Position numbers and translations under genes: made by a program. Source: a virus. From it: DNA of 64,000 bases. This document shows positions 1 through 64,000 of this stretch, one piece after another. Numbering within the stretch: position 1 is the first letter of the stretch; every line of letters starts with the position of its first letter. The notes below the pieces were generated by a model. That model was not told where the DNA came from. It ran no database searches and saw only the letters and a list, made by a program, of their open reading frames with translations. The stretch lies in the IMG/VR virus record IMGVR_UViG_3300038468_000170, positions 1 through 64,000 of that record; one strand, given 5' to 3'.

Positions 1-2
1 TC

Positions 3-791
3 CGTCTCTACCTCGCCAAGCTCGCGGAGGACGGCTTGAGCGTCTCGACCGTGAACCAGTTCCTCTCCGCCATCGGGGAGGCGCACGAGGCCGAGGGGCA
101 CCTCTCGCCGCGGTTCCACCCCGCCGTCCAGCAAGTCTGGCGCGGCATCCGTCGGACGAAGAAGGTCCGCGCCGTCGGGATGAAGCCGCTCCTCGCCGAG
201 CACATCAAGAAGATGCTCGCGGCAACGCCGGACATGTCAATGCTCAACGCCCGGGACCGCGCGATCGTCGCCTTCGGCTGGGCTTGCGCGATGCGGCGCC
301 ACGAGATCGTGGACACGCACGTCGAGCACGTCACCTTCCACGACAAGGGCTTCACGGTGCTCATCGAGCGCGCGAAGGAGGACCAGGAGGGCAACGGCTT
401 CGAGAAGATGGTGCTCTTCGGGAAAAACGAGGCGACCTGCCCGGTCCGCATCCTGAAGCGCTGGCTCGCCGTCTCGCGCATCACGACGGGTCCCATCTTC
501 CGACCGGTGAACCGCTGGGGCCGCGTCGTCCAGTACGGCGAGCAGGAGCGCCTCTGGCCGCAATACGTCGAGAAAGTCGTGAAGCGCCTGATGACGAACG
601 CGGGCATCGACCACAAGGGCTACGGCGCGCACTCGCTCCGCGCCGGGTTCATCACCCAGGCCGCGCTCAACGGACACACCGAGAGCGAAATCATGCGGCA
701 CTCGGGCCACTCGAACACCAAGATCGTGCAGCGGTACATCCGCATCGCGAACCTCGACAAGAAGAACGCCACGGAGGACATGGGCTTGTGA
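3..791 (+). CDS. Cre-like tyrosine recombinase, 5'-truncated by window edge
   Basis: Frame open from position 3; catalytic residues R (AMRRHEI), K (RAKEDQ), HSLRAGF, GH and Y (VQRY) of the Cre-like integrase family. Confidence 0.92.
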   Translation, partial: RLYLAKLAEDGLSVSTVNQFLSAIGEAHEAEGHLSPRFHPAVQQVWRGIRRTKKVRAVGMKPLLAEHIKKMLAATPDMSMLNARDRAIVAFGWACAMRRHEIVDTHVEHVTFHDKGFTVLIERAKEDQEGNGFEKMVLFGKNEATCPVRILKRWLAVSRITTGPIFRPVNRWGRVVQYGEQERLWPQYVEKVVKRLMTNAGIDHKGYGAHSLRAGFITQAALNGHTESEIMRHSGHSNTKIVQRYIRIANLDKKNATEDMGL

Positions 792-1384
792 CTGGATCAC
801 CCGCACTCGCAGGGCGGCTGGATCCGCGCCTCCTCGCGGTTCACAACGCCTGCGAGCTGTGGGACTACTCCCTCTCTGGGAAGTACGACAAGGACGGCGT
901 GCGCCTCGTCGCCGGGCACTACTCCAGGCGAAAACCGTCGTCTCCGCAGTTTATGCCGCCGGGAGAGACGATCGTGACCGTGGCGAAGACGCGAGATGCG
1001 GTCTGGGGGTGGTGGCGACCTCACCCGGACAGCGGCCTTGTTGCGATGAACGGGCGTGACGGTTGGACGTGCAGCGTGTTCGCGAACCACGGAGAGATCC
1101 TTTCAAGCGAGCTCGTATTGGACGCGGAGCGCGCTCTCGCGGCGCTTGATGCCGCGAAGCTTACGGCGGGGCCGTGCGGTCCGGACGGCATGCTGACCTA
1201 CGTGTGGCGCTCGAAGGTGAAAAGCCCGAACCCAGGCTACTGCTACAAGGTCGCTGGCTGGACGAAGATCGGAACGTGCGCGCGTGGGTCGAAAGACTTG
1301 CTCTGGAAACCGCTGGAACTCGCGGGCATTGCCGCCTGTGGGGCATTGCGGAACGACCGGCTCCGATCGGAGCCCAGAAGGTGA
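788..1384 (+). CDS. Phage protein, possibly Mom-like/GNAT-fold DNA modification enzyme
   Basis: GTG start overlaps recombinase stop; HYSRRK..SPQFMPPG, LSSELV and LTYV...NPGYCYKVAGW motifs resemble Mom-family C-terminal motifs. Confidence 0.45.
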   Translation: MTGSPALAGRLDPRLLAVHNACELWDYSLSGKYDKDGVRLVAGHYSRRKPSSPQFMPPGETIVTVAKTRDAVWGWWRPHPDSGLVAMNGRDGWTCSVFANHGEILSSELVLDAERALAALDAAKLTAGPCGPDGMLTYVWRSKVKSPNPGYCYKVAGWTKIGTCARGSKDLLWKPLELAGIAACGALRNDRLRSEPRR

Positions 1385-1401
1385 GCGGATCTACATGGCA
1401 C

Positions 1402-1462
1402 CCCTGAAGCATCCCCGAACCAGAAGCCGTGCTCAGCGGAGCACGAGAGAGGTGGTTTCTTG
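1402..1462 (+). repeat. Cassette-boundary element copy 1
   Basis: CCCTGAAGCA-N29-GCACGA-GAGAGGTG...TTG; start codon at +58. Confidence 0.85.
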
Positions 1463-1708
1463 AATCAGTCCAAACTACCCGAACAGGAGCGCACTGAGTT
1501 TGGCCTCGCGCTGAGTGCCTTCGTGCACAACAACAGGGCGCGCGCCGAGTCGCCGTCGGAAGTCGTTGGCTCACTCGTCGGAACTGCGGCAGCCGAGCAC
1601 ATCTATGCCGAACAGAGTCGAGAGGACTTCGTTCGCATCTGTGAGCATGCCTTCGATGAAACCAAAGACTTCTACGCGCGGCTCGTTGAAGCGGAGCATC
1701 GCCAGTGA
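1460..1708 (+). CDS. Hypothetical protein (cassette cargo)
   Basis: TTG start at +58 of element with GAGAGGTG RBS. Confidence 0.7.
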   Translation: MNQSKLPEQERTEFGLALSAFVHNNRARAESPSEVVGSLVGTAAAEHIYAEQSREDFVRICEHAFDETKDFYARLVEAEHRQ

Positions 1709-1965
1709 AACGGGGTTGCCGCCGTGTCCGTGAAATCCTGGCTCTCTGGGGCGAGCCGAGAACCATGGCGCGCGTCCAGGGAACTGTAGAGGAGTGCTTC
1801 CCGACTCGACACGGGTACAACGTCTGGATCGATCGCGAGGGGCGTCACGTAGCCGTTCGCTTCGCGCGGGACGTGGGATCGATCATCGAGGGCATCGCGT
1901 CGACGTGGACGGAAGCGATCCTCGCCGTCTGTGAGGCCAGGGCCACCCCCAGGAGTCGACCGTGA
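1705..1965 (+). CDS. Hypothetical protein
   Basis: GTGA overlap with upstream gene. Confidence 0.55.
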   Translation: MKRGCRRVREILALWGEPRTMARVQGTVEECFPTRHGYNVWIDREGRHVAVRFARDVGSIIEGIASTWTEAILAVCEARATPRSRP

Positions 1966-2114
1966 AGTGTTCGGCTACCGAAGACGGCCGACACCGATGG
2001 GAAACCGTGTGGCGGGTCGGTCCCGAGGTTAAGGAACGTTGTATTCGGTGCGATGAGGCGCGCATCCGGCGCTCCTCGGTGAGCGCGACCGAAAAGACTG
2101 CGGGGAAACCGTGA
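1962..2114 (+). CDS. Small hypothetical protein (50 aa, CxxC), not in ORF track
   Basis: AGGAG RBS, GTG start; MKCSATEDGRHRWETVWRVGPEVKERCIRCDEARIRRSSVSATEKTAGKP ends at the TGA inside element copy 2. Confidence 0.6.
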   Translation: MKCSATEDGRHRWETVWRVGPEVKERCIRCDEARIRRSSVSATEKTAGKP

Positions 2115-2169
2115 AGCATCAGAAGGCGGCTGTCCGCGTGGAACGGAGACAGGAAGAGGTGATTCTTTG
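2109..2169 (+). repeat. Cassette-boundary element copy 2
   Basis: CCGTGAAGCA...GAAGAGGTG...TTG at +58. Confidence 0.85.
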
Positions 2170-2379
2170 ACCAAGTTTATCATCGAGTATTGGCCCGAAG
2201 GTGCAACCGGCACGAGCGTTAAGCGCGACGGTACGATGTGGATCGTTGAGGCCGAGGACGCAACCGATGCGGTTCGGGTCGCGTTGCTGTCTGGCCTTCC
2301 CGTGGGTGCCAGGATCGAAAAAGCGTGGGCGCTCGCGAACAAGGTGAACGAACCAAAAGAGATGAGCTCCGCACCGTGA
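2167..2379 (+). CDS. Hypothetical protein (cassette cargo)
   Basis: Starts at +58 of copy 2, stops inside copy 3. Confidence 0.75.
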   Translation: MTKFIIEYWPEGATGTSVKRDGTMWIVEAEDATDAVRVALLSGLPVGARIEKAWALANKVNEPKEMSSAP

Positions 2380-2434
2380 AGCAATCCCGAATCAGAAACC
2401 GTGCGGACCGGAGCACGAGAGAGGCGGTCTCTTG
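2374..2434 (+). repeat. Cassette-boundary element copy 3
   Basis: CCGTGAAGCA-N29-GCACGAGAGAGGCG...TTG at +58. Confidence 0.9.
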
Positions 2435-2590
2435 AACCAGCCATCGAACGGTTTGGTCGTCACACGGCACGTAAGCGAAGCGCGCGACTACGAGCTACTC
2501 GATGAGCTAGAGGCGCTAGCAGGAAGCTCTTGGTGGGATATGCTCACCAACAGTCTCGGGATTCGCGAAAAACCTGCGGTGCAGCCGTGA
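2432..2590 (+). CDS. Small hypothetical protein (52 aa), not in ORF track
   Basis: MNQPSNGLVVTRHVSEARDYELLDELEALAGSSWWDMLTNSLGIREKPAVQP; starts at +58 of copy 3, stops inside copy 4. Confidence 0.65.
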   Translation: MNQPSNGLVVTRHVSEARDYELLDELEALAGSSWWDMLTNSLGIREKPAVQP

Positions 2591-2645
2591 AGCAATCGAA
2601 CGACCCCGACACGAAGGAACCCGTCACGGCGGAGGCGAGTCCCCC
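2585..2645 (+). repeat. Cassette-boundary element copy 4
   Basis: CCGTGA...TCACGG perfect inverted ends 39 nt apart, then GGAGGCG. Confidence 0.85.
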
Positions 2646-2838
2646 ACCTAGACAGCTTCGACACGACACCGGTCCTTACGGCGGACGCCCATGTTCGCGG
2701 TGTGGGCTCGTCTACTCGCCGAAGGTGGCCTATGTGCCGTGTTTCGTGGAGGGAGACACGCTCGTGACCTGGCTCGCGCGACAGTCCGACGAAGTGGTAG
2801 CGCTGACAGGTCTCCGGCGCCGCGAAAGGACCCCATGA
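2587..2838 (+). CDS. Hypothetical protein (CxxC) whose N-terminus is encoded by the element
   Basis: GTG within CCGTGA; N-terminus MKQSNDPDTKEPVTAEASPPP resembles those at 4634 and 5261. Confidence 0.55.
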   Translation: MKQSNDPDTKEPVTAEASPPPRQLRHDTGPYGGRPCSRCGLVYSPKVAYVPCFVEGDTLVTWLARQSDEVVALTGLRRRERTP

Positions 2839-3239
2839 GCCACGTGAAGCGTCAGAAAACCGCTATTCGCGCGAAGCGGGTCACGCGAATGCCAGGCCCT
2901 CCACCTAGGAAGACTGCCGCGTACCGTCTCTCGCCTGGAACGTATAAGTACCAAAAATGCCTCCCCGCGGAAGAGGATGTGCGGCGTCGCCCTGAAGTCG
3001 AGCGCGGGCGGGCCAAGTCTGGCTCGACCCATTTGAAGCGTGCACGTTGCGTTGTTTGCCGGCGGCCGAACGACACGACGTTCGGGGAGACGCTCCGTGC
3101 GTATTGGGGATTCTGTCGTGCATGCGCCCGCAGTTACGACCGGGCTCGCGACAAGGACGCTACGACGTTGGCGCTCATCTCCTGGGCAGCGAACCGTGCT
3201 TGGGTGAGCGCGCAGAAAAAGACCAAGGTGCAACCGTGA
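2835..3239 (+). CDS. Basic hypothetical protein with CxxC...CxxC
   Basis: ATGA overlap, AAGGA RBS; ends KTKVQP inside copy 5. Confidence 0.6.
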   Translation: MSHVKRQKTAIRAKRVTRMPGPPPRKTAAYRLSPGTYKYQKCLPAEEDVRRRPEVERGRAKSGSTHLKRARCVVCRRPNDTTFGETLRAYWGFCRACARSYDRARDKDATTLALISWAANRAWVSAQKKTKVQP

Positions 3240-3295
3240 AGCAGTGAGTAACGGCTGTCTGGACGGAGCGGGTCACGTAAGGAGGCAATCTCGTG
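3234..3295 (+). repeat. Cassette-boundary element copy 5
   Basis: CCGTGAAGCA-N29-TCACGT-AAGGAGGC...GTG at +59. Confidence 0.85.
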
Positions 3296-4162
3296 AGCTA
3301 CATGCACATCAACAATCTGTACAAGGACCAGCGCGTGCTCGCCTTCCGGGAGTGCTACGCGCTGGAGAAAATCCACGGGACGAGCGCACACGTGCGGTGG
3401 TCCGGCTCGCAGCTTCACTTCTTTTCCGGCGGAGAGAAGCACGAGCGGTTCTGCACGCTGTTCGACGCCGCGAAGCTAAGCGAGGCGTTCCTCGCAATCG
3501 GCCACGATCCCGTCGTCGTCTACGGCGAGGCGTACGGAGGCAAACAGCAGGGGCAATCTCACCGATACGGCAAGGAGTTGCGGTTCGTGGCGTTCGAGGT
3601 GCAGGTGGGAGACTCCTGGCTCGATGTACCGAACGCCGCTGACTTCGTCTCGAAACTCGGTTTGGAGTTCGTCCATTTTGTGAAAGTCCCGACGGACCTA
3701 GCTGCGCTCGATGCGGAGCGGGACGCACCTTCAGAGCAGGCCCGCCGCAACGGCGTGGAAGGCGACCATCCGCGCGAGGGAGTGGTGCTACGCCCGATCT
3801 TCGAGGTGCGAACGAACAACGGCGATCGCATCATCGCGAAGCACAAGCGCGACGATGAGCGAGAAACCAAGACGCCGCGTCAGGTCGTGGATCCGTCAAA
3901 ACTCCAGGTGCTCCAAGCGGCCGAGGCAATCGCCGAGGAGTGGGTCACTCCGACGCGGCTCGCTCACGTCCTGGACAAGCTCGGAGATGTGAGCATCGAA
4001 CAGACCCGCGACGTCATCGCGGCCATGACGGAGGACGTGCTCCGCGAAGGTGCCGGGGAGCTGACCGATAGCCGCGAGGCGCGCGCCGCCATCGGGAAGA
4101 AAACCGCCGGACTGTTCAAGGCGCGGCTCCGGGCGGCGCTAGGTGAGCAGAGGGCGAAGTAA
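3293..4162 (+). CDS. RNA ligase (Rnl2-like nucleotidyltransferase)
   Basis: Motif I EKIHGT, motif III YGEAYG, IIIa FVAFEV, IV REGVVLRP, V IAKHK. Confidence 0.85.
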   Translation: MSYMHINNLYKDQRVLAFRECYALEKIHGTSAHVRWSGSQLHFFSGGEKHERFCTLFDAAKLSEAFLAIGHDPVVVYGEAYGGKQQGQSHRYGKELRFVAFEVQVGDSWLDVPNAADFVSKLGLEFVHFVKVPTDLAALDAERDAPSEQARRNGVEGDHPREGVVLRPIFEVRTNNGDRIIAKHKRDDERETKTPRQVVDPSKLQVLQAAEAIAEEWVTPTRLAHVLDKLGDVSIEQTRDVIAAMTEDVLREGAGELTDSREARAAIGKKTAGLFKARLRAALGEQRAK

Positions 4163-4173
4163 CCGCGTGGCAA

Positions 4174-4234
4174 CCGTGAAGCATCCCCGAGACACTGTCC
4201 GTACGGAGCGGAGCTAGAAAGAGGTGATTCGTTG
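4174..4234 (+). repeat. Cassette-boundary element copy 6
   Basis: CCGTGAAGCATCCCCGA...AAAGAGGTG...TTG at +58. Confidence 0.9.
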
Positions 4235-4624
4235 ACCAAGGGTTTCTGGTCCCGATTGCTGGACCACTTCCGGCCAGCACAGCGCGTTCCTGCTCCGCCG
4301 CGCATTGGTCGTGTGGTCATACATTCGATCCGATGTGTCGGGTGTGGGAAGCCGCTTGAACACGGGCAGCTTGTCGTGACGGTAGACGGAGAGCTATCGA
4401 CTGGAGAACCGTTTCCCTTCACAGGCCATGCGACGTGCATGGTGCTTGTGCGCAAGTCAGACGGGACAGTCGAGGGCACGCCGCACAAGCACAGCATCTT
4501 GCTCACTGAATCTGAGTGGGAGCGCTGGAAGGCAACCGAGGCTCGTGGCGAGTCACCTGGCGGAGAGGTTCGGGTCATCGGCGTAAACGAGCACGCGCTT
4601 CCTCGATTGGTGAGCGGGCGTTGA
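4232..4624 (+). CDS. Hypothetical protein (CxxC...HxxC)
   Basis: TTG at +58 of copy 6. Confidence 0.65.
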   Translation: MTKGFWSRLLDHFRPAQRVPAPPRIGRVVIHSIRCVGCGKPLEHGQLVVTVDGELSTGEPFPFTGHATCMVLVRKSDGTVEGTPHKHSILLTESEWERWKATEARGESPGGEVRVIGVNEHALPRLVSGR

Positions 4625-4633
4625 AAGGACCAA

Positions 4634-4942
4634 ATGAACCCTGTGAAGCAGCACGACACCGCTACTCCCGCGGAACCTATCACGGCGGAAGCTATTCCTC
4701 TACCTAGCCACGAACGCGAGACTGATCGAGCGGAGCGAATCGCGAAAGAGTCTGGCGTCGAGAAATCCGTAGCTCTGGACATCGGCTACTTGCGTGATCT
4801 GGAAGCTCGAATCGTGGATGCCGCCCACCGCCATCCGGAGCTGCGGGACTTTCCAGTGTTCAATGCGTTGCTGGAGACGTTCCTCGATGCCCTGGAGAAT
4901 CAAGGTGGCGCAGAGCCACAGAAGACGGAGCCCGCACCGTGA
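4634..4942 (+). CDS. Hypothetical protein
   Basis: AAGGA RBS; N-terminus runs through element copy 7; stop inside copy 8. Confidence 0.65.
   Translation: MNPVKQHDTATPAEPITAEAIPLPSHERETDRAERIAKESGVEKSVALDIGYLRDLEARIVDAAHRHPELRDFPVFNALLETFLDALENQGGAEPQKTEPAP
4641..4701 (+). repeat. Cassette-boundary element copy 7 (degenerate)
   Basis: CTGTGAAGCA-N29-TCACGG. Confidence 0.7.
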
Positions 4943-4997
4943 AGCATCCCCGAATCAGAAGCCGTGCAGACCGGAGCACGAGAGAGGTGAGTCGTTG
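4937..4997 (+). repeat. Cassette-boundary element copy 8
   Basis: Near-identical to copies 1 and 3; TTG at +58. Confidence 0.9.
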
Positions 4998-5264
4998 ACC
5001 TACGATGAAGCGGTCGGTCTGGCGATCTACACGAACCGCAAGATCCGCGGCGTCTCGCAGCCGGAGCTTGCCGAAGCTCTCGGGCTTACCGCCTCTGCGG
5101 TCTCGCGCCTGGAAGGCGGAGTCACGAAGGTGACGGTCGTGCATCTTCGCAAGATTTCCAGAAAACTAGCGGTGGCATCGTCGGTCATCGTTGAGGATGC
5201 CGAGAGATACTTCGGCAGAGCCGAAGGTGGCGCCATCAAAAGAAAGACAGCGGTGCAGCCGTGA
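4995..5264 (+). CDS. XRE/Cro-like HTH DNA-binding protein
   Basis: RKIRGVSQPELAEALGLTASAVSRLEGG; true start likely the TTG at +58 of copy 8. Confidence 0.85.
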   Translation: MTYDEAVGLAIYTNRKIRGVSQPELAEALGLTASAVSRLEGGVTKVTVVHLRKISRKLAVASSVIVEDAERYFGRAEGGAIKRKTAVQP

Positions 5265-5319
5265 AGCATCCCCGAGCCGCAGTCCGTGTGCAGCCCGTCA
5301 CCGAGGAGGCGAGTCCTCC
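5259..5319 (+). repeat. Cassette-boundary element copy 9
   Basis: CCGTGAAGCATCCCCGA-...-TCACCG-AGGAGGCG. Confidence 0.85.
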
Positions 5320-5503
5320 ACGTAACGAATTGATGCTCGCTGTGCAGCGGAAGGACCTTGAAGAGCTTCGGAGGAAGCATGGGCAGGACTGCGAAAAGCT
5401 GGACGCACACGTGCGATACCGCCTTGGACATCCGAGCGATTGGTGCTCGTGCGGAGCCGACAACCACAACGCGCGGCTCGACAGGATTCTAGGTGGCGCG
5501 TGA
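5261..5503 (+). CDS. Hypothetical protein
   Basis: Starts within copy 9; H..C...WCSCG. Confidence 0.55.
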   Translation: MKHPRAAVRVQPVTEEASPPRNELMLAVQRKDLEELRRKHGQDCEKLDAHVRYRLGHPSDWCSCGADNHNARLDRILGGA

Positions 5504-5518
5504 CGCGCCCGAAAAATC

Positions 5519-5734
5519 ATGAAAATCCACCACTCGACCGGCTACGTCCACATCGATCTCTCGGCGGCCGAAGCACGTGTGCTTCTCGAGGAGCTCTCGA
5601 ATGTCCGCGGTGGGGCGCGCCTGCCGAAGCTCCGGCAGGTGTGCAAGGGGCTCGAGGCGCTGCTCGTGCTTACGGAAGTGCCTCCGGTGAAGCGTGGACG
5701 GCCGCCAAAGACGAACGGGAGCGGACTCAACTAG
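5519..5734 (+). CDS. Hypothetical protein with AT-hook-like KRGRPPK
   Basis: ORF; KRGRP motif. Confidence 0.55.
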   Translation: MKIHHSTGYVHIDLSAAEARVLLEELSNVRGGARLPKLRQVCKGLEALLVLTEVPPVKRGRPPKTNGSGLN

Positions 5735-5735
5735 A

Positions 5736-5957
5736 ATGTCGCACGAAAACGGCAGGGGTGCTCGCTTGCGGGATGAGGCGCAGCGGGCGTGCGACGAGAT
5801 TTTCGACCATAATCCTAGGGAGGAAGCGCGCGTCGTCGTCGTACTAATCGGAGAAGGAACCGACATGGGCCTCTATTCCGTTGGCGGCAGAAAGGTCGAT
5901 CGGAAGGGGATCCTTCGAGCGCTCAAAAAGACGCTGGCACATCTGGAAGGGAACTAG
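5736..5957 (+). CDS. Hypothetical protein
   Basis: Tight gene packing, ATG at 5736. Confidence 0.5.
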   Translation: MSHENGRGARLRDEAQRACDEIFDHNPREEARVVVVLIGEGTDMGLYSVGGRKVDRKGILRALKKTLAHLEGN

Positions 5958-5959
5958 TC

Positions 5960-6682
5960 ATGCGCAGCACGTTCATCTTGGCTCTGATGTTGGTCGGTTG
6001 CAGTGGGCAGCCGTTCACTGCTTCGATGATTGGCTCCGTGTCCGACGGCGGCGATCAGGTCGAGACCGATGGCTCGGGCGGATCTGCTTCGACAGAGACG
6101 GGCGGTGCTGCTGAGAGTGGCGGGCGCGCCGGCACCGGCGGACACGTTGGCGTCGGCTCGGGCGGCCATTTCGAGACCGGTGGGAGCTCGTCGACTGGAG
6201 GGCGAAGCACTACCGGAGGATCAACGTCGACCGGAGGCGTGAACAGTTCATCAGGCGGCTCAAGTGGCGCGACTGGATCCACGGGAGGTTCGTTTGCTAC
6301 AGGCGGCGCCTCGAGCTCGACCGGTGGCACCCCGAGTGATGCATGCGTGCTTGTTACGCACGACAACGGTATCGGACAGACGTGGCAGGACTGCGTGCCA
6401 CTCGACACCTACAACGCGACGCAGGCAACCGCAGCGTGCGAAGCGTACAAGGCGGCTCACGTGGCATCGTGTTCTAGTGCGCGATGCGTGCTCGCCCTCG
6501 GTTCGTGTATCAGCATCGGCAGTAACAGTGTCGAATACACTGCTGACTGCGGAGGCGGCGCCATTCTCTGGACCTACGCGCCAGGAACAGCAAACCCGAC
6601 CGGGGGCGGCCATGTCGTGAACATAACTACCGCCAGTAGTCCCGATGGCTGTCCGACGTCACAAGATCCGTCATGGGATTGA
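5960..6682 (+). CDS. Lipoprotein with Gly/Ser/Thr linker and Cys-rich C-terminal domain
   Basis: Lipobox MRSTFILALMLVG-C; GGST-rich linker typical of myxobacterial lipoproteins. Confidence 0.8.
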   Translation: MRSTFILALMLVGCSGQPFTASMIGSVSDGGDQVETDGSGGSASTETGGAAESGGRAGTGGHVGVGSGGHFETGGSSSTGGRSTTGGSTSTGGVNSSSGGSSGATGSTGGSFATGGASSSTGGTPSDACVLVTHDNGIGQTWQDCVPLDTYNATQATAACEAYKAAHVASCSSARCVLALGSCISIGSNSVEYTADCGGGAILWTYAPGTANPTGGGHVVNITTASSPDGCPTSQDPSWD

Positions 6683-6694
6683 GGAGGTGCAAAA

Positions 6695-6907
6695 ATGGCC
6701 CGCGCAAGAATCACGGAGATGAAAGAGGGACGAGTCATCTTCGCGAAAATCTCGCCTCCCATGAACGGAAGCGACCTCGTGCTTGAGGTGCACCAATACG
6801 AACGTGAGAGGCCGCTCATCCGACAGGTGCTATTCCTCGTCATCTCGAGGGAAGAGTTCTCGGCACTCGCGAAGGACATGCGCGAGTTCGAGACGGAAAT
6901 ACAGTAG
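6695..6907 (+). CDS. Hypothetical protein
   Basis: GGAGGT RBS. Confidence 0.65.
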   Translation: MARARITEMKEGRVIFAKISPPMNGSDLVLEVHQYERERPLIRQVLFLVISREEFSALAKDMREFETEIQ

Positions 6908-7215
6908 GGCGGTGCATGACGCGGTCAGGCGGCATCGAGGAAAGATGAGACCACGCCCCGTGAAGGTTTATGACATTTCTCCGCGCGTGTTTGAAAAGAG
7001 GTTCGCTGATTTGATTCGCGGCTTGTCGTTTCTGTCTGGAGTGCCGATGCCGCGTTACGGAGGACGGTTTGGTCATTGGGGCAATCGTTCTCCAGATCCG
7101 TGGGCGTCATTGCGTCGATCTGCTCGAATATTTTGCAATCAAGACGAGGTTCATGCTCACGGGCCACCGAAAAATCAGTCCAACTGAACGCCTAGCCTCG
7201 TGGTAGCCTCGCGGC

Positions 7216-7515
7216 ATGCGACCCCTACTCAGTGCCATCTCCCTGGTTCTTCTCGTCTCGTGCACGGTCACTTCCGGAGGCTCGTGCCAAAATCCGGTGC
7301 ATGACGCCTGCTCCGCGAAGGCGCAGGAGGTCTCCGGCGCGCTCGCGAAGATCGCGACCGAGCAGCACCAGACTACCGAGGAGATGACGAACGAATTCCT
7401 TGGTGCCTGTGAGGGGCAGCTCCAAGCCGATCTCGATCAGATACTCCCTGCGCTCGAAACCATCGTGGATGCCGGCGTCCAGACGGATGCAGGCGGGAAG
7501 GACGGTTCGCCGTGA
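7216..7515 (+). CDS. Lipoprotein
   Basis: Signal peptide with LLVS-C lipobox. Confidence 0.7.
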   Translation: MRPLLSAISLVLLVSCTVTSGGSCQNPVHDACSAKAQEVSGALAKIATEQHQTTEEMTNEFLGACEGQLQADLDQILPALETIVDAGVQTDAGGKDGSP

Positions 7516-8501
7516 TCAAAGAAGTCTTCGCTCCGCATCTCAACCGCAACGTGAAGTTCGGCAGGCGGCATCCCGTCGCTTTCGGCCCGCATCTCAAGCT
7601 CAAGAACTACTTGAAGGCGGCGCTTCCGGTAGCGCCTCCGACGTACGACTACACGGCGAAGGCCGCGCCGATCCTGTCCGACATCATGGGCAACGACCGC
7701 TACGGGGACTGCGTCTTTGCATGCGGATACCATCTCGTCGGCGTCGAGACCGCGAACGCGGGCAATCCATTCCACGCGAAGCTCGCTCAGGTGGAAGCCG
7801 ATTACACGGCGACGACCGGCTTCAACCCGAACGATCCGTCGACGGACAACGGTGCGAACATCCAAGACGTTCTGAACTACTGGTCGAGTCACGGCTTCGC
7901 GAACGGAACGAAGATCCTGGGCTACCTCGCGGTCGACGCGACGAACGTTGCCGAGGTCATGTCGTGTGTCTACTTGTTCGAGAACCTCGTCCTCGGCATG
8001 TCGCTTCCGGATGCGTGGATCTCTCCGTTCCCGAGCGGTAACGGTTTCACATGGGATCGCGCGGGAAGCCCCGACCAATCGAATGGTCACTGTGTCGGCG
8101 CCTTCGGCTACGGTCAGAAGGGCGTCACCATTGCCACGTGGGGCCTCCTCGGCACGCTCACGTATCCGGCGCTTGCCGAGTACGCAGTCTCTTCCGGTAG
8201 CGGCGAGCTCTGGGTCGTCATCACCCCGGACCAGCTCGCGAAGGGTCAGCAGAAGGCTCCGAACGGGGTTGCATGGGCGAACCTCATCCTCGACTTCGAT
8301 TCGATCGGCGGCCACGTGCCGCTTCCCGCGCCTCCGCCCCCGCCACCTCCGCTTCCTCCCGCAAGTGGCGGTGTGTCGCTCGCTCAAGCCGAGGCTGCGG
8401 TCAAGGCTGCGTTCGCGCACCAGCCGATCATCATGTCGAACAGCGCCGCCGTCTCGGCCGCCATGAAGGCGCTCGAGGGTCTCGCCGGCTGGCCGAGGTG
8501 A
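7512..8501 (+). CDS. Papain-like cysteine peptidase
   Basis: GNDRYGDCVFA (Cys), NGHCV (His), IATWG. Confidence 0.7.
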   Translation: MIKEVFAPHLNRNVKFGRRHPVAFGPHLKLKNYLKAALPVAPPTYDYTAKAAPILSDIMGNDRYGDCVFACGYHLVGVETANAGNPFHAKLAQVEADYTATTGFNPNDPSTDNGANIQDVLNYWSSHGFANGTKILGYLAVDATNVAEVMSCVYLFENLVLGMSLPDAWISPFPSGNGFTWDRAGSPDQSNGHCVGAFGYGQKGVTIATWGLLGTLTYPALAEYAVSSGSGELWVVITPDQLAKGQQKAPNGVAWANLILDFDSIGGHVPLPAPPPPPPPLPPASGGVSLAQAEAAVKAAFAHQPIIMSNSAAVSAAMKALEGLAGWPR

Positions 8502-8505
8502 ATCC

Positions 8506-8748
8506 TCACTTTCGGATTCGAGCGATACGTGCCTGGGCGCCGTCGCTCGGAGGCGGGTCGAAACAGCACGCATTCGCGGGGCAAGTCGTGCCGTCGCCGC
8601 AGAACTCGTTGTCGTAGCAGCAGGTCCCGTCGCCGCACGAGACGCGGTATTGACCGCACGGCCCCGGTGGAGGTCCGGGAGGATTGCATCGTGATCCAAG
8701 AAAGATCACCGAGAAGACGAGGAGTGCTACACGCCGCATGATCGTCAA
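8506..8748 (-). CDS. Small secreted/lipoprotein, Cys-rich
   Basis: Hydrophobic N-terminus, many Cys. Confidence 0.6.
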   Translation of the reverse strand: MTIMRRVALLVFSVIFLGSRCNPPGPPPGPCGQYRVSCGDGTCCYDNEFCGDGTTCPANACCFDPPPSDGAQARIARIRK

Positions 8749-9362
8749 TTCGAGTACCAGACGATCGGAGAGCGCCCCTTCAGGTCCGCGCCCGTCATGC
8801 TCATGTCGAACAGCATGCCGAAGAGCGTCTGGTCGAGGGGAGGGATTTGCCAGATCGCGAAGCCGCAGGTCGGGTCCGGGATGTCACGCGATCCGCCACG
8901 CCAGTAGAGGTGCACGTTCGGTAAGGCGTAGAGCTCCGCGCCCGATAAGAGCTGGCCTGCTCCCACGTAGGCGAGGGGCACGAAGCCTGCGCCCGAGATC
9001 GCGGCCGTGATAGCTTTGTCGTACGCGGTCGCATCCGCGTGACTCCCGTGCTGCTCTTCCAAGTCCACCATCAAATGCACGCCGGTAGGGACGCCGAGCG
9101 CCGTCGCGCGCTCGAGGATGTGCGTCGCGCGCGTGTGCCCGAACGCCTCCGAGATCGGACTTACGGGAGCCATGGAGAGCGGCAGAATCCCGAGTCCGGC
9201 GGTGAACAGGCCGTCGCGCTCGGCCGCGGACAGGTTCTCGATATACCTGCCGACGATGTCGACCCGAGCGCTTTTTAGCGCCAGTGCCGTCTCGATCGAG
9301 ATGGGCGCGAAGCTGTCGACCATCTTGGAGTAGAGCAAACACTGACGAGCAACCCCGGTCAT
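8745..9362 (-). CDS. DUF1906/Rv2525c-like glycoside hydrolase (putative peptidoglycan hydrolase)
   Basis: VGRY..NLSAAE....AGLGI, ALGVP.G..LMVDLE, AYVG, IWQ pattern; start at MTGVARQ. Confidence 0.7.
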   Translation of the reverse strand: MTGVARQCLLYSKMVDSFAPISIETALALKSARVDIVGRYIENLSAAERDGLFTAGLGILPLSMAPVSPISEAFGHTRATHILERATALGVPTGVHLMVDLEEQHGSHADATAYDKAITAAISGAGFVPLAYVGAGQLLSGAELYALPNVHLYWRGGSRDIPDPTCGFAIWQIPPLDQTLFGMLFDMSMTGADLKGRSPIVWYSN

Positions 9363-9371
9363 GGCTCGAGT

Positions 9372-9788
9372 ATGGTAGCATGGGTCATGCTCCAAACGGG
9401 ACTCGACTTCGCTCCTGGAACGACCGATGAATGCAAGCGGTTGATCGGGCGGCTCTTTTCGCCTACTGACATCTTTGCCGCGTACCGAGAAGGACGAGCC
9501 GCCTTCAGTACAGGAGACCTCGTCCTGCTTGCCTCGGAGCACGACCCGAGCGGCTTCAAGGTGCAGCCCCGCGTCGCTTACCTGAAAGATCTCAAGGACG
9601 CTCTCGGGCACAATGCGGCAAAGACGTTGCCAGTGCTTACGATTTCGCAGAAGACGGCCCACGCGGTGATGCGCCTTCCGGGCGATTCGGACGCCATGTG
9701 GCTCGTCATTGCACGCGGCAAAGACATGCCGGTCATGTGTGTCCTCTACGCGACCCCGTACGCTACCGGCTACAGCGCGGTAAATTAG
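9372..9788 (+). CDS. Hypothetical protein
   Basis: ORF with protein-like composition. Confidence 0.6.
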   Translation: MVAWVMLQTGLDFAPGTTDECKRLIGRLFSPTDIFAAYREGRAAFSTGDLVLLASEHDPSGFKVQPRVAYLKDLKDALGHNAAKTLPVLTISQKTAHAVMRLPGDSDAMWLVIARGKDMPVMCVLYATPYATGYSAVN

Positions 9789-9840
9789 GCTGAAAACGAG
9801 GGGATAGACAGCAAACCCGGCCCATCGTAAGCTCTTTCGC

Positions 9841-10119
9841 ATGAGCAACGCTAAAACCGGAGTCTTGAGCGCGTTCGGGGCGCTGCTCGGAGGCGCTGCG
9901 GGGGCCTTCGCGGGCCGATACGCGGTGCAGATGCGCCCACGCACTCAGTCGAGCAGAAGGGTGTCGTACCAAGAGGTCGAGGACGCAATGGTGATCGGCG
10001 CAGGAGCCGGATCAGTGATTGGCGCGTTCGTCGGAGGCACACTCGGCGGCGAAGAGGCGCCACAGGTGGTCGCGGTTGCGGCCCGCCCGACCGTGCAGCC
10101 CCAGTTGCGCTACCCGTGA
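9841..10119 (+). CDS. Small membrane protein (glycine-zipper-like helices)
   Basis: Two Gly/Ala-rich hydrophobic segments. Confidence 0.65.
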   Translation: MSNAKTGVLSAFGALLGGAAGAFAGRYAVQMRPRTQSSRRVSYQEVEDAMVIGAGAGSVIGAFVGGTLGGEEAPQVVAVAARPTVQPQLRYP

Positions 10120-10496
10120 ACATTGAGGACGTATTCCAACGGCTCGGCGTTCTGTCCGCGCAGTTGGGCGGGCTCTCGGAAGACATGCGATCCCTATCGC
10201 GCCGTCTCGAAGAGCACGTCGACGACGACACGGACAAGAACGCGAAAATCGCACGAGAACTCGGCGAGATTTCGACCGAGCTCAAACGGATCGGAAAAGT
10301 CGAGGAACGTCAGTGGGAAGAAACGAGCAAGGCGGGGAAGCTCGAGGGTTCTGATCGACCGAGACGTAAGAGCGTCAGCGACCGCGCACTGCTCTTACTG
10401 ATTGCCGCGCTGATTCCGCTGGCGCACGCGGTGCAAGCGGTTACGGAGCGCGCGTGGCCGGCGCCAGCACCGCCGGCAGCCTCGTCTCACCCGTAA
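10116..10496 (+). CDS. Coiled-coil protein with C-terminal TM helix
   Basis: Heptad-like N-terminus, ALLLLIAALIPLA. Confidence 0.6.
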   Translation: MNIEDVFQRLGVLSAQLGGLSEDMRSLSRRLEEHVDDDTDKNAKIARELGEISTELKRIGKVEERQWEETSKAGKLEGSDRPRRKSVSDRALLLLIAALIPLAHAVQAVTERAWPAPAPPAASSHP

Positions 10497-11284
10497 GGGA
10501 GCGGGGGCTCTTGGCGCCGCGGATGGTAATAGACAACGAGCGCCCCGCCGACGAGCACGACAGCGACGGCCGCAGCGATACCGATCCACTGAAGCGTCTC
10601 TTTGGGAGGAGTGATGGCGCCCCAGTCCGGAGGAGCCGGAGGCGTCACCTTTCCCCAATATTTGACCGGGTCGGTGCCAGGCGGAAGCCACGTCGGTAGC
10701 CCTTTCAAATTCGAGGGCCAAAGAGTGTCTTGGTAGACGACGAATAGGTTATCCGTGTAGTACGAAGCTCCTCCGGGAAGAACCGAAACACTCGTTTGCA
10801 CGACAGTGTTCTTGACCGTTTTCGTGTTGCTCTGAACCCACGCATCGAACCCTTCTCCGGTTTGGGTGATGTTGGAGTACGTGTACGTGCCCGGATGCAG
10901 CGTCACTCCGTTTGGGGCTGACTCGATGGGGCCGGAAGGTTTGATGACCGCGATGGGGGTCGTGCCGTAGTTCTTCGCCGGAGCGGCAAAGAGTGCTGCG
11001 CGCCCTCCTGTCGCGACGTAGTTCCGAAGCGCTTCCTTTTCGTCGTCGCTCCCTCCGAAGAAGTCGATGTAGTGTTGCTTTTGCTCAGGTGTTGTAGAAG
11101 TGTCATCCAGTGCGGCTGCCGCTTCGTCGAACGAGTTCTGTTCGTCCCCGTGCGAGTTGTACCAGGCGACCCACGTAACGGCGGGACCTGAAAGCCCAAG
11201 CCTGATGACGCGACGACCGTTGAGATAGATCCCCTCGGGACGGATGACGGGGCACCCTCCGAGAAACACCGTTTCGTTCATCAT
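10487..11284 (-). CDS. Tail-anchored membrane protein (putative virion)
   Basis: C-terminal TM WIGIAAAVAVVLVGGALVVYY followed by basic residues. Confidence 0.65.
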   Translation of the reverse strand: MMNETVFLGGCPVIRPEGIYLNGRRVIRLGLSGPAVTWVAWYNSHGDEQNSFDEAAAALDDTSTTPEQKQHYIDFFGGSDDEKEALRNYVATGGRAALFAAPAKNYGTTPIAVIKPSGPIESAPNGVTLHPGTYTYSNITQTGEGFDAWVQSNTKTVKNTVVQTSVSVLPGGASYYTDNLFVVYQDTLWPSNLKGLPTWLPPGTDPVKYWGKVTPPAPPDWGAITPPKETLQWIGIAAAVAVVLVGGALVVYYHPRRQEPPLPYG

Positions 11285-11481
11285 CGTCGTCGCTTCTTCC
11301 CGCGAACCTTTTTCGCGACCTCTTCGATGACCCATCCGGTCGCTGCACCCATGGCGCTCGTAGCGAGTGCGAAAAGCCAAGGTGACGTCGCCGTGGCGGC
11401 CATAGTAGTCGGGGCCATGAGCGCCTGTCCGAAGCCGACGGCCGGTTTACCTCCTGGCGCGACGGGGGGATCGTAGGTCAT
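11281..11481 (-). CDS. Small membrane protein with basic tail
   Basis: Hydrophobic helix then KKVRGKKRRR. Confidence 0.6.
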   Translation of the reverse strand: MTYDPPVAPGGKPAVGFGQALMAPTTMAATATSPWLFALATSAMGAATGWVIEEVAKKVRGKKRRR

Positions 11482-11906
11482 GCGGCCTTCTTACGCCCTT
11501 TCAAGGTTGCGATTGTGGCGATGGTTCCGACCGCGAGGCTCACCGCCGTTAGCACACCCACAGCCTTACCGATCCCGTCCGAAGGCGGAGTGACCGTCCC
11601 GGCTGCCGGCGCGGTCCCGCTCGGTAGGAAGATCGCGGCTGCTTTGAAACAGCCTTGCACGAGGTTCCCTGTCGCATCGCGGCCCCAAGAGTGCGGCTCG
11701 ACGCGGATAAGCGTCGTAACTCCCGGAAGCGGATAGCTTTCGGTCGTGCCGAGCGGCACCGCCGTGTCGGCAGCGATGGCCTGTGCTCGCGTCGCCAAAG
11801 CATCCGGGATCGGACCGTTCGCGTCCGTCCACGGCTGCCAGCCGTCGGGCGGCGGCACACGCGGGCATTTCGCCGCGAGCTCTGGTCCAACGCCGAACTC
11901 GGCCAT
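11478..11906 (-). CDS. Tail-anchored membrane protein; probable paralog of 45156-45557
   Basis: PDGW...P.GT...VE.H motif; C-terminal TM plus KGRKK. Confidence 0.65.
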   Translation of the reverse strand: MAEFGVGPELAAKCPRVPPPDGWQPWTDANGPIPDALATRAQAIAADTAVPLGTTESYPLPGVTTLIRVEPHSWGRDATGNLVQGCFKAAAIFLPSGTAPAAGTVTPPSDGIGKAVGVLTAVSLAVGTIATIATLKGRKKAA

Positions 11907-11991
11907 CTCGAGTAGAGTCTACGTGTGACGCCTTGACACGTCTAGCCGCACGGGGGCAGTATACCGATCGGACAACGATGGTGCACCGAGC

Positions 11992-12201
11992 GTGAAACCG
12001 TTACCGCCGAAAACGAAGCACGTAGGCGTCAAATTCACCCCTGATCAGTACCAACTGATCTCCGAACGCGCCCAGTTTTGCGGTGTGCCGGTGAGCGCCT
12101 GGATTCGATTCATCTCGCTCCAAGTCGCAAAACAGCAACCAGGGAAAGCCGGCTCGCAACGACAACTTCGCATTCGAGAGCCGAACGGAGCGATCACATG
12201 A
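11992..12201 (+). CDS. Ribbon-helix-helix (MobC/CopG-like) regulator
   Basis: TKHVGVKFTPDQYQLISERAQFCGVPVSAWIR. Confidence 0.7.
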   Translation: MKPLPPKTKHVGVKFTPDQYQLISERAQFCGVPVSAWIRFISLQVAKQQPGKAGSQRQLRIREPNGAIT

Positions 12202-12752
12202 GCGCAAACACCAATCCTCGTGAGATGATGGGACTCGAGATCCCCGGTGATCGACGAGTACCGATCTCGGTGCGCGATTGGAACGCGATGCGGCTCGCTC
12301 TCTGGAGGAGTAGCGTCGGATGGGGGATCGTGATGCAACAGGCAGTAGCGATCCTCGACGACTGTCTTCACGATCCTTCGTGCCCTGGCGCGAGCAGCGA
12401 AACCGAGCTGTGCCTACCGAATTGCGAGGATCGCGAGAAGCGGATGAGCGCCCTTGTTATTCTGAACGCCGCGAGACAGTTTGCTCCGGTCGACGCCCGC
12501 AGAGCTGCGGACGATCAATACTTCGCGCCGAGCCGCGAGTATTTCAGTGAGGTGCTCTCGTCACTCGCGGCAGCACAGGCCGAGAACGAAATTTTGCGAG
12601 AAGCGCTTCGTCGTGCGGGCATCGAAGCGCCGACTCCGCCCCCGAACGAGACTCCGGCGGTGCCGCCACGCTTGGGCCCATCGAAGCGAGAGCTCGCGGC
12701 CTTTGCGGAGAATCTCGATACAGAAGAGGAAGAAGATGAAGCTCGAACCTAG
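12198..12752 (+). CDS. Hypothetical protein
   Basis: ATGA overlap, GGAG RBS. Confidence 0.6.
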   Translation: MSANTNPREMMGLEIPGDRRVPISVRDWNAMRLALWRSSVGWGIVMQQAVAILDDCLHDPSCPGASSETELCLPNCEDREKRMSALVILNAARQFAPVDARRAADDQYFAPSREYFSEVLSSLAAAQAENEILREALRRAGIEAPTPPPNETPAVPPRLGPSKRELAAFAENLDTEEEEDEART

Positions 12753-13113
12753 GAACAACCAAATCATCGGTCGGATCGTCATCAGGCGCGCGTTCTCGTC
12801 GATCGTTCGCCCCGACCAGACGAAGGACATCACCAAGTTCATTTTGGTCGATGCGGTCGGTAGCGGCGCCGCAGCCAAAGGTGTCAAGATCGGCGACGTC
12901 ATCGTTCCAATGGCGATCGGGAAAATCATGCTGGACGACGGATTCCGACCGTCCCTCGAAGAGGAGAACGTCGGATTTTTCGTTCGGGACGTGAGCCCGA
13001 GCGATCTCCTGATCCAGACGGACAACGGCCTCGAGTACGTCCCCTTCGACTCCGAGAAGGCGGCGAAGTCGCTCGGCGCGGTCGTGAAGGAAGCCGAATC
13101 CGAGGCGGCATGA
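12736..13113 (+). CDS. GroES-like co-chaperonin
   Basis: MKLEPRNNQIIGR...IVRPD...VDAVGSG...VKIGDVIV matches the GroES pattern. Confidence 0.6.
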   Translation: MKLEPRNNQIIGRIVIRRAFSSIVRPDQTKDITKFILVDAVGSGAAAKGVKIGDVIVPMAIGKIMLDDGFRPSLEEENVGFFVRDVSPSDLLIQTDNGLEYVPFDSEKAAKSLGAVVKEAESEAA

Positions 13114-13697
13114 TGTTCGCGCGCGCTCTCCGACGTCCTCCATGCGCGTGCCCCCGCGGCGTGCGCGAAACGCCCCTGCGTCGCCCCCGAGGCGTCGAGC
13201 CGGTAGAGCTGGTCGGCGCTTCGAGCGGTGCCAGGTGCCGGCCATTTCTCGTGGTGCGAAAGGACCCGGAGCGGTTCGCGGCCTGCAACGAACTCGCCGA
13301 TCGCATAGGACCCCTCAACGATCCGAAGAAGGTCATCCGCTTGCTCGAGGAAGCCATCGGCGACGAGCTGAACGAGGTTTTCGGCGTGCTGACGGTGGAC
13401 ATCCACGGCCGCATGAAGGGGATGACGGAGACCGGTCGGGGGGAAGCGTCAAGCGTGATGGCACCGATGATACCGACCATCCGAGCCGCGCTGTTCAGCG
13501 GCGGCGAGGGAGCCATCCTCTGGCACGTGCATCCGTCGGGAGTCGTGGCCGAGCCCAGCAAGGCCGACAAGGACACAACGAAGGCGTTCGCGGATGCGTT
13601 CGAAACCATCGGCATGCCTCTCATAGACCACATCATCGTCGCAGGCGACGCGCGAAGGCGCAGCTATTTCAGCTTTGCGAAAGAGGGGTTGCTATAG
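13110..13697 (+). CDS. JAB/MPN domain protein (RadC-like)
   Basis: E...WHVHPSG...PSKAD...LIDHIIV. Confidence 0.85.
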   Translation: MMFARALRRPPCACPRGVRETPLRRPRGVEPVELVGASSGARCRPFLVVRKDPERFAACNELADRIGPLNDPKKVIRLLEEAIGDELNEVFGVLTVDIHGRMKGMTETGRGEASSVMAPMIPTIRAALFSGGEGAILWHVHPSGVVAEPSKADKDTTKAFADAFETIGMPLIDHIIVAGDARRRSYFSFAKEGLL

Positions 13698-13747
13698 GCT
13701 CACCGGGTGGTTAACGAGGGGGACAGAAGAGAAAGGAAACTTCGTCC

Positions 13748-14218
13748 ATGACGATGCCCGTAGCCTCAGGCGGAACAATCCAAGATTTCGTCGACACGGA
13801 GGTCCCTCCAGATCTCAGGTTCCCTCGACTCTTTCGAGTGGTCGCCATGTCCCCGCTCCCAAACGACGGGGAAATCATCAACGCAATCGGGCAGAAGGTG
13901 ATCCGGTGGGTCATCAAGAAGGCGCACCCGCTATCTCCCGGTAGCGTCGTCGTACGCATGTACCGCAAGCCCGACGGCGTCATGATTTACTCGGTCACCG
14001 CCGATGGCAAGAACGGCGTCGTGAATTTCTTGCCTCGGGAGCAGGTGCTCATGACCGAAGAAGTCATGAGCCCGCAAGTGCTGCTCGACGAGCTCGACTC
14101 TCAGGAGCGCGATCTGGTGAAGGCATTGGAGGACGACGAGGACGATAATCCCGAGCACCAGGGATCCGGAGAATCTCCGGAGCCGCCGTCTTCCGTAGAC
14201 GGACAAGCTCCTTCCTGA
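13748..14218 (+). CDS. Hypothetical protein, acidic C-terminus
   Basis: AAGGA RBS, ORF. Confidence 0.65.
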   Translation: MTMPVASGGTIQDFVDTEVPPDLRFPRLFRVVAMSPLPNDGEIINAIGQKVIRWVIKKAHPLSPGSVVVRMYRKPDGVMIYSVTADGKNGVVNFLPREQVLMTEEVMSPQVLLDELDSQERDLVKALEDDEDDNPEHQGSGESPEPPSSVDGQAPS

Positions 14219-14229
14219 AAGGCGCCACC

Positions 14230-15882
14230 ATGGCGGGTCGTCGACGCAGCCGAGAGCTGCATGATGATGAACGATCTCTGAGCGGCAGCGTGCCCGCTCA
14301 GCAGGACGAGGCCGACATCTTAGCCGAGGCTGAGGTCGAGCCCGACGAGAACGGAGATCCATCGATCACCATCGAGAAAGCCCGCGAACTCGGGGCGCTC
14401 GATGCCGACACCGTACGCAACAACCGGCGCATCAACGACATGGTCGGTAAGCGGCGAGCCAATCAGCGCGTCAACTTCAACGTCGACGATCCGATCCAGA
14501 TGTTCGACGGCCTGCTCCAGACCTGGCCGACCAACACGATGGACGTGAAGTGCGTGCGTCTGACCGGATCTTCGATCACGAAGATGATCACCAGCCGTCC
14601 GAGAAACGGGGTCGAGCTCTACGAAGCGATCAAGACCCAGGTGCACGGACAGAGCGAAGAGGCCGAGTACCAAATCCAGTTCATCGACACGACGAGCAAG
14701 CAGTGGCGCGGCAAGGCCAAAATCACGATGCCGGACACTCGCCCGCCGGGACAGCAAGGACAGCCTCCCATGACTCAGCCCTACTATCCTCCGGGATACC
14801 AACCGCCACCGGGCTACCCACCGCCTTGGTACGCGCCGCAGCCGCAGCCGCCGCCTCAACAGCAACCGCCGGCACCAGCTCAGCAACCGCCGGTCGTCGT
14901 GCAAGCACCGCAGGGAATGGACATGGGCGCGATGCTGTCGGCGTTCCAGCAGATGAGTGAGTTGCTTCGGTCATGGCAGCCCGCGCCGCCGCAGCCGCAG
15001 CCGCAGCAGCCGCAGCAGCAACCGCAGGCGGCGCCGTACCCCTACATGCCGCCGCCCCCACCCCCGTCCGCAGATCCGACGCAGATGATGGCGTGGATGC
15101 AACAAATGGCTGACATCGTCCGATCGATGCAACCTCCGCAGCAGCGCGGACCCCAGACGTACCCCGCTCAGCCAGCGAGCACGCTACCTACGCGCGTGCC
15201 TCCGATGCAGCCGCCTCCGGGCACTGTGTGGGCATGGATTCAGGACATTGGCTGGGTCACCCAGCCCATCCAAGGAGCCGGACCGGGCCCCGGATACCGA
15301 CCTCCATATTACCCACGTGGCGACCAAGGTGGTGTGCCTCCGGCGTATGGACCGCCACGTGTGCCGCAGAGTTCCCCTCTCGATAGCTTTCGTGACGCGC
15401 TCGGTGTGGTGCGAAGCGCTTACGACATGGTGGACGAGTTCGAGGGTCTACGCCCCGCGCGTGGTGACGCCACTCCAGAGGCAACGACGGCAGAAGACGA
15501 CGACAGTCCGCTCAAGATCATCGACACAGGAAAGGGCAAGATCGTCGTCAACAAAACCGACGGATCGCTGCGCGGCTGGGAGACCGGTCTTGCGAACCTG
15601 CCCGAGCTGTTCAAGTGGGGTGGCGAGCAGGTCGACAAGGTCGTTCGAGCCCGCAATGAGCGTGAGCGCGAACGTGCGCAGCCGAAAGTCCTACCTCCAG
15701 GATACGTCGAGGTCGGACCCGGATACCAACCGCCCCCCGGGTACACGGCTATTCCAGTAGACCCGCAGACGCTTCAGCCCGTACCTCAGTTTCCGCCGCC
15801 CCCTGCGAATATCCCGCCGCCGATCTCGACGCCACAGGCGCCGTCCGGATCTTCATGGGGGCCGCCGACGGAAGAGGGTTGA
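14230..15882 (+). CDS. Pro/Gln-rich protein
   Basis: Globular N-terminus plus repeated PPGY/QPQP low-complexity segments. Confidence 0.75.
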   Translation: MAGRRRSRELHDDERSLSGSVPAQQDEADILAEAEVEPDENGDPSITIEKARELGALDADTVRNNRRINDMVGKRRANQRVNFNVDDPIQMFDGLLQTWPTNTMDVKCVRLTGSSITKMITSRPRNGVELYEAIKTQVHGQSEEAEYQIQFIDTTSKQWRGKAKITMPDTRPPGQQGQPPMTQPYYPPGYQPPPGYPPPWYAPQPQPPPQQQPPAPAQQPPVVVQAPQGMDMGAMLSAFQQMSELLRSWQPAPPQPQPQQPQQQPQAAPYPYMPPPPPPSADPTQMMAWMQQMADIVRSMQPPQQRGPQTYPAQPASTLPTRVPPMQPPPGTVWAWIQDIGWVTQPIQGAGPGPGYRPPYYPRGDQGGVPPAYGPPRVPQSSPLDSFRDALGVVRSAYDMVDEFEGLRPARGDATPEATTAEDDDSPLKIIDTGKGKIVVNKTDGSLRGWETGLANLPELFKWGGEQVDKVVRARNERERERAQPKVLPPGYVEVGPGYQPPPGYTAIPVDPQTLQPVPQFPPPPANIPPPISTPQAPSGSSWGPPTEEG

Positions 15883-15883
15883 G

Positions 15884-16357
15884 ATGAACGTCGAGATCAA
15901 TGTTCAGTTCACGGAAGACGAACTCCGAAAGTACGCCGAGGATGTAGGTCGGCGGTGGTTTCTGACTTTCGTTCGAGAAACAATCAAAGAACCGGGGTTG
16001 TTTGCCTTCCTGCAACAGGCCATCAAATTAGGGATCGACCACGCCAAAACGGAGCCCAAACGAGGTAACGGCGGACCGATACCTTCACCACGTTCACCAG
16101 AACCGTTTTATCCGCCACCACCCGTGCCTAGAACGCCGGACGCGCAAGGCCCCTTTGGACCTTCTGGAGATCCGCTCGCTTCGTGCCTCCCCGTCGAAGA
16201 GAGTCGACATCACGAAGAAGGGTGGGCTTGCCACGTCTGCGCAACCTACAACACCGAGAACCGGAGAATTTGCCGGCATTGCAGCCACGAGCGGTGCGAC
16301 GTATCGCCCCCGCCGGACGCAGATCCATTCGGTGGAGCACCGCAAGGAGTGGCGTGA
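15884..16357 (+). CDS. RanBP2-type zinc-finger protein
   Basis: WACHVCATYNTENRRICRHC = W-x-C-x2-C-x3-N-x6-C-x2-C. Confidence 0.7.
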   Translation: MNVEINVQFTEDELRKYAEDVGRRWFLTFVRETIKEPGLFAFLQQAIKLGIDHAKTEPKRGNGGPIPSPRSPEPFYPPPPVPRTPDAQGPFGPSGDPLASCLPVEESRHHEEGWACHVCATYNTENRRICRHCSHERCDVSPPPDADPFGGAPQGVA

Positions 16358-16539
16358 AGTACCGAATCCTCATGAGCGTCGAGGTAGACGCACAAAGCGA
16401 TCGTCAGGCGCTCGAGTACGCGCAGAAGCTCTCGACGTTGCTCAAGTCTCCGCTCGTGAGAATGGCGGTCGAAGGCGACGGGATACGGCTGTCTCAGGGC
16501 GACGGGCAACCGATCGTCCACCAGCCGTGGCGCGTGTAG
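16354..16539 (+). CDS. Small hypothetical protein
   Basis: AAGGAG RBS, GTGA overlap. Confidence 0.55.
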   Translation: MKYRILMSVEVDAQSDRQALEYAQKLSTLLKSPLVRMAVEGDGIRLSQGDGQPIVHQPWRV

Positions 16540-16652
16540 TAGACTAGGCTTCGGCCGGTCGCTGAAGAGTGTTTCCTTTCCGCTTTTTGGCGGCCGGCTG
16601 CTCTCGAGCTAGACGAGATCGGGGCTACCGCGTAGGCTGATGGCCGACACCT

Positions 16653-17810
16653 ATGCGAACGTACGTCGTTCAGCCCGGAGACACACCGGCCGGCATCGCT
16701 GCTCGTCCGGACATGGCGGGCTGTCCAAAATGTTCGATTGACATCATAAAATCGAATCCTCACAAGCCGACCGTAGTTCACCCGAATGGCTTCGTTACCT
16801 TCCAAGATCTGCGCGAAGGCGAGAAACTCAATCTTCCCGACAAGTGGTTCGACGGCTCCCTCGACGATCGCCCTCGCGCGTACTTCGCGGCACTCCCCTA
16901 TCACGACGGCGTGACTCCGTCGACGCTCGGAGACCTCGCCTCAGGAGTGCTCGGTGACTATGCGTCACTCGATGCCGCCTCCGCGCAAATCGGAGCTCTC
17001 TCCGCGATGGGGGCACAAGAGTTCAGCGACAACGTGGGCGCTACGTGTGACCTCCTCGAAGCGTCAGTGCGAGAAGCGTACGGAAACACGAGTAAGCCAG
17101 CGGCAGCGGGGCCCGCCCAGGACGTGCATGCCTCGACGTATTGGGTTCGACAGCGAAACCAAGACTTGAAGGCCGCAATCGCCGCCGGGGACGGCTCGGA
17201 CTATCAGGTGCGGCAGAGCATCCTCCAAGTTCTTTCTTCGGGGCTCGGTAGCGCAAGGCTCGCGCTGAAAGAGTTCTATGGAAGCACGCCCACGCCCGCG
17301 ACAGGAGGCGCCTTCCCGGAGACCGTAACGACCGCGGCGCAGGCGGTCGCTTCCGCCATCGCAGCAGATCCGAACTACTGCACGTCGGTCGCGCATCCTG
17401 GGAGCCCCGTCAATTCGGCGGTGCACGTGTTCAAAACGGCATGGAACGCCTCCGAGAGCCCTAAAGTGCCGATCGGCACCAGCAGCTACGAGCAGGAAAC
17501 CGCTGGCGCGCTCGCGCGCGTGCTCGGCACCGCTCCCTCGGCGTGCGCGGCTCGCGTACCTACTTTGCCGTCTTCACCTCCAATCGGTCCGTCGCAACCG
17601 ATCATCGTGCCTCCGGAGGAAAAAGGACTGAGCTTCGGTACCGTTCTCGGTCTTGGGTTGCTCGGGGCCGGTGCAGTAGGTGGTGCGATCTATCTCGCCA
17701 CGAAACAGGAACCGATCCGAGCGCGTCGCGTGCGTCGAGTGAGGCCAGTTCGAAGGCGTCGACCCGATCCGACGTTTTATTACAACCCCGACGATGGAGA
17801 GCTTCCGTGA
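16653..17810 (+). CDS. LysM-domain tail-anchored membrane protein
   Basis: YVVQPGDTPAGIA...NP...LREGEKLNLP; C-terminal TM and Arg-rich tail. Confidence 0.8.
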   Translation: MRTYVVQPGDTPAGIAARPDMAGCPKCSIDIIKSNPHKPTVVHPNGFVTFQDLREGEKLNLPDKWFDGSLDDRPRAYFAALPYHDGVTPSTLGDLASGVLGDYASLDAASAQIGALSAMGAQEFSDNVGATCDLLEASVREAYGNTSKPAAAGPAQDVHASTYWVRQRNQDLKAAIAAGDGSDYQVRQSILQVLSSGLGSARLALKEFYGSTPTPATGGAFPETVTTAAQAVASAIAADPNYCTSVAHPGSPVNSAVHVFKTAWNASESPKVPIGTSSYEQETAGALARVLGTAPSACAARVPTLPSSPPIGPSQPIIVPPEEKGLSFGTVLGLGLLGAGAVGGAIYLATKQEPIRARRVRRVRPVRRRRPDPTFYYNPDDGELP

Positions 17811-18466
17811 TCGAAAAGCCAGTAGCCGGCGTACAGACGGACACGCGCCCGCACCCCGCAGGTAAAAAGGGAGCCCGACTGTCACTGAAAGAGGTCGCGG
17901 AGCGTGCATGGAAAGCACGGATGAGTCCGCGCCTTCGCGCATGGGTCACGCAACGCCTTGCCGATGCCGGAGTATCGACCGGTGGCCGCCGCCAAAAAGC
18001 GGAAGCGATCCTCGAAGCCTTCCGAAAGAAGGTACCGTACGTCGCCGATCCTTTGATGGGCGAGTTCATGGAAACGCCGGATCAGACGCTCTGCCTCGAT
18101 GAAGGCGGACTTTGTTTCATTGGTACGGATTGCGATGGCGCATCCATTACGCTTGCCGCTGCGGTCATGTCGATCGGCATTCCAGCTATGATCATCGGCA
18201 GCTCCCATAAGGAGCCGTACGATTTGCCGACGCATGTGTTCATGGCGTTCGAAGACGACATGAACGATTGGGTGAAAATGGACGGCACGACGAAGTTGCC
18301 CGTCGGTCGTGTTCCTCCGCATGCGCGTGAGTGGTGGGTCGAGCCCGGCGCCAAAGCGAAAGAGCTCGGTGAGGGCGACTTCGTCGGCATGAGCGGCGCG
18401 GAGCAATCGGGAGCGCTCGAGGGGCCTCCAAGCGTGCTCGATTTTCTCTATCCGACGATCCGGTAG
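17807..18466 (+). CDS. Transglutaminase-like cysteine protease/crosslinker
   Basis: DCDG...THVF...MDGT catalytic-triad pattern. Confidence 0.75.
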   Translation: MIEKPVAGVQTDTRPHPAGKKGARLSLKEVAERAWKARMSPRLRAWVTQRLADAGVSTGGRRQKAEAILEAFRKKVPYVADPLMGEFMETPDQTLCLDEGGLCFIGTDCDGASITLAAAVMSIGIPAMIIGSSHKEPYDLPTHVFMAFEDDMNDWVKMDGTTKLPVGRVPPHAREWWVEPGAKAKELGEGDFVGMSGAEQSGALEGPPSVLDFLYPTIR

Positions 18467-18716
18467 TGACACGATCGTGAAACGATCGTTGAACGCTTAC
18501 TGCGTCTCATCGCTGGCGTCTTGATTGCCGATCTGGCGCGGTAAGCGCGCAACGACCGAGTCGCGTAAACAGGCGATTCGGTTTCGATTTTTGATGTCGC
18601 AAATCGTGACGAACAGGGGCTCCCGGCAAAACCTAATCACGCTCTCTGTTCTGTCTAGTTGCGCTTCGTCTTGACCGAACAAAATCACGCTGAAAGCCTG
18701 TTGTCCGAACCGTGAC

Positions 18717-20444
18717 ATGGGCGGCCTTTACGACGATCGGCTGGCAGATCTCAGCGAACCTCGACGCACTCGTCGATTCGCCGGGCGCCCCGATCCGCGT
18801 CGTTCCCCAATCGAACGCCCGTATCCGGCGCCTCGCCGGCCCGTCGCGCCGACGCCTCCTCGAAGCGTCGCTCGAGAGGCGAAGCGCCCGCCGATGTCCG
18901 TGCAGTCGCTCCTCTTCAGTCGCGACGCCTGGACGACGAGCAAAGCCAAGGCGTGGGCGAAGTCTCACGGCTACCGGTACGGGAAGGTGGACGTCACCGA
19001 CCAGTACATTCGCATCCGTCAATTCGACCCGAAGGGTCTCAAAATCAAACGGACCATCACGCTCGGCCGGGGCATCCGCGCCGTAGTCGCAAGGGAAGAC
19101 AAACGAATGGCAAAAGCAACCGAAGCCCGTCGACGCCGCCGTCCCAGCAAGAAGACCGCCGCACGCAAGCGCCCCCGCAGGAAGCGCGCTCGTGAGGCAG
19201 TGGCGGAGACGCGAAGACGTCCTCGTCGCAAGCGTCGGGCAGCGCGTGCGGAAGCACCGCGGCGTCGACGTCGTGCCGCTCCCATGGTGATGGAGACGAA
19301 GCATCGGCGGCGTCGTCCGCGGCGTCGGGTCGCGCGCGAGGCATGGCGCGGCAATCGTGGCGGTCACGCGACCGCAGCAAAGAAAGGCTGGCGTCGGCGG
19401 AGGCGTGCAGCGGGGAGCGCGCCGCCTCGTAGGCGTCGGCGTCGGGTGCGTGAGGCGGTCGTGGCGGAGACACGCCGACATCGGCGCACTCGTCGGCGCA
19501 GCCGTCGGACGCGCGAAAGCACGTACGCGACGGAGACGAGGCGTCATCGTCGCGGCCGTCGCCGAACGCACGAAGCGGCGCGTGGCGGCGGCATGGGCCT
19601 CGCCGAGTTCGGCGTCGCGATCCTCTCCGGAGGCGTGGGCTTCATTCTGGCCGATGGTCTCGATCGCTTCCTAGCGACGTACGACCCGGCCGCTGCCGAA
19701 AAGCCGACGGACAAGTTCACGAGCGACGGCGCAGGCACGCTCGCGAACACACTCAACGTCGCATCGCGTCCGGGTCTTCTCCGGCTCGGAGTCGGAGCGG
19801 GCATGGTGATCGCACCGGCGGTCGGCGCGGCGTACACCGACGGGATGTTCCGGAGCTCGCTCGAGGGCATGACTCTCGGCACGGGCATCTCGTTCTTCAA
19901 GACGCTGTGGAACAGCTTCTTGATGCCCCTCCTCATCGGGAAGGACACCAGCGAGCCGACGCTCAAGAAGAGCTTCATTGCGAGGCTCTACCCGAGCGAG
20001 GTCGCGGCCGCGATCAACCTGCAACAGAAGCAGACCGCGGTCTCGAGCAGTGGCTCCGGCGCTCTCTCCGGTGCGCCTGCTCAGACTGGCGTCGGCGCCG
20101 ACGTCGGTCCGTTCGCGCTCGCTGCCGATTCACCGTATCCCGATGCGGCGGCGGCGCTGCGGCAGCAGGCCGGCGTGCAGGACTACCCCACCGTGCAAAA
20201 CACGTGGGGGACCGGCGGACCTGGCAACAACTACCCGACCGCCGCACAGGCGATGGGTACCGGTGCCGATCCGTCGGCGTCGGCCGGCATCCCGTACGAA
20301 CCGGGACCTCCCGCGGGCCCCGGACCTGGACCGCAGGCGAGACCGCACACGGATCCCGCGTGCGGATGCATCGGTGCCACGGACATGTACGCCACCTTCC
20401 TCGGTGACGCCGAGGAGACGGATCTGTCGATCAACCTGAACTGA
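18717..20444 (+). CDS. Arg-rich (protamine-like) membrane-anchored putative core protein; start may be 18894 or 19107
   Basis: Repeated (V/A)ETRRxRRxRRR blocks, then hydrophobic helices; lies directly upstream of the candidate capsid gene. Confidence 0.65.
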   Translation: MGGLYDDRLADLSEPRRTRRFAGRPDPRRSPIERPYPAPRRPVAPTPPRSVAREAKRPPMSVQSLLFSRDAWTTSKAKAWAKSHGYRYGKVDVTDQYIRIRQFDPKGLKIKRTITLGRGIRAVVAREDKRMAKATEARRRRRPSKKTAARKRPRRKRAREAVAETRRRPRRKRRAARAEAPRRRRRAAPMVMETKHRRRRPRRRVAREAWRGNRGGHATAAKKGWRRRRRAAGSAPPRRRRRRVREAVVAETRRHRRTRRRSRRTRESTYATETRRHRRGRRRTHEAARGGGMGLAEFGVAILSGGVGFILADGLDRFLATYDPAAAEKPTDKFTSDGAGTLANTLNVASRPGLLRLGVGAGMVIAPAVGAAYTDGMFRSSLEGMTLGTGISFFKTLWNSFLMPLLIGKDTSEPTLKKSFIARLYPSEVAAAINLQQKQTAVSSSGSGALSGAPAQTGVGADVGPFALAADSPYPDAAAALRQQAGVQDYPTVQNTWGTGGPGNNYPTAAQAMGTGADPSASAGIPYEPGPPAGPGPGPQARPHTDPACGCIGATDMYATFLGDAEETDLSINLN

Positions 20445-20550
20445 TCCGATCCCCAGTACACCTCGCCCCGGTAGGCTTCGAGCCCCGGGGTTGAGGTGTC
20501 GAAGGACTCACCCGCGTCGGCCCAAGAAACGGCGGGTAATGGAGTGAAAA

Positions 20551-21885
20551 ATGGCAAAGAGCAACAGCAGCAGAAGCATCACCGGCAGGAAGATCTACAA
20601 TTTCGAGCGGGAGAAGGGGAAGGTCCAGCGCATGCAGTTCGGCCTCGGCGCAACGCCGGGCGACCTCGGCGCTGCGCAGAAGTGCATCAAGTGCAGCTTC
20701 GGCAACATCCCCGTCATCGAAGAGGTCGTGTGGACGATCCCTCTGCCGCTCACGGCTGAAGAGGCGCTCGCGACTCTCGGAGACACCGTCAATCTGCTCT
20801 CGGGTAGCTCCAGCGTGCCCGGTGTCGCGTCGATCGATTCGACGTTCCTCATCAACGGCATCCTCCAGACGGACATCCTCGCGCAGGGCGTGGGCGTGCA
20901 CATCTTCTGCGAGCCGATGTCGTTCTCTACGATCGGCAACTCCTTCGCGGCTCCGGCGACGACTGAGGTTCCCCCTCCTTCTCCGGACGTGTTCACGGAC
21001 AACGACTTGTTCAACGGAGCGCTTGGCGGTCAGTTCGCTGGTGCCACCCCGACGAGTGACACTCCGCCGACTCCGGCGGTGTTCGAGTTCGGCGCGGCCG
21101 TTTGGCGCGCGGGCTGGAACTTCATCAACGCATACCAGTTCCAGTGGAAGACCTCGCAACGTGAACTCGTGTTGAACGAGCTCGCGTCGGACGTCTCCTA
21201 CTTCGGCTCCTTCGCGGACGCCGAAGCGAGCGGTACGAGCGAGGTGCCCATCATCGAGTTCGTCGCTGCGGTGAACGCGACTTACCGCTCGAAGGGATCG
21301 GCAACGATCTTCCTGCCGGTTTCCTTCCGGCGTGTCGGTTCGGTGAACAGCACGAGCGCGACCAACAACGTCGGTGTTTTCCATCCGACGCGCGACTTCG
21401 ATCTTGCTCCGGTCACCTGGGGCGGCCTCCGGTGGCAGGGCTACGGATGCCGTGGCCAGATGTACCGGCCGATCGAGAGCCCCTGCTTCCTCGAGCGCGG
21501 CATCCCCATCGGCATGCTGTTCACCGTGCAGGACGCCGTTCACCAGGCGCTCATGCTCGAGGCAGTCACGATCAACAACGAGCCTCTCGGCAGCAACATC
21601 TCGCCGGACACGAACTTCTCGTGCGCGTCTCAGGTGGGACCTGCCGCCGGGAACGGAGTTCCGACTGCGGGAGCCATCGCCTCCGGAGCGAACAACGTCA
21701 TGCTGGAGCAGACGCTCGACACGACTCCGGTGCTCGTGCAGCAGTCGGTCAACGTTTGCCGAGAGGTCTTCAAGGGCGGCATCCTGAAGATCGGCATCAA
21801 GATCAAGGGCTGGGAAATGCCCGGAGGCTGGAAGGCGTACTGCGAGACCAACATGCCGCAGCTCATGGGTCCTCGGACGGCCTGA
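20551..21885 (+). CDS. Candidate major capsid protein (beta-rich, possibly jelly-roll)
   Basis: 444 aa, strong codon bias, GGAG RBS, no TM helix, followed by a strong hairpin; position in the virion module. Fold unverified. Confidence 0.5.
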   Translation: MAKSNSSRSITGRKIYNFEREKGKVQRMQFGLGATPGDLGAAQKCIKCSFGNIPVIEEVVWTIPLPLTAEEALATLGDTVNLLSGSSSVPGVASIDSTFLINGILQTDILAQGVGVHIFCEPMSFSTIGNSFAAPATTEVPPPSPDVFTDNDLFNGALGGQFAGATPTSDTPPTPAVFEFGAAVWRAGWNFINAYQFQWKTSQRELVLNELASDVSYFGSFADAEASGTSEVPIIEFVAAVNATYRSKGSATIFLPVSFRRVGSVNSTSATNNVGVFHPTRDFDLAPVTWGGLRWQGYGCRGQMYRPIESPCFLERGIPIGMLFTVQDAVHQALMLEAVTINNEPLGSNISPDTNFSCASQVGPAAGNGVPTAGAIASGANNVMLEQTLDTTPVLVQQSVNVCREVFKGGILKIGIKIKGWEMPGGWKAYCETNMPQLMGPRTA

Positions 21886-21915
21886 TCTCCCGCACACCGA
21901 AGAGTTGAAACAGCC

Positions 21916-21954
21916 ACGAGCGGCGCAGGCGAAAAACAGCGCCGCGCCGCTCGT
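21916..21954 (+). terminator. Stem-loop after candidate MCP
   Basis: ACGAGCGGCGC...GCGCCGCTCGT followed by AGCGTTTT. Confidence 0.55.
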
Positions 21955-21979
21955 AGCGTTTTAGGGAAGAAGAACGCAC

Positions 21980-22582
21980 ATGCAGCCCAAAACATACGAC
22001 GTCCGCTCGCTCGCTTTGTGGGCCCCGAAGACTGCCTACGGAATGGTAGTCGGCGTTCCGCGCGTGCCGTTCGTCGCGGACATCCCAATCCAGTTCTCCT
22101 CGAGCACTGTGAACGCTCCGCCTGTCGTACAGAACCTCCAGAACAACCTGACGCAGGACACAGTCATCGAGCGCGTCTCCTTCAATCTGTTCCAGCAAAA
22201 CAGCTTCCCCGGATCTCCGTTCCAGAGTCTCTATTTCAACCAACTGAAGCAGAGCGGACAGACCGGAGTCGGCGTGCAGATGGCTGTCTACGGTGGCCCG
22301 AAGTACAATGTGAACGACGTCTTCACCGATCTCGGGAATCTGGCGGACGTGTTCGCAACGACATGGCCAGAGGGGTGGCCACTTCAAAAGCAGAGCAATG
22401 TGAAGATCAGTGCGATCCTCACGCAGACTCCAGTGAGCGTTCCGTTCAACGTCATCATCACCCTACTCGGGTGGCAGTTCCTTTCAAAGGAACTCGACGA
22501 TATGAGCGACACCGAAGCGCGTGACCGGTTGCGCAAGCTCGGCATCGAGACCCCGGACATCAGCATTCTGCTCAAACCGTGA
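21980..22582 (+). CDS. Putative minor/second capsid protein (beta-rich)
   Basis: Alternating hydrophobic strands; follows candidate MCP. Confidence 0.45.
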   Translation: MQPKTYDVRSLALWAPKTAYGMVVGVPRVPFVADIPIQFSSSTVNAPPVVQNLQNNLTQDTVIERVSFNLFQQNSFPGSPFQSLYFNQLKQSGQTGVGVQMAVYGGPKYNVNDVFTDLGNLADVFATTWPEGWPLQKQSNVKISAILTQTPVSVPFNVIITLLGWQFLSKELDDMSDTEARDRLRKLGIETPDISILLKP

Positions 22583-22587
22583 AGTGA

Positions 22588-23472
22588 ATGACCTCCCGCT
22601 CCGACAACGTGATCCCTCTCCAGCGCTACCCCGGCGGGGTCGCGCAAGGGATTCGTTCGGTCCTTGCGGGCGGTCGGTACGAGGTCGTCACCAACGGTCC
22701 GAACCCCGAGTTCGGGTTCATCGGAAGCGATCCCTACGACACGAACGCCTACACCGGGCTCGTCGTGCCCTCGACTCCGAGCTCTGCGATCGGGAACGCG
22801 CGCTACCTCTTCCTTCTTGCGCGCGCGAGCTTCAGCACCGGTGAGCAGAGTTCAGACCGTCTCGGTGTGCGTCTCGTCGGCATTCGGCAGTACGCCGAAC
22901 TCGTCGCGCGGATCCCCGCCGGCACGGATCCGCCGCTCAATCGCGAGTTCGGTCCTCCTGAAGGCAGCACGGTCACGTTTCACAAGGAGATCACGAGCCC
23001 GCTCTGGCATCCGCCGGACGGCAACATCTCCTGGCACGTGATGGTGATCAACAAGGTGCAGCGGGACACGAGAAACCCCGCCAACACCGACGGGTTCATC
23101 TACCAAGACTCGCTCTCTCCCGCGCTCCTCTACCAAGTGCCGGCGCCGTACGCGCCTCCGAACGGAGGGCGCCCGTGGGGGACGCCGCTCGCAGCGAGCC
23201 TCGGCAACATCCACGAGCTCCGGTACCACTGGCGCGCCGACAACAGCGAGTACGTTCTCGACATCCCGATACCGGTGCCGTGTGACGTCGCGCTCTTCGC
23301 GAGTGTTCGGCAGAACAACACCGACCTGAACCCAGTCCTCACCGATTGCATGGCATTCGGTGTGCTCTCTCCCGAGGATCAGTTCTTGGTCACGTACAAC
23401 AACTTCGCGCAGTACGGGACGATCGCGGGCGCGCTCGTGTTCGACCAGAACCTTGGGGAGGACGTACCGTGA
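22588..23472 (+). CDS. Putative virion structural protein
   Basis: Beta-rich, within the structural operon. Confidence 0.5.
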   Translation: MTSRSDNVIPLQRYPGGVAQGIRSVLAGGRYEVVTNGPNPEFGFIGSDPYDTNAYTGLVVPSTPSSAIGNARYLFLLARASFSTGEQSSDRLGVRLVGIRQYAELVARIPAGTDPPLNREFGPPEGSTVTFHKEITSPLWHPPDGNISWHVMVINKVQRDTRNPANTDGFIYQDSLSPALLYQVPAPYAPPNGGRPWGTPLAASLGNIHELRYHWRADNSEYVLDIPIPVPCDVALFASVRQNNTDLNPVLTDCMAFGVLSPEDQFLVTYNNFAQYGTIAGALVFDQNLGEDVP

Positions 23473-24167
23473 CACCCGCGCAAGCCTCAGGTCACCCGGA
23501 CTTCGTCACAGACGTTCCCGTTCAGGGTCCGACCGACGAGGGACTTCGCGCAGCAGACTGCCGCTTCGCTCAAGAACGATTACCGGCGCGCCCGGCGTGC
23601 GTCGATTGCAAAGGACCGATTCCCATGTGGGCACAAAGCAAAGGACTGCTCGGCGAGCACGTTTCGTTCGGAGGTAGAGGCGCCCTCGGCTTCGCTCTGA
23701 ATGCGGCGGGAGATCCCGAAGTCTGGACGAAGCTCTCGGCCGAACAGCAAGCGTGGGTCGTCGCGACGCTCACGACGTTGAACAACCTCATCTACCAGGC
23801 GACCGGTACCACGTGTCCCACCTGGGGACCTGCCATCACGGCCGCGGGCGGGTGCTTTCAGAACTGGTTCAACAAGAACGCGAAGCTCACGAAGCCTGAC
23901 GGATCTCCGCTCGTTCTTCGGACCGACGGCGTCTTCGATCAGGACACGCTGAACGCACTCACCACCATCGCCGCCATGGATCCGGGGCACTTCCAGAAAG
24001 CGTTCCCCCCGGGCGCGATCACTTCGGCAGCTCCGACGGAAGAGAAGAAGATCTCGACCGCAGGAATGGTCGGTATCGCTGCCGCCGTCGCTACGGTCGG
24101 GGGCGGAGTCGTCTACGCCGTCACGCGCGGCGGCAAACGCAAATCTCGTCGCAAGAGCAGGAGCTGA
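23469..24167 (+). CDS. Tail-anchored membrane protein with PG-binding-like segment
   Basis: LRTDGVFDQDTLNAL; EEKKIST-TM-KRKSRRK. Confidence 0.65.
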   Translation: MTPAQASGHPDFVTDVPVQGPTDEGLRAADCRFAQERLPARPACVDCKGPIPMWAQSKGLLGEHVSFGGRGALGFALNAAGDPEVWTKLSAEQQAWVVATLTTLNNLIYQATGTTCPTWGPAITAAGGCFQNWFNKNAKLTKPDGSPLVLRTDGVFDQDTLNALTTIAAMDPGHFQKAFPPGAITSAAPTEEKKISTAGMVGIAAAVATVGGGVVYAVTRGGKRKSRRKSRS

Positions 24168-24169
24168 TC

Positions 24170-25519
24170 ATGCAGTACCACCGAGTTCAGTACGGAGAGA
24201 GCCCGACGATGATCGCGCGCCGCTACGGCGTGTCGCTCGACCGGCTCGTTGCCGCGAATCCCCACAAACGCACCAAGATGGTCGCGAGCACTCGGACCTT
24301 CGAAGGGATCCGCCCCAACGAGGTGGTGCACGTGCCGGTCGGAGTTGGAGCCGTCGCTCCTGCCGATCCGAACGCGCCGCACGCGCAGATCAAGCAAGGA
24401 AGTCGCGGAGCCGACGTCGCGCTCTGGCAGACGATCATCGGCGTTACAGCGGACGGCATCTTCGGGCCGAATACCGCTCAGGCAACGAAAGCGTGGCAGA
24501 GCAGGCACGGCGTCGCTGCGGACGGCATCGTCGGTCCGAAGACATGGGCGGCGGCACTCGGCGGCGGAGCTCCGGCGCCTTCCGCGCCTATTTCCGTGAC
24601 TGCTCCGACTCCCGCGCCGTCTTCGGGACTTGCTGCGGCAGCCGCAGCGGCGCTCGCGGCACTCAGCGCTGACTCGAACTACTGCGTGAGCGTCGGTCGC
24701 GTAGGAACTCCGGTCAACACGACCGTCCACAACTTCAAGGCCGCGTGGAACTCTTCGAATCCGGGTAGCCCGGTTCCCATCGGCACCGGCAAATACGAGC
24801 CGGTCGTGGCGAATGCGCTCTCGTCGGCGCTCGGGGGGCAGACTGTTCCTCCGGGATGTGGTGCGGCCCCGGCAGCTCCGCCTCCGCCTGTCGCACCTCC
24901 TCCTCCCGTCGCGCCTCCGCCGGTCACGCCGCCGTCGGTGACGCCCGTCGCGCCGAGCGTCCCCAGTGCCCCCAGCGTGCCGAGCGCTGTGGGCGCGTTG
25001 ACGGTCATCGACCCGTGTGACCAGACGAACGTCAACATCGTCCGCCAGGCGCAAAGTGTCCTCGGCGTCACCGTCGACGGAAAGTACGGTCCGAACACGG
25101 CGGCTGCCGCGAAACGGCTCGTCCCGAGCGCTCCGGCCGCGTGCAGTCCGACTCCGTCGTGGTGGGGAGCGAAGGGCAGCGCACCGACGCCCCCGCCGAC
25201 CGCGCGTCCGCCGATCCCCTCGCCCGCGGCTCCGGTTCCCGCACCGACACCGGCCGCGCCTACCCCAGGAGTTCCCGCACCGGCCGCGCAGGCGCCTGCG
25301 GCCCTTGGTCCCGCACAACCCCCCGTCGTCGTCCCCGCAGAGAAGAAGATCTCGACCGGCGCAATCGTGGCCGGCGCTGTCGGCGCGGTGGCTCTCGTCA
25401 GCCTCGCTGCCGTCGCGATGTCGGGCAAGAAACCGGGGCATCGCGGCGGTCGTCGACCGGCGCACAAAGGTCCCTCGCGTCGCAAGAAGAAGTCCAAGCG
25501 CAGTTCAAGGAAGAGGTAA
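24170..25519 (+). CDS. LysM + peptidoglycan-binding domain tail-anchored protein
   Basis: HRVQYGESPTMIARRY (LysM); GSRGADVALWQ...DGIFGPNT...DGIVGPKT (PG_binding_1); C-terminal TM and basic tail. Confidence 0.85.
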   Translation: MQYHRVQYGESPTMIARRYGVSLDRLVAANPHKRTKMVASTRTFEGIRPNEVVHVPVGVGAVAPADPNAPHAQIKQGSRGADVALWQTIIGVTADGIFGPNTAQATKAWQSRHGVAADGIVGPKTWAAALGGGAPAPSAPISVTAPTPAPSSGLAAAAAAALAALSADSNYCVSVGRVGTPVNTTVHNFKAAWNSSNPGSPVPIGTGKYEPVVANALSSALGGQTVPPGCGAAPAAPPPPVAPPPPVAPPPVTPPSVTPVAPSVPSAPSVPSAVGALTVIDPCDQTNVNIVRQAQSVLGVTVDGKYGPNTAAAAKRLVPSAPAACSPTPSWWGAKGSAPTPPPTARPPIPSPAAPVPAPTPAAPTPGVPAPAAQAPAALGPAQPPVVVPAEKKISTGAIVAGAVGAVALVSLAAVAMSGKKPGHRGGRRPAHKGPSRRKKKSKRSSRKR

Positions 25520-25523
25520 TCCG

Positions 25524-25769
25524 ATGCGTGTCGTCATCACCCGGGCGACGCTCAAGCAGCATCGAGCTTGCAGCGACGCCTACATCTCTCCGGAATGGGA
25601 CGAGAAGGAAGACGCGATCGTGTTCCAAGATTGGGACAAGACAGTCGAACGACTTCTCGCAAAGCCCAACGGCGTCGGACTAGATCAGCTCGACTGGTAC
25701 ACGGCGCACAAGCTCGTGCCGATGACTCGAAGCGAATTCGAGGCGCTGAAAAAGAGGATGAGCAAATGA
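25524..25769 (+). CDS. Hypothetical protein
   Basis: GAGGT RBS. Confidence 0.6.
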   Translation: MRVVITRATLKQHRACSDAYISPEWDEKEDAIVFQDWDKTVERLLAKPNGVGLDQLDWYTAHKLVPMTRSEFEALKKRMSK

Positions 25770-26278
25770 CCGAATTTGTCGGCCGCACGGGGTCTAAACG
25801 AGTCTACTCGTACCCGGAAACCTCAAGGGCGGGGAGGCTGTCATCCCTTGCCAGAAACTTCGCGACCGGTCCGAAAATCAACACCGGTGTCGCCAGCGCT
25901 GGCACGCCAATCCCGTGGAACGCGATCGACGCTGGTGCCGTCACTCCGACACCGAATGTGCCGATCACGTGCCGATCGAGCGGTTTCGTACTGCTCGAGG
26001 GTGTCGTCGTGGTCGGTAACAGCGACATCACGGATCAGACCGTTTCCGTGCAAGTGCAGATCGACACGGTGACTCAACCGATACCGCTAGCAGATCAAGT
26101 CACAGTCCAAGCGGGCGCATTCGCATCGATTCCGGTGCTCGCTGAACTGATCGTCGCCGTCGGAACGACTGTCACCGTTCAGCTTTTCGTGTCGACCACG
26201 GCAGCCGATGGGCTCGTCACGCTGAGCCAGGAGTCGTCATCGCTCTCGCTGCAAGAGGTACCCCCTGCAACCGGTTGA
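25766..26278 (+). CDS. Beta-rich putative spike/decoration protein (divergent ETYP-like N-terminus)
   Basis: MTEFVGRTGSKRVYSYPE. Confidence 0.6.
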   Translation: MTEFVGRTGSKRVYSYPETSRAGRLSSLARNFATGPKINTGVASAGTPIPWNAIDAGAVTPTPNVPITCRSSGFVLLEGVVVVGNSDITDQTVSVQVQIDTVTQPIPLADQVTVQAGAFASIPVLAELIVAVGTTVTVQLFVSTTAADGLVTLSQESSSLSLQEVPPATG

Positions 26279-26289
26279 AGGAGACGATC

Positions 26290-26475
26290 ATGCCGAAGAT
26301 GATTCACGAGGAGCTCATGTGCTGCGGGTACAAGAGGTGCCCGACCGTCAAGGTGTTCGACGACGGAAGCATCGTGCTCTCCGATGATGACGCGGAAATC
26401 GGATCGGTCGGAACGATCAAGCTCCGCCCCGAAGCCGTCGCTCGTCTCGTCGAGCTGGCCGCCAAGAAGGAGTAG
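26290..26475 (+). CDS. Small hypothetical protein (CCxxxxC)
   Basis: GGAG RBS. Confidence 0.6.
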   Translation: MPKMIHEELMCCGYKRCPTVKVFDDGSIVLSDDDAEIGSVGTIKLRPEAVARLVELAAKKE

Positions 26476-26481
26476 TTTCGA

Positions 26482-27693
26482 ATGGGCTACCTGGCAGGTC
26501 ACGGTCGATACGGAAGGGAGACGTACCCCACCTCCGGCGGAAACGGAGGCGGAGGCGCGGCGATCGTTCCTCTCACTCGCCAGAGGTTCATCGACGGAGG
26601 CACGTCGCAGCCCGGACTGACAGGATCAGCGGCAGAGCCTTTCAAAACCATCGCGCAGTTCGTTGCGTCTCGTCCCAACACTTCGGCACTCGATTCGCAA
26701 GCGAACTACGTCGGCTGGGTCATGCCGGCGATCAACAACTACGTCGAGAACGTGAGTCTGCCGCCGTACAAATCTACCGAACTGCGAGCCGACTCAAGCG
26801 GTGCGGGCATCACCGGAAACGTTACCTGGAACAACGTTGCTGGATTGAACACCCCGATCGCCGCTATCTGTACGCTTCACAACATGAGCGTGTCAGGAGT
26901 GGTCACCGTCACGGACGACGCCGGAGCTCCGCCTTCCATCTTTATCATCAGCGGGGACGAATTGGGGGATGCGAGCGCCATTATCAATGAGTTCGTTTCG
27001 AACACAACCACCAAACTCGGCGCGGTCGAGTTCTTCAACGTTTCCGTGAATGACATCGACACGGGTACCGATATTCCGGCTCGTGCTGCGGTCGTAGGCG
27101 TTCACACGCAATTCAGTGGCGCCATATCTGGATCCTCGTTCGAGGCCATAGATTGTATTTTGAACGTCAGCACCATCTCAGTGAATGCTATCGGACAAGC
27201 ATCGTTCATCGGTTGCGCCTTCATTCCAGGATCCAACCCGGCACTCACTTGTCTAGCCGGGTCTTTGTTCGATGGTCCCTCGTGGCGAAGCTTTTTGGAG
27301 GCCGGCGGTACGCGCACGGCTGGTACTGTCGTGCTCGTCGTCGGGGGATACAGCGGCGGCGAGATTCGTGGCGCCGATTTGACATCCGCTAGCACAAGCG
27401 TGTCTCTCAACGGAGGAGTAGGGTCTGATTTTACCGGCTCGAATTCCGGAAACCACTACGTGTCCTCGAGCGTGACTCCAACTAGCGTCACGCTCTTGAC
27501 CAGCGGAGCGCTCCCCGGAGACACGATCCTCATCACCAGAACGAGTTCCGAAGCAAGCAATCTGGCCGTCAAGAACAGTGTCGGCGCCGTGATCGCGACG
27601 ATTCCGACTGGAAGTCGAGGATTCGTGCTTGCCCAGTTCGATGGTGGCCTGAGCGAGTGGATCTTCGCGGAGGGCGGCGCGCTCGCTGCTTGA
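26482..27693 (+). CDS. Putative spike protein, ETYP family
   Basis: MGYLAGHGRYGRETYP N-terminus; beta-helix-like body. Confidence 0.7.
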   Translation: MGYLAGHGRYGRETYPTSGGNGGGGAAIVPLTRQRFIDGGTSQPGLTGSAAEPFKTIAQFVASRPNTSALDSQANYVGWVMPAINNYVENVSLPPYKSTELRADSSGAGITGNVTWNNVAGLNTPIAAICTLHNMSVSGVVTVTDDAGAPPSIFIISGDELGDASAIINEFVSNTTTKLGAVEFFNVSVNDIDTGTDIPARAAVVGVHTQFSGAISGSSFEAIDCILNVSTISVNAIGQASFIGCAFIPGSNPALTCLAGSLFDGPSWRSFLEAGGTRTAGTVVLVVGGYSGGEIRGADLTSASTSVSLNGGVGSDFTGSNSGNHYVSSSVTPTSVTLLTSGALPGDTILITRTSSEASNLAVKNSVGAVIATIPTGSRGFVLAQFDGGLSEWIFAEGGALAA

Positions 27694-27700
27694 CAGAATC

Positions 27701-28324
27701 ATGTCGTACATCATCGGCAGAGGCAGGAACGCTCGTGAGACCTATCCGGATCGGCCATCATCGTCGTCCGGGGCGATCATACGTGTCGGCTACGACGCGA
27801 TCGTCGAAGAATTCGATTTGGCAGAACCTGGCTCTCCCACGTACTTACCGAGAAACGTTGCGCTTGATCCGGTTCAGGTGACGTTCCCAGCGTTCGCCCT
27901 CGGCAATACGCTCGAGGTGGACTTCAAACTGAACGGCATCTGGTCGTCGGAAACGCCCGGACCTTCAACCGTTCAAACTCAGATCGCAGTGAGTCTCGAT
28001 GGAGGAGTAACTTTCTACACGCTCTCGCCATCGACGGCTCTGGCAGAAGTGGACGTCAATGCGAACAACGTGGTCCTTTTGCGGAGTCTCGACGCCATCC
28101 GAATCGTCGATCCGATGCCGGTCGTCGTAAACGGATTTCCCGGTACGATCCCTGTCACGTCTCCGCCCATAGTTCGCGTTTTTTACACTTCCGACGAAGG
28201 AAGCGTGCTCCTGAACGGCAGCGTCGACGAACTCACACTCCCGGGCGCAATTCTGAAATGCAGCGAACTCGCTGCGGCATCTGTCTTTCAGGGGCCTCTT
28301 GGTCAGCTCGCAATTACCACATGA
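27701..28324 (+). CDS. Putative spike/decoration protein, ETYP family
   Basis: MSYIIGRGRNARETYP; VSLDGG..F Asp-box-like motif. Confidence 0.7.
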   Translation: MSYIIGRGRNARETYPDRPSSSSGAIIRVGYDAIVEEFDLAEPGSPTYLPRNVALDPVQVTFPAFALGNTLEVDFKLNGIWSSETPGPSTVQTQIAVSLDGGVTFYTLSPSTALAEVDVNANNVVLLRSLDAIRIVDPMPVVVNGFPGTIPVTSPPIVRVFYTSDEGSVLLNGSVDELTLPGAILKCSELAAASVFQGPLGQLAITT

Positions 28325-28599
28325 ACGACCTTTACCTGCTCGCCGCGCTCATCGGTGCGACGCTCATCGTCGTACGGGGAACGATCTTTTCGTCTGTTCG
28401 ACGAATTTGGCCGGCGCTTCTCGAGTGCAGCCAGTGTACCGGCGCATGGATCGGGGCAGCAGCGGGAGCAATCGGAGTCGTGCCCGCGGGACACGGTCGA
28501 GCTCTCGATTCGTTCATCGTGGGCGCAGCGACGAGTTTCTTGTCCATGCTGGCCGACGCGGTGCTCTTGAAGCTGCTCGGTGACCCAGACGAATCGTAA
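28321..28599 (+). CDS. DUF1360-like membrane protein
   Basis: TM helices with LLECSQCTGAWIG. Confidence 0.6.
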   Translation: MNDLYLLAALIGATLIVVRGTIFSSVRRIWPALLECSQCTGAWIGAAAGAIGVVPAGHGRALDSFIVGAATSFLSMLADAVLLKLLGDPDES

Positions 28600-28626
28600 T
28601 TTTTCCAAAGCCCTGACCGGTCGGGC

Positions 28627-29313
28627 TCAAAAAGAAGGAGCGGTATCGTGTGCGGACTGTTCGTCACCCATCGGAAAATTGACGCAAGCGAATTCGCCGA
28701 AGAGTTGACGCGCAGCGTTGTCGTACGCACGAGCGGCCTCTACTTCGGTTTTGAAACGCCCGATGTGGATCAACTTGAGATTGACACGAATACGTGCTTT
28801 CCAAGAACTACTTGCCGAATCTCTGGTCACCCCCTTGTACTTCGACGTGCCGCACGATTTTTTTCTGGAGTTGCGCGCGTTTTGAGCGTCGGTTGCCTTG
28901 CGCAAGTTTTCACGACGATTGTCGAGACCGTCACCGTTCTTGTGATCGACTTCCTCAGAAAAACTCGCGTTGAAGAGCCATCGGTGAAGTCTGATTGTCA
29001 CGCCTTGCTCTTCTCGAACCGCGTACCTTCGTCCTGTTTTCGGGTGCTTGTAGAGATACCAGAGGTGCCGCATCACTCTCTTGGCGTCTCGAACATCGAT
29101 CTTCGTGAAGGTGCCTTGCGTGAGCGGCACGAAAAACACGCCCGACTCGATGTACGGCCTAGCTCGCGTCGCTTTCGCTCTAGTCGCTCCCGCAACACCC
29201 CCGGCACGGCAACCGTTCTGCACAGCTGTTTGAATGCACGTCGTCGCTCCGCACGTCTTGCGCCTTCGTTTACGAGGTTTGCCGCAGACACCACACAGTT
29301 GTACGCCAGCCAT
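28627..29313 (-). CDS. HNH endonuclease with AP2 domain
   Basis: VDHKNGDGLDNRRENLR; SKYKGV...WKARI...EAARAYD...FGEFACVNF. Confidence 0.92.
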   Translation of the reverse strand: MAGVQLCGVCGKPRKRRRKTCGATTCIQTAVQNGCRAGGVAGATRAKATRARPYIESGVFFVPLTQGTFTKIDVRDAKRVMRHLWYLYKHPKTGRRYAVREEQGVTIRLHRWLFNASFSEEVDHKNGDGLDNRRENLRKATDAQNARNSRKKSCGTSKYKGVTRDSASSSWKARIRVNLKLIHIGRFKTEVEAARAYDNAARQLFGEFACVNFPMGDEQSAHDTAPSF

Positions 29314-29633
29314 TGTTCGCCTCTCCTTCCGAGGTTGAACCGGGCCCCGGTCGGTGAGACGACGCGGGGCCATTTACCAAAGGAGAAGACCGTATCATGC
29401 GCCGCAAATTACGCAATTTGAAGAATAAGTCTGGCGACAGCCAAAATGGCGCCCCGCGCCAGCTCATCGACGAAGCGCTGTACCACGAGCGTCGTCAAGC
29501 CAGCCTGGGCGGGAATCCGCCTCGCTTCGACAGCGAATATTCGGGGTGGAGTCACGCGAGTCGTCCACGCGATCAAGCGATCTCTCTGCGCAGATCACAA
29601 GGGCCGTCAGGACCGAGCGGACCGAGATGATGA

Positions 29634-31235
29634 ATGCCTTACGTCGTAGGCAGAGGTCGATACGCTCGTGAGACCTACCCAGAGCCCCGTGGTCCTGGTG
29701 GCAGTGGCGTAGGCCCCACCGGGCCACAAGGGCCTACCGGCCCGGTGAGCACTACACCGGGGCCCACCGGACCGACGGGTCCGAGCGGAGGAACGCTTGC
29801 GTTTGCGTCACCCCAGGCGGCGCAGGCATTCGACTTCTCGAGCCAAACCGACTTCACGGTCGCGAGCGTCGGCGTCGTCAACGACCTCTACCTTTTGCAG
29901 AAGACTCCGCCCGTCGCGCCGACGAGCGATGGCCTGAACGTCATCACTCCCGCGGGGCCGCCGGGAGCGCGTCTATTTCGCATCTACGTCCCGAACACCC
30001 CCGCGTCCTATCAAGCGTCGTGGGCCGTCAACTCGGCGTCTGGAGACGACCGAAACGACGGCACTCCAGCGCATCCGCTCCAGACCGGCACCGAGCTCGC
30101 ACGGCGCTTCAATAGCGCGAACTTCCAAATCACCGACGTCGACGTGGCGATCACCGGCACAATCAGCGGGGTTCCCCTAGACCGCATCTCGTGCGCAGGA
30201 GGAACTCTCGTCAAGATTCATGGAAACGTGACGAGCTCGGCGCCTCGAGCCATCGCAACCGTGACGCCCGAGAGCCCGAGCACGAACGTGCGCGGACATA
30301 TCACCGACGCGGGCGGAGCGTTTGCGCAGGGCCAGCGCCTTCGGCTCGTCACGGGAACTCACACGGGCTACGTGGCCTATTGCCTTGCAGGGACAACCGC
30401 GACGGACGCGGTCGTGTCGCAGTGGTCGCTGCTCGGCGATTTGCACGGCACCTTCAACACGGTACCGTCGCAGGCGAATCCCACCGCGGGAGACCAATAC
30501 GTTACCGACACGTTGACGTCGACGCTGTCGCTCGGACCGATCTCAGCCGAGGTGACGAACTCTGGACGGCTTCTCTTCGAGGATCTCATCTTCAGTCAGG
30601 ATCTCTCGGGCGGCTTCAAAAACTACCAGTACGGATCGACCCGGCAAAACCAGTCGACACTCGGAGGCGTAGTGTTCGCCGCGTGCAAATGGGATAGCAG
30701 CGCAGCAGCAGGGCTTGCGACGAGCTCTGGCGGCATGTTCCTCCAGTGCCTCTTTCAAGCGCAGTTCGGACTCTTCTTCGGATCAGCAGGGGTTGGACGA
30801 AACTGCGTTTGGAACGGAGGCATTTCGGGAGGATTTGCCGGGCTCAACGTGTTCGGGGGCGGATCGTACATTCAGCTCTCGAACGCGAACTATCTCGACC
30901 AGTCCGGAATCGTGCAGACCTCAGGAGGATTCGTCGAATCGAACGGCGCAACCATCACCGGAAACCAAGGACCGGGCGGAACGACGTGCTGGGAGGTCGA
31001 TCCCGGATGCTTCGTCTACTCTCACAATAACGCGCGCTTCTGGGGTCCGGCGGGTGCGACGAATTACGGGCTCGCGATCCGCGTCTTCACGAACGGCGCC
31101 TACTCTTACGTGAACGTCCCAACGCTTGCCGGTTCGACTGTCGCTGACACCGAAGTCTCTGGCACCACGAAAGCGTACGCGGCATTGCCGTTTTTCAATA
31201 CCACAACCCCAGGCAACATTTCGAACCTCACATGA
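29634..31235 (+). CDS. Spike/fibre protein: ETYP N-terminus, short collagen stretch, beta-helix-like body
   Basis: MPYVVGRGRYARETYP; GPT repeats; SGDDRNDGTPAHPLQT. Confidence 0.7.
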   Translation: MPYVVGRGRYARETYPEPRGPGGSGVGPTGPQGPTGPVSTTPGPTGPTGPSGGTLAFASPQAAQAFDFSSQTDFTVASVGVVNDLYLLQKTPPVAPTSDGLNVITPAGPPGARLFRIYVPNTPASYQASWAVNSASGDDRNDGTPAHPLQTGTELARRFNSANFQITDVDVAITGTISGVPLDRISCAGGTLVKIHGNVTSSAPRAIATVTPESPSTNVRGHITDAGGAFAQGQRLRLVTGTHTGYVAYCLAGTTATDAVVSQWSLLGDLHGTFNTVPSQANPTAGDQYVTDTLTSTLSLGPISAEVTNSGRLLFEDLIFSQDLSGGFKNYQYGSTRQNQSTLGGVVFAACKWDSSAAAGLATSSGGMFLQCLFQAQFGLFFGSAGVGRNCVWNGGISGGFAGLNVFGGGSYIQLSNANYLDQSGIVQTSGGFVESNGATITGNQGPGGTTCWEVDPGCFVYSHNNARFWGPAGATNYGLAIRVFTNGAYSYVNVPTLAGSTVADTEVSGTTKAYAALPFFNTTTPGNISNLT

Positions 31236-31708
31236 TGCGCCCCGGCCTTCCTCTCTTCTATCGACTGATTCCGAGCTCGCTCGAGAACGAGCTACGGATC
31301 CGCTTCGACTCCGTCGCTCTGGCGGGATCATTCCGAACGCGCGTCACGGGGGCAACAACGCTCGGCGATCGAGAGCTCGACGTGTGGGGCCCGGTCGTCG
31401 GAGAAGGGTCGGACGCGCTTCTCGTCGATCGAAGCTACGGCTTGCTTCCGAGGACCGGTGTGCACCTCTGCCTCGAAGACTCGACGGAAGCGATCGTGAA
31501 CTGGTGCTACACAGGGCCCTTCTCTGTAAACGAGAAAGATTTCCCACTCACCGTGCCGGTGCCGGGGCGCTGGGACACGATGCGCGAGGCGGCCGTGCGT
31601 TACCTACGCGGGAACGGCGCCCTCACGGGGGTGACCGACGACGAGATTCGCGCGAGCCTCAACGCACTCGGCTACCAATGGGGAACGTTCACGCTTTCAA
31701 AGGAGTGA
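31232..31708 (+). CDS. Hypothetical protein
   Basis: ATGA overlap. Confidence 0.6.
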   Translation: MMRPGLPLFYRLIPSSLENELRIRFDSVALAGSFRTRVTGATTLGDRELDVWGPVVGEGSDALLVDRSYGLLPRTGVHLCLEDSTEAIVNWCYTGPFSVNEKDFPLTVPVPGRWDTMREAAVRYLRGNGALTGVTDDEIRASLNALGYQWGTFTLSKE

Positions 31709-31718
31709 GGAGTGACCC

Positions 31719-32462
31719 ATGAGCCCTTTACGTTGTTGTGGGATCACAGGGCCCACTGGCCCGACAGGACCTGGGGGCGGAGGAATTGGCCCGACAGGAC
31801 CGACAGGACCGGGGGGCGGAGGAGCTGGACCCACTGGACCGACAGGACCTAGTGGCGATCCTGGCCCTATCGGACCAAGCGGTCCTGCTGGACCCACCGG
31901 GCCTCAAGGACCGACGGGGCCACAAGGGCCAAGCGGTCCTTCCGGACCGACAGGACCGGGAGGAGCAGCCGGACCGACGGGGCCACAGGGACCCACCGGG
32001 CCTCAGGGACCGACGGGACCTGGCGGACCGACGGGGCCAACGGGCCCCACTGGGCCACAAGGGCCGACCGGGCCGGCGCCTACAGTAACAGCTCTAGTAG
32101 GACCGGCAGTTACGGCGGCGCTTCCGGGCAACAACACCTCCTTCATGCGGTTTGGGATCCAAACAGTCACGGCAACAGAGACCAATGCTCAGTTCAACTT
32201 CGGATCTCAAAGCGTCACTCTCTACGGAATTTCAATTGTCATTCCGCTCGGCACAACGACCGATAACATTACTCTCACCATTAACAAGAACTTAGTTGCC
32301 ACGGCGATCACGGTGACTTTGCCTGTAGGGAACATCGTAGCATCCGCTGTTTTCTCTCCTGGTGTCACTTTCTCGCCGACAGATCTCGCGTCGATTCACA
32401 TCACACAAAGCGGCACGGAAACCAGCGCCGTCAACATGAAATGCATGCTGTCTGTTAAGTAG
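31719..32462 (+). CDS. Collagen-like fibre protein (MSPLRCCG family)
   Basis: Long G-P-(T/S/Q) repeat with a ~120-aa beta-rich head. Confidence 0.85.
31826..32057 (+). repeat. Direct repeat copy A (collagen-coding), partner at 36700-36949
   Basis: Identical blocks of 81 bp (31826-31906 = 36700-36780) and 131 bp (31908-32038 = 36800-36930). Confidence 0.9.
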
Positions 32463-32468
32463 CGCGTC

Positions 32469-33119
32469 ATGGCCTACATCATCGGTCAAGGACGCCATGC
32501 GCGCGAAACCTACCCTGAGCCGCACGGCCCCGGAGGAGGCAGAGTTGGACCTACTGGTCCCACTGGACCGCCCGGAACAGAGGGGCCAACCGGTCCCTTC
32601 GGCGGCCCGACGGGTCCTGCTGGACCTCCAGGACCAGAGGGGCCATCCGGATCACAAGGCCCAAGTGGGCCACGCGGAAACGACGGACCCCAGGGACCCA
32701 TAGGTCCTACTGGCCCAGGCGGCGGCCCGCCCGGCCCGGCCGGACCAACAGGGCCGGCTGGTACAGGTGGCACCGCGATCAACGTGACGACGACCGACGG
32801 TACGCCAACGCTACTCCTCGCCTTTCCTTTCGTGAACAACACAACGTACAGCTTCCAGATTGCGATCTCGGCTAGACAAACAGCCGGAGGCGTAGGACGC
32901 GCGACCTTCGTACGTTGGTGGAGCGCGTATCGAGAAGGTGGCGGCGCGGCGACGCTCCTTGGTACGCCCGCAAACCCGATCACGGACAATAAGAGCGTCC
33001 TAGACGGATCCGCAGCATGGGACGTGCTCGTCGACACCGACGGCAAGCTCTACGTGCAGGGCGAAGACGGAAAAACGATCAATTGGTCAGGCACATACTT
33101 CGTAACGGCGGCAACATGA
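32469..33119 (+). CDS. Collagen-like fibre protein, ETYP family
   Basis: [16 protein letters not shown] plus GXY repeats plus head domain. Confidence 0.85.
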
Positions 33120-33388
33120 CCATCTATGTGGACGAACTCGTGTCCTGGGATACCCTCAACCGACACATCGGTTGTCGGCTTTTCACGAACCCATTCGTGG
33201 AAGATCCGGAAAGCACGGAAGAGCTCCACCGAATCGCGGCGTCGCTCGGCCTATCGCCCGACCTCCATTTCGTGCGTGGCACCTATCTTCTCGTGAAGGC
33301 GCGCCGCCAAATGGCGATCGAGCGCGGCGCCGTCGACATCGCTGAAAACTCGATCTTCAGATTCGTGGAGCCGACCGATGGCGGGTAG
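33116..33388 (+). CDS. DUF4031-like protein
   Basis: MTIYVD...[12 protein letters not shown]...[13 protein letters not shown]. Confidence 0.55.
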
Positions 33389-36300
33389 CTGGACGCATAC
33401 CTTTTCGGCACCAGCCGGGGCGGCGTTTCCTGTCGGGATAATGCTCTCGGACGGACGGATCCTGTTCGGGGATGACGCCGGGCTACCGTCAACACCCACC
33501 GTGCCGGCGGTTTTCACGGCGCCATTCAACTGGTGGATCCTGACTCCCGACTCGAACGGAAACTATCACACGGGCACGTTCGCGCGGGTGCGCACGAGCT
33601 TCGGAGCGCACCTCTACTCGCCGCTTGCGCTCGCGAACGACGGAGAGTTCTACGTGTTCGGCGGCGAGTATCAGATGTCCTCGCCGTTTTTCAATACGTG
33701 CGAGCTCTTTCGGACCCGCTCGAACGTGTGGGAACTTTTGCCGAACCCACCATGGCCTGGAAACCGAAACGGTGACGATGCGGGCCAGGTACTGAATGAC
33801 GGCCGCCTCTTCGTCGTAGCGATCGGGGCCGGCTCGGCCATATTCGATCCGGCGACGGGGACCTGGACTAGCGCGGCATCTCAGCCGGTGTCGCTCGACG
33901 AAGCATCGAATGTACTCCTCCCGAACGGCGCGATGCCGTTCACGGACTGCTTCAATCCTCCGGCGACGTACCGATACGATCCGGGAACCAACACATGGTT
34001 CGCCGATGCGAACACGACCACGGATCTCATTCGCACCCTGACCGCAGAAATCGGACCGTGGATCCTCTTACCAGACGGGCGGGCGTGGCTCATCGGGGGG
34101 AACGGCCACACGAACTACTACACGCCGAACGCTTCGCCGCTCCTCGCTGGCACATTCGCCGCCGGTCCGGACCTCCCGATCGATCCGCTCACCGGCGCGC
34201 TCATGCAGATCAACGACGGAGACGGCCTTTTACAAGTCGACGGCACGATCTTCTTTTTCGCCGGCCCGAACGGAGACACTCCCCCGGTCGGTCCCGGCGC
34301 GGCGTTTCCGTCACCTGCCTACACTCTCGTCGGCGATCCGATCGGCAACACGGTGACGCGCGTCGCCGATGCGCCGGGAGGACTCGCGTCGAACCCATCG
34401 CTTGCGCTCCGGACGATCATGCTGCCGACGGGCGACATTCTCGTGTTCTTTCAGGGCACGCTCGCCATCTGGAACACAGGGGCCGGACCGAACAACGCCT
34501 GGCGGCCGACGATCACGAAGTGTCCAAAAGGACTCCAGGGCGGCCAGACGTACTCACTTACCGGCACGCAATTGAACGGCATCGCCCGCTCGAACTCCGG
34601 AGGCGACGACTACTGGCAAAACCAGTTGCCGCTCATCAGAATCACGCACGTCGCAAGCGGCACAGTGACCTATTGCCGGAGTTACGGGCTCTCGACACTT
34701 GCCGTAGCAACGGGCGGCGCGCCCATCACGATGAAATTCACGGTGCCGCTCGGGATCCCGCTCGGACCGAGCACGCTCGAGGTGGTCTCGAACGGCATCG
34801 CGAATCAGACGCCGGTCGCGGTGACGGTGTTCCCGCAAACGCGGTTTGGCGTATCGGGGATCGGCATCGACTCGGATCATTCAGTGCCGGCAAATGTCGA
34901 GGTCGCGGAGCTACAGGTTGCCCGCGGAGCGATCTCGTGGCCGGCGGACGGACCCGGCCCGGCACTCACCCAGGACACGACAACCACCGGATCAGGTCGC
35001 ACCGCGCAGCTTGCGCCGCAATGCTCGACGGTTGCGCAAGGGGGCGCGACAGCCGTGCCGAGCGCGCCGTTTTCGGGGGGCATCACGCCCGGAGCCCCGG
35101 TGCTCTCGATTGCAGGAGACGGCGCTGGAAGCGGCGGGGCAGGTGGTCAGTTCCAAGCGCAAGGTGGACGAGGGTCCCCGAGCGGCACATCGGCGGGAGG
35201 CGCTGCCGCGGTAATCGGCGGTGACGGCGGATTCAATCTCGGTGCTGGCGGTACAGGCACGATCAGCGGTGGCAACAGCGCTTCGAAATCCGCGGGCGGA
35301 AACGCAGTCGCTCACGGAGGCCAGAACATCCCTGGTACCGGTAACCCCGGCATCGTGCGACTCGATCGCAGCGCAGAGATACTCATGACCGGAGTCGGTG
35401 CCGTGCCGGTGGCTCCGATCGCTGGCTCCCATCAGGTTGCAATCTACGCAAAGAACACAAACCCATCCGAGCTCCACGTCGTGGAAGATGACGGCACGGA
35501 CTTTACGATCGGTGGCACGGGAGCACGCTTACTCGGCGACTTCAACACAGCGGGCGTCTACAACGTCACGGTGCCCGCGAATGTGAGCCGCATCTGGGGC
35601 CAAATCAGAAACGGTGCCGGAGGCGGCGCGGGCGGTGGAAGCGGAGCCGGCGGACAACAAGGAGGCGCAGCTCAGACCGGTGGCGGTGGTGGTGGCCCGG
35701 GGGGCAACGGCATGAACTGCGCCTCCGAGGCCATGCCCGCGTGTCTCGTGACCCCTGGCGATAGCCTGACCATTACGGTTGGCGCGGGCGGCACGGGCGG
35801 CACGGGCGGCGCGGCCGTTGCTTTCGATACCGACGGCAACGGAGGCGCGGGAGGTAAGGCCGGTGGGATCACGAGCATATTCAACGCCACGACCGGAAAG
35901 TTTCTCATCAAGGGCGCTAACAACACGGGCGGCGGACTCGGGCCGAATACTGCTGCGCTGTCCGGTACGCACGGCGGAAACGGTGGTCAAGTACCGTCGA
36001 CGATGCGCGGCGTCTGGGGTCAGAACGCGCTACCAGGTACGGCGGTTGGAATCGTTGGCCCGGCGGGCGGGGCAGGAGGGCTCAGCGCGAACGGTACTAA
36101 TTCGATCACACTCACGGCTCTCCTAAATACGTTCGCGGTCGGATCAGATCCTCACACGCCGGTCGAGCAACTGACATTCGGCGGGATCTCTGCCGGCACC
36201 ACGCAGGTGCAACGTGGAAACACGGGAGCGGGTGGTGCGGTACTCGGATTTTCGGGCGGCGGAGGCGGCGGGTGTCCAGGATTCTCGAGCGGCACAGGTG

Positions 36301-36560
36301 ACGAAGCAACGATCGATGGTGTGGTCGCTCCTCTCCCAACTGACGGTCGTGGCGGAGACGGAGGCAATGGCGGCTCCCAAATCGGACCGACCTTGCCTGT
36401 CGCCGGAGGTAACGGAACCAACGGAATAGATGGCCGAGGTGGAGGCGGGGGAGGCGGAGGCGGGGGAGGTTCGGCAGGAAACCCAATCGGCCAAGGGGGC
36501 GCAGCAGGCGGAAATGGCGGCAACGGCTCGGACGGTCGCGCCGTGCTGTTTGTCGCCTAG
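33378..36560 (+). CDS. Large Kelch/galactose-oxidase-like beta-propeller + Ig-like + Gly-rich fibre protein
   Basis: Repeated L.DGR...GG blade motifs, WRPTIT...LTGTQLNG...LEVVSNGIA, Gly-rich C-terminal half. Confidence 0.75.
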   Translation: MAGSWTHTFSAPAGAAFPVGIMLSDGRILFGDDAGLPSTPTVPAVFTAPFNWWILTPDSNGNYHTGTFARVRTSFGAHLYSPLALANDGEFYVFGGEYQMSSPFFNTCELFRTRSNVWELLPNPPWPGNRNGDDAGQVLNDGRLFVVAIGAGSAIFDPATGTWTSAASQPVSLDEASNVLLPNGAMPFTDCFNPPATYRYDPGTNTWFADANTTTDLIRTLTAEIGPWILLPDGRAWLIGGNGHTNYYTPNASPLLAGTFAAGPDLPIDPLTGALMQINDGDGLLQVDGTIFFFAGPNGDTPPVGPGAAFPSPAYTLVGDPIGNTVTRVADAPGGLASNPSLALRTIMLPTGDILVFFQGTLAIWNTGAGPNNAWRPTITKCPKGLQGGQTYSLTGTQLNGIARSNSGGDDYWQNQLPLIRITHVASGTVTYCRSYGLSTLAVATGGAPITMKFTVPLGIPLGPSTLEVVSNGIANQTPVAVTVFPQTRFGVSGIGIDSDHSVPANVEVAELQVARGAISWPADGPGPALTQDTTTTGSGRTAQLAPQCSTVAQGGATAVPSAPFSGGITPGAPVLSIAGDGAGSGGAGGQFQAQGGRGSPSGTSAGGAAAVIGGDGGFNLGAGGTGTISGGNSASKSAGGNAVAHGGQNIPGTGNPGIVRLDRSAEILMTGVGAVPVAPIAGSHQVAIYAKNTNPSELHVVEDDGTDFTIGGTGARLLGDFNTAGVYNVTVPANVSRIWGQIRNGAGGGAGGGSGAGGQQGGAAQTGGGGGGPGGNGMNCASEAMPACLVTPGDSLTITVGAGGTGGTGGAAVAFDTDGNGGAGGKAGGITSIFNATTGKFLIKGANNTGGGLGPNTAALSGTHGGNGGQVPSTMRGVWGQNALPGTAVGIVGPAGGAGGLSANGTNSITLTALLNTFAVGSDPHTPVEQLTFGGISAGTTQVQRGNTGAGGAVLGFSGGGGGGCPGFSSGTGDEATIDGVVAPLPTDGRGGDGGNGGSQIGPTLPVAGGNGTNGIDGRGGGGGGGGGGGSAGNPIGQGGAAGGNGGNGSDGRAVLFVA

Positions 36561-36607
36561 TGAGGCACTAAGAAGATTACAATCCCGAGACAGATACGAG
36601 ACAATCA

Positions 36608-37306
36608 ATGAGCCCTTTACGCTGCTGCGGGGTCACGGGACCTACCGGGCCCGCCGGATTTGGGCCCACCGGACCGACGGGACCGGGTGGCGGAGGGGTT
36701 GGACCCACTGGACCGACAGGACCTAGTGGCGATCCTGGCCCTATCGGACCAAGCGGTCCTGCTGGACCCACCGGGCCTCAGGGACCCACAGGACCTGGCG
36801 GACCGACGGGGCCACAAGGGCCAAGCGGTCCTTCCGGACCGACAGGACCGGGAGGAGCAGCCGGACCGACGGGGCCACAGGGACCCACCGGGCCTCAGGG
36901 ACCGACGGGACCTGGCGGACCGACGGGGCCGACGGGCCCCACTGGGCCAGCCGGACAAAGCTTTCTCTCCTTCGGAGAATCCGGTCCGACGGTCGCGAAC
37001 GCTTTCCTCGGTGCGTGGAACATCAACGGCAACGCGACCGAGAACGTGCAGAAGTACCCGGCGCCCTTCACCGGGAACCTCTCGAACACCACGGTCTACT
37101 CTACGAGCGGTAACTTCAGCGGTAACTGCACTTATACGCTCCGCGTGAACGGAGTGAACTCCGCCATCACCATCAACGTCACGAACGCCGCCTCAAGCTT
37201 CTCCGACACACATACGGTCGCGGTCACTCGAGGAAACCTGCTCTCGGTGCAAGAGAGCGCCGTCATCAACAACTCCGCCATTTGGTTCAACATGAGATAC
37301 ACATGA
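36608..37306 (+). CDS. Collagen-like fibre protein (MSPLRCCG family)
   Basis: Shares N-terminus and collagen DNA with 31719-32462; different head. Confidence 0.85.
36700..36949 (+). repeat. Direct repeat copy B (collagen-coding)
   Basis: See copy A; differs by an 18-bp indel and isolated substitutions. Confidence 0.9.
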
Positions 37307-37728
37307 CCTATTACGCACAGCTCGGAGCTCGCGACCTCGTCATGAACATCATCGAGGATCACGAGGAGCGCACTCCCGCAGGGATCTGGGATCTCATTCA
37401 CCGAGGCGTGCGGCTCGTCGCCCTTCCGGACGGCGTTCGGCATCCACTCCCGGGCGAGCGGTACGAAGGGGCAGTAACGTTCGTGGAAGACCACGAGTGG
37501 CTCTCGACCGACGCCATCCCGCACGCCGAGATGGCCGTCGAGCACCATCGGCGCGTTCGTGACGTTGCCCGAAGAGCGCTAAACCGGATCGCGAAAGTGC
37601 CGGACGCCTTCAACTGGGAAGAAGAGGAGGCGCAGATGAAGCTCCAAAAAAGCGAGACACAACTTGAGCGAGAAACCCGCTCGCTCGTCGCTCTGAAGGA
37701 GCGACTCGGACGCGCAAAAACCGCCTAG
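37303..37728 (+). CDS. Hypothetical protein
   Basis: ATGA overlap; coiled-coil C-terminus. Confidence 0.6.
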
Positions 37729-37770
37729 GTCTTGACGTATCCTTTTCGTTAGCACATCATCCTCCCCACA

Positions 37771-39798
37771 ATGCCCGGCCTCCGAAAGGAAGAGGCGCTG
37801 GTTCTTCGTGTTTTCAGCGTCACAATCACAGACAGCAAGGAGAACATCATCGGCGACGCAATTCGAAGCGTTGTCGACCACGTCGATCGCGTTCTCCTCG
37901 TCGACACTGGTATCACCGACCAGACCATCGAACGCGCCAGAGAAGTCGCCGGTGACAAGCTCATAGTCACCAAGCACAAGTGGGTCGACTTCTCGACCGC
38001 CCGCAACTTCGGCATCGACGTCGCTCGACGTAGAGGAGCCACTTGGATCGTCATCGTCGATTCTGACGAACGGCTCAACCTCTGTTTGGATTTGCGAAGT
38101 GCGCTCGCGAATGTACGAAAAGACATAGTGCGCATCGAATCGGACGACGGGCATTACCCGAAAGAGAAGATCCTACGTGCCGCGTCCGGGGTTCATTACT
38201 TCGGGCCGACTCACGAAGTGATGATCGGAGGCGAACGCGAAACGCTCGCAGGTGCGACATTCTCCGAGCTGCCGAAGTCCGCCGAGCAGTACAGACACAA
38301 GTTCGAACGCGACGTGAAGCTCCTGACCGAATTCGTCAAGAAACACCCCGACGATCCACGCTGGTGGTACTACCTCGGCGCATCGTACGAGGGACTCGGA
38401 GAACACGTACTCGCAGCCGAGGCATTCAGGGAATGCGTCGTGCGAAGAAGGTTCGGCGATGAAGCGGCTTGGGCCGCATACAAGCAGGCCGAGCAACTCT
38501 TCATGCTCGATCGATTCGAGGAAGCCATCATGGCGGCTGCTCGAGGAATGGGCGCGAACGCCACCTTCGCCGAGTGCGCATGGATCGCCGCCGTGTCCGC
38601 GACGCGGTTGGGCCGTAACGATCAGGCAATTGCCTGGGCGCGCATCTCTGAAGCAGTCGGTCGATACAAAGGATGCGGTACAGCCAGGGAATACTTCCGC
38701 TATATGCCAGCGCTGTACGAGCTTCCGTACGATGTCTTGAGATTCGTGCTTCCAGATGAAGCGAGCCAAGAGAAAGCAGATGCCGATTTTCACGCAGCCA
38801 AGCGCGCCCGCGTGGGGGCAACCGACGAATCCGATTTAGACCGCCTAAGCGTGTCTCGATCAGCATCCTGGCCGAGCCGAGACGAAGCGCGGTCGATGCT
38901 CAGGCCGCTGCCACTCTCGAGCATGTGCCCAAGCGCACGTGCCGTTCAGATACAGTTCACAGCCCCGGATGGGTGGCACCCTATGAACCCAAGCATCTGC
39001 TTGCACAAAGGCAAGATGATGTGCGTGGTACGGACCGTCAACTACTCACTGAACGGCAGGCAGTACACCATCAACGACCCGGAGAACGTCGTCCGCACCG
39101 AAAACTATCTCGGAGAACTCGGTCCAAACGGAGAATTCCTCCATCCGACGCTGATGCGCGACCTAGACACGTCCCCCAGACAGCCGTCGCAAATCGTTGG
39201 GTACGAGGACATCCGCTTGGTCTCGATCAAGGGATCCGATGGCGACGACGTACTAGCGGGAAGCTCGACGGTCTGCGACCGCGATCCGGCACGACGGATG
39301 ATCGCTCGGCTCGATTTCGATCGCGACGGAAACATAGAACGAGCCGTCGTACAGCCGACCAATCAACAACACGAGAAGAACTGGATGCCCCTCTCGGTGG
39401 GTGGCGAGTTCGCTTACATCTACTCGCTAGACCCGACGGCCATCCTACCGGGCCCCCTGCGGTCTTGTCCGTTCGCCCTCGAACACCTGCGCGGCAGCGC
39501 CGCAATCACCTTCAACGACGAATACCTGTGCGTCATGCACGAAACCATCGAGGCGAACGAAAGCCGGATCTACCTGCACCGGTTCGTGCGACTCGATGCA
39601 AAGTTCAACGTGACGGCCGTCTCGCCGGCTTGGATTTTCTCGCACTACGGCATCGAGTTCTGCGCAGGGCTCGTGCTCGACGGCGCCACCCTCGTTCTTT
39701 CCTATGGAATCACCGATCGGGAAGCGTGGATCATGCGAGTCGATGCGAGAGAGGTCGAAGCGATGCGGTGGATCACGCCAAAAGGACCCAACACATGA
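37771..39798 (+). CDS. GT2 glycosyltransferase + TPR + beta-propeller (glycosidase-like) fusion
   Basis: LVDTGITDQT, DFSTARN, IVDSDE, THE; TPR-like DPRWWYYLGASY; NPSI, GYEDIRL, EKNWMP, IEFCAGL. Confidence 0.85.
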   Translation: MPGLRKEEALVLRVFSVTITDSKENIIGDAIRSVVDHVDRVLLVDTGITDQTIERAREVAGDKLIVTKHKWVDFSTARNFGIDVARRRGATWIVIVDSDERLNLCLDLRSALANVRKDIVRIESDDGHYPKEKILRAASGVHYFGPTHEVMIGGERETLAGATFSELPKSAEQYRHKFERDVKLLTEFVKKHPDDPRWWYYLGASYEGLGEHVLAAEAFRECVVRRRFGDEAAWAAYKQAEQLFMLDRFEEAIMAAARGMGANATFAECAWIAAVSATRLGRNDQAIAWARISEAVGRYKGCGTAREYFRYMPALYELPYDVLRFVLPDEASQEKADADFHAAKRARVGATDESDLDRLSVSRSASWPSRDEARSMLRPLPLSSMCPSARAVQIQFTAPDGWHPMNPSICLHKGKMMCVVRTVNYSLNGRQYTINDPENVVRTENYLGELGPNGEFLHPTLMRDLDTSPRQPSQIVGYEDIRLVSIKGSDGDDVLAGSSTVCDRDPARRMIARLDFDRDGNIERAVVQPTNQQHEKNWMPLSVGGEFAYIYSLDPTAILPGPLRSCPFALEHLRGSAAITFNDEYLCVMHETIEANESRIYLHRFVRLDAKFNVTAVSPAWIFSHYGIEFCAGLVLDGATLVLSYGITDREAWIMRVDAREVEAMRWITPKGPNT

Positions 39799-41054
39799 AT
39801 CGGATAATGCTAGGAACCCCTTGTTTCGCGGAAGAGTACGAGATACTTCGCCGCGCATTGAGATCCTTCCAAGAGCCAGACGTCGACGTGGTTGCGATCG
39901 ACAATGGCGGCTCGTTAGACGTCAAGCGCGCGATCAGCGACGAATTCGAAGCAACAGGTGCCATCGAGATCATCCGTAACGAACGCAACGTGTACGTCAA
40001 CCCGGCTTGGAACCAACTCGCCACACGATTTCTAGATTCGGACGCAGAGATTCTCGTCGTAGCTAACGCCGACCTAGTTGTGGCTCCCGGCTGGTCGAAG
40101 ACGCTGTTAGCGAGACATCAATGGGCAGCGCTCGCTAAGCAACGAGAACTGTGGTTCGGCAGAGCGACGCCTTCGATCGAGGAAGCATCCAATGCGCATC
40201 CTAGCTCAATAGAGACAACCGTTGAAGCTGCCGGGGATCGAAGCACGTTTGGATCATTTTTCGCTATGCCCAGAGCTGGCGTGCGGATTGCGTTCCCTAT
40301 CCCGTCTGAACTTCTTATTTGGTACGGAGACGGCTGGATCCACAACATTTTGTCGGAGGCGGGCTACCATAACGTGATCTTACGAAACGTGGTCTGCTGG
40401 CACAAAGGCGGAATGAGCTCAGAACGGGTTCCCGAACGCACACAAATCACCGCTCGTGAAAAGATCGTCTGGGACAGTTACCTAGGTAACGTGTGCCGCA
40501 CCATCGGCGCCAAAACAGGGAACGAGAATATGGATGAGATTGAACGGCAATTCACGGTTTTTCGCGACACCCCCGCGGACATCAACGAACACATGCAGAA
40601 GCTATGCGACTACGCGAGGGAGTGCGAACACGTCACCGAATTCGGCACCGGTCGCTCTACGTGGGCGTTTCTAAACGCTCGACCAAAAACGCTACGGTGC
40701 TACGACATCGGGGGCGGCGATTTCTTGAGGCAGGAGCGTGTTGCCGCCGAAGCCGGCATCGATTTCCGCTTCGAACAAGCGGATACTGGCGAGTTGACCA
40801 TCGAACCTACGGATCTCTTGTTCATCGATACGTATCACGTCTACCGACAACTACGAACGGAACTCGAACTACACGGCCACAAAGCGAGGAAATACATCCT
40901 CATGCATGACACGGAAATTTTCGGCGACCGTAGTGAAGATGGATCGGTTCCTGGTCTGTGGGAGGCCATAGAGGAGTTCGTCACGAACCATCCGGAGTGG
41001 CGAGTCGTCGAGAGACTTGCAAACAACAACGGGCTCACCGTTTTAAAGCGCTGA
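39795..41054 (+). CDS. GT2 glycosyltransferase-methyltransferase fusion
   Basis: AIDNGGS, NVYVNPAWN, ANAD, WYGD; then VTEFG, DLLFIDTYH, ILMHDT, NNNGLTVL. Confidence 0.85.
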   Translation: MNRIMLGTPCFAEEYEILRRALRSFQEPDVDVVAIDNGGSLDVKRAISDEFEATGAIEIIRNERNVYVNPAWNQLATRFLDSDAEILVVANADLVVAPGWSKTLLARHQWAALAKQRELWFGRATPSIEEASNAHPSSIETTVEAAGDRSTFGSFFAMPRAGVRIAFPIPSELLIWYGDGWIHNILSEAGYHNVILRNVVCWHKGGMSSERVPERTQITAREKIVWDSYLGNVCRTIGAKTGNENMDEIERQFTVFRDTPADINEHMQKLCDYARECEHVTEFGTGRSTWAFLNARPKTLRCYDIGGGDFLRQERVAAEAGIDFRFEQADTGELTIEPTDLLFIDTYHVYRQLRTELELHGHKARKYILMHDTEIFGDRSEDGSVPGLWEAIEEFVTNHPEWRVVERLANNNGLTVLKR

Positions 41055-41056
41055 AA

Positions 41057-41632
41057 ATGGACATCGAACACGTTGTTTCTACGGCGGAACAAATCCACGG
41101 GTGGATGAGCAAGGAAGAACTACGGTGGCTCGCAGAAACGGCAGCCGAGAGAAAACTGATCGTCGAAGTAGGATCTTGGCGCGGCAGATCAACCAAAGCT
41201 CTCGCCATGACGACACCTGGCCGCGTTTTTGCGGTCGACCACTGGTCCGGCTCGGTCTCTGAGCGAGACAGTGTGCATCGTGAAGCAGTCGAGCTCGGCG
41301 CAGACGAAATATTCCGACAATTCTGCGCGAACCTAGCCCCAGAAATTCGCAAAGGCTGCCTGGTTCCATTGCGTCAAGACAGCACCGTCGCCGCTGCCAC
41401 ACTTCTCCCTGTGCTGGTCCCTCCAGGCGCCGACATGATTTTCATCGACGCCGAGCACACCTTCGAGTCCGTGCGACGAGACATCGTCAGCTTTTTACCT
41501 CTTTGCGCCAACGGCGCAGTCTTGTGCGGACACGACTACGGACACGAACCAGTCACTCGCGCCGTCAGAGAAACGCTCGGCAGATTTGAGGTCCGTGTCG
41601 TCGCCGGTAGTATTTGGGCGGTCACTGTATGA
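41057..41632 (+). CDS. Class I SAM methyltransferase (Methyltransf_24-like)
   Basis: VEVGSWRGRST, DMIFIDAEH, LCGHDY. Confidence 0.88.
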   Translation: MDIEHVVSTAEQIHGWMSKEELRWLAETAAERKLIVEVGSWRGRSTKALAMTTPGRVFAVDHWSGSVSERDSVHREAVELGADEIFRQFCANLAPEIRKGCLVPLRQDSTVAAATLLPVLVPPGADMIFIDAEHTFESVRRDIVSFLPLCANGAVLCGHDYGHEPVTRAVRETLGRFEVRVVAGSIWAVTV

Positions 41633-42513
41633 TGCAAAAAATAGCCGTAGTCTCCGGAGGTAGCCCCGACTACTTGGTCGACATCGTTGCAGACGGATTG
41701 ATTCGACTCTTAGGGCGAGACAAGGTCCATCTTCGGTTCAATCAGTTCGCACCTTGGCCGGGGTTCGCGCAAACACTACACGGATTTGAATCCGATGCAT
41801 CTACTATCGACGAATGCGGAGTTCTGATCGCATCCGTTCGAAGTGATCTAGACGCACTGCTCAAATCACGAGCCGGCAAACTAGTAGCAGTAATCGACGG
41901 CGAAGACGACGCGCACCTGCGATCAAAATGGATCGAATTTTCTGATCTGTACTTCAAGCGTGAATGCCTGAGAGGGGAATCACTCCCGCCCAAAGTGAGA
42001 TCTCTATCGTTCGCGGCCGTCCCCGAAGAAATAGAAAGAGCGAAGGACCGTGATGTTGAGGTCTTCTTCGCCTCGGGAGACAGTCACGAAGATCGAAAGA
42101 CAGTGCGTCGAATTCTTTCGCAAGAAAAAATGTGGAACACCAGCGTCGGCCATCTTTACGAATACACGCACGAGGCATACATGACGATGCTAGGTCGTTC
42201 TCGTATCGGGGTGAACGTAAGAGGCGCTGGTTGGGACACGTACCGATATTGGGAAATCGCATGGTCCGGTGCGCTCTTGCTGTCGCAACGGTTGGGCATA
42301 CAGATCGACGATGATTTCGTACCGAACGTGGAAGCGGTCTACTTCAACGGCGCTGAAGACTGTGTACGGATCGCAAAGACACTTCTCACGGATGAGGCAC
42401 GTCGTACGGACATTGCTGCGCGCGGGCTAGAAGCAGTAAGAACGCGGCACTTGTCAACCCATCGCGCCACGAAAGTTCTAGACATGCTGTCATCGGTCCG
42501 ATCCGGCACGTAA
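41629..42513 (+). CDS. Glycosyltransferase (CgeB/Glyco_trans_1_2-like)
   Basis: IDGED, YFKRE, GAGWDTYRYWEI...GALLL, IAARG. Confidence 0.78.
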   Translation: MMQKIAVVSGGSPDYLVDIVADGLIRLLGRDKVHLRFNQFAPWPGFAQTLHGFESDASTIDECGVLIASVRSDLDALLKSRAGKLVAVIDGEDDAHLRSKWIEFSDLYFKRECLRGESLPPKVRSLSFAAVPEEIERAKDRDVEVFFASGDSHEDRKTVRRILSQEKMWNTSVGHLYEYTHEAYMTMLGRSRIGVNVRGAGWDTYRYWEIAWSGALLLSQRLGIQIDDDFVPNVEAVYFNGAEDCVRIAKTLLTDEARRTDIAARGLEAVRTRHLSTHRATKVLDMLSSVRSGT

Positions 42514-42562
42514 ATAACCAGTGTTTTCGGGGGGTATCAACTTCGAGTAGAATGGGAGCGCG

Positions 42563-43528
42563 ATGCCGCCCCAAACCCCTCCCTGGAAAGCCGTTGCGGT
42601 CGGCGGCCTCGTTCTCGGGGGCCTTGGCGCCCTCATGCTCCTCGGACGTCGCTCCGAGGCGGCTCCGGCGACGCCTAAGCGCGTGGCGCTCATCGGCGAC
42701 TCGTACGCGGTCGGACTCGGTCCGGAGCTGGCGAAACTGCTTGCTGGATTTCAGTGCCAGGGGGACGGGTTCACATGCACCGGGGCAAGCTGCGAGGGGC
42801 ACGCTGGAACGAACACCGCGCAATGGTCCACGCACGCGAAGGAGTGCGGCCATTGCGGCGACTGGCTCACCGCGTTCAAGCCCGACGTCGTGCTCGTCTC
42901 CCTCGGCGTGAACGACGGCAGCGCTCCGAATCCGGCGAACTACCAGAGCATCGTGAGCGCTCTTCACGGGATCGGGGCGCGCGTGATCTGGATCGAGCCT
43001 CCGGCGGGAGTAAAGACGCCCTCACGCGCCATCATCCGGTCGCTGGGGGTGCCGACCGTGCCAGGTACAGCAACGCCGCTTGCGTCGGACGGTTTGCATC
43101 CTACGAGCTACCAGATGTGGGCGCGAGAGGTTGCACAAGCGCTTACGCAGGCGCCGAACAACGAATCCTCAAACGTGGCAAGCCTCGTCGGGCCTAACTA
43201 TCCGGTGAAGTACAATGCCCAAGCGCTTCAAGTAGCCGCAGCACCAGATCCAAAGAATCCCGTTATGTTGTGTAGCTACGCCGCATTCGCGCAACTAGAG
43301 TCGCCTGATCTTGCAACGGGATGGGTAAATCTCTGGTCGCTCAAAGCCAAGTATGAGACCGCACCCGAAGCGCTCTACCGGATGATCGGAAGGCAACGGA
43401 TCGTACGACTCGTGAAACGGTACTTCGATCCGAAAACATTCGCCGAACTACCGCCTGACATTCTCTACGAGAGCGATCAGAAGTTTCCGATCCCGACAGC
43501 CCCGGATCGAGGAGTGCCTTGCGGATGA
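42563..43528 (+). CDS. SGNH/GDSL hydrolase with N-terminal membrane anchor
   Basis: LIGDS, SLGVND, DGLHP. Confidence 0.85.
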   Translation: MPPQTPPWKAVAVGGLVLGGLGALMLLGRRSEAAPATPKRVALIGDSYAVGLGPELAKLLAGFQCQGDGFTCTGASCEGHAGTNTAQWSTHAKECGHCGDWLTAFKPDVVLVSLGVNDGSAPNPANYQSIVSALHGIGARVIWIEPPAGVKTPSRAIIRSLGVPTVPGTATPLASDGLHPTSYQMWAREVAQALTQAPNNESSNVASLVGPNYPVKYNAQALQVAAAPDPKNPVMLCSYAAFAQLESPDLATGWVNLWSLKAKYETAPEALYRMIGRQRIVRLVKRYFDPKTFAELPPDILYESDQKFPIPTAPDRGVPCG

Positions 43529-44064
43529 AAACTTGCTGGATCCCCATCAATCCGGACACGTCCGGAAACTATCTCGCGACGCCGGGCAACCACTACGCCG
43601 TACTCCTCAGCGTCGACTCACGCGCGTCAATGAAAGACGTGACCGACGAGCTCAACAAGAACGAGCTCTCGGTCATCTACGGATGGCAGAGCGGACAGCA
43701 AACCCGAAAACGGTTCGCCATCGACCGGTGGCTGGAGATGCTTCCCCCACCGGCCGACGGAACGGTTTGGATGTACTTCGAGCTCGCCTACACAGGGTCG
43801 ACGCCGAAGACGCTCGCGCGACACGTCGAGAAGTGCGTGCTGTTCATCTGCGGCAGCGTGGACATCACCTACGCCTTCGAAGCGCAGCAAAAACCGGACG
43901 ACTACGCGCCGTGCAGCCCCGGGGAATCAGGCGGAGCATCGATTCCGCCTCCGTGTCCGCAGTGCCCTCGTCCAAACACAATGAAACCGTTCCTGGTTGG
44001 CGCCGGAATCGGCGGATCGGCAACGCTTGCCGCCTTCTGGCTGTGGAAGGTGTTTCATGGCTGA
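43525..44064 (+). CDS. Tail-anchored membrane protein
   Basis: C-terminal FLVGAGIGGSATLAAFWLWK. Confidence 0.6.
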   Translation: MKTCWIPINPDTSGNYLATPGNHYAVLLSVDSRASMKDVTDELNKNELSVIYGWQSGQQTRKRFAIDRWLEMLPPPADGTVWMYFELAYTGSTPKTLARHVEKCVLFICGSVDITYAFEAQQKPDDYAPCSPGESGGASIPPPCPQCPRPNTMKPFLVGAGIGGSATLAAFWLWKVFHG

Positions 44065-44329
44065 GACGATCCAACGTAACGGCCGTCAAGTGCCAGGTTT
44101 CGCACTCGGCGACGACGATCCTGAACACTTCCGCGTGCTGATAGGCAAAGTCCTCGAGAAGGTCGAGAGCTTCTCTCATGGTCTGACGCATCGCGAGCTG
44201 GCCATCCTGCGGCTCGGGCTCATGGCGAGCCACATGGAAGAAAGCATCGCGCAAGGCGACTGGAAAAGAGCGGACGCGCACGCGGACAACGTCGCGCAGC
44301 TATTGCGACAGCTCGAGGCGACACGCTGA
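44057..44329 (+). CDS. Hypothetical helical protein
   Basis: Overlap coupling. Confidence 0.55.
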   Translation: MAETIQRNGRQVPGFALGDDDPEHFRVLIGKVLEKVESFSHGLTHRELAILRLGLMASHMEESIAQGDWKRADAHADNVAQLLRQLEATR

Positions 44330-44345
44330 TCAAGGAGCACTTACG

Positions 44346-44552
44346 ATGGAGAGAATCTATCTACATGCGCGTCCGGTGCTCGGTTTCTCGCTTGGAGCAG
44401 ATGATTCAAGTCCGATGGATCTGGTGCGTTGCTCCGACGGCAGCGTTCATCGCGCCGGGCAATGCCCGATGAGTACCGGCGCGAAAGTCGCGATCGGCGG
44501 CGGAATTGTCGCCGCAACAAGTCTGGTGATCTGGTTGGTGTCTCGTGGCTGA
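44346..44552 (+). CDS. Small tail-anchored protein
   Basis: AAGGAG RBS; C-terminal TM. Confidence 0.6.
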   Translation: MERIYLHARPVLGFSLGADDSSPMDLVRCSDGSVHRAGQCPMSTGAKVAIGGGIVAATSLVIWLVSRG

Positions 44553-45159
44553 CCTAGGTGGTTCTTCGAACGCAGCCATTGCGTTCGATTTCCTCGTAAG
44601 CAAGGGACTCAGTTGCGAGCAAGCGGCTGCGGTCGTCGGAAACCTGCAAGTAGAATCCTATCTCAATCCCAAAAACGACGTCCCGGATCCAAAGAAAAAC
44701 GATCCTTCGGCACGCGGACGAGGGATCGCATCTTGGGATCCAACCCGTTGGCAAAACTTGCTTACGTTCGCGGCCGGGAGAGATCCGCTCTCGCTTGGAG
44801 TGCAGCTCGAGTTTTTGTGGCACGAGCTCCCTTCCAACGGACTGGCGCAGCTTGCCTCAACAACTCGCCTGGAAGATGCGGTAGTAGTCTTTCAAAATCT
44901 CTTCGAACGCCCGCGCGTGGCGCACACCGACAAACGCATCGCGGCAGCACAAGCCGCGCTCTATTACTGCCAGACCATCATCGTACCGAAAAAGAGCACC
45001 TCGATCTGGGTCGCAGCAGGCGCACTCGCTCTCGGCGCTCTCGCCGCAATCGGGATCTACAAGGCGAAGAAACGGCCTCCTGCCTACGAAATCGAGCGGT
45101 TCGATCGCTATCCTCCACCAGACCGATGGGAACCCGAACCGGATCGGTGGGAACCGTGA
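44545..45159 (+). CDS. Phage tail-type lysozyme (Phage_lysozyme2-like) with C-terminal TM anchor
   Basis: QAAAVVGNLQVES.LNP...GIASW...QLEFLWHEL...FERP. Confidence 0.85.
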   Translation: MADLGGSSNAAIAFDFLVSKGLSCEQAAAVVGNLQVESYLNPKNDVPDPKKNDPSARGRGIASWDPTRWQNLLTFAAGRDPLSLGVQLEFLWHELPSNGLAQLASTTRLEDAVVVFQNLFERPRVAHTDKRIAAAQAALYYCQTIIVPKKSTSIWVAAGALALGALAAIGIYKAKKRPPAYEIERFDRYPPPDRWEPEPDRWEP

Positions 45160-45557
45160 ATCCGTTACTACGCGCCGCCGCGATCGGCGCCGGGGTCGTT
45201 GGAGTGTTCGGGGTGCTCCTCCTCTTCGAGAAGAAGGCCAAGGCTGCGCCGCTCTTGCCGCAACAACCTTCGCCAACGACTTATGGCGAAACGACGCGCG
45301 TTTCATTGCCGGTTCCGGATGGTTGGCGCCGGGCGACGAACACCGACCTTCAGAGCGCGTCCGATCTCGCCTCACATGCGGTTGCTTTACGCAACACACC
45401 AGGCTTCACATCGATGCCGTACGGCACACTGAGCCCGTTCGTCGCGAGCGACGGCAAAACGTACGCAACGTGGGTCGAGCAACACTATCACGAACCCGGC
45501 GGACCGATGAAACCGTGGGGGCTACATCACGGCGTCACGTTGCTGGCTAAGGTTTGA
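45156..45557 (+). CDS. Membrane-anchored protein; probable paralog of 11478-11906
   Basis: N-terminal TM; PDGW...PYGT...VEQH. Confidence 0.6.
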   Translation: MNPLLRAAAIGAGVVGVFGVLLLFEKKAKAAPLLPQQPSPTTYGETTRVSLPVPDGWRRATNTDLQSASDLASHAVALRNTPGFTSMPYGTLSPFVASDGKTYATWVEQHYHEPGGPMKPWGLHHGVTLLAKV

Positions 45558-45621
45558 GATTCCGATAGGTTAGGAAACAGATCTAGCGCCCCGTGTGACA
45601 GGGCTGATAGTCTTTCCCTCG

Positions 45622-46236
45622 ATGTCCAGAATCGCCGGTACGAGAAAAGGTGAAACATATCCGGACCGTTCACCCGGTGCGGGCGGGTTCGGCGGACTCC
45701 TACAACTCGGATCTGACGCACCCACGGAAGACGTGGCCTACTCTTCGTCGGGTCCGCTCACGATGGTGCGAGACAATTCGGGACCACCCGCGAACGAAAT
45801 CTCGATCCCGATGCGGAACTTCAAGTCTGGGAACCTGCTCGTCGTGATGTGGGCCGTCTACGCACAAGAAGATCCGGACTCGCCGGGCGCCATCACCATA
45901 TTCAACGTTCAGCCGTTCCTCGACGAAACCCCTTCTGGCGGTGGTTTACAAACGATTTCGGGCGCAGACCTCACGAGCCCGGTGCAACTCATCCCCGACA
46001 TCTCGCAATTCGGCAGAAGCGCAATCGTGTCGGTTCGCGTCTCGGGATTTCCGAACTTCAACGTCCGGTTCAACATAGAAAACACGTCTGGAACGAACAT
46101 CATCGTTCCTTCAGCGCTGGGCGTTCTCGACGTCGAACACGGAACGACACCCGGCAATACCCACTTCGTCGCATTCGAAATCGACGCCTCGATCGTCTCG
46201 CAGTTCTCGCCGAATATTCTCGTCGACGTTCCTTGA
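45622..46236 (+). CDS. Putative spike/decoration protein, ETYP family
   Basis: MSRIAGTRKGETYP. Confidence 0.65.
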   Translation: MSRIAGTRKGETYPDRSPGAGGFGGLLQLGSDAPTEDVAYSSSGPLTMVRDNSGPPANEISIPMRNFKSGNLLVVMWAVYAQEDPDSPGAITIFNVQPFLDETPSGGGLQTISGADLTSPVQLIPDISQFGRSAIVSVRVSGFPNFNVRFNIENTSGTNIIVPSALGVLDVEHGTTPGNTHFVAFEIDASIVSQFSPNILVDVP

Positions 46237-46246
46237 AGGAGATCCC

Positions 46247-46801
46247 ATGCGCATCGCGGGCACCAGAAGAGGCGAAACGTATCCAAAGCCGCCTCAGTCC
46301 GGGAATGCTCAAGGACTTTTGGAAGTGCGATCGGATGCGGTTCAAATCACTCATTTTACAGGAAATACAGATACGGCCGTCTTCGTTACTCGAAACGCGG
46401 GCGGTGACCCTCTCGAAGTCGTCTTTTCAAATTGGGCTACCGGCGACGTGCTCGAGGTTCAATACAACTTCATTCAAGACGGAGACGAAATATTCGATTC
46501 TGTGAACGTGTCAGTGTGCGCTGTCGTTTCGATAGATGGCGGTGCAACATGGAAACACCTTTCGCCAAGCGGCATACGAAACTTCTCCGATCAAGGTCCG
46601 TGCGCGGTAACGGTTTCGGCTGTTCTCAACGCTGCTCCTCGGGTGCGTTTATGGATCCAGCCCATCATTCCGGTACAAATTCGAGGAGTTGGTGAGCCCG
46701 CAACCAACGATAAAGCTGTCTACCTGCAATGCGCTCGCTATTCGGGCTCGATCTTTCCAGATGGAGCTTCCGGACAGCTTACCGAACAAGTAAGCCCATG
46801 A
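46247..46801 (+). CDS. Putative spike/decoration protein, ETYP family
   Basis: MRIAGTRRGETYP; VSIDGGATW Asp-box-like motif. Confidence 0.65.
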   Translation: MRIAGTRRGETYPKPPQSGNAQGLLEVRSDAVQITHFTGNTDTAVFVTRNAGGDPLEVVFSNWATGDVLEVQYNFIQDGDEIFDSVNVSVCAVVSIDGGATWKHLSPSGIRNFSDQGPCAVTVSAVLNAAPRVRLWIQPIIPVQIRGVGEPATNDKAVYLQCARYSGSIFPDGASGQLTEQVSP

Positions 46802-47226
46802 AGGTCGGAGGATACACATATCTAACCAACGACGGATTGCTTGCACAAGGCAGTGTACCCCCGACGAACGTGTCACTTCCGTTCGACACGATCGTGCTCG
46901 CTGCACGAGAACATCAGTTTCGAATGCCCAAGTTCACAGGCGAAGTGATCTACGCGCCGCTCGACGACAGCGGCCCGCCACCGACCTTAGCCGAACGTGA
47001 GCTCATCAAACGGACCGCGAGCCGTGTCGCCCAACGAATCCGAGCCAAGCGGCGCGTCCTTGTGACGTGCCACCAGGGGCGCAACCGTTCTGGGGTCATC
47101 GCGGGGCTTGCGCTCGTAGAGCTCGGCCTGCCTGGCCCTCGAGCGGCAGAGCGAATCAAACGGATTCGGAACGGTCTCACCAACCGCTACTTCCATGAGA
47201 TGGTGGTAGGAGGACGACGACTATGA
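46798..47226 (+). CDS. Dual-specificity (Cys-based) phosphatase
   Basis: PLDD acid loop and VLVTCHQGRNRS CX5R motif. Confidence 0.85.
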   Translation: MKVGGYTYLTNDGLLAQGSVPPTNVSLPFDTIVLAAREHQFRMPKFTGEVIYAPLDDSGPPPTLAERELIKRTASRVAQRIRAKRRVLVTCHQGRNRSGVIAGLALVELGLPGPRAAERIKRIRNGLTNRYFHEMVVGGRRL

Positions 47227-49466
47227 CCCAAGCTCACGGAACGTTCCGATATCTCGAGCACATCTTCGGCGTCGGTGACGCGAGCTCGAACCTCATCGCT
47301 GCGGCGCTCAAGGCGAGCATGCCGAAGCAAGATCTATCGACGCCTCCGCCTGGCGCAAAGGTCTGGCCGGCGGCCGACTGGCAGAGCGGCGCAGCTCAGA
47401 AAAAGGGCGCGAAGATCGGCGACTACATTGACTGGGGGCCGAATCACACCGTGCTCACCCCATTGCCAGGCGGCGGCTACGCGAACGTACCCACGCCTCG
47501 CTACGCGCTCATCACGCCGCATCAAGAAGGGATCTTCGACAAAGTAGGTAGCACCATCGAAGGGGTCGGCCGTGCAGTAGGAAACGCCGTGACTTCGGCC
47601 GGACAAGCCGCCGGACAAGCCGCTGGCACCGTTGCGAAGATCGCCGGTAGCGCCGCGCAGGAGACACAGAAGGCCCTCACGTCAGGCGCGAAGTTCGTCG
47701 CGAAAGCCGGCGGCGACGTCGGCAAGTTCGTTGCGGAACAAGCACAGAACTTCGCAAAGGACCCGATTGGACAGCTCACGAAGGTCGCGACGACCGGAGG
47801 TCTTAGTCTCGTCGGCGTGCATCCCGAAGAAATCCTGAACAAGGCTGGCATCCCCTCGCCCGATCAAATCCTGCAACACCTCGGCCTGCCGCCGACCTCG
47901 GCGATCGTCCACGAGGTCTACACGGACGTCACACAGCCTCAGGTACTCCTGCAAAAGATCCCTGGGATCGGAAAGCTCGCGAAGTTCATTCCTGCGATGC
48001 CGGATCCCACGCAGATCGCCGGTAACCTCGTCAATTCCGCACTCTCGGGCGACATCCAGGCGGTCAAGACGCAAGCGCTCGAAGTCGGGCACCAGATCGC
48101 CGACGCTATCACGATGGTGCCGGGCGTCGGCAACGCCATCGGGGCGCCGCTCGCCGCAGCGATCGAGCTCATCGAGACCGGCAGCGCCCTCAAGGCAGCA
48201 CTCGAACTCCTGCTCTCGCAAGTGCCCGGCATCCCGCCGCCGGTCCGCGACATCCTCCGCGCAACGCTCGATGGCATCGCCGACATCATCGAACAGGAGA
48301 AGGCCGTCACCGACGTCCTCATCGCTCAGTTCAAACAGGGCGTTCTCGATCAAGTGAAGAAAACGGGAGTCCCTGACGAGGTCTCCGGACTCGTCAACAA
48401 CATACTCGACGGCGCCGTGCAGGTGATCCTCCACCACAAGCCGCTCGACCGCGCTGCACTCGATCTTGCCGAAACGGGGATCAAGAAAGCCGTGAGCAAG
48501 CTCGGCGCGACTCCCGAGGTGCAGCAAGCACAGAAAGCGCTCGCGGATCTGAAGAACGTCTACAAGGGAATCGACACTATCCACGCGCTCACGCAGGGGA
48601 TCGTCCAGCTCGAGAAGCAGGACGCTCAGAAGAAAGACCCCGTCGTCCAGAAGAAGATTGCCGACATCAAAGCGGCCATCGAGGGGCAGAGGCTCCTTAC
48701 GCAGGCCGCCGCCAAGCAAGCCAAAAGCAAGCCCCCTGCGTTGCGCTCTGCGGCGCCTTCGAAGGTGCCCCCGGCGCTGCGGTCTGCCGCACCTGCCCCG
48801 CCCGCCGTCCCGACGCTCCCTGTGCCCCCGCCGGCCCCTCAAGCGTCGACAGGGCCGACCTACGGCCCCTATCCTCCCATGAAGCCCGGCGTCCACGGGC
48901 TTGGCGCGAGCGACGCCTGGCGTTGGTTCGCGCTCTTCTCGAACGGGGCGCTCATCGCCGAACAGGGCCCCCTGTGGCTTTCCGACACCGACGCCGAACG
49001 CACCGCGGCAGATTGGCTGGAAGCGTCTCAAGGCAGGGGCTACATCGGCACCGTGTCGCGGTGGGACTGGGATGGCAAGAGCTGGCGGCAAGCGTCCGGT
49101 GCACTCAGCGCTCCGCCGCCGCACCCACACGGCGGTGGAGGCCATCACGGAGGAGGAGGCCACCATGGCGGTGGCGGACATGGCGGAGCCCGTGTCTTCC
49201 GCGGGGGCAGAGCGATCCCCGGATGGTGGGGGCCGTGGTGGGGCACCCCCTGGTCCCCCGAAGTCGTCACGACGACCGAGACCTGCCAGACCTGGGGCGA
49301 CCCCATCGAGATGCCGCCCGCGATGCAGAGGGCGGCACGCGCGGCGCTCGGCGCCTCGAAAGGAAACCCGACGGCGGTACGAGGCCCGGACAACGTCCTC
49401 TACTTGTTCGCGTTCGAGGGCAACGACGTAACGGCGCGGCCCTGCGCGGCTGTAGCGACTTCCTGA
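47223..49466 (+). CDS. Large helical putative virion protein with His/Gly repeat
   Basis: Ala/Gly amphipathic helices, Pro-rich linker, HGGGGH repeats. Confidence 0.65.
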   Translation: MTQAHGTFRYLEHIFGVGDASSNLIAAALKASMPKQDLSTPPPGAKVWPAADWQSGAAQKKGAKIGDYIDWGPNHTVLTPLPGGGYANVPTPRYALITPHQEGIFDKVGSTIEGVGRAVGNAVTSAGQAAGQAAGTVAKIAGSAAQETQKALTSGAKFVAKAGGDVGKFVAEQAQNFAKDPIGQLTKVATTGGLSLVGVHPEEILNKAGIPSPDQILQHLGLPPTSAIVHEVYTDVTQPQVLLQKIPGIGKLAKFIPAMPDPTQIAGNLVNSALSGDIQAVKTQALEVGHQIADAITMVPGVGNAIGAPLAAAIELIETGSALKAALELLLSQVPGIPPPVRDILRATLDGIADIIEQEKAVTDVLIAQFKQGVLDQVKKTGVPDEVSGLVNNILDGAVQVILHHKPLDRAALDLAETGIKKAVSKLGATPEVQQAQKALADLKNVYKGIDTIHALTQGIVQLEKQDAQKKDPVVQKKIADIKAAIEGQRLLTQAAAKQAKSKPPALRSAAPSKVPPALRSAAPAPPAVPTLPVPPPAPQASTGPTYGPYPPMKPGVHGLGASDAWRWFALFSNGALIAEQGPLWLSDTDAERTAADWLEASQGRGYIGTVSRWDWDGKSWRQASGALSAPPPHPHGGGGHHGGGGHHGGGGHGGARVFRGGRAIPGWWGPWWGTPWSPEVVTTTETCQTWGDPIEMPPAMQRAARAALGASKGNPTAVRGPDNVLYLFAFEGNDVTARPCAAVATS

Positions 49467-49608
49467 CGAGGGCGCTCCATGGTGCGGAGCTCTACGGTGC
49501 AGCCGTCGCAATAGCCGCTGTAGGGGCGCGCGCTGTCGAAGTACCGCAACCGGTGGCAGCGCCGGCAGATCGATCGCCTTTTCGCCATCGGTCCGCTATC
49601 CTATCCCC

Positions 49609-49812
49609 ATGGCCAGGAAGAGCAAACACCACGCGCCCGGATGGCTCCCGTTCGCGTTGGCAGCGTCGGCCGTGACGGCGCTCGTTGCCGGGGCGCGCGC
49701 CGGCTGGAAGCTCTCTGGCGAGGCAAAGGCTCCGGCACCAGCATCGCCCTCGAGCACGCAGAAGGCGGGCGTCTTGCAAGACTGGGCGAGCGGCGTCGTC
49801 TATCGGGCCTGA
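49609..49812 (+). CDS. Small membrane protein
   Basis: Basic N-terminus plus TM helix. Confidence 0.55.
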   Translation: MARKSKHHAPGWLPFALAASAVTALVAGARAGWKLSGEAKAPAPASPSSTQKAGVLQDWASGVVYRA

Positions 49813-49816
49813 AAGC

Positions 49817-49845
49817 GAAACGGCCCGGGATCTCCGAGCCGTTTC
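49817..49845 (-). terminator. Intrinsic terminator downstream of tmRNA (possibly bidirectional)
   Basis: GAAACGGC...GCCGTTTC stem; minus strand continues TTTCGCTTTC. Confidence 0.6.
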
Positions 49846-49901
49846 AGGGGCGAAGGACTGTCGGGCCCTTCTGCCTCCACCACGCCCCAGGAAAGGGGCG
49901 G

Positions 49902-50273
49902 TGGAGCCGCCGGGTAGCGAGCCCGGGTCCGCGAGATGTCCAGACGATCTTCGTTCACGTGCCGTAGCCGATGAACGTCACCGGCACCGTTGCTCGCCCC
50001 GTATCGCGGGAGACAAGCGTTCCTCGTGGCCTTCATTACCGATCGGACGACAGCCTAGCGTTATCCCAAGTGGGCGCCTTCGTACGATCCGGGCTCGTGA
50101 GGTTCGTGCCGGCGAGCTACTCGAGCTCCTCGCTCGCCAACAGATCAGGCCGCCACGCGGACGGACGGATCGATTGCGTTGTCGTTCGCAACTGACGTTT
50201 GCCCTCGTGAAGTGAGCGGCATCCCTGGCACGCAGACCTTCCTTTCATTCCCACGTCGAATCAATTCGGCCCC
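49902..50273 (-). ncRNA. ssrA: tmRNA (transfer-messenger RNA), tag peptide ANDNAIDPSVRVAA
   Basis: 5' GGGGCCGAATTGATTCGAC; 3' GGACCCGGG-CTCGCTA-CCCGG-CGGCTCC-A; 7-bp acceptor stem with G3.U Ala identity pair; tag ORF 50189-50145 starts ANDN and ends AA*; ~372 nt. Confidence 0.93.
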
Positions 50274-50286
50274 GTAGGTAATTCGA

Positions 50287-50315
50287 AGCGTAGATCTAGC
50301 GAGTTCGTGATGCAA
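50287..50315 (-). promoter_or_regulatory. Sigma70-type promoter of tmRNA
   Basis: TTGCAT-17 bp-TACGCT ending 13 nt upstream of the mature 5' end. Confidence 0.65.
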
Positions 50316-50335
50316 GTCGCGCGCAAATCCGCAGC

Positions 50336-50629
50336 TCACAGCTTCGGTTTCTCGAAACGGACGTTGCCGTCATCCTCGCCCCAAACGCGCTTGTACGTGA
50401 ACAGCACTGCTTTCAGGCCCTCTTTCTTTTGCCGTTCGAAGCAGGCAGCGCAGAACACCAAGTAGTGCACCTCGCCGACGTCCGGTACGTTCAACGCCTC
50501 TGGGTAGTACAGCACGTCGTTCACGAGTATGTCGGGTCCGTGCTCGCAGCCGAGCATCACATCTCCGACTTTCGGCTGCACGTTGGACATCCGATGCTTT
50601 TGCAAAAACCCCCAGCTCATTTTTCCCAC
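50336..50629 (-). CDS. Hypothetical protein (CxH...CxxC)
   Basis: ORF in the minus-strand operon. Confidence 0.6.
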   Translation of the reverse strand: MGKMSWGFLQKHRMSNVQPKVGDVMLGCEHGPDILVNDVLYYPEALNVPDVGEVHYLVFCAACFERQKKEGLKAVLFTYKRVWGEDDGNVRFEKPKL

Positions 50630-50955
50630 GGTAGCCTCACCTTCGCCGCCCTCTCGCGCATCTCCGTCTGCCGTGCCGGCGACAGTTTCGAGAACAGGTT
50701 CGCCGGCTTCTCGTCTGGTCGCTCACGCTTTCGTAGATCGACCGCGTGCCAGATGTCCTTGATCTTCGCGCGCTGTTTCTCCGAAAACTCGAGCGTGCGG
50801 TCGTGTTGCTCACGGACGCTCTTGATGAACTCACGCTCCCAGTCCGAGAAGTAGACGCCGCCACGTTCGGGCGGAACGTCGACCAGCTCTTCGAGATCGG
50901 AGAGCTCCTTCAGCGCGGCCGTGTCTTTCCGGAGTTCGAGGATGGTGTCGGTCAC
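50617..50955 (-). CDS. Hypothetical phage protein
   Basis: SDWEREFIKSV...FSEKQ motif. Confidence 0.65.
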   Translation of the reverse strand: MTDTILELRKDTAALKELSDLEELVDVPPERGGVYFSDWEREFIKSVREQHDRTLEFSEKQRAKIKDIWHAVDLRKRERPDEKPANLFSKLSPARQTEMRERAAKVRLPWEK

Positions 50956-51269
50956 GGCTTGATCTCCTCACATCCGCACTTCTCGATGCCGACGCCGCTG
51001 CTCGAGAGCCACGTGTCGAGGAACGCTTCGGCCGCCCTGAGCGCCTGAGCGAGACCTTCGTACTTGTCCCCAATGATCTTGTGCGAGTGGTTACCGAACA
51101 CCGAGTCGAGCGTTGCTGGTCCGTTGTTGACGTCCGTTTCGAGAGCGACGGCGACCCACTCTAGCTTGTTCATGCGCTGCACAATCAAGCCGAGCGTTTT
51201 TCCGTCGGCGCGTATCGCCGTCTTGCGTAAAACAGCGTCCTGTTCCCAGTCCGTGATCGACATCTTCAT
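50952..51269 (-). CDS. Hypothetical protein
   Basis: GGAG RBS, overlap coupling. Confidence 0.65.
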   Translation of the reverse strand: MKMSITDWEQDAVLRKTAIRADGKTLGLIVQRMNKLEWVAVALETDVNNGPATLDSVFGNHSHKIIGDKYEGLAQALRAAEAFLDTWLSSSGVGIEKCGCEEIKP

Positions 51270-51333
51270 CTTCGCTGCTCCCTAGCGCATTGCCATATTA
51301 CGCAGAGGCGATCGAACCAACTCTCGCCCTGAT

Positions 51334-51570
51334 TCATGACGACAGCTCCACGACCATGCGCGCGATCTCCTTTTCAGTGCGAGCTCGACCACCGCTCAAG
51401 ACGTTGCCGATCGTGTTCGGATCGCGCAGCGCTTCGCGAAATGCCTCGGCATGTCGCGTGCAACGACGGCCCATGACCGTTTCATGCGTTGCAGGTTCCT
51501 GACAGCGAGGGCCGCCGAGCGATGCGCCGTCACGAAGGGCCATGCAGCGGGAGCGGTCGATCTTCGTCAT
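51334..51570 (-). CDS. Small zinc-binding hypothetical protein
   Basis: C...C...CxxH; start at MTKIDRS. Confidence 0.55.
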   Translation of the reverse strand: MTKIDRSRCMALRDGASLGGPRCQEPATHETVMGRRCTRHAEAFREALRDPNTIGNVLSGGRARTEKEIARMVVELSS

Positions 51571-51574
51571 GGTG

Positions 51575-51991
51575 TTAATCTCCCGCGAACCGTTTGTATC
51601 GCTCCACCTTTTGGAAGTGTTCCTCGCAGATACGGAGCTTGTGCCCATTGGAATCGACCGTGCGTGTAGCTTGGTTCGGGCACGGCCGCCATCGCTTCGC
51701 GCCGTCCACGCCGACATGCGGCTTGTCGATCGGATCCATGCAGAGTTCGCACTTGCTGTCTTGAAACACGGCCTCCGACCCGACCTTGAGACCAAGCGCG
51801 AACGGATCATCGGTGGGGGTGCCTACGAGCGCATGCCGCGAGTCTTCCCGGTCGAGTGCGTCTCGGAGCAGCTTGCGCAATGGCGGTGAGTGGCGCATCA
51901 CCAAATTGATCAGCTTCACGCCGAAGAGCGCTGTCAGCGCAATGCCCCCGAAGAACGCGATGAGCAGCGCAAGGATTTTTTCGGCCATCAC
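51575..51991 (-). CDS. Membrane-anchored protein with Cys cluster
   Basis: N-terminal TM; CELC...C...CEEH. Confidence 0.6.
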   Translation of the reverse strand: MMAEKILALLIAFFGGIALTALFGVKLINLVMRHSPPLRKLLRDALDREDSRHALVGTPTDDPFALGLKVGSEAVFQDSKCELCMDPIDKPHVGVDGAKRWRPCPNQATRTVDSNGHKLRICEEHFQKVERYKRFAGD

Positions 51992-51995
51992 TTAT

Positions 51996-53087
51996 TTACC
52001 TCTCGTTCATCCGGGCCACGAGCCCCTTCACATTACGCATCTTCTCGAAGATCGAGTTCTTGTCTCGCTTGTCATATCGCGCGGTCGTCTCTGGCGACTC
52101 GTGCCCCATGAGTACTTGCACCAGACGAATATCGAACCCTTCGTCGAGTAGCCGTGTCGCGAACGTTCTCCGAAAATCGTGCGGCCCAGTGACTACCTGA
52201 AGACAGCGACATCCCTTGTTACACTTCTTGCGGTCGCCAAATGCGAGATGAGACCCGTCTCGCACGAGCGCCCAGAAGCTCCATGGCGAGAGTTGCCTCT
52301 CTGGAAGTTCTGGGGAACAGAACACGGAGTCGTGCATCGGAGCGAGATCCGTACGCTTCTCGAGCCACTCCTCCATGGCCTCCTGAACCTCGGCGATGAT
52401 GGGCACCTCGCGCTGCTTGTTGCCCTTGCCGATGATCGAGAGATTCTCCGGGCCAAAACCTTCGAGCGTCAGACGACCCACCTCTTCACGCCTGAGACCG
52501 GTACCGATCGACGTCGCCACGGTGGCATCCAGAAGCGCGCCCCGATACCCGCTTAGATCACGCGCGACCTCGCGCAGACGCTTTTCCTCCGTCAGTGTGA
52601 GTGCGCGCCCTCGCGGCACGCGAGACCCCGGGATCCGTTTCAGGACGCCCCTGGAATCGACGAGCTTGTACTGATCGCTCGTGATCATCTTCATGCCGTC
52701 CAACGTACGAATAAGTCCTCGCAAATGACTCAGCGTGAGGTTCGCTGTCCCGGGCGAGATCTCGCCGGCAAGTGTTGCGTCGTACAGCAATACTCGAATT
52801 CTGGTGGCGAGCGCGTAGTCGATGAGAGGCCACGGGAACAACTCCACGTTCCCGTTACCCCCCATCAGAAGCCGTGCGAGTCGCCGGAGCGCATCCAACG
52901 CCGTCTGCTTACTGCGAGGGGAGAGCTGCCCCCTGACGTACTCCCGAACGGCCTTTGCCCCGCGGTGAGCGGCTTCTTCTAGCGTCGACAGGTCCAAGCG
53001 CGCGTCGAAGCGTTCGACGAGTTCGATCGCCCCGCCGGGGGACAGGACGACGTCGTCGACCGGAGGTTTACCTACATCACCTGACAC
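51996..53087 (-). CDS. Tyrosine integrase/recombinase (XerC/D-like)
   Basis: GLRREE, GKGNKQR, HDFRRTFAT, MGHES...TARY. Confidence 0.93.
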   Translation of the reverse strand: MSGDVGKPPVDDVVLSPGGAIELVERFDARLDLSTLEEAAHRGAKAVREYVRGQLSPRSKQTALDALRRLARLLMGGNGNVELFPWPLIDYALATRIRVLLYDATLAGEISPGTANLTLSHLRGLIRTLDGMKMITSDQYKLVDSRGVLKRIPGSRVPRGRALTLTEEKRLREVARDLSGYRGALLDATVATSIGTGLRREEVGRLTLEGFGPENLSIIGKGNKQREVPIIAEVQEAMEEWLEKRTDLAPMHDSVFCSPELPERQLSPWSFWALVRDGSHLAFGDRKKCNKGCRCLQVVTGPHDFRRTFATRLLDEGFDIRLVQVLMGHESPETTARYDKRDKNSIFEKMRNVKGLVARMNER

Positions 53088-53288
53088 GGCCCAATCTTAG
53101 TGTGCAAAGGTTGGCGGGTCAAGAGCGATCTGAGGCTCCCCCACACCCGTCGCGTGCACATCGCGACGCGCGCCATAGCCGGTTCGTCGGAGGGGTTTCG
53201 CGGGGAAAATGAGAGGTCCGCACAGGGCGAACGAAAGGACCCGTCCCTCAAGCAGACGAAGACAGGGTCCTCGGTGTACTCTTTCCCC

Positions 53289-54752
53289 ATGCCGAATCAG
53301 ATCGTTCTCGCGTGGACCGTCGACACCACGAACACTCCTCTCGGCCCCGCCGGGGCAGCGACGGCCCTCGGAGCCGTACCACTCTACGTCGATACCACGA
53401 CCGACCCAGTTCTCGGTCAACTTTACGGGCTCACCGTCGCGAGCGACGTATCGGCGCCGTCCGGACCGACGCAAGCGACGCGCACGCTGACGCTCAACAT
53501 AGACTCCGGACACGTTCCGGCAGCACCGCCGCCGTTTCCGTGTCACCCGCGCACTTCGACGCCGCCCGTCTTGCCGTATCCGCTTCGCGCCACGAAAACG
53601 CTCCCGGGATCGTTCTTCGTTCAAACCGGGTCGATGGTCGTAGCCGTTTCACAGACTCAGATCCCGTCGCTCTCTATCGGCGACAACATTCAGTTCCTCT
53701 CCGAGGAAGGAGTCTTCTACGTGGTCGGGGCGGTTGGCTCGACGTCGATCGGAATCACGACGCCGTACACCGGCGTGTCGGCAAACACGAGCGCGTTCAA
53801 AGAGGTCGTTGCCCCCGCGAAGATCGCGGCAGTCTTCTCAACGTCGCCGCTCGACACCGCTGGAGTCGCGACCGTGCCAGCGATTCCGGTTGGCCCCGGT
53901 GCGCAATCAGTCACGCTGACCTACAAAGACTCGAACGGCGTCTCCAACACGCTCGTCATTCCGCTGACCGGTAGACGCCCAGCACTTATCGCGCTCCCGA
54001 CTGCTCCGGCCGCAGGCTTCGACATCGCCGAGATCGACAGCTTCACCGTCTCTGCTGCGGGTACTTTCGGAAGCAGCGTAGGACAGATCACGCTCGTTTC
54101 GCTCGAGAGCGCACTCCCGGCAATCCCGTCGAACGCAACTCCCACCGACTTCAAAGGGCCGCTCACCGACGAGGCACAGATGCTCATCGACCGAGCGCTC
54201 GTCTATTTGCCGCCGAGCTACTTCTCGCTCGCTGGGCAACAAGCAAGCACGCCGCAACTTGCTGGAGACTTCATCGTCACGACCGGCTCGACGAGCGTGC
54301 CTACGACGGTCGACCAGACCGGTGCACTCGCTCCAGGAGACATCATCCAGTTCGCTTCGCAACTCGACGTGTTCTACACCATCGCCACGGTGGCCCCGGG
54401 ACTCGTGAAGCTCACGACGCCGTACACCGGCATCGACGACAACTTCACCGGAACAAACAATGAAGGGACCAACAGCAACCGAGGGACCATGGGTAACCTC
54501 GGAGACAAGGTCACCAAGACGACGGGAGCGTTCCTCGTGAACCCGTCGCCGGCCGCTCCACCAAGCAACACCGAGCTCGCGGAGCCGCTCGGACAGTTCG
54601 TCGCGCTCGAGACGGCGGGACCCCCTCCGAATCCGCCGCTCGATCCGGCGACGGTGCCGGTGCCGACATTCCTCTCCGGACTCTTCACGCGAACGCTTCA
54701 GGTCGCGCTCGCGGGGGTGCCGGTCGTGCCGCAGACCATCACGTTCGTCTGA
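53289..54752 (+). CDS. Putative virion spike/fibre protein with a duplicated ~60-aa beta domain
   Basis: Two copies of F.V.TGS..V...Q...L..GD.IQF.S...VFY....V.......TTPYTG. Confidence 0.65.
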   Translation: MPNQIVLAWTVDTTNTPLGPAGAATALGAVPLYVDTTTDPVLGQLYGLTVASDVSAPSGPTQATRTLTLNIDSGHVPAAPPPFPCHPRTSTPPVLPYPLRATKTLPGSFFVQTGSMVVAVSQTQIPSLSIGDNIQFLSEEGVFYVVGAVGSTSIGITTPYTGVSANTSAFKEVVAPAKIAAVFSTSPLDTAGVATVPAIPVGPGAQSVTLTYKDSNGVSNTLVIPLTGRRPALIALPTAPAAGFDIAEIDSFTVSAAGTFGSSVGQITLVSLESALPAIPSNATPTDFKGPLTDEAQMLIDRALVYLPPSYFSLAGQQASTPQLAGDFIVTTGSTSVPTTVDQTGALAPGDIIQFASQLDVFYTIATVAPGLVKLTTPYTGIDDNFTGTNNEGTNSNRGTMGNLGDKVTKTTGAFLVNPSPAAPPSNTELAEPLGQFVALETAGPPPNPPLDPATVPVPTFLSGLFTRTLQVALAGVPVVPQTITFV

Positions 54753-54770
54753 CGTCTGACATACACAGGA

Positions 54771-55262
54771 CTACTTTCCTTCTCGCTCACCTAGCAGAGC
54801 TAGGATTGCATCTCGACACGCCATCGCCATGGACTGATCTCGCGCGTACGTAGCGATCTCGTTTCGGTTGATCGCTTTCTCTCGGTCTAACTTCGCAAGC
54901 TGCGCGAAGTGATCACACACGTTTGCGGCCGAACGAAATGCGGCATCTACTTTGGCAGCCATCGGCTCTTTCGTATGCGTGTGTGGCGCACCGATACGCT
55001 CCGACCTTCCGTCCGGCCGCGGGCCGTCGCCCTTCTCGCAAAGTTCGAAGAAGTGGCGAAGCCTCCGGACATCTAACGCCCCGCACTTTACCGCCTCTTC
55101 GAGAAGTAGTGCGACCCAGTGCTCCGCACCGGTCTGGAATTCGAGACTCGCACAAAGGTATCGGTAATCGACCTCGAGTCTGCCAGAGAACCATCGCGAG
55201 CTTTCAGACTCGCCAGGGAGGAACTGGATCCGGACCTGCGTGTGTTCTGTTCGATCGATCAT
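54771..55262 (-). CDS. Hypothetical protein
   Basis: GAGGAGG RBS; start at MIDRTE. Confidence 0.55.
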   Translation of the reverse strand: MIDRTEHTQVRIQFLPGESESSRWFSGRLEVDYRYLCASLEFQTGAEHWVALLLEEAVKCGALDVRRLRHFFELCEKGDGPRPDGRSERIGAPHTHTKEPMAAKVDAAFRSAANVCDHFAQLAKLDREKAINRNEIATYARDQSMAMACRDAILALLGEREGK

Positions 55263-55465
55263 AGCGGATGGTCCTCCTCTCCCGGATCGGGCACTGGAAG
55301 TCCAGCTTGCAAAAGATTGTCTAGCACAGCGCCAGCCGCACCCAGACCGCCAGCGAACACGCACAACTCGATCGTGGGCGCCTCTTTGAGCACGGCTTCG
55401 GCAAGCGTATCTACTTCGGAACGAATCTTCTTGACGCAATCGTAAAACTCTTCGGCCTTTGACAT
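55259..55465 (-). CDS. Hypothetical protein
   Basis: AAGGA RBS. Confidence 0.6.
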   Translation of the reverse strand: MSKAEEFYDCVKKIRSEVDTLAEAVLKEAPTIELCVFAGGLGAAGAVLDNLLQAGLPVPDPGEEDHPL

Positions 55466-55494
55466 TGGCTAGTTCCTTCCTATTTCCCTCCCGA

Positions 55495-56352
55495 TCAAGG
55501 AAGGGCATCTTGCATCCACGGCTGCGGGAACAACCCCGGCCACCTCTCTACGCAGATCCGTTTCCACTTCCGAGCAAGCCGCAGGTACTCGAGATCGGCA
55601 GCCTCGTGATCACGCTCTCGGAACATCTTCGCAAGCGCGATCGGGTTCGTCGTCCAAATGAATGACGTCTCGCAGGCGTGCGACAGATACGGGCTCGCGC
55701 TCTCGAAGATACGTTTGCGAGCTATGCCCTTCGGCGCTTCACCGTGCATCGCGGTGTGCTCGACCGTACGGCGCGTGATGTAGTCGCGATACTCGGCGTA
55801 GTTGCGGATCATTGCACTCGCGAAACACATGAGCTCGTCTTGGTTGTCCAAGATCGCCGGATGCGCGACGTAACAGCCCGAGTGCTCCACGTACCGCGTC
55901 GACTCCTGAGACGGCGAGCCCTCTTCGGTCCGGTCGGCGCCAACGTAGTGCCGGATGAGCTCGTGCGACACACGCCGCGAGATACCGGCGATAAAGAAGC
56001 TCATCTTCGCGTGGTACATGATGCTCGCGTGCGGGACGTCGCCTGACTGCGTGTTCGCGATGTACTCGGCGTTCGACTTCTTCCCCGCCTTGAGGCCGAA
56101 GCTGTCGTAGCACTTGCGACCGGCGAGCTCGACGAGGAGTTCGTTATCCGTAATCACCCGCCCATTCTCTTCACGCGGATGCGGGAGAAGGGCGTCAAGA
56201 CGCGCGGAAGCGAAGTCCGGCACGTACTCTTCCGGTACGCATTCGGGACGCCGAGAACGTACCCACTGAAGCATGTCGAAAACTCCGGACGGATCGATCG
56301 ACATCTCCGCGATCACAGAGACAACAGGTTCTTCTTTGAGAATCTTCACCAT
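55495..56352 (-). CDS. thyX: FAD-dependent thymidylate synthase (variant motif)
   Basis: ELAGRKCYDS, HASIMYH, GISRRVSHELIRH...SQESTRY, TTNPIAL...R. Confidence 0.85.
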   Translation of the reverse strand: MVKILKEEPVVSVIAEMSIDPSGVFDMLQWVRSRRPECVPEEYVPDFASARLDALLPHPREENGRVITDNELLVELAGRKCYDSFGLKAGKKSNAEYIANTQSGDVPHASIMYHAKMSFFIAGISRRVSHELIRHYVGADRTEEGSPSQESTRYVEHSGCYVAHPAILDNQDELMCFASAMIRNYAEYRDYITRRTVEHTAMHGEAPKGIARKRIFESASPYLSHACETSFIWTTNPIALAKMFRERDHEAADLEYLRLARKWKRICVERWPGLFPQPWMQDALP

Positions 56353-56355
56353 GGT

Positions 56356-56895
56356 TCACGTTTTCCTTTCGAACTGCTTCCAGACGCGCGACGGCTGCGG
56401 TCCCCGCGAATACTCTTCGCAGTAGTTTCCGTCATAGAGCTCGACGTCACCCTGAATCGTGTGAAACCGGATCTGCGCGAACCGCATCCCTGCGTAAACC
56501 ACGGTCGGGTACGTCGCGAGCACCTCGAGCGTGTACTGTCCGTCGAATCCCGGGTCTCCGTATCCGGCCGTCACGTGGACGAAGACACCGAGGCGACCAA
56601 TCGAGCTTTTGCCGTCGACGATCGGCACGAAGTGGTCCGTGCGGACGCGCTCGACCGTGTGCATCAAGTAGAGGCGTCCGGGGAACAGTACAAAGTCGTC
56701 GCTGATTTCGAATTGAGTAGTGGCTTGTGCACGAGCGCAATCGAGCCAAGGAGGTCCGCTGATCTCGTACATCACGACGGACCGACCAAGACGCAAGTCG
56801 TAGCTCGCCGGATTGACCTGAGCGTCGTCGAAGGACTCAATCAGGATGCGCCCTTCGACGAGCTGCTTTCGGATTTCCGGACCGGAGAGGATCAT
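56356..56895 (-). CDS. dcd: dCTP deaminase
   Basis: VNPASYDLRLG, DGKSSIGRLG, TAGYGDPGFDGQYTLE. Confidence 0.92.
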   Translation of the reverse strand: MILSGPEIRKQLVEGRILIESFDDAQVNPASYDLRLGRSVVMYEISGPPWLDCARAQATTQFEISDDFVLFPGRLYLMHTVERVRTDHFVPIVDGKSSIGRLGVFVHVTAGYGDPGFDGQYTLEVLATYPTVVYAGMRFAQIRFHTIQGDVELYDGNYCEEYSRGPQPSRVWKQFERKT

Positions 56896-57092
56896 GGCTT
56901 CTCTTGTTTCGGATCGTAGCGTCTGTTATTGAGCAAATTCCAGGCGGCTCTATCGTTGCTGTCTAAAAAACGCACCCAGACACGTCCATTTTTGTCCAAT
57001 CCGTAAACGTTGGTGGGGGAGGTCGCAATCTGTACGAACGGAGGCGCAACCGACATATCGATCTTCGATTTCTTCTTACCGATTTTCGACAT
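56892..57092 (-). CDS. Small hypothetical protein
   Basis: AAGGAG RBS. Confidence 0.55.
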   Translation of the reverse strand: MSKIGKKKSKIDMSVAPPFVQIATSPTNVYGLDKNGRVWVRFLDSNDRAAWNLLNNRRYDPKQEKP

Positions 57093-57118
57093 AGAGATAC
57101 TCCTTCGAATAGTGATTC

Positions 57119-57829
57119 TCAGTCTTCTTTCGTCTCCGCGACGAACGCGCGCACCTTCTGTTCGAGTTCCTCGAGCGTGCCGTTGTTCACGATGACCGCG
57201 TCGAATGCGCTGTCTAGGATGCTCTCTTGTTCGGTCTCGCTCACGTGCCGTCCATCGATGCCGGCGCCTGAACGCACGATGCGCACGAGCTTCGCGCCGG
57301 CCCTGCGGAAAGCGTCGACCTCATTCTTGAACCGAAGATCGGGAACGACGACGCTCCTTCCCGCGGCCATGTATAGCAGGCGCGTCAACCCGAAGTTGGC
57401 GCTATACGAGTAGTCACCTTCGGCGAGCTTCTTGGCGACACGGAGCGCGTAGTCGATCCACACGTTCGGGTAGCAGTTGCGGCCCCATTCCGTGCCAAGC
57501 TGTTGGAGCGCGTAGCGGGGCGTCAAGAAGCATACATCGCTGGCTGTACCAACGGCGGCGCTACGCATGCCGCAACACAGGCACGTGGCGTGACCATCGC
57601 CAATAGATCCCCAAGTGTGCCGACGCGGGTAACGTTCATCCGGCGCGTTCCGCATCTCACTCGGCCCCCAAAGTTGCTCCGCCGTGAAGTCGAACACGTC
57701 ACGAGCCAATCTCTTGAGCGGGTCCGCGAGCGCGACTTTCACGAAGCGGTGATCGCGTACGAGAATGTCCGCGACCGTGTCCTTTCCGCTCCCGGCTACG
57801 CCGGAGATGCCTACGAGAACGGCGTTCAT
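57119..57829 (-). CDS. Deoxynucleoside monophosphate kinase
   Basis: GISGVAGSGKDT, LADPLK, PRYALQQLGTEWGR, DLRFKNE, HVSE. Confidence 0.9.
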   Translation of the reverse strand: MNAVLVGISGVAGSGKDTVADILVRDHRFVKVALADPLKRLARDVFDFTAEQLWGPSEMRNAPDERYPRRHTWGSIGDGHATCLCCGMRSAAVGTASDVCFLTPRYALQQLGTEWGRNCYPNVWIDYALRVAKKLAEGDYSYSANFGLTRLLYMAAGRSVVVPDLRFKNEVDAFRRAGAKLVRIVRSGAGIDGRHVSETEQESILDSAFDAVIVNNGTLEELEQKVRAFVAETKED

Positions 57830-57984
57830 TGTAGCTTCCGTGCCTCCGCCACTGAGTAGTCGATCAAAGTTACGATCACGGACACAACCAGCATCACACT
57901 AACGTACTGCCAACCGTGAAAAAATGTCCACAAAGACAAGGCTGTCACAAGCTGCGCGAAGAGTATTCGAATCGCTTGTCTCAT
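57826..57984 (-). CDS. Small two-TM membrane protein
   Basis: MRQAIRILFAQLVTALSLWTFF... Confidence 0.5.
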   Translation of the reverse strand: MRQAIRILFAQLVTALSLWTFFHGWQYVSVMLVVSVIVTLIDYSVAEARKLQ

Positions 57985-58412
57985 CACCGTGGCCTCCCCG
58001 ACCGCGCGAACTTCTCCTGCGCCTCGATGGCTAGGTCGAGGCACTCGAGCACGTCGAGACCGAGGTCGTCGATCCAGCGAATCGTCGAGAAGAGGACGTT
58101 GCCTAGCTCTTTCTTGAGCTCTATGGTCTGCAACGGTTCCGAACACTCACGAATGCGTCGGTAGCCCATACCCGCAGGCGGAAGCGGCCCGCTGTTCTCT
58201 CCTTCGATGATGGGCGGCCCGTACCACGGACCGTTGCCGTGGTCTCGAACGATGCGCGCGATGTTGCCGACGCTAACCATGAGCCGCACTGCGATCTCCG
58301 TTAACGACAACTCGGTGCCCCAGATTTGCCACCCTTGAACCCGAAGCGCCGAGAGCCCGGCGTGCACCTGCTCTCGAATTTGCGGGTGTATTCGCATGTC
58401 GACTTGCATCAC
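57984..58412 (-). CDS. MazG-like (all-alpha NTP pyrophosphatase-like) protein, divergent
   Basis: LKKELGNVLF....DLGLDV pattern; canonical acidic residues partly missing. Confidence 0.4.
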   Translation of the reverse strand: MMQVDMRIHPQIREQVHAGLSALRVQGWQIWGTELSLTEIAVRLMVSVGNIARIVRDHGNGPWYGPPIIEGENSGPLPPAGMGYRRIRECSEPLQTIELKKELGNVLFSTIRWIDDLGLDVLECLDLAIEAQEKFARSGRPR

Positions 58413-58558
58413 TTCTGCTCCTTTTCCGGCGCGCTCTTCGTGATTCGCAACGACTCCAACGTCTTCTGCATTTCCCGAAAAGCTCGTTCAGCGGAAACTT
58501 CGAGCGCCTCGATCAGTTGTTCACGGGTCGTCTCGCCTTTGAAATACTGGTCGTTCAT
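58409..58558 (-). CDS. 49-aa protein, internally deleted paralog of 59443-59745 (not in ORF track)
   Basis: MNDQYFKGETTREQLIEALE...REMQKTLESLR...APEKEQK. Confidence 0.6.
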   Translation of the reverse strand: MNDQYFKGETTREQLIEALEVSAERAFREMQKTLESLRITKSAPEKEQK

Positions 58559-58869
58559 TCGCGCACCTTGTTCGCATCGTGCCAGAGCTTCTTATCGAGC
58601 ATGGCAGAACCGAGTTCGACTAGTACATGTCCGAGGGCGATTGCTTGCCGACCAATTAGTTGGCCGGAAAATTCTGGATCCCCATAAGCATCGTACGAAC
58701 GCGGAACCTCGAGATAGATGACGCGCACGGCATGATCCTCCGTGTCAGCTACGCCCATCACACGGACGCCATGAAGCTCGGCGAGTTTGAAAATCTGTTT
58801 CATGTCTATCCGGTTAACTCCCAAGCCCCCAACCCCTTGGGGTCCGCCTGATTCCAGCCGGACCGTCAC
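58555..58869 (-). CDS. Hypothetical protein
   Basis: Overlap coupling. Confidence 0.5.
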   Translation of the reverse strand: MTVRLESGGPQGVGGLGVNRIDMKQIFKLAELHGVRVMGVADTEDHAVRVIYLEVPRSYDAYGDPEFSGQLIGRQAIALGHVLVELGSAMLDKKLWHDANKVRE

Positions 58870-59030
58870 TTGATCCCCGGGTATATAAGGTCACGCATCT
58901 GCGCTTCCTTCTCGGCCTTTTCTCTCCGAACGGCTTCGTTCCACCGTAGTTTGAAAGCAAAGCCCCACGCAGCGAGCGCCGGAACCCCAATGAGCCCCCA
59001 GACAAGCCACCCAATGTGCTGTTCTGTCAC
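58866..59030 (-). CDS. Small TM protein (54 aa, not in ORF track)
   Basis: AGGAG RBS; MTEQHIGWLVWGLIGVPALAAWGFAFKLR... Confidence 0.55.
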   Translation of the reverse strand: MTEQHIGWLVWGLIGVPALAAWGFAFKLRWNEAVRREKAEKEAQMRDLIYPGIK

Positions 59031-59133
59031 TTTCTGAACTCCTATCCCGGCCCACGCTCCGAGAAACAGCGTGGCGCCGACTCGTCAGGGAAGAGCCGCT
59101 GGAAGTCGGGGAGGGATTCGGGGAATTCAAGTT

Positions 59134-59427
59134 TCACTGTGGATCACCGTCGTTGCGAACGTCCGCGTTTTTACCCGCCAACATCCCCTTCCACATCGTA
59201 ACAGCTTTGCTCACGTTTCCCGGCGTTAGCGCGATTGCCAGTAGGCCGGCAACCCCCACGTGTGCTGCGGTGAAGTAGTGGCCGTCTTCGTCGTGGTACA
59301 AGGAGCGCATGGCGCCGCATAGTATCCAAAAGCCGGTTCCGGCGGCGCCGCAAACCAGAACGAACAGCGTCAAGTCCGGCACGGACAAGTGTCGTCCTCT
59401 ACGCATTGCCGTGCCCCACAAGAGCAA
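59134..59427 (-). CDS. Small membrane protein
   Basis: Two hydrophobic segments. Confidence 0.45.
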   Translation of the reverse strand: MLLWGTAMRRGRHLSVPDLTLFVLVCGAAGTGFWILCGAMRSLYHDEDGHYFTAAHVGVAGLLAIALTPGNVSKAVTMWKGMLAGKNADVRNDGDPQ

Positions 59428-59442
59428 TATCGACGTCTGTGT

Positions 59443-59745
59443 TCATTTTGGCTCCTTTTCCGGCGCTCTCTCGTGGTGTCGCAACGACTCCAACGTCTTC
59501 TGCATTTCCCGAAGAGCCCGTCCAGCGAGCTCGACAGCGGCGTCTCGTTCGGCGCGTAGTTTCTCTACTTCGCCTTTGAAATCGGGCGTCAGATCGGGGA
59601 ACGTGAACACCTGATTGGGGCCTTCGTCAAGATACGCATCGAGCGCGTCCACGACGTCGTGCGCCTGTGCGTCTGTCATCACGGCCTTGAGCGTCTCGAT
59701 CAGTTGCTCACGGGCCGTCTCGCCCCTGAAATACTGGTCGTTCAC
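59443..59745 (-). CDS. Hypothetical protein
   Basis: GTG start overlapping the ParB-like stop. Confidence 0.6.
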   Translation of the reverse strand: MNDQYFRGETAREQLIETLKAVMTDAQAHDVVDALDAYLDEGPNQVFTFPDLTPDFKGEVEKLRAERDAAVELAGRALREMQKTLESLRHHERAPEKEPK

Positions 59746-60599
59746 GACTTCTCCCGAACCTTCCTCCACTCCCCGGTTCGAATCTGCTTCAGTAGCGACG
59801 CAGGAACGTCGCTCCAGGCTTGGTCGATCCACGCCGCGATATCCGTAGCCACCGCGTCTTCGGCCTTCTTGCTGATGTGTCCGTTCCTCTGTCCGTTGAC
59901 GATCTCGCGCGCCTTGCCCGCGTTCCCACGACGCTTCTTGCCCGGCGCCCGAGGGGCGTTCTCGACGAGCTCCGTGACCTTGCTCTTGGCTTCCTCCGGC
60001 TCGAGTTTCGAGAGCTTGTAGCCCTCGCTCGCGGTGATCTTGCCGGCCTCGACCGCGTTCCTCACCGCTGCCGGCGCATCGAGCAGCGACAGCAGGTTCT
60101 TCACCGAGGTCACACTGATTCCGAACAGCACCGCGATCTCCGCCTCGTCCCGGCCGAGATCGAGGTAGCGCTGCGCCTTCTTCGCACGCCCGAGCGGCGT
60201 GTCGTCCTGGCGGTGCTCGTTCTCGCTGATAAGGATCCCCATCGCGCCGTGCGAATTCGTACGGCGGACCATCGCCGGGACCCTGATCGGCTCGAGACCT
60301 TTCTTCTTCAAGCGTCGGTTCGCCTCACGGGCGGCCTTCACGCGCTGCCTGCCGACGACCACCTCGATCTTGCCCGTCTCTTGGTTTCGGGCGACCGTGA
60401 CAGGCTCGAGGACGCCCTGAGGCACGCCGTCAGGGGCGTGCAACATGTTCAAGACGAGCGACTCGCTCACCGGCAAGTGCACGCGCTCGTCGTAGAGCGG
60501 GGACTTCTCGTCCGTGACCAAGACGAGGTCATCAGGGTCGAACATGTAGGCGTCTCGTTTGCCCTTCGCATTGAGAGCGTCTCTGGATGCTTTCGGCAT
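59742..60599 (-). CDS. ParB/Srx N-terminal domain protein with HTH
   Basis: GVLEPVTV...VVVGRQRVKAA...ISENEHR..DTPL. Confidence 0.8.
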   Translation of the reverse strand: MPKASRDALNAKGKRDAYMFDPDDLVLVTDEKSPLYDERVHLPVSESLVLNMLHAPDGVPQGVLEPVTVARNQETGKIEVVVGRQRVKAAREANRRLKKKGLEPIRVPAMVRRTNSHGAMGILISENEHRQDDTPLGRAKKAQRYLDLGRDEAEIAVLFGISVTSVKNLLSLLDAPAAVRNAVEAGKITASEGYKLSKLEPEEAKSKVTELVENAPRAPGKKRRGNAGKAREIVNGQRNGHISKKAEDAVATDIAAWIDQAWSDVPASLLKQIRTGEWRKVREKS

Positions 60600-60712
60600 G
60601 GGGGTTTCCTTTCGATTTCCTTTCGTTCGGCCAAGCAAGGCCGGTAGCGCCTAAGGACTGGAGGGGGGATCAGTCGCGGCGCTACCGACCTTGCTGGGCC
60701 GTCGTAAAGAGG

Positions 60713-60862
60713 TCACTTTTTTGCCCATCGCGCCCGCGCAGCCTTCCGTGCGATGTCGGAGCGCTTCTTCGGCGAGAGCACTCGGGCCCGGGCCACGCCC
60801 CCCTTCGAGCCTCCGAGCTTGCCTAGAGCAACGGCGGCGGGATTCTTCTTGGGCTTGGCCAT
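60713..60862 (-). CDS. Small basic protein (KNPAAVALG...GG.KGG family)
   Basis: MAKPKKNPAAVALGKLGGSKGGVARARVLSPKKRSDIARKAARARW. Confidence 0.75.
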   Translation of the reverse strand: MAKPKKNPAAVALGKLGGSKGGVARARVLSPKKRSDIARKAARARWAKK

Positions 60863-60907
60863 GGCCGGTCTATAGCAGCTCGTTCGTGCGCGGGCAAGCA
60901 CTTTCAC

Positions 60908-62293
60908 TTACCTCAACACCGTGAGCTTCTTCGACGCGCGCGTTACGGCCGTGTAGAGCCAACGCTTCCAATCTTCATTGTCCATGTAGCCGCCGCGCTC
61001 GGCGCAGACGACAAGATCGTCGAACTGCGAACCTTGCATCTTGTGCACAGTCATCGCGTAACCGAAGTCGAAGAGCGCACCCGCTTCGGAGAACGAACGA
61101 AGACCCGTCTCGCGCGAAAGTTCTTCGACGGACGAGAACGTCTTCTCGCGCCTGAATTGCTGATAAAGCATCTCGTAGGTGTGCGCTTTGATCTCGTCTT
61201 CAGGAAACGCGATCGAGCCCACGATATGTGTCTCGCTCTCTTCTCCTTTGTGGTTCTTCTTTATTTTCACATCGCTCTGGAGCACGCCGCGCATCCCATT
61301 GGCGATTGGCTGACGACCACCCTCGGCCTTCATGTTGCGAAGACAGATGACGTGCTCGCCGGCAGAAAAAGGACCGCCTACGGTCCCTCGAGCGCGCCGT
61401 ACCGCATCGTTCAAGCCGACTCGTCGACGATTCGTGTAGCAAGCAAGACCCATCTCGAGAAGTCGTTCGGGCGATGCGTCCGCGTAGCGCTCTTCGATGA
61501 GCTCGTTGACGAATCGAAGCTGCCCGAAGCACACAGCGTCGCCACCGTCGAATATCTCCGGAAGCCGACCTTCCTCTCGGATCATCTTCGAGAGTGCGAT
61601 GATCGGATTGCCTTCAGCCTGCCGATGAATCTTCTCAAGCCGCAGGTTCGGGTTCTTCATGAGCGAACCCGTGCCGCTGACGGGCGGAAGCTGTCCGTGG
61701 TCACCGACCGCAAGGATCGGCACGCCGTAACCGCGCAAGTCAGCGAGCATCCCATCGTCGACCATCGAAGCCTCGTCGACGATGATGAGTCCGTAGCTCC
61801 GATCGAGCGCTTCGCGACGGTGCCACCCTTTGCCACCGCACTCGACGCAGTTGCCGTTCTCGTCCTTCTCAGGATAGATGAACTTCTTCGTCACCTTGCC
61901 GTTCTCGTCGACGTCTTCGACCACCTCCGGTTCGAGACACTCGCACGCCGCGTAAATGAGTTGATGGATCGTTCCACAGAAGGGTTTGTTGCTAGGCTCG
62001 CCATACATGCCGCGCTGCCGCTGCGCGAGGACGGTCTCGGTTCCTGCTGTTCGGAGTTTGCGACGAAGCACCGACGTCGCCTTGCCCGTGAAAGCGCAAA
62101 ACGCCGGGAGCTCGATCTCGTTCGCAACAAGAGACACGAGCGTCGACTTGCCGCTGCCGGCGTAACCACCGAGCGAGAGCAAAGGTAGGTTAGGGTTGCT
62201 CACCCACCGCATGATGCTGTCGTAGGCGTTACGTTGATCGTTCGAGAGATTTTCGACGGTGATGTTGTTCACGATGAAATCCTTCCTGCACAT
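60908..62293 (-). CDS. SF1B (RecD/Dda-like) helicase
   Basis: GYAGSGKS, IVDEASM, GDHGQLPPV, HRQA, YAMTVHKMQGS, YTAVTRA. Confidence 0.93.
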   Translation of the reverse strand: MCRKDFIVNNITVENLSNDQRNAYDSIMRWVSNPNLPLLSLGGYAGSGKSTLVSLVANEIELPAFCAFTGKATSVLRRKLRTAGTETVLAQRQRGMYGEPSNKPFCGTIHQLIYAACECLEPEVVEDVDENGKVTKKFIYPEKDENGNCVECGGKGWHRREALDRSYGLIIVDEASMVDDGMLADLRGYGVPILAVGDHGQLPPVSGTGSLMKNPNLRLEKIHRQAEGNPIIALSKMIREEGRLPEIFDGGDAVCFGQLRFVNELIEERYADASPERLLEMGLACYTNRRRVGLNDAVRRARGTVGGPFSAGEHVICLRNMKAEGGRQPIANGMRGVLQSDVKIKKNHKGEESETHIVGSIAFPEDEIKAHTYEMLYQQFRREKTFSSVEELSRETGLRSFSEAGALFDFGYAMTVHKMQGSQFDDLVVCAERGGYMDNEDWKRWLYTAVTRASKKLTVLR

Positions 62294-62790
62294 ACTGGGC
62301 CTAAGCCACTAGAAATCGATTCCGGCGTGGTCAGCCGACGTCCACAAGCTCCGCAGCGCCCCTCATGGTAGACGGCAAGCTCCGGGTGCATCTTGCCGCT
62401 GATGAGCGTCTTCCAGACCCACGTGAACGCGACGGCGCTCGGTGCGTCGGAAGCGATGCGGCTCTTCTTACCGTGCGAGTACGTCGAGCGACCGAAGATG
62501 CATCCGAGATAGGTGTAGTCGCCATCGTTGTTCGAACCCGTGAGGACGGATACGAAGTGAGGAGACGGCCTGGTGTCGCCCTGACGGGCCTCGGCGAGTA
62601 CGACGCGATAGGTGAACCGAGCACCCGTCTTGCGGCTCTGGAAAGTCACGTGAGCGTTGCCGGCGAGCAGAAACCGGACGGTCGCGGCAGGGTCGAGGAG
62701 TTCGGCGCGGGGGCCCGGGACCTCATCTGGATTTTCTTGGAAAGCCGTCATCATGTTTGGTTGGACGAAGGGACGGTATTTTCGATTCAA
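62269..62790 (-). CDS. DUF6011-like Zn-finger protein
   Basis: GRCGACGRRLTTPESISSGLGPVC. Confidence 0.8.
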   Translation of the reverse strand: MNRKYRPFVQPNMMTAFQENPDEVPGPRAELLDPAATVRFLLAGNAHVTFQSRKTGARFTYRVVLAEARQGDTRPSPHFVSVLTGSNNDGDYTYLGCIFGRSTYSHGKKSRIASDAPSAVAFTWVWKTLISGKMHPELAVYHEGRCGACGRRLTTPESISSGLGPVCAGRISS

Positions 62791-62839
62791 TTAATTCGTT
62801 AAATCAAGACTGGAACTCGTCGCGTACGACTGGAAAGAA

Positions 62840-63014
62840 GTGACGATGGTGACCCAAATGACGATGTTTCAGCCGTCAGCCCCAAAAAATCTAGGTGACG
62901 ATGGTGACGATACCCCCCATCAATTCTAAATGCGGGGAAAAATATTTTGGATGAGGGGCCCGAAAAATTCTGGGCCGACGGCTGAAACATCGTCATTTGG
63001 GTCACCATCGTCAC
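62840..63014. repeat. 38-bp perfect inverted repeat with 9-mer iterons around an AT-rich spacer (candidate origin)
   Basis: 62840-62877 is the exact reverse complement of 62977-63014; additional GTGACGATG copies at ~62894-62911. Confidence 0.85.
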
Positions 63015-63022
63015 CTTGCTCC

Positions 63023-64000
63023 TCACCAGGAGATGCGGCTGACGAACCACGGGGTGCCGCCTCCTTGTTTGGGCTTGTGGTCGAACCGTCGGCCCCCGAC
63101 GTTCTTCTTCTTATACTTCCGGAGCTGCATGCTGATGAGCTTCGTCGTGAGCTTGTCGGGCGAACATTCACAGAGCTCCGCGAGGGCTTCCTTGAGCGCG
63201 GCGTGGGCGAACGCCCCGACATGCATCTCGGCGAGGAGGTCTGAGACGAGCATGGGCTTGCCGAGCTTCTCCCATTCAATGAGCACGCGCTCGAGGACAC
63301 CTAGCTCTGAATCTCCGCTCTCGACGAGTTCTCTGCGGCCATTGATCGGGTCCGGCATGCCGGCCCATACGAGCGCGCCTCGTACGATCCGGCTCCATTG
63401 CTCGAAGGAGCCCCACGATGTCAACCTTTGATCAGGACAGCCTGCGGCGAAATAACCTCGTAACACGGTCAGGACGGCGCTCGCGAGCTTCGGCCGTTCG
63501 CGGTGCACGTGTGGGAGGATTGGATCGTACTTGAAACCGGTTCGGTGCTCGGGATGCTCGAATGCGGTTTCTAGACGAACATGTAGAGCTCGACCGACGA
63601 GCTCGTTCGACAGGATGAGGTTTTGCGCTGTCACGAGCCAAAGCGCACGCATCGGCATCGCCACCATTTCGGTGACTCCGAGTCGTCGATCTAAAACAGC
63701 CATGCTCGTGATCACTCCTGCGAGCGTCGATGAATCGAGAACCCCTTCGACGTTGTCGAGTAGGATGATCGGATCTCCCGAGATCGCGAGCGACAAAATC
63801 CGCTTCCTCATTTCTTCCTCGTTCGTCTTCGACGTCCTAGGAAGGGATCTGCCGGAATAGATCTCCCCGATGATGTCTGCGAGATATGTTGCGCCGACCC
63901 GGCGTGCGTTCTTGTCGAGCACGCCAAACGGCACGCAGCCGTCGATCGTCGGGCGAGCGAACGGCGTGAAGAGCAAGGCCATCCACGCAGAGAAGTGCTC
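63023..64000 (-). CDS. Primase-associated helicase/ATPase domain, C-terminal part (5' end beyond window)
   Basis: IILLDNV, RRLG, WLVTAQN, ELVGR; winged-helix-like C-terminus. Confidence 0.7.
   Translation of the reverse strand, partial: EHFSAWMALLFTPFARPTIDGCVPFGVLDKNARRVGATYLADIIGEIYSGRSLPRTSKTNEEEMRKRILSLAISGDPIILLDNVEGVLDSSTLAGVITSMAVLDRRLGVTEMVAMPMRALWLVTAQNLILSNELVGRALHVRLETAFEHPEHRTGFKYDPILPHVHRERPKLASAVLTVLRGYFAAGCPDQRLTSWGSFEQWSRIVRGALVWAGMPDPINGRRELVESGDSELGVLERVLIEWEKLGKPMLVSDLLAEMHVGAFAHAALKEALAELCECSPDKLTTKLISMQLRKYKKKNVGGRRFDHKPKQGGGTPWFVSRISW

Follow-up and report, generated by a model that had tools for sequence, protein, structure and literature searches.

A short motif recurs at fixed geometry between small co-oriented genes behind a Cre-like tyrosine recombinase gene in IMG/VR record IMGVR_UViG_3300038468_000170 (positions 1 to 64,000, hereafter the window), raising the question of whether this is an integron-like cassette system driven by that recombinase or a repeated element with another role. 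Pattern searches confirmed the repeated element noticed in the first-pass annotation, finding all nine copies at the places and in the geometry it had given. On the + strand of the window, the motif CCGTGAAGCA is exact at 2109, 2374, 2585, 3234, 4174, 4937 and 5259 and carries one mismatch at 1402 and 4641; a scan of the 96-kb genome returned seven exact copies, every one inside 3.2 kb, and no copy of the reversed control pattern. A gap-free alignment of the nine copies spans 90 nt, with CACG 30 nt past the core in seven copies, then GAGG, and TTG/GTG at +58/+59 in six (1460, 2167, 2432, 3293, 4232 and 4995); inter-element spacing is 211–940 bp, and these features too agree with the earlier description. 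The downstream CACG had been taken for an inverted partner of the core; its conservation in seven copies held, but base pairing between it and the core lacks covariation and does not outscore shuffled sequences. A tenth copy was found at 2843 (nhmmer E 5e-6).

A scan of related viral contigs, as the first-pass annotation had proposed, returned ~75 copies in ~20 IMG/VR contigs from unrelated virus lineages, all on one strand and clustered (family-wide frame and class counts are taken over 73 copies). Nucleotide-level similarity between genomes is almost confined to the elements, the copies are strongly diverged outside the core, and the genes downstream of ~70 copies are nearly all unrelated to one another. 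The invariant core NTGAAGCA contains the upstream gene's TGA stop and an overlapping GTG/ATG start, and downstream of it runs a leader reading frame of fixed length that contains a Shine–Dalgarno (SD) sequence. With a stop/start overlap at its core and a leader frame behind it, the element is tied to translation, a connection that the first-pass annotation missed. We lean towards regarding it as a linker of ~100 nt that joins accessory (ORFan) genes in several uncultured wetland viruses not related to each other, one that would couple translation across each junction and may double as a crossover point for cassette shuffling.

The element occurs in several forms. In class 1 (17/73 copies, four in the window), a leader of exactly 19 codons ends in a TGA that overlaps the start codon of the following gene as TTGA, ATGA or GTGA, so that both leader ends overlap a flanking gene. 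The start codons after these leaders are 13 TTG, 3 ATG and 1 GTG, and 17/17 end in NTGA, although common ancestry of all copies means that this geometry does not represent 17 independent observations. In the fused form (44/73 copies), the leader is in frame with the downstream protein and makes up its N-terminus. In the long form, an ATG with a separate SD (AGGTGAGCG) lies seven codons upstream of the core, and three similar direct boxes (GGTGAGCG, ATGAAAGAC and GTGAAGCA) are spaced 12 and 21 nt apart. In 59/73 copies, the frame closed by the core TGA has been open for at least 40 codons, compared with 39% of control TGAs, and copies that have lost the core GTG (1402) or do not use it have an in-frame ATG upstream (1395, 2835 and 4634). 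The leader frame is open in 68/73 copies (other two frames, 48/73 and 58/73), although in the class-1 set alone it does no better than the others (17/18 vs 15/18 and 18/18). Conservation of the leader is at the nucleotide rather than the peptide level: codon periodicity is absent, and pN/pS (0.86–0.91) equals that of out-of-frame controls. Nor does the element have a consensus fold, with RNAalifold giving 0 consensus pairs and two candidate helices scoring no better than shuffled or slid controls.

In the window, all features lie on the + strand. The recombinase gene (3–791; PF00589, 3e-15) is 5′-truncated, its start being at genome 95641, and its stop is overlapped (GTGA) by the GTG start of a 198-aa gene (788–1384, phrog_24928). 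Element 1 (class 1, 1395–1463) has a leader ORF from ATG 1395 through the core CCCTGAAGCA (1402–1411) to a TGA (1461–1463) that overlaps TTG 1460 of the next gene. The unit that follows (1460–2114) holds three small genes joined by GTGA overlaps (1460–1708, 1705–1965 and 1962–2114), and degenerate cores can be read at its internal gene junctions 1705 and 1960 (CAGTGAAAC at ~1703 and CCGTGAAGTG at 1960). The stop of the third gene is the core TGA of element 2 (class 1, 2109–2170), whose 19-codon leader from GTG 2111 ends in a TGA (2168–2170) overlapping TTG 2167 of a 70-aa ORFan cassette gene (2167–2379). Element 3 (class 1, 2374–2435) likewise has a 19-codon leader, from GTG 2376 to TGA 2433–2435, overlapping TTG 2432 of a 52-aa ORFan cassette gene (2432–2590) that stops at the core TGA of element 4. 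Element 4 (2585–2838, core 2585–2594) is of the fused class, the leader (..PVTAEASPPPR..) forming the first ~27 residues of an 83-aa ORF from GTG 2587.

The divergent tenth-found element (CGTGAAGCG at 2843–2851, ATGA overlap at 2835) is fused to a 134-aa CxxC-rich ORF (2835–3239) that stops at the core TGA of element 6. Element 6 (3234–3295, core 3234–3243) has a leader of only 3 codons (TGA 3245–3247), then the SD GGAGG and GTG 3293 of an Rnl2-type RNA ligase gene, carried as cargo (3293–4162; PF09414, 1.9e-11; phrog_548; TIGR02307 below its cut-off). In element 7 (4174–4234, core 4174–4183), the leader ends after 13 codons (TAG 4215–4217), then come an SD and TTG 4232, where TTGA is kept, and a 130-aa CxxC-containing ORFan (4232–4624). 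Element 8 (fused class, 4634–4942; ATG 4634, core CTGTGAAGCA at 4641–4650) encodes a 102-aa ORF that stops at the core TGA of element 9 (class 1, 4937–4998), whose 19-codon leader from GTG 4939 ends in a TGA (4996–4998) overlapping TTG 4995 of an XRE-type HTH cargo gene (4995–5264; PF01381, 6e-8). The last copy of the array is element 10 (fused class, 5259–5503, core 5259–5268), with an 80-aa ORF from GTG 5261. The RNA ligase and HTH identities proposed earlier were upheld by these domain matches, while the 'Zn-finger-like' label comes solely from CxxC pairs in translations.

The core is also where homology between genomes starts and stops, in support of elements that bound exchangeable gene units. 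In 10 independent comparisons, homology blocks stop no more than ~20 nt from the core, and several run core-to-core (e.g. L041/L063, L067/L070 at 98% and L049/L070). Window positions 5047–5268 (the HTH gene region) are 85% identical to L043 1–222, with homology stopping at the core. The recombinase cassette, 1000 bp between core and stop codon, is 88–94% identical in G004 and G005, where its flanks are unrelated; the abrupt break at the core persists where one partner (G004) has no upstream element, and the right end of this cassette bears NTGA only, without AGCA. Core-to-core units, including the Cre-like recombinase gene, sit in differing contexts in unrelated viruses, and cassette behaviour of the core-bounded units is supported. 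For circular cassettes and excision junctions, Logan contigs of wetland metagenomes were searched, and the joints in them were cross-matches to the elements of related viruses.

Under the linker reading, ribosomes would move from gene to leader to gene by termination–reinitiation. As the leader carries the SD, no gene encodes its neighbour's signals, and any units joined at a core stay expressible. Exchange may proceed by homology- or microhomology-guided recombination at the common core among co-infecting viruses, with no need for a cassette-borne recombinase, and selection would then keep intact junctions. NTGA (−4 spacing) is described as the commonest overlapping start/stop arrangement, with coupling most efficient at −4 to +3 nt (as summarised in PMC12548453). 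Neither sigma-70-like promoters (0 sites on both strands, by a consensus that may not be the host's) nor + strand terminator-like sites were found in 1–7000, which fits one long coupled operon. However, coupling accounts for NTGA and not for AAGCA, which is invariant in every copy, even in long-form copies that do not use the core TGA as a stop; the genes downstream of the two broken window leaders (3234 and 4174) look intact; and ten identical bases are short for classical homologous recombination.

Among known systems, we consider the PeSL elements of T4-type phages and the MIRUs of mycobacteria closest to the linker. PeSLs (promoter-early stem-loops) are mobile regulatory cassettes consisting of a sigma-70 promoter and a terminator stem-loop, i.e. 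transcription units (Arbiol et al. 2010, PMC2839356; PMC4122927). Like the linker, they are repeated from one gene's stop codon to the next gene's SD and start and concentrate in hyperplastic ORFan regions, and insertions/replacements between relatives fall at the elements, suggesting that an element of this type acts as portable homology for modular shuffling. Unlike PeSLs, the linker has no promoter-like hexamers (by the sigma-70 consensus, which may not apply to the host) and no conserved stem or terminator; it combines a stop/start overlap with a translated-looking leader and an invariant core of 7 nt, and it is spread across unrelated lineages. MIRUs are short intercistronic repeats containing an ORF that an NTGA (−4) overlap couples to the flanking gene (Supply et al. 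1997, as described in PMC12548453), an arrangement that preserves operon expression, and the linker likewise contains a small ORF coupled by NTGA overlaps to flanking genes. MIRUs sit in chromosomes, often as tandem repeats of variable copy number, and are not known to bound exchanged genes, whereas the linker is viral, occurs once per junction and marks cassette breakpoints.

More distant likenesses exist. The start-associated sequences (SAS/ESAS) of cluster K mycobacteriophages (PMC3203893) and the stoperators of cluster A phages (PMC9283540) are also short conserved sequences in many copies of one orientation at translation starts/stops of non-structural phage genes. However, SAS/ESAS stay with particular gene families, ESAS carrying 17-bp inverted repeats (PMC3203893), and stoperators are bound genome-wide by the phage's own repressor (PMC9283540), while the linker precedes unrelated genes in one region only and crosses lineages without a common regulator. 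Short conserved 'boundary sequences' have been proposed for lambdoid phage mosaicism (as discussed in PMC3029335), with homologous recombination at short conserved junctions yielding mosaic modules; the wetland-virus linkers, explicit, long, numerous and apparently doubly functional as translation signals, would be a concrete case of these long-proposed sequences. Finally, the synthetic bicistronic design places SD1 before a leader cistron containing SD2, whose stop codon overlaps the start of the gene to be expressed (as described in PMC5995908), and insulates expression from neighbouring sequence (PMC5995908; cited in PMC12548453). The linker would be a natural, repeated counterpart of that engineered coupling, also overlapping the upstream gene's stop codon.

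Alternatively, the 57-nt leader or the whole ~100-nt element might be a selfish MIRU/MITE-like insert targeting NTGA junctions, the breaks at the core being a by-product, which we consider unlikely. Such an insert, for which the MIRUs outlined in PMC12548453 are a precedent, could be tolerated because its internal ORF preserves coupling. The class-1 unit, exactly 57 nt from TGA to TGA, resembles an insert with a duplicated target, and near-identical leader subtypes precede unrelated genes in G000 (1402, 2374 and 4937) and in L041, L044 and L067. However, no empty site (the same gene pair minus the leader) was found in the small set of loci searched, where junction queries minus 57 nt returned self-matches only; the copies listed lie at least 119 nt apart, each pair separated by an ORF, with no head-to-tail tandems among them; and high divergence everywhere except the core argues for long-term selection rather than recent spread.

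There is a comparably small chance that the 7-nt core TGAAGCA acts as a genuine site for site-specific crossover, used by the Cre-like recombinase, by large proteins with tyrosine-recombinase domains from other array-bearing viruses or by a host enzyme. The arrays would then be a virus-borne, cross-lineage integron analogue whose recombination site is a translational stop–start junction, so that each insertion is automatically expressed. Taken without the Cre-like recombinase, this becomes slightly less probable: the agent would be a host enzyme (an Xer-type recombinase, another recombinase or a nuclease) or the 1250–1455-aa proteins with a tyrosine-recombinase-like domain encoded in G001, G011, G012, G013 and G015. 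Invariance of AAGCA exceeds the needs of stop/start coupling, the break at the core is abrupt even opposite the element-free side of G004, and a core common to unrelated lineages that have no regulator in common points to a host-encoded reader. Yet no such enzyme is consistently linked to the arrays, the site is asymmetric and without inverted arms, and AGCA is missing from the right end of the recombinase cassette.

A transcription-level signal (a promoter, a stoperator-like operator or a pause/antitermination site), with the frame features incidental, is a poorer candidate still. The site at the gene starts is short, asymmetric, invariant and fixed in orientation, which recalls stoperators and SAS/ESAS (PMC9283540, PMC3203893), and the three direct boxes of the long form also favour such a signal. 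Against this, besides the missing sigma-70-like hexamers in 1–7000, a search for a viral sigma factor found none, no regulator protein is common to the unrelated viruses sharing the site, and a DNA-binding site needs no fixed phase with stop and start codons. A search for a single-subunit RNA polymerase gave no match either, but with its control likewise matching nowhere that negative carries no weight.

Very doubtful is the integron-like system in which the recombinase (3–791) excises and integrates cassettes site-specifically at the element. The arrays do resemble integrons in their co-oriented, mostly promoterless, unrelated small genes and in exchange units bounded by a short conserved core, which at 7–10 nt has the size of a tyrosine-recombinase overlap region; the recombinase sits within the array and is the only protein common to G000 and G004/G005. 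However, its gene is itself preceded by an element (ATGAAGCA at genome 95588) and is co-oriented with the array rather than divergent, making it cargo that moves as a cassette. Two complete genomes that bear arrays, G009 and G010, encode no PF00589 protein, and in G011 and G013 the single tyrosine-recombinase-like ORF lies >45 kb from the array. The first-pass annotation was right that elements bound exchangeable units, but its integron-like, recombinase-driven reading is not supported.

attC sites conserve structure, not sequence, and depend on an IntI integrase whose gene lies beside attI and Pc in divergent orientation. The viral element is sequence-conserved, without fold or covariation, translated-looking, at the gene's 5′ side and without a dedicated integrase, and neither dyad symmetry nor a lox-like site was seen in or around the cores; an attC identity was rejected. 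So was an IntI identity for the recombinase, whose closest solved relative is Cre (6e-8) and which, matching PF00589 only, falls far below every NCBIfam cut-off (51 bits vs the 220-bit cut-off of the best model), those for integron integrases and Xer recombinases included. Least credible of all is a shared N-terminal peptide tag (MK(H/Q)...PVT.E..PPP) targeting diverse proteins, e.g. to the virion: the fused class has the Pro-rich motif in common, but the substitution ratios and missing periodicity described above speak against it, as does a leader that is a separate mini-ORF in at least 17 copies and broken in some.

The array extends upstream of the recombinase as a ATGAAGCA series, with six copies at genome 94029–95588, directly before the recombinase gene at the far end of the 96-kb contig. 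A paralog of the 198-aa gene lies at genome 94522–95118.

The nine motif copies that the first-pass annotation had placed on the + strand of the window (1402, 2109, 2374, 2585, 3234, 4174, 4641, 4937 and 5259) were all recovered, seven of them exact and two with one mismatch. The fixed geometry described for them also held: the nine align gap-free over 90 nt, with CACG 30 nt past the core, then GAGG, and TTG or GTG at +58/+59 in six copies. The whole 96-kb genome contains these seven exact copies and no others, and a reversed control pattern returned zero. An HMM of the nine raised the number to ten with a divergent copy at 2843 (E 5e-6), and degenerate cores, CAGTGAAAC and CCGTGAAGTG, are present at the internal junctions 1705 and 1960. 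A second series comprises six copies of ATGAAGCA, with ATG replacing GTG, at genome positions 94029, 94244, 94522, 95115, 95315 and 95588, the last of these 53 nt upstream of the start codon of the recombinase. The array therefore brackets the recombinase, whereas the annotation had it start after the gene; copies lie on both sides, and the recombinase gene itself (start at genome 95641, cut at window base 1) is preceded by an element like other genes. The second series (genome 94029-95641; 10029-11641 in L045, the far end of the genome) lies outside the window, upstream of the recombinase. There, the leader subtypes MKHGCTA and MKHETQSV each appear twice, and they recur in the virus genome G005 and at loci L054, L066 and L070, before different genes every time.

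Relatives were collected from IMG/VR with two pattern scans and then with nhmmer, yielding approximately 75 copies at ~22 loci on ~20 viral contigs, 9-140 kb in length. Copies are one-stranded and clustered without exception, with array sizes from 2 to 11 or more, and TGAAGCA is the sole invariant part, the flanks being 50-70% conserved. Searches of cellular genomes with a 22-mer of the commonest leader gave no match, while a 17-mer gave at least 120 single matches, which is chance level, with no arrays and no prophage copy among the matches listed. A phrog_24928 gene was ruled out as an array marker, as 16 viral loci encoding relatives (L025-L040) have no element. Two phrog_24928 paralogs (window 788-1384 and genome 94522-95118; 80% nucleotide identity over 437 bp) flank the recombinase, around which the gene order reads A-B-C / A'-B'-recombinase-C'.

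The core joins the stop codon of one gene to a new reading frame. In 59/73 copies, its TGA ends an open frame that is 40 codons or longer, compared with 39% of other same-strand TGAs. At 1402, 2109, 2374 and 4937, the frame that follows is a leader of exactly 19 codons, which contains a strong Shine-Dalgarno (SD) sequence, GAGAGGTG, and whose TGA overlaps the TTG of the next gene (TTGA). Family-wide, the leader is 19 codons long in 17 copies, every one of which ends in NTGA despite variation in the start codon (13 TTG, three ATG and one GTG). At 2585, 2843, 4641 and 5259, the leader frame instead continues into the downstream protein, an arrangement found in 44 copies, with a Pro-rich stretch common to these fused forms; shortened leaders of 3 and 13 codons occur at 3234 and 4174, respectively. 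Where the core start is mutated (CTG, 1402) or another junction precedes (2835 and 4634), an in-frame ATG is present a few codons upstream, and a long form carries its own SD and start ((TA)GGTGAGCG, 5 nt, ATGAAAGAC, 12 nt, GTGAAGCA). Fused leaders at 2650-2660, 4700-4712 and 5312-5322, and those of relatives, share the nucleotide motif GCTCCACCTA (peptide ..PPP(R/T/I)); an SD-like GGAGG ahead of it is a candidate for pairing with its CCTCC.

On this sequence evidence, the best-supported reading is that the element is a standard linker that would chain genes by termination-reinitiation, with ribosomes passing from gene to leader to gene and the short leader supplying the SD of the next gene. 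NTGA is the commonest overlap arrangement, and coupling is reported to be most efficient at -4 to +3 nt (PMC12548453). Mycobacterial interspersed repetitive units (MIRUs) and synthetic bicistronic designs are precedents (PMC12548453), and the element resembles a naturally occurring form of the latter.

Leader pN/pS is alike in frame (0.86-0.91) and out of frame (0.90-0.95), so that selection acts on the nucleotides and the frame geometry, not on the peptide; the conservation profile along the leader reveals no third-position relaxation. The leader frame is open in 68/73 copies versus 48/73 and 58/73 for the other frames, a modest signal that is indistinguishable in the 19-codon class alone. 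No sigma-70-like promoter or + strand terminator was detected in 1-7000, where the sigma-70 consensus may not be that of the host. A PF04542 search found no viral sigma factor, and a PF00940 search for a viral RNA polymerase returned no match, as did its control.

The strict invariance of AAGCA is unexplained by a coupling linker. A site-specific reader acting on the core therefore retains a real, though minority, probability; no lox-like, dif-like or other inverted repeats were identified at the cores or near the recombinase.

The proposed translational linker also behaves as a cassette boundary. BLASTn of the window's genome (G000) against three other array-bearing contigs aligned little besides the elements (tBLASTx between arrays was too noisy for use in high-GC DNA), and the proteins encoded behind ~70 copies are nearly all mutually unrelated. 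Where genes are shared, homology starts or stops at the core, with block ends in ten comparisons falling at -10 to +21 relative to the core. One case is the recombinase unit, which begins at the T of TGAAGCA, ends with the stop codon, spans exactly 1000 bp and is 88-94% identical in G000 and two other virus genomes, G004 and G005; its flanks are unrelated on both sides, and the upstream side in G004 has no element. Similarly, the HTH gene (5047-5268) matches locus L043 as far as the final base of the core, where the match stops, and core-to-next-core units are common to L041/L063, L067/L070 (98% identical) and L049/L070. The recombinase is the sole protein that G000 has in common with G004/G005, so that elements and units must pass between virus lineages; although G004 and G005 show 96% identity across 11 kb, the recombinase is also the sole array unit that these two share. 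The same leader subtypes stand before unrelated genes within and between genomes, which indicates that breaks also occur at the leader 3' end. A search for an empty site among the collected loci, as for a MIRU-like insertion, gave self-matches only and no filled/empty pair.

Contigs assembled from the wetland runs, in which relatives carrying the same elements co-occur, break at elements; what look like 'joints' are short cross-matches to the elements of these relatives. At third codon positions, G+C is 0.95 for the recombinase gene (3-791) and only 0.62-0.80 for the array genes (1460-5503); the array cargo is of mixed compositional histories.

As the sole sequence common to otherwise unrelated units, the linker is a plausible recombination point, at which exchange between co-infecting viruses would give viable products. 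The same shuffling role has been shown for the promoter-early stem-loop of T4-type phages (PMC2839356) and proposed for 'boundary sequences' (PMC3029335). On this reading, the arrays would be a new form of linker-mediated modular shuffling, the linker being a translational-coupling unit common to several virus lineages.

The cassette idea of the first-pass annotation is supported, whereas the integron mechanism attached to it, with the Cre-like recombinase as its engine, is not. RNAalifold returned no consensus structure for the 17 copies with a 19-codon leader, and the proposed CCGTG/CACGG inverted pairing scores no better than shuffled or slid controls; the element is not an attC-like folded site. 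An inner GTGCTC/GAGCAC hairpin of three window copies is likewise at control level and is not kept family-wide. The recombinase is a PF00589 protein; among proteins of solved structure, Cre is its best relative (6e-8 over the whole length), and it falls far under every NCBIfam cut-off for the recombinase families. Two complete genomes, G009 and G010, bear arrays of 3 and 4 copies and encode no PF00589 protein. Because the window recombinase is itself element-preceded, such genomes lack a counterpart and lox-like sites were not found, it is best regarded as cargo. A conserved ORF of 1250-1455 aa occurs in G001 (L042 11285-15121), G011, G012, G013 and G015 and is absent from G000; its sole Pfam signal covers the C-terminal third of the catalytic domain of tyrosine recombinases. 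The distance between this ORF and the array is a few kb in G001 and G012 and exceeds 45 kb in G011 and G013. Likenesses of the core to a Chi-like hotspot, an RfaH ops-like signal and the T4 MotA box (reverse complement TGCTTCA) were dropped as chance resemblances between short motifs, since the strand, the spacing or the distribution is wrong.

Phage genomes have a mosaic structure, and there is a long-standing debate on how their modules are exchanged, whether at boundary sequences that are short and conserved or through random illegitimate recombination with selection acting afterwards. Here, an explicit and widespread boundary element marks dozens of gene junctions in viruses that share a habitat and are otherwise unrelated, with breakpoints on its core and even a recombinase gene passed on as a unit, so that the boundary-sequence question becomes testable. 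RNA ligase, HTH and Zn-finger-like ORFans make up a cargo of early or counter-defence type, and the turnover of such gene sets drives virus-host arms races. As a standard plug keeping any gene pair translationally coupled, the element could also serve expression in high-GC hosts.

No cultured phage similar to the window (G+C ~62%) was found, and the sole match to 1-6000 among INPHARED phages (BLASTn) lay in the RNA ligase gene (window 3524-4122), which has 69% nucleotide identity to that of an uncultured phage of 485 kb (LR745208.1). All eight public runs containing the sequence are wetland metagenomes. CheckV completeness of the 96,019-bp record is 100%, and despite its IMG/VR classification as linear, its ends overlap by 220 bp at 97% identity (window 1-220 versus genome 95795-96014; L045 11795-12014). 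Judging from this overlap, circularity or terminal redundancy is probable, and the mismatches suggest that strains were mixed during assembly. The protein at 20551-21885 had no match in five other array-bearing genomes, in a search that had no positive control. Positions 14230-36560 hold large co-oriented ORFs without PHROG or Pfam match to capsid, portal, terminase or tail families; the sole matches are to a peptidoglycan-binding/endolysin-like domain (24170-25519), to Kelch repeats (33378-36560) and to GT2+TPR (37771-39798). A tRNA-Val(CAC) gene is located on the minus strand at 12947-13025.

What the first reader, a model, noticed from the sequence alone, without database searches (positions are those of the whole stretch)
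16653..49812. Virion module of an apparently non-tailed, membrane-containing virus with a large (>64 kb) genome
Seen: 33 kb of co-oriented structural-looking genes with no recognisable terminase, portal, HK97 capsid, tail tube/sheath or baseplate. Instead there are many single-TM proteins with basic tails, membrane-anchored muralytic and PG-binding proteins, a transglutaminase-like protein and three consecutive soluble beta-rich proteins (444, 200 and 294 aa). No Walker-A packaging ATPase is seen in this module; it could lie outside the window. Known: internal-membrane jelly-roll viruses (tecti-, cortico-, sphaerolipoviruses) show this profile but usually have 10-30 kb genomes. Inference: an undescribed virus lineage.
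Basis: partly seen in the sequence, partly recalled or inferred. Interest (0 to 1): 0.85.

Follow-up and report, generated by a model that had tools for sequence, protein, structure and literature searches.

The report
Large tailless jelly-roll bacterial virus
This gene block most likely builds the particle of an uncultured 96-kb bacterial virus from wetlands that has jelly-roll coat proteins but no tail, portal or DNA-packaging motor genes, a design described so far only for viruses with genomes less than half this size.

The parts
13110..13697 (+). RadC-like JAB-domain protein. First gene of the deep core block.
   Evidence: Pfam RadC, E 6e-22. Present in 6 of 6 fully fetched relatives and syntenic with the capsid genes.
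14230..15882 (+). 550-aa protein with a long Pro/Gln-rich middle and conserved ends. Near-core. Function unknown; a scaffold-like role is only a guess.
   Evidence: No Pfam or PHROG hit. Composition seen. Present in 5 of 6 relatives, with only the ends conserved.
16653..17810 (+). 385-aa tail-anchored protein: LysM-like N-terminus, one C-terminal TM segment, Arg-rich tail.
   Evidence: TM segment at residue 328 and basic tail. Present in 6 of 6 relatives. No family hit.
17807..18466 (+). Transglutaminase/papain-like protein, a possible maturation protease. Start uncertain (17807 or 17921).
   Evidence: Weak Pfam Transglut_core hit, E 0.0058, below the cut-off. 54-76% identity in most relatives, 6 of 6. 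No relative in deposited phages.
18717..20444 (+). 575-aa protein: small N-terminal domain, a 175-residue stretch that is 39% Arg, then TM helices. Candidate DNA-condensing protein tethered to a membrane.
   Evidence: 68 Arg in residues 116-290; TM segments at 293 and 354. An Arg-rich gene lies directly upstream of the capsid gene in all 7 genomes examined.
20551..21885 (+). 444-aa candidate major capsid protein: a jelly-roll core formed by N- and C-terminal strands, with an insertion of about 250 residues.
21980..22582 (+). 200-aa single jelly-roll protein: candidate small capsid or penton protein.
22588..23472 (+). 294-aa beta-rich protein, third member of the conserved trio. Fold not tested.
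   Evidence: Present in 32 of 32 related loci at 66% median identity. No PDB, Pfam, PHROG or Atlas lead.
23346..25519 (+). Two tail-anchored proteins: a 273-aa protein, and a 449-aa protein with LysM and PG_binding_1 domains.
   Evidence: Pfam PG_binding_1 E 1.4e-14 and LysM E 1.2e-4. C-terminal TM segments with Lys/Arg tails. Present in 5 of 6 relatives.
25766..28324 (+). Three spike-like proteins with the N-terminal docking tag (25766 carries a degenerate form; 26482 and 27701 the strict form), plus a conserved 66-aa Cys-rich protein (26275-26475).
   Evidence: Tag found at residues 1-16 by a regular-expression search. Sequences. The 66-aa protein is in 5 of 6 relatives.
28258..28599 (+). 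113-aa protein with two TM segments. Near-core.
   Evidence: TM segments at residues 21 and 85. Present in 5 of 6 relatives at 50-66% identity.
29634..37306 (+). Variable fibre cluster: tag plus collagen-like 533-aa and 216-aa proteins, two further collagen-like proteins (247 and 232 aa), and a 1060-aa Kelch plus Gly-rich protein.
   Evidence: GPTGP repeats and the tag. Kelch Pfam hits. PHROG 'tail fiber' hits on three members. No counterpart in 6 relatives.
37771..43528 (+). Glycosylation and surface-modification cluster: two GT2 glycosyltransferases, a GT1-like protein, and an SGNH hydrolase with an N-terminal TM segment.
   Evidence: Pfam Glycos_transf_2, Glyco_trans_1_2 E 1e-14, Lipase_GDSL_2/SGNH, PHROG glycosyltransferase E 3e-21.
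45622..46801 (+). Two more tag-bearing spike-like proteins (204 and 184 aa).
   Evidence: Tag at the N-terminus.
47223..49466 (+). 747-aa protein, Ala/Lys-rich and helix-like by eye, with a Pro-rich linker and a His/Gly-rich stretch. Role unknown; not core.
   Evidence: No Pfam or PHROG hit. Only about 10% of its length matches in 3 relatives.
53100..54752 (+). 550-aa near-core protein outside the block, with an internal repeat. Function unknown.
   Evidence: Present in 5 of 6 relatives at 48-59% identity. No Pfam or PHROG hit.

Best explanation
The block is the particle-building module of a complete, roughly 95.8-kb circular (or terminally redundant) temperate dsDNA virus of bacteria. The virus belongs to a widespread uncultured lineage found in wetlands and soils.

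Shown:
- The lineage is defined by one syntenic seven-gene core: a RadC-like JAB protein, a tail-anchored LysM-like protein, a papain/transglutaminase-like protein, an arginine-rich membrane protein, and three beta-rich proteins of 444, 200 and 294 aa.
- The 200-aa protein is a single jelly-roll. The 444-aa protein has a jelly-roll core.
- No terminase, portal, HK97 capsid or conserved P-loop packaging ATPase is encoded.

Inferred:
- The jelly-roll proteins form a tailless icosahedral shell over an internal membrane. That membrane carries the tail-anchored peptidoglycan-binding proteins, which would be used to breach the cell wall at entry.
- The genome is not pumped into a preformed shell. 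The arginine-rich, membrane-tethered protein condenses it, and membrane and shell then enclose it, as in the archaeal virus SPV1.
- Six or seven different spikes and collagen-like fibres plug into the shell through a shared 16-residue N-terminal peptide. They are glycosylated by the adjacent transferases and set the host range, which would explain why this part differs between relatives.
For: Genome status:
- The record's last 223 nt match its first 223 nt at 96.9% identity, and joining the ends gives one continuous recombinase ORF. The record is therefore closed.
- The replication and integration genes are phage-like: PolA, PrimPol, Dda-like and SNF2 helicases, a tyrosine integrase and Dam.

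Absence of tailed-phage hallmarks:
- All four TerL HMM families give 0 hits. Three of them (PF03237, PF04466, PF05876) were run over all 25 related records and PF03354 over 5. The control genomes gave hits.
- The HK97 capsid family (PF05065) and the portal family (PF04860) give 0 of 5.
- P-loop scans find only helicases in this genome, no canonical P-loop ORF in the closed genome G007, and only the Dda-like helicase in G024.

The capsid trio:
- The 444/200/294 trio is in 32 of 32 related loci at 66-73% median identity and in the most distant relative.
- 444-aa model: pLDDT 83.7. Its neighbours are beta-sandwiches, led by capsid proteins of internal-membrane viruses.

Other parts:
- An arginine-rich gene lies directly upstream of the capsid gene in 7 of 7 genomes.
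- The N-terminal tag sits at residue 1 of 6 proteins here and of 1-4 proteins in most relatives.
- Tail-anchored TM proteins and PG-binding domains lie in the core.

Literature: SPV1 has single jelly-roll VP4 and VP10, an inner membrane and a VP1 nucleoprotein core (PMC8459092). SPV1 and FLiP lack packaging ATPases (PMC8812541).
Against: - Foldseek gave no hit at E <= 0.001 for either model.
- The 294-aa protein was not folded.
- No virion, lipid or expression data exist.
- Eight of 25 relatives do encode a HerA/FtsK-type ATPase fused to winged-helix repeats. This could be a packaging enzyme and would weaken the 'motorless' reading for the lineage.
- Three collagen-repeat proteins hit PHROG 'tail fiber' families.
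- Condensing about 96 kb without a motor has no precedent at this size.
Confidence: 0.6

Rival explanations
1. Same tailless jelly-roll virus, but the DNA is pumped into a preformed shell by an ATPase, as in PRD1. The enzyme would be the HerA/FtsK-type ATPase with winged-helix repeats seen in some relatives. In genomes such as this one, which lack it, a host translocase or a co-resident helper would supply the function.
For: A HerA/FtsK-like ATPase (Pfam DUF87, AAA_10, TrwB) followed by a coiled coil and two winged-helix repeats occurs in 8 of 25 relatives. It lies next to the recombinase, downstream of the fibre genes. This is the ATPase superfamily that PRD1- and STIV-type viruses use (PMC8328091 abstract; PMC6260650).
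Against: It is not next to the capsid genes. Its architecture also fits a plasmid-type DNA translocase or a partition function.
Confidence: 0.2
2. Not a virion module. A large integrative plasmid-like element encodes a glycosylated, collagen-fibre cell-surface or vesicle coat, and the jelly-roll proteins act as carbohydrate-binding or surface-layer proteins.
For: Jelly-rolls of cellular carbohydrate-binding and PHM-type proteins match as well as capsid proteins do. Collagen-like proteins lie beside glycosyltransferases, which recalls BclA-type spore surface fibres. No packaging machinery is found.
Against: The trio is conserved far more strongly and more syntenically than anything else in closed 67-125 kb elements. 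The three proteins have no signal peptides or TM segments. There are no conjugation ATPases. The arginine-rich protein, the integrase, the phage-like replication genes and the peptidoglycan-binding proteins fit a virus. One relative is recorded as a provirus.
Confidence: 0.1
3. A very divergent tailed phage whose terminase, portal, HK97 capsid and tail proteins escape all profiles.
For: The genome size and the replication genes are typical of tailed phages. There are PHROG 'tail fiber' hits. A 747-aa helix-rich protein could be read as a tape measure.
Against: No P-loop ORF other than helicases in closed genomes, although TerL is a P-loop ATPase. 0 hits with four TerL families, three of them over 25 records. 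The most conserved proteins are jelly-rolls. The deep core holds no candidate of portal or TerL size without TM or Arg-rich features. The 747-aa protein is not conserved.
Confidence: 0.06

Closest known systems
Portogloboviridae (Sulfolobus polyhedral virus 1, SPV1; PDB 6OJ0)
   Different: SPV1 infects hyperthermophilic archaea, has a 20-kb genome and no replication genes. This virus has bacterial hallmarks (tmRNA, LysM/PG_binding_1), about 96 kb, and its own PolA, primase and helicases. There is no sequence similarity. The condensing protein here is arginine-rich and membrane-anchored, and it was not tested against VP1.
Sphaerolipovirus-type viruses (Helvetiavirae: HHIV-2, HCIV-1, SH1, Thermus phage P23-77) and Salisaeta phage SSIP-1
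   Same: Tailless, internal-membrane architecture with small and large jelly-roll capsid proteins encoded side by side. HHIV-2, HCIV-1, SH1 and P23-77 VP16/VP17 appear among the best matches of both models. SSIP-1 is the largest described such phage at 44 kbp and T=49 (PMC6260650).
PRD1-type double jelly-roll viruses (Bamfordvirae: Tectiviridae, Corticoviridae, Turriviridae)
   Different: Only one jelly-roll's worth of residues (136-164) aligns, so a tandem double jelly-roll is not shown. There is no FtsK/HerA ATPase in this genome and no protein-primed polymerase or inverted terminal repeats. The genome is 5-10 times larger.

Membership tests
Caudoviricetes (tailed phages, Duplodnaviria) | Large terminase subunit (a P-loop ATPase plus nuclease) | tested here: not met
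   PF03237, PF04466 and PF05876: 0 of 25 records. PF03354: 0 of 5. Control genomes gave hits. Six-frame P-loop scans of the closed genome find only the Dda-like and SNF2 helicases. PHROGs gave no terminase hit for any ORF scanned one by one; the pooled scan displayed only 25 of 52 families.
Caudoviricetes (tailed phages, Duplodnaviria) | HK97-fold major capsid protein | tested here: inconclusive
   PF05065: 0 of 5 genomes. The two conserved candidates that were modelled are beta-sandwich jelly-rolls. The other proteins were not folded.
Caudoviricetes (tailed phages, Duplodnaviria) | Portal protein | tested here: inconclusive
   PF04860: 0 of 5, and no PHROG portal hit. Only one Pfam portal family was searched in six frames.
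Bamfordvirae (PRD1/STIV-type) | [quoted passage not shown] | tested here: inconclusive
Bamfordvirae and Helvetiavirae (Varidnaviria) | FtsK/HerA-superfamily packaging ATPase | tested here: not met
   Absent from this closed genome: PF01580, PF01935 and PF04665 in six frames, and a profile built from the relatives' ATPases run with hmmsearch --max. Present in 8 of 25 relatives.
Helvetiavirae (sphaerolipovirus-type) | Two adjacent single jelly-roll major capsid proteins | tested here: inconclusive
   The 200-aa protein is a single jelly-roll. The 444-aa protein has a jelly-roll core. The 294-aa protein was not folded. There is no sequence relation among the three.
Portogloboviridae (SPV1) | Single jelly-roll capsid protein of the VP4/VP10 type | tested here: inconclusive
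Portogloboviridae (SPV1) | Archaeal host and a genome of about 20 kb without replication genes | tested here: not met
   Bacterial tmRNA and LysM/PG_binding_1 domains. Closed genome of about 96 kb with PolA, PrimPol and helicases.
Internal-membrane icosahedral viruses in general | Lipid membrane under the protein shell; tailless icosahedral particle | not testable with these tools
   Indirect evidence only: several conserved TM and tail-anchored proteins lie among the capsid genes.

The most novel reading that the evidence does not exclude
A widespread, family-or-higher-rank lineage of bacterial viruses builds large jelly-roll, membrane-lined particles and packs 67-125 kb of dsDNA without any virus-encoded motor, by condensing it on an arginine-rich membrane protein. 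This would be a bacterial counterpart of SPV1 at five times its genome size. It would show that jelly-roll capsids reached near-giant-virus genome sizes in bacteria independently of eukaryotic giant viruses.
Probability: 0.3. Interest if true: 0.9.

Novelty: new variant of a known kind. Interest (0 to 1): 0.75.

Why it matters
All described tailless jelly-roll viruses of bacteria and archaea have genomes of about 9 to 44 kb (PMC6260650). A common environmental lineage of 67-125 kb would break that size limit.

It would add a major non-tailed group to the 'large phage' world, which is currently seen as tailed only.

It would also raise a mechanistic question that can be tested directly: how are 100 kb of DNA enclosed without a terminase or an FtsK-type pump?

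The shared N-terminal docking peptide on many different spikes is a simple modular host-range system that could be tested and reused in the laboratory.

Finally, the lineage is invisible to marker-based phage annotation that relies on terminase, portal and HK97 genes, so its abundance is probably underestimated.

Tried and rejected
- Complex prediction on the 294-aa and 200-aa proteins gave no verdict (score 0.26, mark 0.32). It says nothing either way.
- The ESM Atlas look-up for the 294-aa protein gave only unnamed clusters at 0.78. For the 444-aa protein it gave Cressdnaviricota capsid clusters at 0.80-0.83, below the useful range.
- Profile searches of the three families against PDB sequences found nothing below E 0.2.
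- hhalign among the 444, 200 and 294-aa families showed no paralogy (probabilities below 1%).
- Foldseek against PDB and BFVD gave no hit at E <= 0.001 for either model. No HK97-fold entry appeared in any list.
Context came from the search for related loci, the genome search and the fetch from genomes instead.
- The GTDB genome scan found only MAG fragments (Ca. Binatia, Polyangiaceae), so the host is unresolved.
- The look-up of sequencing runs listed no RNA holder, so there is no expression evidence either way.
- ARAGORN missed the tmRNA that Rfam found.
- The listing of cluster members gave no accessions.
- The SSIP-1 primary paper is not held.
- I considered the 692-aa ORF (84169-86247, -) as a hidden ATPase because a 693-aa ORF in relative G003 had a weak FtsK hit. 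It has no P-loop and no family hit, and only a domain of about 90 residues is shared with relatives. Rejected.
- I considered the small - strand ORFs at 50.3-52.0 kb as an ATPase remnant. The profile search found nothing there. Rejected.
Full report
WHAT THE RECORD IS. The window is bases 1-64,000 of a 96,019-bp IMG/VR virus record with 61% G+C. IMG/VR lists the record as linear. However, its last 223 nt match its first 223 nt at 96.9% identity, and joining the ends restores one continuous tyrosine-recombinase ORF. The assembly is therefore circular or terminally redundant, and the overlap is blurred by strain variation. This matters because a gene missing from the record is missing from the virus.

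Outside the finding, the genome carries ordinary phage-type genes: a family A DNA polymerase, a PrimPol-helicase, Dda-like and SNF2 helicases, ThyX, a dNMP kinase, ParB, a Dam methylase, an RNA ligase and a second tyrosine integrase. It also carries a tmRNA gene and a tRNA-Val gene.

THE OBSERVATION. A + strand gene run spans about 13.1 to 49.8 kb. I scanned all of its ORFs of 75 aa or more with Pfam and PHROGs, and none hit a terminase, portal, HK97 capsid, protease-scaffold, tube, sheath or baseplate family. The pooled PHROGs scan displayed only 25 of 52 families, so I rescanned the large ORFs one by one.

What does hit:
- LysM and PG_binding_1 on a tail-anchored 449-aa protein
- Kelch repeats on a 1060-aa glycine-rich protein
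- glycosyltransferases
- an SGNH hydrolase
- 'tail fiber' PHROGs on three proteins that consist largely of collagen-like GPTGP repeats

The transglutaminase-like call is weak (E 0.0058, below Pfam's cut-off). Several proteins end in one TM helix followed by a Lys/Arg tail.

NO TAILED-PHAGE HALLMARKS AND NO CONSERVED MOTOR. I ran six-frame HMM searches with four TerL families. Terminase_6N, Terminase_3 and GpA_ATPase gave 0 of 25 related records, and TerL_ATPase gave 0 of 5. The same searches gave hits in control genomes. Phage_capsid (HK97) and Phage_portal gave 0 of 5. A relaxed P-loop scan of all six frames finds only the Dda-like and SNF2 helicases here.

Among closed relatives, whose 100-127-bp terminal overlaps are what a circular assembly produces, G007 (80 kb) has no canonical P-loop ORF at all and G024 has only the Dda-like helicase.

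One relative, G002, led me to a 330-aa HerA/FtsK-type ATPase with DUF87, AAA_10 and TrwB hits. In other relatives the ATPase domain continues into a coiled coil and two winged-helix repeats. It occurs in 8 of 25 records. Three of the eight closed genomes carry it. It lies near the recombinase and not near the capsid genes. A maximum-sensitivity profile search finds no trace of it in this genome or in G004. It may be a packaging enzyme in some members, but it is not a core gene.

THE CONSERVED CORE. The 444-aa protein has at least 390 homologues, the best 120 of them at 72-86% identity and many on contigs of 80-139 kb. It has 166 clusters at 50% identity. IMG/VR holds 31 related loci.

tblastn shows the 444, 200 and 294-aa genes in 32 of 32 related loci at 71, 73 and 66% median identity. 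Comparing this genome with six fully fetched relatives, including one whose capsid protein is only 44% identical, leaves one contiguous deep core:
- the RadC-like JAB protein
- the 385-aa tail-anchored protein
- the transglutaminase-like protein
- the arginine-rich 575-aa protein
- the trio

The replication modules differ between members. The fibre and glycosylation region (29.6-49.5 kb) is almost entirely private to this genome.

FOLDS. The 444-aa family (74 sequences) gave a confident model: pLDDT 83.7, pTM 0.82, about 19 strands.
- Foldseek found nothing at E <= 0.001 in PDB or BFVD. Its weak hits were nearly all jelly-roll capsid proteins.

Single-domain targets of 150-180 residues always align across model residues about 50-423. 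From this I infer that N-terminal strands (55-133) and C-terminal strands (384-422) form one jelly-roll, with an inserted domain of about 250 residues. I could not inspect the coordinates, so this is an inference.

OTHER PARTS OF THE MODEL.
- The 575-aa protein has 68 arginines in residues 116-290 (39%), followed by TM helices. A gene with such a stretch lies directly upstream of the capsid gene in all seven genomes.
- Six proteins here begin with a peptide of the form M-x-Y-[IV]-[IV]-G-R-G-R-x-A-R-E-T-Y-P, and a seventh carries a degenerate form. The motif is always at residue 1, on otherwise unrelated bodies. It recurs on 1-4 proteins in most relatives. A shared docking peptide is the simplest reading. 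It would be comparable in principle to the penton-binding tail of adenovirus fibres (own knowledge).

COMPARISON WITH KNOWN VIRUSES. SPV1 has single jelly-roll VP4 and VP10, an inner membrane and a VP1-DNA nucleoprotein core, with a 20-kb genome and T=43 (PMC8459092). SPV1, FLiP and a metagenomic group lack packaging ATPases (PMC8812541, PMC6260650).

The largest described tailless membrane-containing phage, SSIP-1, has 44 kbp (PMC6260650). None of the four core proteins tested matches any of 50,697 deposited phage genomes. Three literature searches found no description of such a lineage.

The genome occurs in several wetland metagenomes from 2020, possibly one sampling campaign. GTDB hits are only MAG fragments labelled Ca. 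Binatia and Polyangiaceae, so the host is open. The tmRNA and the peptidoglycan-binding domains point to bacteria.

VERDICT. The best explanation (confidence about 0.6) is the virion module of a large tailless jelly-roll, probably membrane-lined, bacterial virus without its own packaging motor.

The main open points are the modest fold scores, the patchy HerA-type ATPase, and the lack of any particle data. The same kind of virus has been reported by other follow-ups of this scan on other genomes. I treated those reports as leads and re-tested their claims here.

Noticed in passing
window 49899-50273 (-): Full-length tmRNA gene by Rfam (RF00023, 50.4 bits, above the gathering score of 47, E 1.4e-18). 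It lies on the - strand. ARAGORN did not report it.
   Followed up: partly
window 12947-13025 (-): tRNA-Val (anticodon CAC) between the 224-aa gene and the RadC-like gene, opposite to the surrounding + strand genes.
   Followed up: no
window 1-223 and G000:C1:95795-96017: The contig's ends overlap (223 nt, 96.9% identity, 7 mismatches) inside a tyrosine-recombinase gene. The record is a closed circle or terminally redundant, although it is listed as linear.
   Followed up: yes
L040:14706-15695 (-) (relative G002); also L053, L054, L056, L057: HerA/FtsK-type ATPase that in most carriers continues into a coiled coil and two winged-helix repeats. Present in 8 of 25 relatives and absent here. Its role (packaging, partition or DNA transfer) is unknown.
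   Followed up: partly
window 53100-54752 (+): 550-aa protein with an internal repeat and no family hit. It is conserved in 5 of 6 relatives and always lies near the recombinase, outside the virion block.
   Followed up: partly
window 60908-62293 (-), G000:C1:63023-65413 (-), 68090-69877 (+), 71088-72941 (+): The replication module (Dda-like helicase, PrimPol, SNF2, PolA) is shared at 79-88% identity (PolA and SNF2; PrimPol 66-69%) with relatives G007 and G024, but is absent from others that share the capsid core. Replication modules are exchanged within the lineage.
   Followed up: partly
window 16653-17810 and 24170-25519: The two tail-anchored proteins share an unnamed Cys-flanked domain (NYC.SV...G.PVN...H.FK.AWN) that has no Pfam match.
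   Followed up: no
window 8745-9944 (-): 399-aa protein with a near-threshold Rv2525c-like glycoside-hydrolase domain (27.0 bits against a cut-off of 27.2). It is a possible endolysin and lies outside the virion block.
   Followed up: no
G000:C1:91158-93626 (+) (L003:11158-13626): 822-aa apiosidase-like/GH5-type glycoside hydrolase with a collagen-binding-type domain (Pfam E 4e-37). It could be a virion-associated polysaccharide depolymerase or an auxiliary gene.
   Followed up: no
window 15884-16357 (+): 157-aa protein with a C-terminal four-cysteine zinc-ribbon-like motif (C..C...C..C), seen by eye only. It is conserved in only 2 of 6 relatives.
   Followed up: no

Follow-up and report, generated by a model that had tools for sequence, protein, structure and literature searches.

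The window, that is, the whole 64,000-nucleotide stretch of DNA that was analysed, contains a complete tmRNA (ssrA) gene encoded by a virus. The source is an uncultured 96-kb wetland virus. As the best explanation, and a reasonably probable one, we propose a working virus-carried ssrA in a compact accessory cassette of promoter, tmRNA, structured trailer and terminator. It would have come from a Polyangia-type (Myxococcota) ancestor and evolved since then in related large environmental viruses. Sequence comparison places the gene in a small lineage found in viruses only, in which both the tRNA-like corner and the tag are altered.

The Rfam model RF00023 matches the minus strand of the window from 50273 to 49899, over model positions 1-374 (50.4 bits, E 6.8e-17). 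The gathering score of the model is 47, and the match, about 3 bits above it, is marginal beside the scores of the cellular relatives given below. The preliminary description had read a complete virus-encoded tmRNA unit into what looked like an intergenic gap (49817-50315), and the full-length match on the minus strand confirms it. The acceptor stem proposed there, 5' GGGGCCG pairing with 3' CGGCUCC-A and including the G3.U pair, can be read directly from the sequence: there are seven pairs, and the discriminator A is at 49902. The main parts of the gene are:

49899 to 50273, minus strand: one-piece tmRNA gene, full RF00023 model, 375 nt counting the three CCA-site positions (here CCG)
50267 to 50273, minus strand: 5' strand of the acceptor stem, GGGGCCG, pairing with 49903-49909, G3.U70 included
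49903 to 49909, minus strand: 3' strand of the acceptor stem, CGGCUCC, followed by the discriminator A (49902) and CCG (49899-49901)
50145 to 50189, minus strand: tag reading frame, ANDNAIDPSVRVAA and stop, from the resume codon GCG to the stop UGA

While the RF00023 scan was positive (50.4 bits), ARAGORN made no tmRNA call, either on the window or on the whole genome. In all, it missed the six viral tmRNAs of the lineage. Among these is the one in contig L159, which has a canonical elbow; the T-loop discussed below is thus not the sole cause of the failure. A blastn search with the tmRNA gene found no match in 50,697 phage records, and the exact 31-nt 3' end of the gene has no match in IMG/VR. 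We counted the marginal RF00023 score and the ARAGORN rejection against our preferred explanation, together with the changed U54/A58 and the changed D-loop G.

The tag was also read correctly at first sight: translating 50189 to 50145 gives ANDNAIDPSVRVAA followed by a stop (GCG AAC GAC AAC GCA AUC GAU CCG UCC GUC CGC GUG GCG GCC UGA). The frame has an alanine resume codon, no start codon, a hydrophobic-Ala-Ala end and a stop of its own.

Related tmRNAs are present in five more viral contigs (L166, L159, L160, L161/L163 and L168). Identity to the window tmRNA is 83% for L166 and 80% for L159, and the viral copies diverge from each other by 17-35%. At least three of the five related contigs share genes with the window virus: L160, which is part of a 111-kb genome with terminal repeats, L161 and L163 have a gene for a 550-aa protein and/or ThyX in common with it. 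All six viral tags start with ANDNA and end in (I/V/Q)AA plus a stop, and their lengths differ by whole codons. The related tags span 9-16 aa, every one of them in frame, and the resume context, AGUU directly before GCG, is kept in the viral copies. Several other candidates were set aside. Two matches to the 5' motif in Polyangiaceae/Myxococcales MAGs (L169, L170) lie in coding sequence and are chance hits, as are L172-L174; L175 holds a 5' fragment only, at the end of the locus.

The best extended matches among cellular tmRNAs are those of Polyangiaceae/Myxococcales MAGs, with tags of the form ANDNAxxLAA. Six of these genes (L072, L017, L026, L045, L065 and L061) have the same acceptor stem (GGGGCCG/CGGCUCC), T stem, resume context and ANDNA tag start as the window gene, and are about 80% identical to it over the last 60-70 nt. 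Three of them also show shorter matches in the 5' part or the tag region. In contrast to the window gene, their D-loop analogue has GG, their T-loop is UUCGAUU and they encode CCA. Their tags are 10 aa long and end in LAA, whereas the viral tags end in IAA, VAA or QAA, and they score 113-128 bits with RF00023 versus 50.4 for the window. In the three that were checked downstream (L072, L017, L045), neither the viral trailer nor the viral terminator follows the gene. The expectation that the tag might help to identify the host was borne out, with tag and sequence both nearest to the Polyangiaceae/Myxococcales tmRNAs. Polyangia (Myxococcota) would thus be a host lead for the virus group.

The window tmRNA can be aligned with the five other viral and the six Polyangiaceae/Myxococcales tmRNAs (12 sequences). 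The elbow of the tRNA-like part is where the viral members deviate most visibly in this alignment:

50255 to 50266, minus strand: D-loop analogue, AAUUGAUUCGAC, with a single G where the cellular relatives have GG
49910 to 49926, minus strand: T arm, stem CCGGG/CCCGG, with the non-canonical loop CUCGCUA (49915-49921)

The D-loop analogue AAUUGAUUCGAC is common to the window, L166, L160 and L161. An extended 5' motif that spans it is absent from 401 sampled Myxococcota genomes at up to 2 mismatches. The T-loop departs from UUCRAnY and lacks the U54-A58 pair, as do five of the six viral T-loops; all 73 retrieved cellular tmRNA ends read TTC[AG]A.. at this place, unlike the window. D-loop analogue and T-loop are both altered in five of the six viral members, L159 with its canonical elbow being the exception.

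Such an elbow could belong to a decoy or inhibitor. The RNA would be made and perhaps charged, would be a poor rescue substrate and, by occupying host SmpB, AlaRS or ribosomal A sites, would damp host trans-translation. The loops matter: in E. coli, SmpB binding and function are reported to depend on D-loop/T-loop interactions (Barends et al. 2002, cited in PMC3968760). We found no viral SmpB, and there is a precedent in the tag-less mini-tmRNA of mycobacteriophage DS6A, whose expression in E. coli is reported to inhibit the endogenous tmRNA (PMC11915505). However, a decoy can do without a tag, whereas here indels of whole codons leave the tag frame open, with the ANDNA start and the (I/V/Q)AA end in all six. 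Helix 2 and helices of the pseudoknot regions covary, and L159 retains the canonical elbow. We therefore consider a decoy unlikely.

The pairing pattern bears on both the decoy and our preferred explanation. In the alignment 93.5% of the pair cells are paired versus 81.0% in shuffles (none of 500 shuffles reaches the observed value), and slid controls give 38-45%. Double changes occur at 42 of the 65 pairs. One helix, for example, reads GCGUGCC/GGCACGU in one version and GCGCGCC/GGCGCGU and GCGCGUC/GACGCGU in others. The 5-bp T stem is fully paired in all 12 sequences, with compensatory changes at four of its five pairs, all in viral rows (CCGGG/CCCGG, CCGGA/UCCGG, CCCGG/CCGGG and CGGGG/CCCCG). 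In the acceptor stem G3.U70 is kept in 12 of 12 sequences, and the neighbouring pairs 2:71 and 4:69 vary on both sides (U2-A71 in L159, C4-G69 in L168). Covariation backs helix 2 and one stem in each downstream pseudoknot region. Pseudoknot 1 is clear in L160 and L161; for the window, L166 and L159 only a hairpin could be drawn. Because helices are kept by compensatory changes and tags stay in frame across indels, the alignment indicates that the structure and the tag frame of the viral tmRNAs are under selection.

This leaves little room for a decaying passenger, a host ssrA acquired via imprecise excision that has been drifting without function. The low covariance score, the non-canonical T-loop, the missing CCA and the ARAGORN failure are what one would expect of such a relic, and the cassette is dispensable at the strain level. 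But the viral copies diverge by as much as they do while retaining their pairing with many double changes. G3.U70, the resume context and the tag frame are all retained, as are the promoter geometry and the terminator described below, and the deviations are lineage-wide, not random. We regard a decaying passenger as highly improbable.

The window gene reads ACCG at its 3' end, which means that CCA is not encoded and at least the terminal A must be added. CCA is not encoded in five of the six viral tmRNAs; tmRNA genes in general do not invariably encode it (PMC11915505). Around the gene lie three further elements:

50287 to 50315, minus strand: promoter-like sequence, TTGCAT (50315-50310), 17 nt, TACGCT (50292-50287), ending 13 nt before the mature 5' end
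49873 to 49898, minus strand: 3' trailer, predicted to fold into a small hairpin (CCCC-UUUCCU-GGGG), after which comes GUGGUGGAG, complementary to CUCCAC(CA)
49811 to 49845, minus strand: intrinsic-terminator-like 12-bp hairpin (49817-49845), GAAACGGCUCGG-AGAUC-CCGGGCCGUUUC, followed by GCUUUC

The promoter and the terminator had both been proposed in the preliminary description, and both stand in part. The hexamers and their 17-nt spacing are there, and the pattern TTGCnn-17-nAnnnT is present in four of five related cassettes, ending 10-13 nt before the mature 5' end (among them L161 TTGCGT-17-TACTAT, L166 TTGCGC-17-CATCAT, L159 TTGCCA-17-GATACT). However, only 6 of the 12 hexamer positions fit the sigma-70 consensus, and a generic promoter and terminator scan reported neither element. 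The terminator-like hairpin with its GCUUUC is, in spite of the empty scan, almost invariant in the window, L166, L159, L160 and L161. It is present once in this genome and, within IMG/VR, occurs only behind these tmRNAs.

The trailer hairpin is kept in five viruses with changed sequence (CCCC/GGGG, CCGC/GCGG twice, ACCC/GGGU and CUCC/GGAG), and the UGGUGGA motif is conserved in the same five. The motif is absent downstream of the three cellular genes compared (L072, L017, L045). Homology with L166 and L159 spans exactly 50275 to 49812 and with L161 reaches 50319.

Judged by these comparisons, three parts of the tmRNA are altered in the virus lineage: the D-loop/T-loop corner, the tag in its length and C-terminal residues, and the 3' end. 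The viral tmRNA therefore probably does not behave like its host counterpart, be it in how it is processed, modified or recognised or in what becomes of the proteins that it tags. In the extreme case it may have been re-engineered, with corner, 3' end and tag changed on purpose. The RNA would then escape an agent that acts on host tRNA-shaped RNAs, rescued proteins would meet a fate unlike that given by the LAA degron, and the UGGUGGA(G) trailer would be a new regulatory or processing element. This stronger version is tentative, and we think it rather doubtful. The agent escaped could be a defence nuclease, a modification enzyme or cell-cycle turnover. The UGGUGGA(G) of the trailer is complementary to the universal 3' end UCCACCA; it could cover the acceptor strand while the RNA is still a precursor, or base-pair in trans to the ends of uncharged host tmRNA or tRNA-Ala.

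Viral genes flank the cassette on both sides, as first noted. To the left are a phage tail lysozyme domain and an SGNH esterase, and to the right an integrase, ThyX, dCTP deaminase, dNMP kinase, ParB and an SF1 helicase. In a relative (L075), whose genome is complete as judged by its terminal repeats, the same flanking genes lie side by side and the tmRNA is missing. Given this synteny of both flanks, we rejected the possibility that one flank is host chromosome. The absence of smpB, first noted for the window, holds for the whole 96-kb record, in which a search for SmpB (PF01668) found no match. Host SmpB would thus be required. A linked partner that replaces SmpB was considered and dropped, as no conserved protein gene accompanies the tmRNA across the viruses. 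The carrier virus has few matches to known phage protein families, and the 550-aa neighbour protein has no Pfam or PHROG match.

At the strain level the cassette comes and goes within a defined segment:

49815 to 50586, no strand: presence/absence segment of 772 bp, with the terminator, the tmRNA, the promoter and most of the ORF 50336-50629

A strain that is about 97% identical has 203 other bases in place of this segment. Contigs from the wetland runs X5 (10,032 nt) and X7 (5,005 nt) join 49814 to 50587; contigs in the wetland runs X3 and X4 contain the tmRNA. The left edge of the cassette homology coincides with the strain indel edge at 49814. The cassette is dispensable, being missing from the near-identical strain and from the relatives L075 and L076. 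Its presence or absence between near-identical strains shows the cassette to be traded as a unit. Dispensability was also counted against our preferred explanation, as were the CCA that is not encoded, the lack of a viral SmpB and the lack of a convincing pseudoknot 1 in the window subgroup.

The preliminary description had also suggested that the tmRNA serves as attP for the nearby integrase:

51996 to 53087, minus strand: tyrosine integrase (PF00589 3.5e-24, phrog_1 2e-29), 1.7 kb from the tmRNA and on the same strand

The integrase would carry out recombination between the host ssrA, at its 3' end, and either the viral ssrA or the inverted TCCACCA core within the trailer, and integration would leave a tmRNA gene intact. 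ssrA is a common integration target (Williams 2002, 2003). Besides the proximity of the integrase, the last 15 nt of the gene, CCCGGCGGCUCCACC, are identical to Polyangiaceae/Myxococcales ssrA, and the complement of UCCACCA is present in the trailer of all five cassettes, even in L159 with its changed acceptor strand. In a comparison with these relatives for a shared att block, matches are confined to the final 15 nt and to 9 nt ahead of the T-loop. The intervening T-loop is different, and it mismatches all of the retrieved cellular tmRNA ends.

The linkage itself does not hold up. The tmRNA-less contig from X5 has the size of the contig that bears the 99%-identical integrase P0001, and the tmRNA-less strain thus apparently has the same integrase. 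No tmRNA is present anywhere in the records of the relatives whose integrases are 57% and 49% identical, nor is there a tRNA gene within 6 kb. In L160 and L161 the cassette lies between the 550-aa gene and thyX, not next to this integrase, and in the 194-kb record L168 a tmRNA is present with no match to PF00589. No close homologue of the integrase turned up among 151 sampled Polyangia genomes, and hence no integrated form was seen. Moreover, a 3' fragment is enough for an attP, which has no need of a conserved tag frame or of pseudoknots. Since a near-identical strain lacks the cassette and relatives place it elsewhere, the suggestion is not supported: the integrase probably does not use the tmRNA as a docking site, and we consider an attP role very unlikely. 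Two 79% identical integrases (P0003 and P0005) are on contigs of 93 kb and 91 kb, a metagenome scan with the integrase alignment found mostly generic integrases and added L078 only, and single-protein IMG/VR searches with a 747-aa protein and with the integrase found no relatives.

The expression, charging, SmpB use and tagging of the working tmRNA that we prefer, and its benefit to the virus, we infer as follows. During infection the weak sigma-70-type promoter of the cassette would drive its transcription. The precursor would be trimmed by RNase P and 3' nucleases of the host, the host CCA-adding enzyme would complete the 3' end, and host AlaRS would charge the RNA with alanine via G3.U70. 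The viral tmRNA would then enter stalled ribosomes with host SmpB and EF-Tu, and ANDNAIDPSVRVAA would be added to the unfinished protein. The idea in the preliminary description that the tmRNA supports translation under host RNase defences is speculative. The sequencing runs that contain the gene are all wetland DNA, with no RNA run listed.

Virus tmRNAs are already known as a class; new are the virus-only lineage with its altered elbow and tag, and the self-contained mobile cassette. Cluster C mycobacteriophages encode a one-piece tmRNA. Like the known phage one-piece tmRNAs, the window gene is a full-length ssrA with its own expression signals, a tag unlike that of the host and dependence on host factors. 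Unlike them, it has a single-G D-loop analogue, no U54-A58, no encoded CCA and a conserved trailer complementary to the acceptor 3' strand, and it is invisible to ARAGORN. tmRNAs are known from huge phages too (PMC7162821); these often bring SmpB, whereas the window virus does not.

The DS6A "TLD only" mini-tmRNA is also virus-borne and tmRNA-derived, with a tRNA-like part that may compete with the host. It has no tag frame and no pseudoknots (PMC11915505), whereas the window gene has a full mRNA-like domain that is under selection. The two-piece tmRNAs of OM43 phage Melnitz and the pelagimyophages resemble the window gene as host-derived accessory ssrA in some members of a group. However, they are circularly permuted genes of T4-like marine myophages, some with a glutamine riboswitch (PMC9004378), and the window gene has the standard one-piece form in soil or wetland viruses. 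Known attP copies of the ssrA 3' end (lambdoid prophages, CP4-57, Dehalococcoides ssrA islands) likewise place ssrA-derived sequence near an integrase, yet they are short 3' fragments only, identical to the host gene (PMC3146451). The window holds a whole gene, with a T-loop divergent from cellular genes and no linkage to the integrase across relatives.

The lineage is a natural experiment that shows where the tRNA-like corner and the degradation tag can vary in an RNA that remains under selection. It bears on tmRNA recognition by SmpB, AlaRS, the CCA-adding enzyme and Clp proteases. The host lead applies to a group of large uncultured viruses in which very few genes can be recognised.

An ARAGORN survey found tmRNA genes in 402 of 18,146 phage genomes (PMC9004378). 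Phage tmRNA surveys depend on this program (PMC9004378, PMC7162821), and the candidates in a curated tmRNA database come mainly from ARAGORN and BLASTN hits (PMC11915505). Because ARAGORN missed every member of the lineage described here, viral ribosome-rescue genes are probably under-counted.

The minus strand of the window carries a full-length tmRNA gene. Over 50273..49899 it matches the Rfam tmRNA model RF00023 from model position 1 to 374 with 50.4 bits (E 6.8e-17). The gathering score is 47, so the Rfam scan proposed in the preliminary description finds the gene, and no second match occurs in the entire 96,019-bp virus record. The coordinates, tag, G.U pair and promoter hexamers given there are all right when the minus strand is read. 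ARAGORN, also proposed as a check, does not call the gene. The score is low, since the closest cellular tmRNAs reach 113-128 bits, and a generic scan reports neither a promoter nor a terminator at the unit. The gene and its neighbours are arranged as follows.

Features of the tmRNA gene and its flanks
Left flank, 44545-45159: phage tail lysozyme domain protein
Left flank: SGNH esterase
Left flank: 747-aa protein
49873-49898, minus strand: conserved trailer, also found directly behind the tmRNAs of the viral loci L166, L159, L160 and L161
50189..50145, minus strand: tag frame, GCG AAC GAC AAC GCA AUC GAU CCG UCC GUC CGC GUG GCG GCC UGA, encoding ANDNAIDPSVRVAA*
Minus strand, read directly: acceptor stem GGGGCCG/CGGCUCC with G3.U70 and discriminator A
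Minus strand, read directly: T arm CCGGG-CUCGCUA-CCCGG
Right flank: four small ORFs
Right flank, 51996-53087: tyrosine integrase
Right flank: ThyX, dCTP deaminase, dNMP kinase, ParB and SF1 helicase

The window belongs to an IMG/VR virus contig, complete by CheckV, and viral genes indeed flank the tmRNA on both sides. In a related virus (L075, an 85.6-kb genome with direct terminal repeats, whose integrase is 57% identical to that of the window) the homologues of ORF 50617-50955 and the 747-aa gene lie nearly back to back, and there is no tmRNA at any position. Hence, the tmRNA unit is an insert between convergent viral genes. The same gene order rules out that the unit is a piece of host chromosome. 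Huge phages carry SmpB together with their tmRNA (PMC7162821). In contrast, no SmpB gene was found in the window virus; the preliminary description had stated this for the window. The sole tRNA gene of the 96-kb genome is a tRNA-Val (anticodon CAC) at 12947-13025 (-).

Scanning IMG/VR with the beginning of the tag frame and with a conserved stretch just within the 5' end yields related tmRNAs in five more contigs: L166 (83% identical to the window tmRNA), L159 (80%), L160, L161 (identical to L163) and L168. None of these is called by ARAGORN. L160 lies well within a genome of 111 kb that has terminal repeats, and L168 inside a 194-kb contig. L160, L161 and L163 share the 550-aa gene (58-59% identity) and/or ThyX (75-89%) with the window virus and hence belong to the same virus group. 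Among the six viral copies only L159 has a canonical elbow, the corner formed by the D-loop analogue and the T-loop. The D-loop analogue is AAUUGAUUCGAC in four viral copies and AAAUAGAUUCGAC in L168, so that a single G stands in place of the cellular GG. The five non-canonical T-loops (CUCGCUA, UUCGUAA, GUCGUUC, CUCGUAG, GGCAGUA) have all lost the U54-A58 pair; four of them keep U55-C56-R57, and L168 keeps only C56-R57. Five of the six copies do not encode CCA (ACCG, ACGC, ACUC). The tags are 9-16 residues long and end in IAA, VAA or QAA, never in LAA.

Two other contigs classed as viral are of note. L158 (IMGVR_UViG_3300028920_000001, 427 kb) carries a canonical, ARAGORN-called tmRNA (106 bits, tag ANDNASLAIAA) and a tRNA-SeC, the two genes being at 4608-4961 and 9317-9391; it may be either a giant phage or host DNA that was misclassified. 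L077, an unrelated 31-kb contig retrieved through the integrase search, has a match to sRNA-Xcc1 at 4405-4490 just under threshold (51.9 bits, cut-off 53).

For cellular relatives, one genome per prokaryote species was searched with the T stem and the 3' acceptor strand, without any constraint on the T-loop. All 73 loci obtained have the canonical T-loop TTC[AG]A.., and only those in Polyangiaceae and Myxococcales MAGs resemble the viral RNA beyond the searched 3' end (tags ANDNAELLAA, ANDNAMILAA, ANDNAQLLAA, ANDNAITLAA and ANDNAVALAA). Judged from RNA similarity alone, the host thus probably belongs to the Polyangia. The extended 5' motif with the viral D-loop analogue (CCGAATTGATTCGACGTGGGAA) is absent from 401 sampled Myxococcota genomes at up to two mismatches.

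If the gene were a drifting, functionless remnant of a host ssrA, its helices should not be maintained. In an alignment of six viral and six cellular tmRNAs, RNAalifold predicts the acceptor stem, helix 2 and the T arm, along with stems of the tag and pseudoknot regions, with two-sided changes in 42 of 65 pairs. Paired cells amount to 93.5%, compared to 81.0% in shuffles (none of 500 reaches the observed value) and 38-45% in slid controls. The T stem is 100% paired; four of its five pairs covary, always through changes in viral rows. At its top, helix 2 of the closest viral trio is GCGUGCC/GGCACGU, GCGCGCC/GGCGCGU and GCGCGUC/GACGCGU; tag length varies by +2 and -1 codons, and the stop codon keeps its position. 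No convincing pseudoknot 1 could be drawn for this trio; a hairpin takes its place. Neutral decay would not give such paired helices and whole-codon tag differences, which makes a decaying gene very unlikely.

The most likely reading, which we hold with moderate confidence from sequence evidence, sees the gene as a functional accessory tmRNA. Its own promoter would drive transcription, host enzymes would mature the RNA and supply its CCA, and host AlaRS would charge it. Together with host SmpB it would release ribosomes that stall during infection and attach a tag specific to the virus. That elbow, 3' end and tag end have changed throughout the lineage suggests altered recognition. Alternatively, the altered tmRNA could be a decoy that hinders the host system rather than rescuing ribosomes. 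The changed elbow is the chief argument for this idea: D-loop/T-loop contacts are reported to be needed for the binding of SmpB and for function in E. coli (PMC3968760), and a tag-less tmRNA form of phage DS6A, described in PMC11915505, provides a precedent. The tag frame is conserved, however, and we regard a decoy as unlikely.

The tmRNA is part of a mobile cassette. Window homology to L166 or L159 extends exactly from 50275 to 49812, and to L161 as far as 50319, promoter included. Four of five cassettes share TTGCnn-17-nAnnnT, ending 10-13 nt upstream of the mature 5' end; this common geometry supports a putative promoter despite weak hexamers. Downstream, five viruses share two elements that are missing behind three cellular genes (L072, L017, L045). 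The second is a 12-bp hairpin, GAAACGGCUCGG-AGAUC-CCGGGCCGUUUC, with a short U-rich tail behind it. It is almost invariant, occurs once in the window virus genome and, in IMG/VR, solely behind these viral tmRNAs. In L160 and L161 the cassette sits between the 550-aa gene and thyX; in the window virus it lies about 4.5 kb from that site, past the integrase. Thus, the unit moves. The 550-aa protein itself (53100-54752, +) has no Pfam or PHROG match and is kept in every relative found (L075 51%, L076 45%, L160 59%, L161 58%); its gene adjoins the integrase in the window virus and the tmRNA in L160 and L161. A second, shorter tyrosine recombinase opens the contig (36-791, +; phrog_1, 8e-20); L160 has a homologue of it (32% identity) at a distance of 2.6 kb from the tmRNA.

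Since phage-encoded tmRNAs are established (ARAGORN finds one in 2.3% of phage genomes; PMC9004378), a viral tmRNA alone is a known type of finding. New are a one-piece viral lineage with remodelled elbow and unencoded CCA, unseen by the usual detector, ARAGORN; tags no longer ending in LAA; a conserved trailer that complements the acceptor strand, plus a private terminator; and cassette movement among large environmental viruses with few matches to known phage protein families.

The first downstream element is a small hairpin of variable sequence but conserved pairing, followed by (A/G)UGGUGGA(G). This trailer motif is the exact complement of (C)UCCACCA, the acceptor 3' strand plus CCA and the universal 3' end of tRNA-Ala and tmRNA. 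It is intact in L159 although the acceptor strand there is CUACACC. Hence, its role may not be confined to pairing in cis but may lie in trans or at the level of DNA. A DNA site matching a host gene might be kept in this way, which leaves a small place for the suggestion of the preliminary description that integrase 51996-53087 uses the viral ssrA copy as its attachment site.

We compared contigs of four wetland metagenome runs over 49300-50800. The tmRNA is present in X3 and X4 contigs. The contigs of X5 and X7 show a strain with about 97% identity in the flanks, in which 203 other bases connect 49814 with 50587; missing from it are the tmRNA along with its promoter and terminator, and the greater part of ORF 50336-50629. 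At 10,032 nt, the X5 contig has the same length as the contig recorded for P0001, an integrase 99% identical to that of the window; by its coordinates the X5 contig should span the integrase gene, and we infer that the two are the same contig. L075 and L076 (integrase 49% identical) have related integrases and no tmRNA, while the L168 contig has a tmRNA and no integrase. Furthermore, the window T-loop matches no retrieved cellular tmRNA, and a search of 151 sampled Polyangia genomes found no close homologue of the integrase. These results leave the attachment-site proposal without support; we consider it improbable, and both it and decay less likely than a functional tmRNA or a decoy.

ORF 50336-50629 (-), which lies directly upstream of the tmRNA, is replaced along with it in the tmRNA-less strain, except for the first 14 codons. 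Its homologue in L075 (9449-9694) is located elsewhere in the gene order, suggestive of mosaic shuffling among small genes. X4 includes a tmRNA variant (U44C, C46U, G51A, U53C in RNA numbering) that resembles L159, and an X3 contig of 4,038 nt matches only the 39-nt terminator stretch 49812-49850, between unrelated flanks. Hence, several cassette variants and contexts coexist in one wetland.
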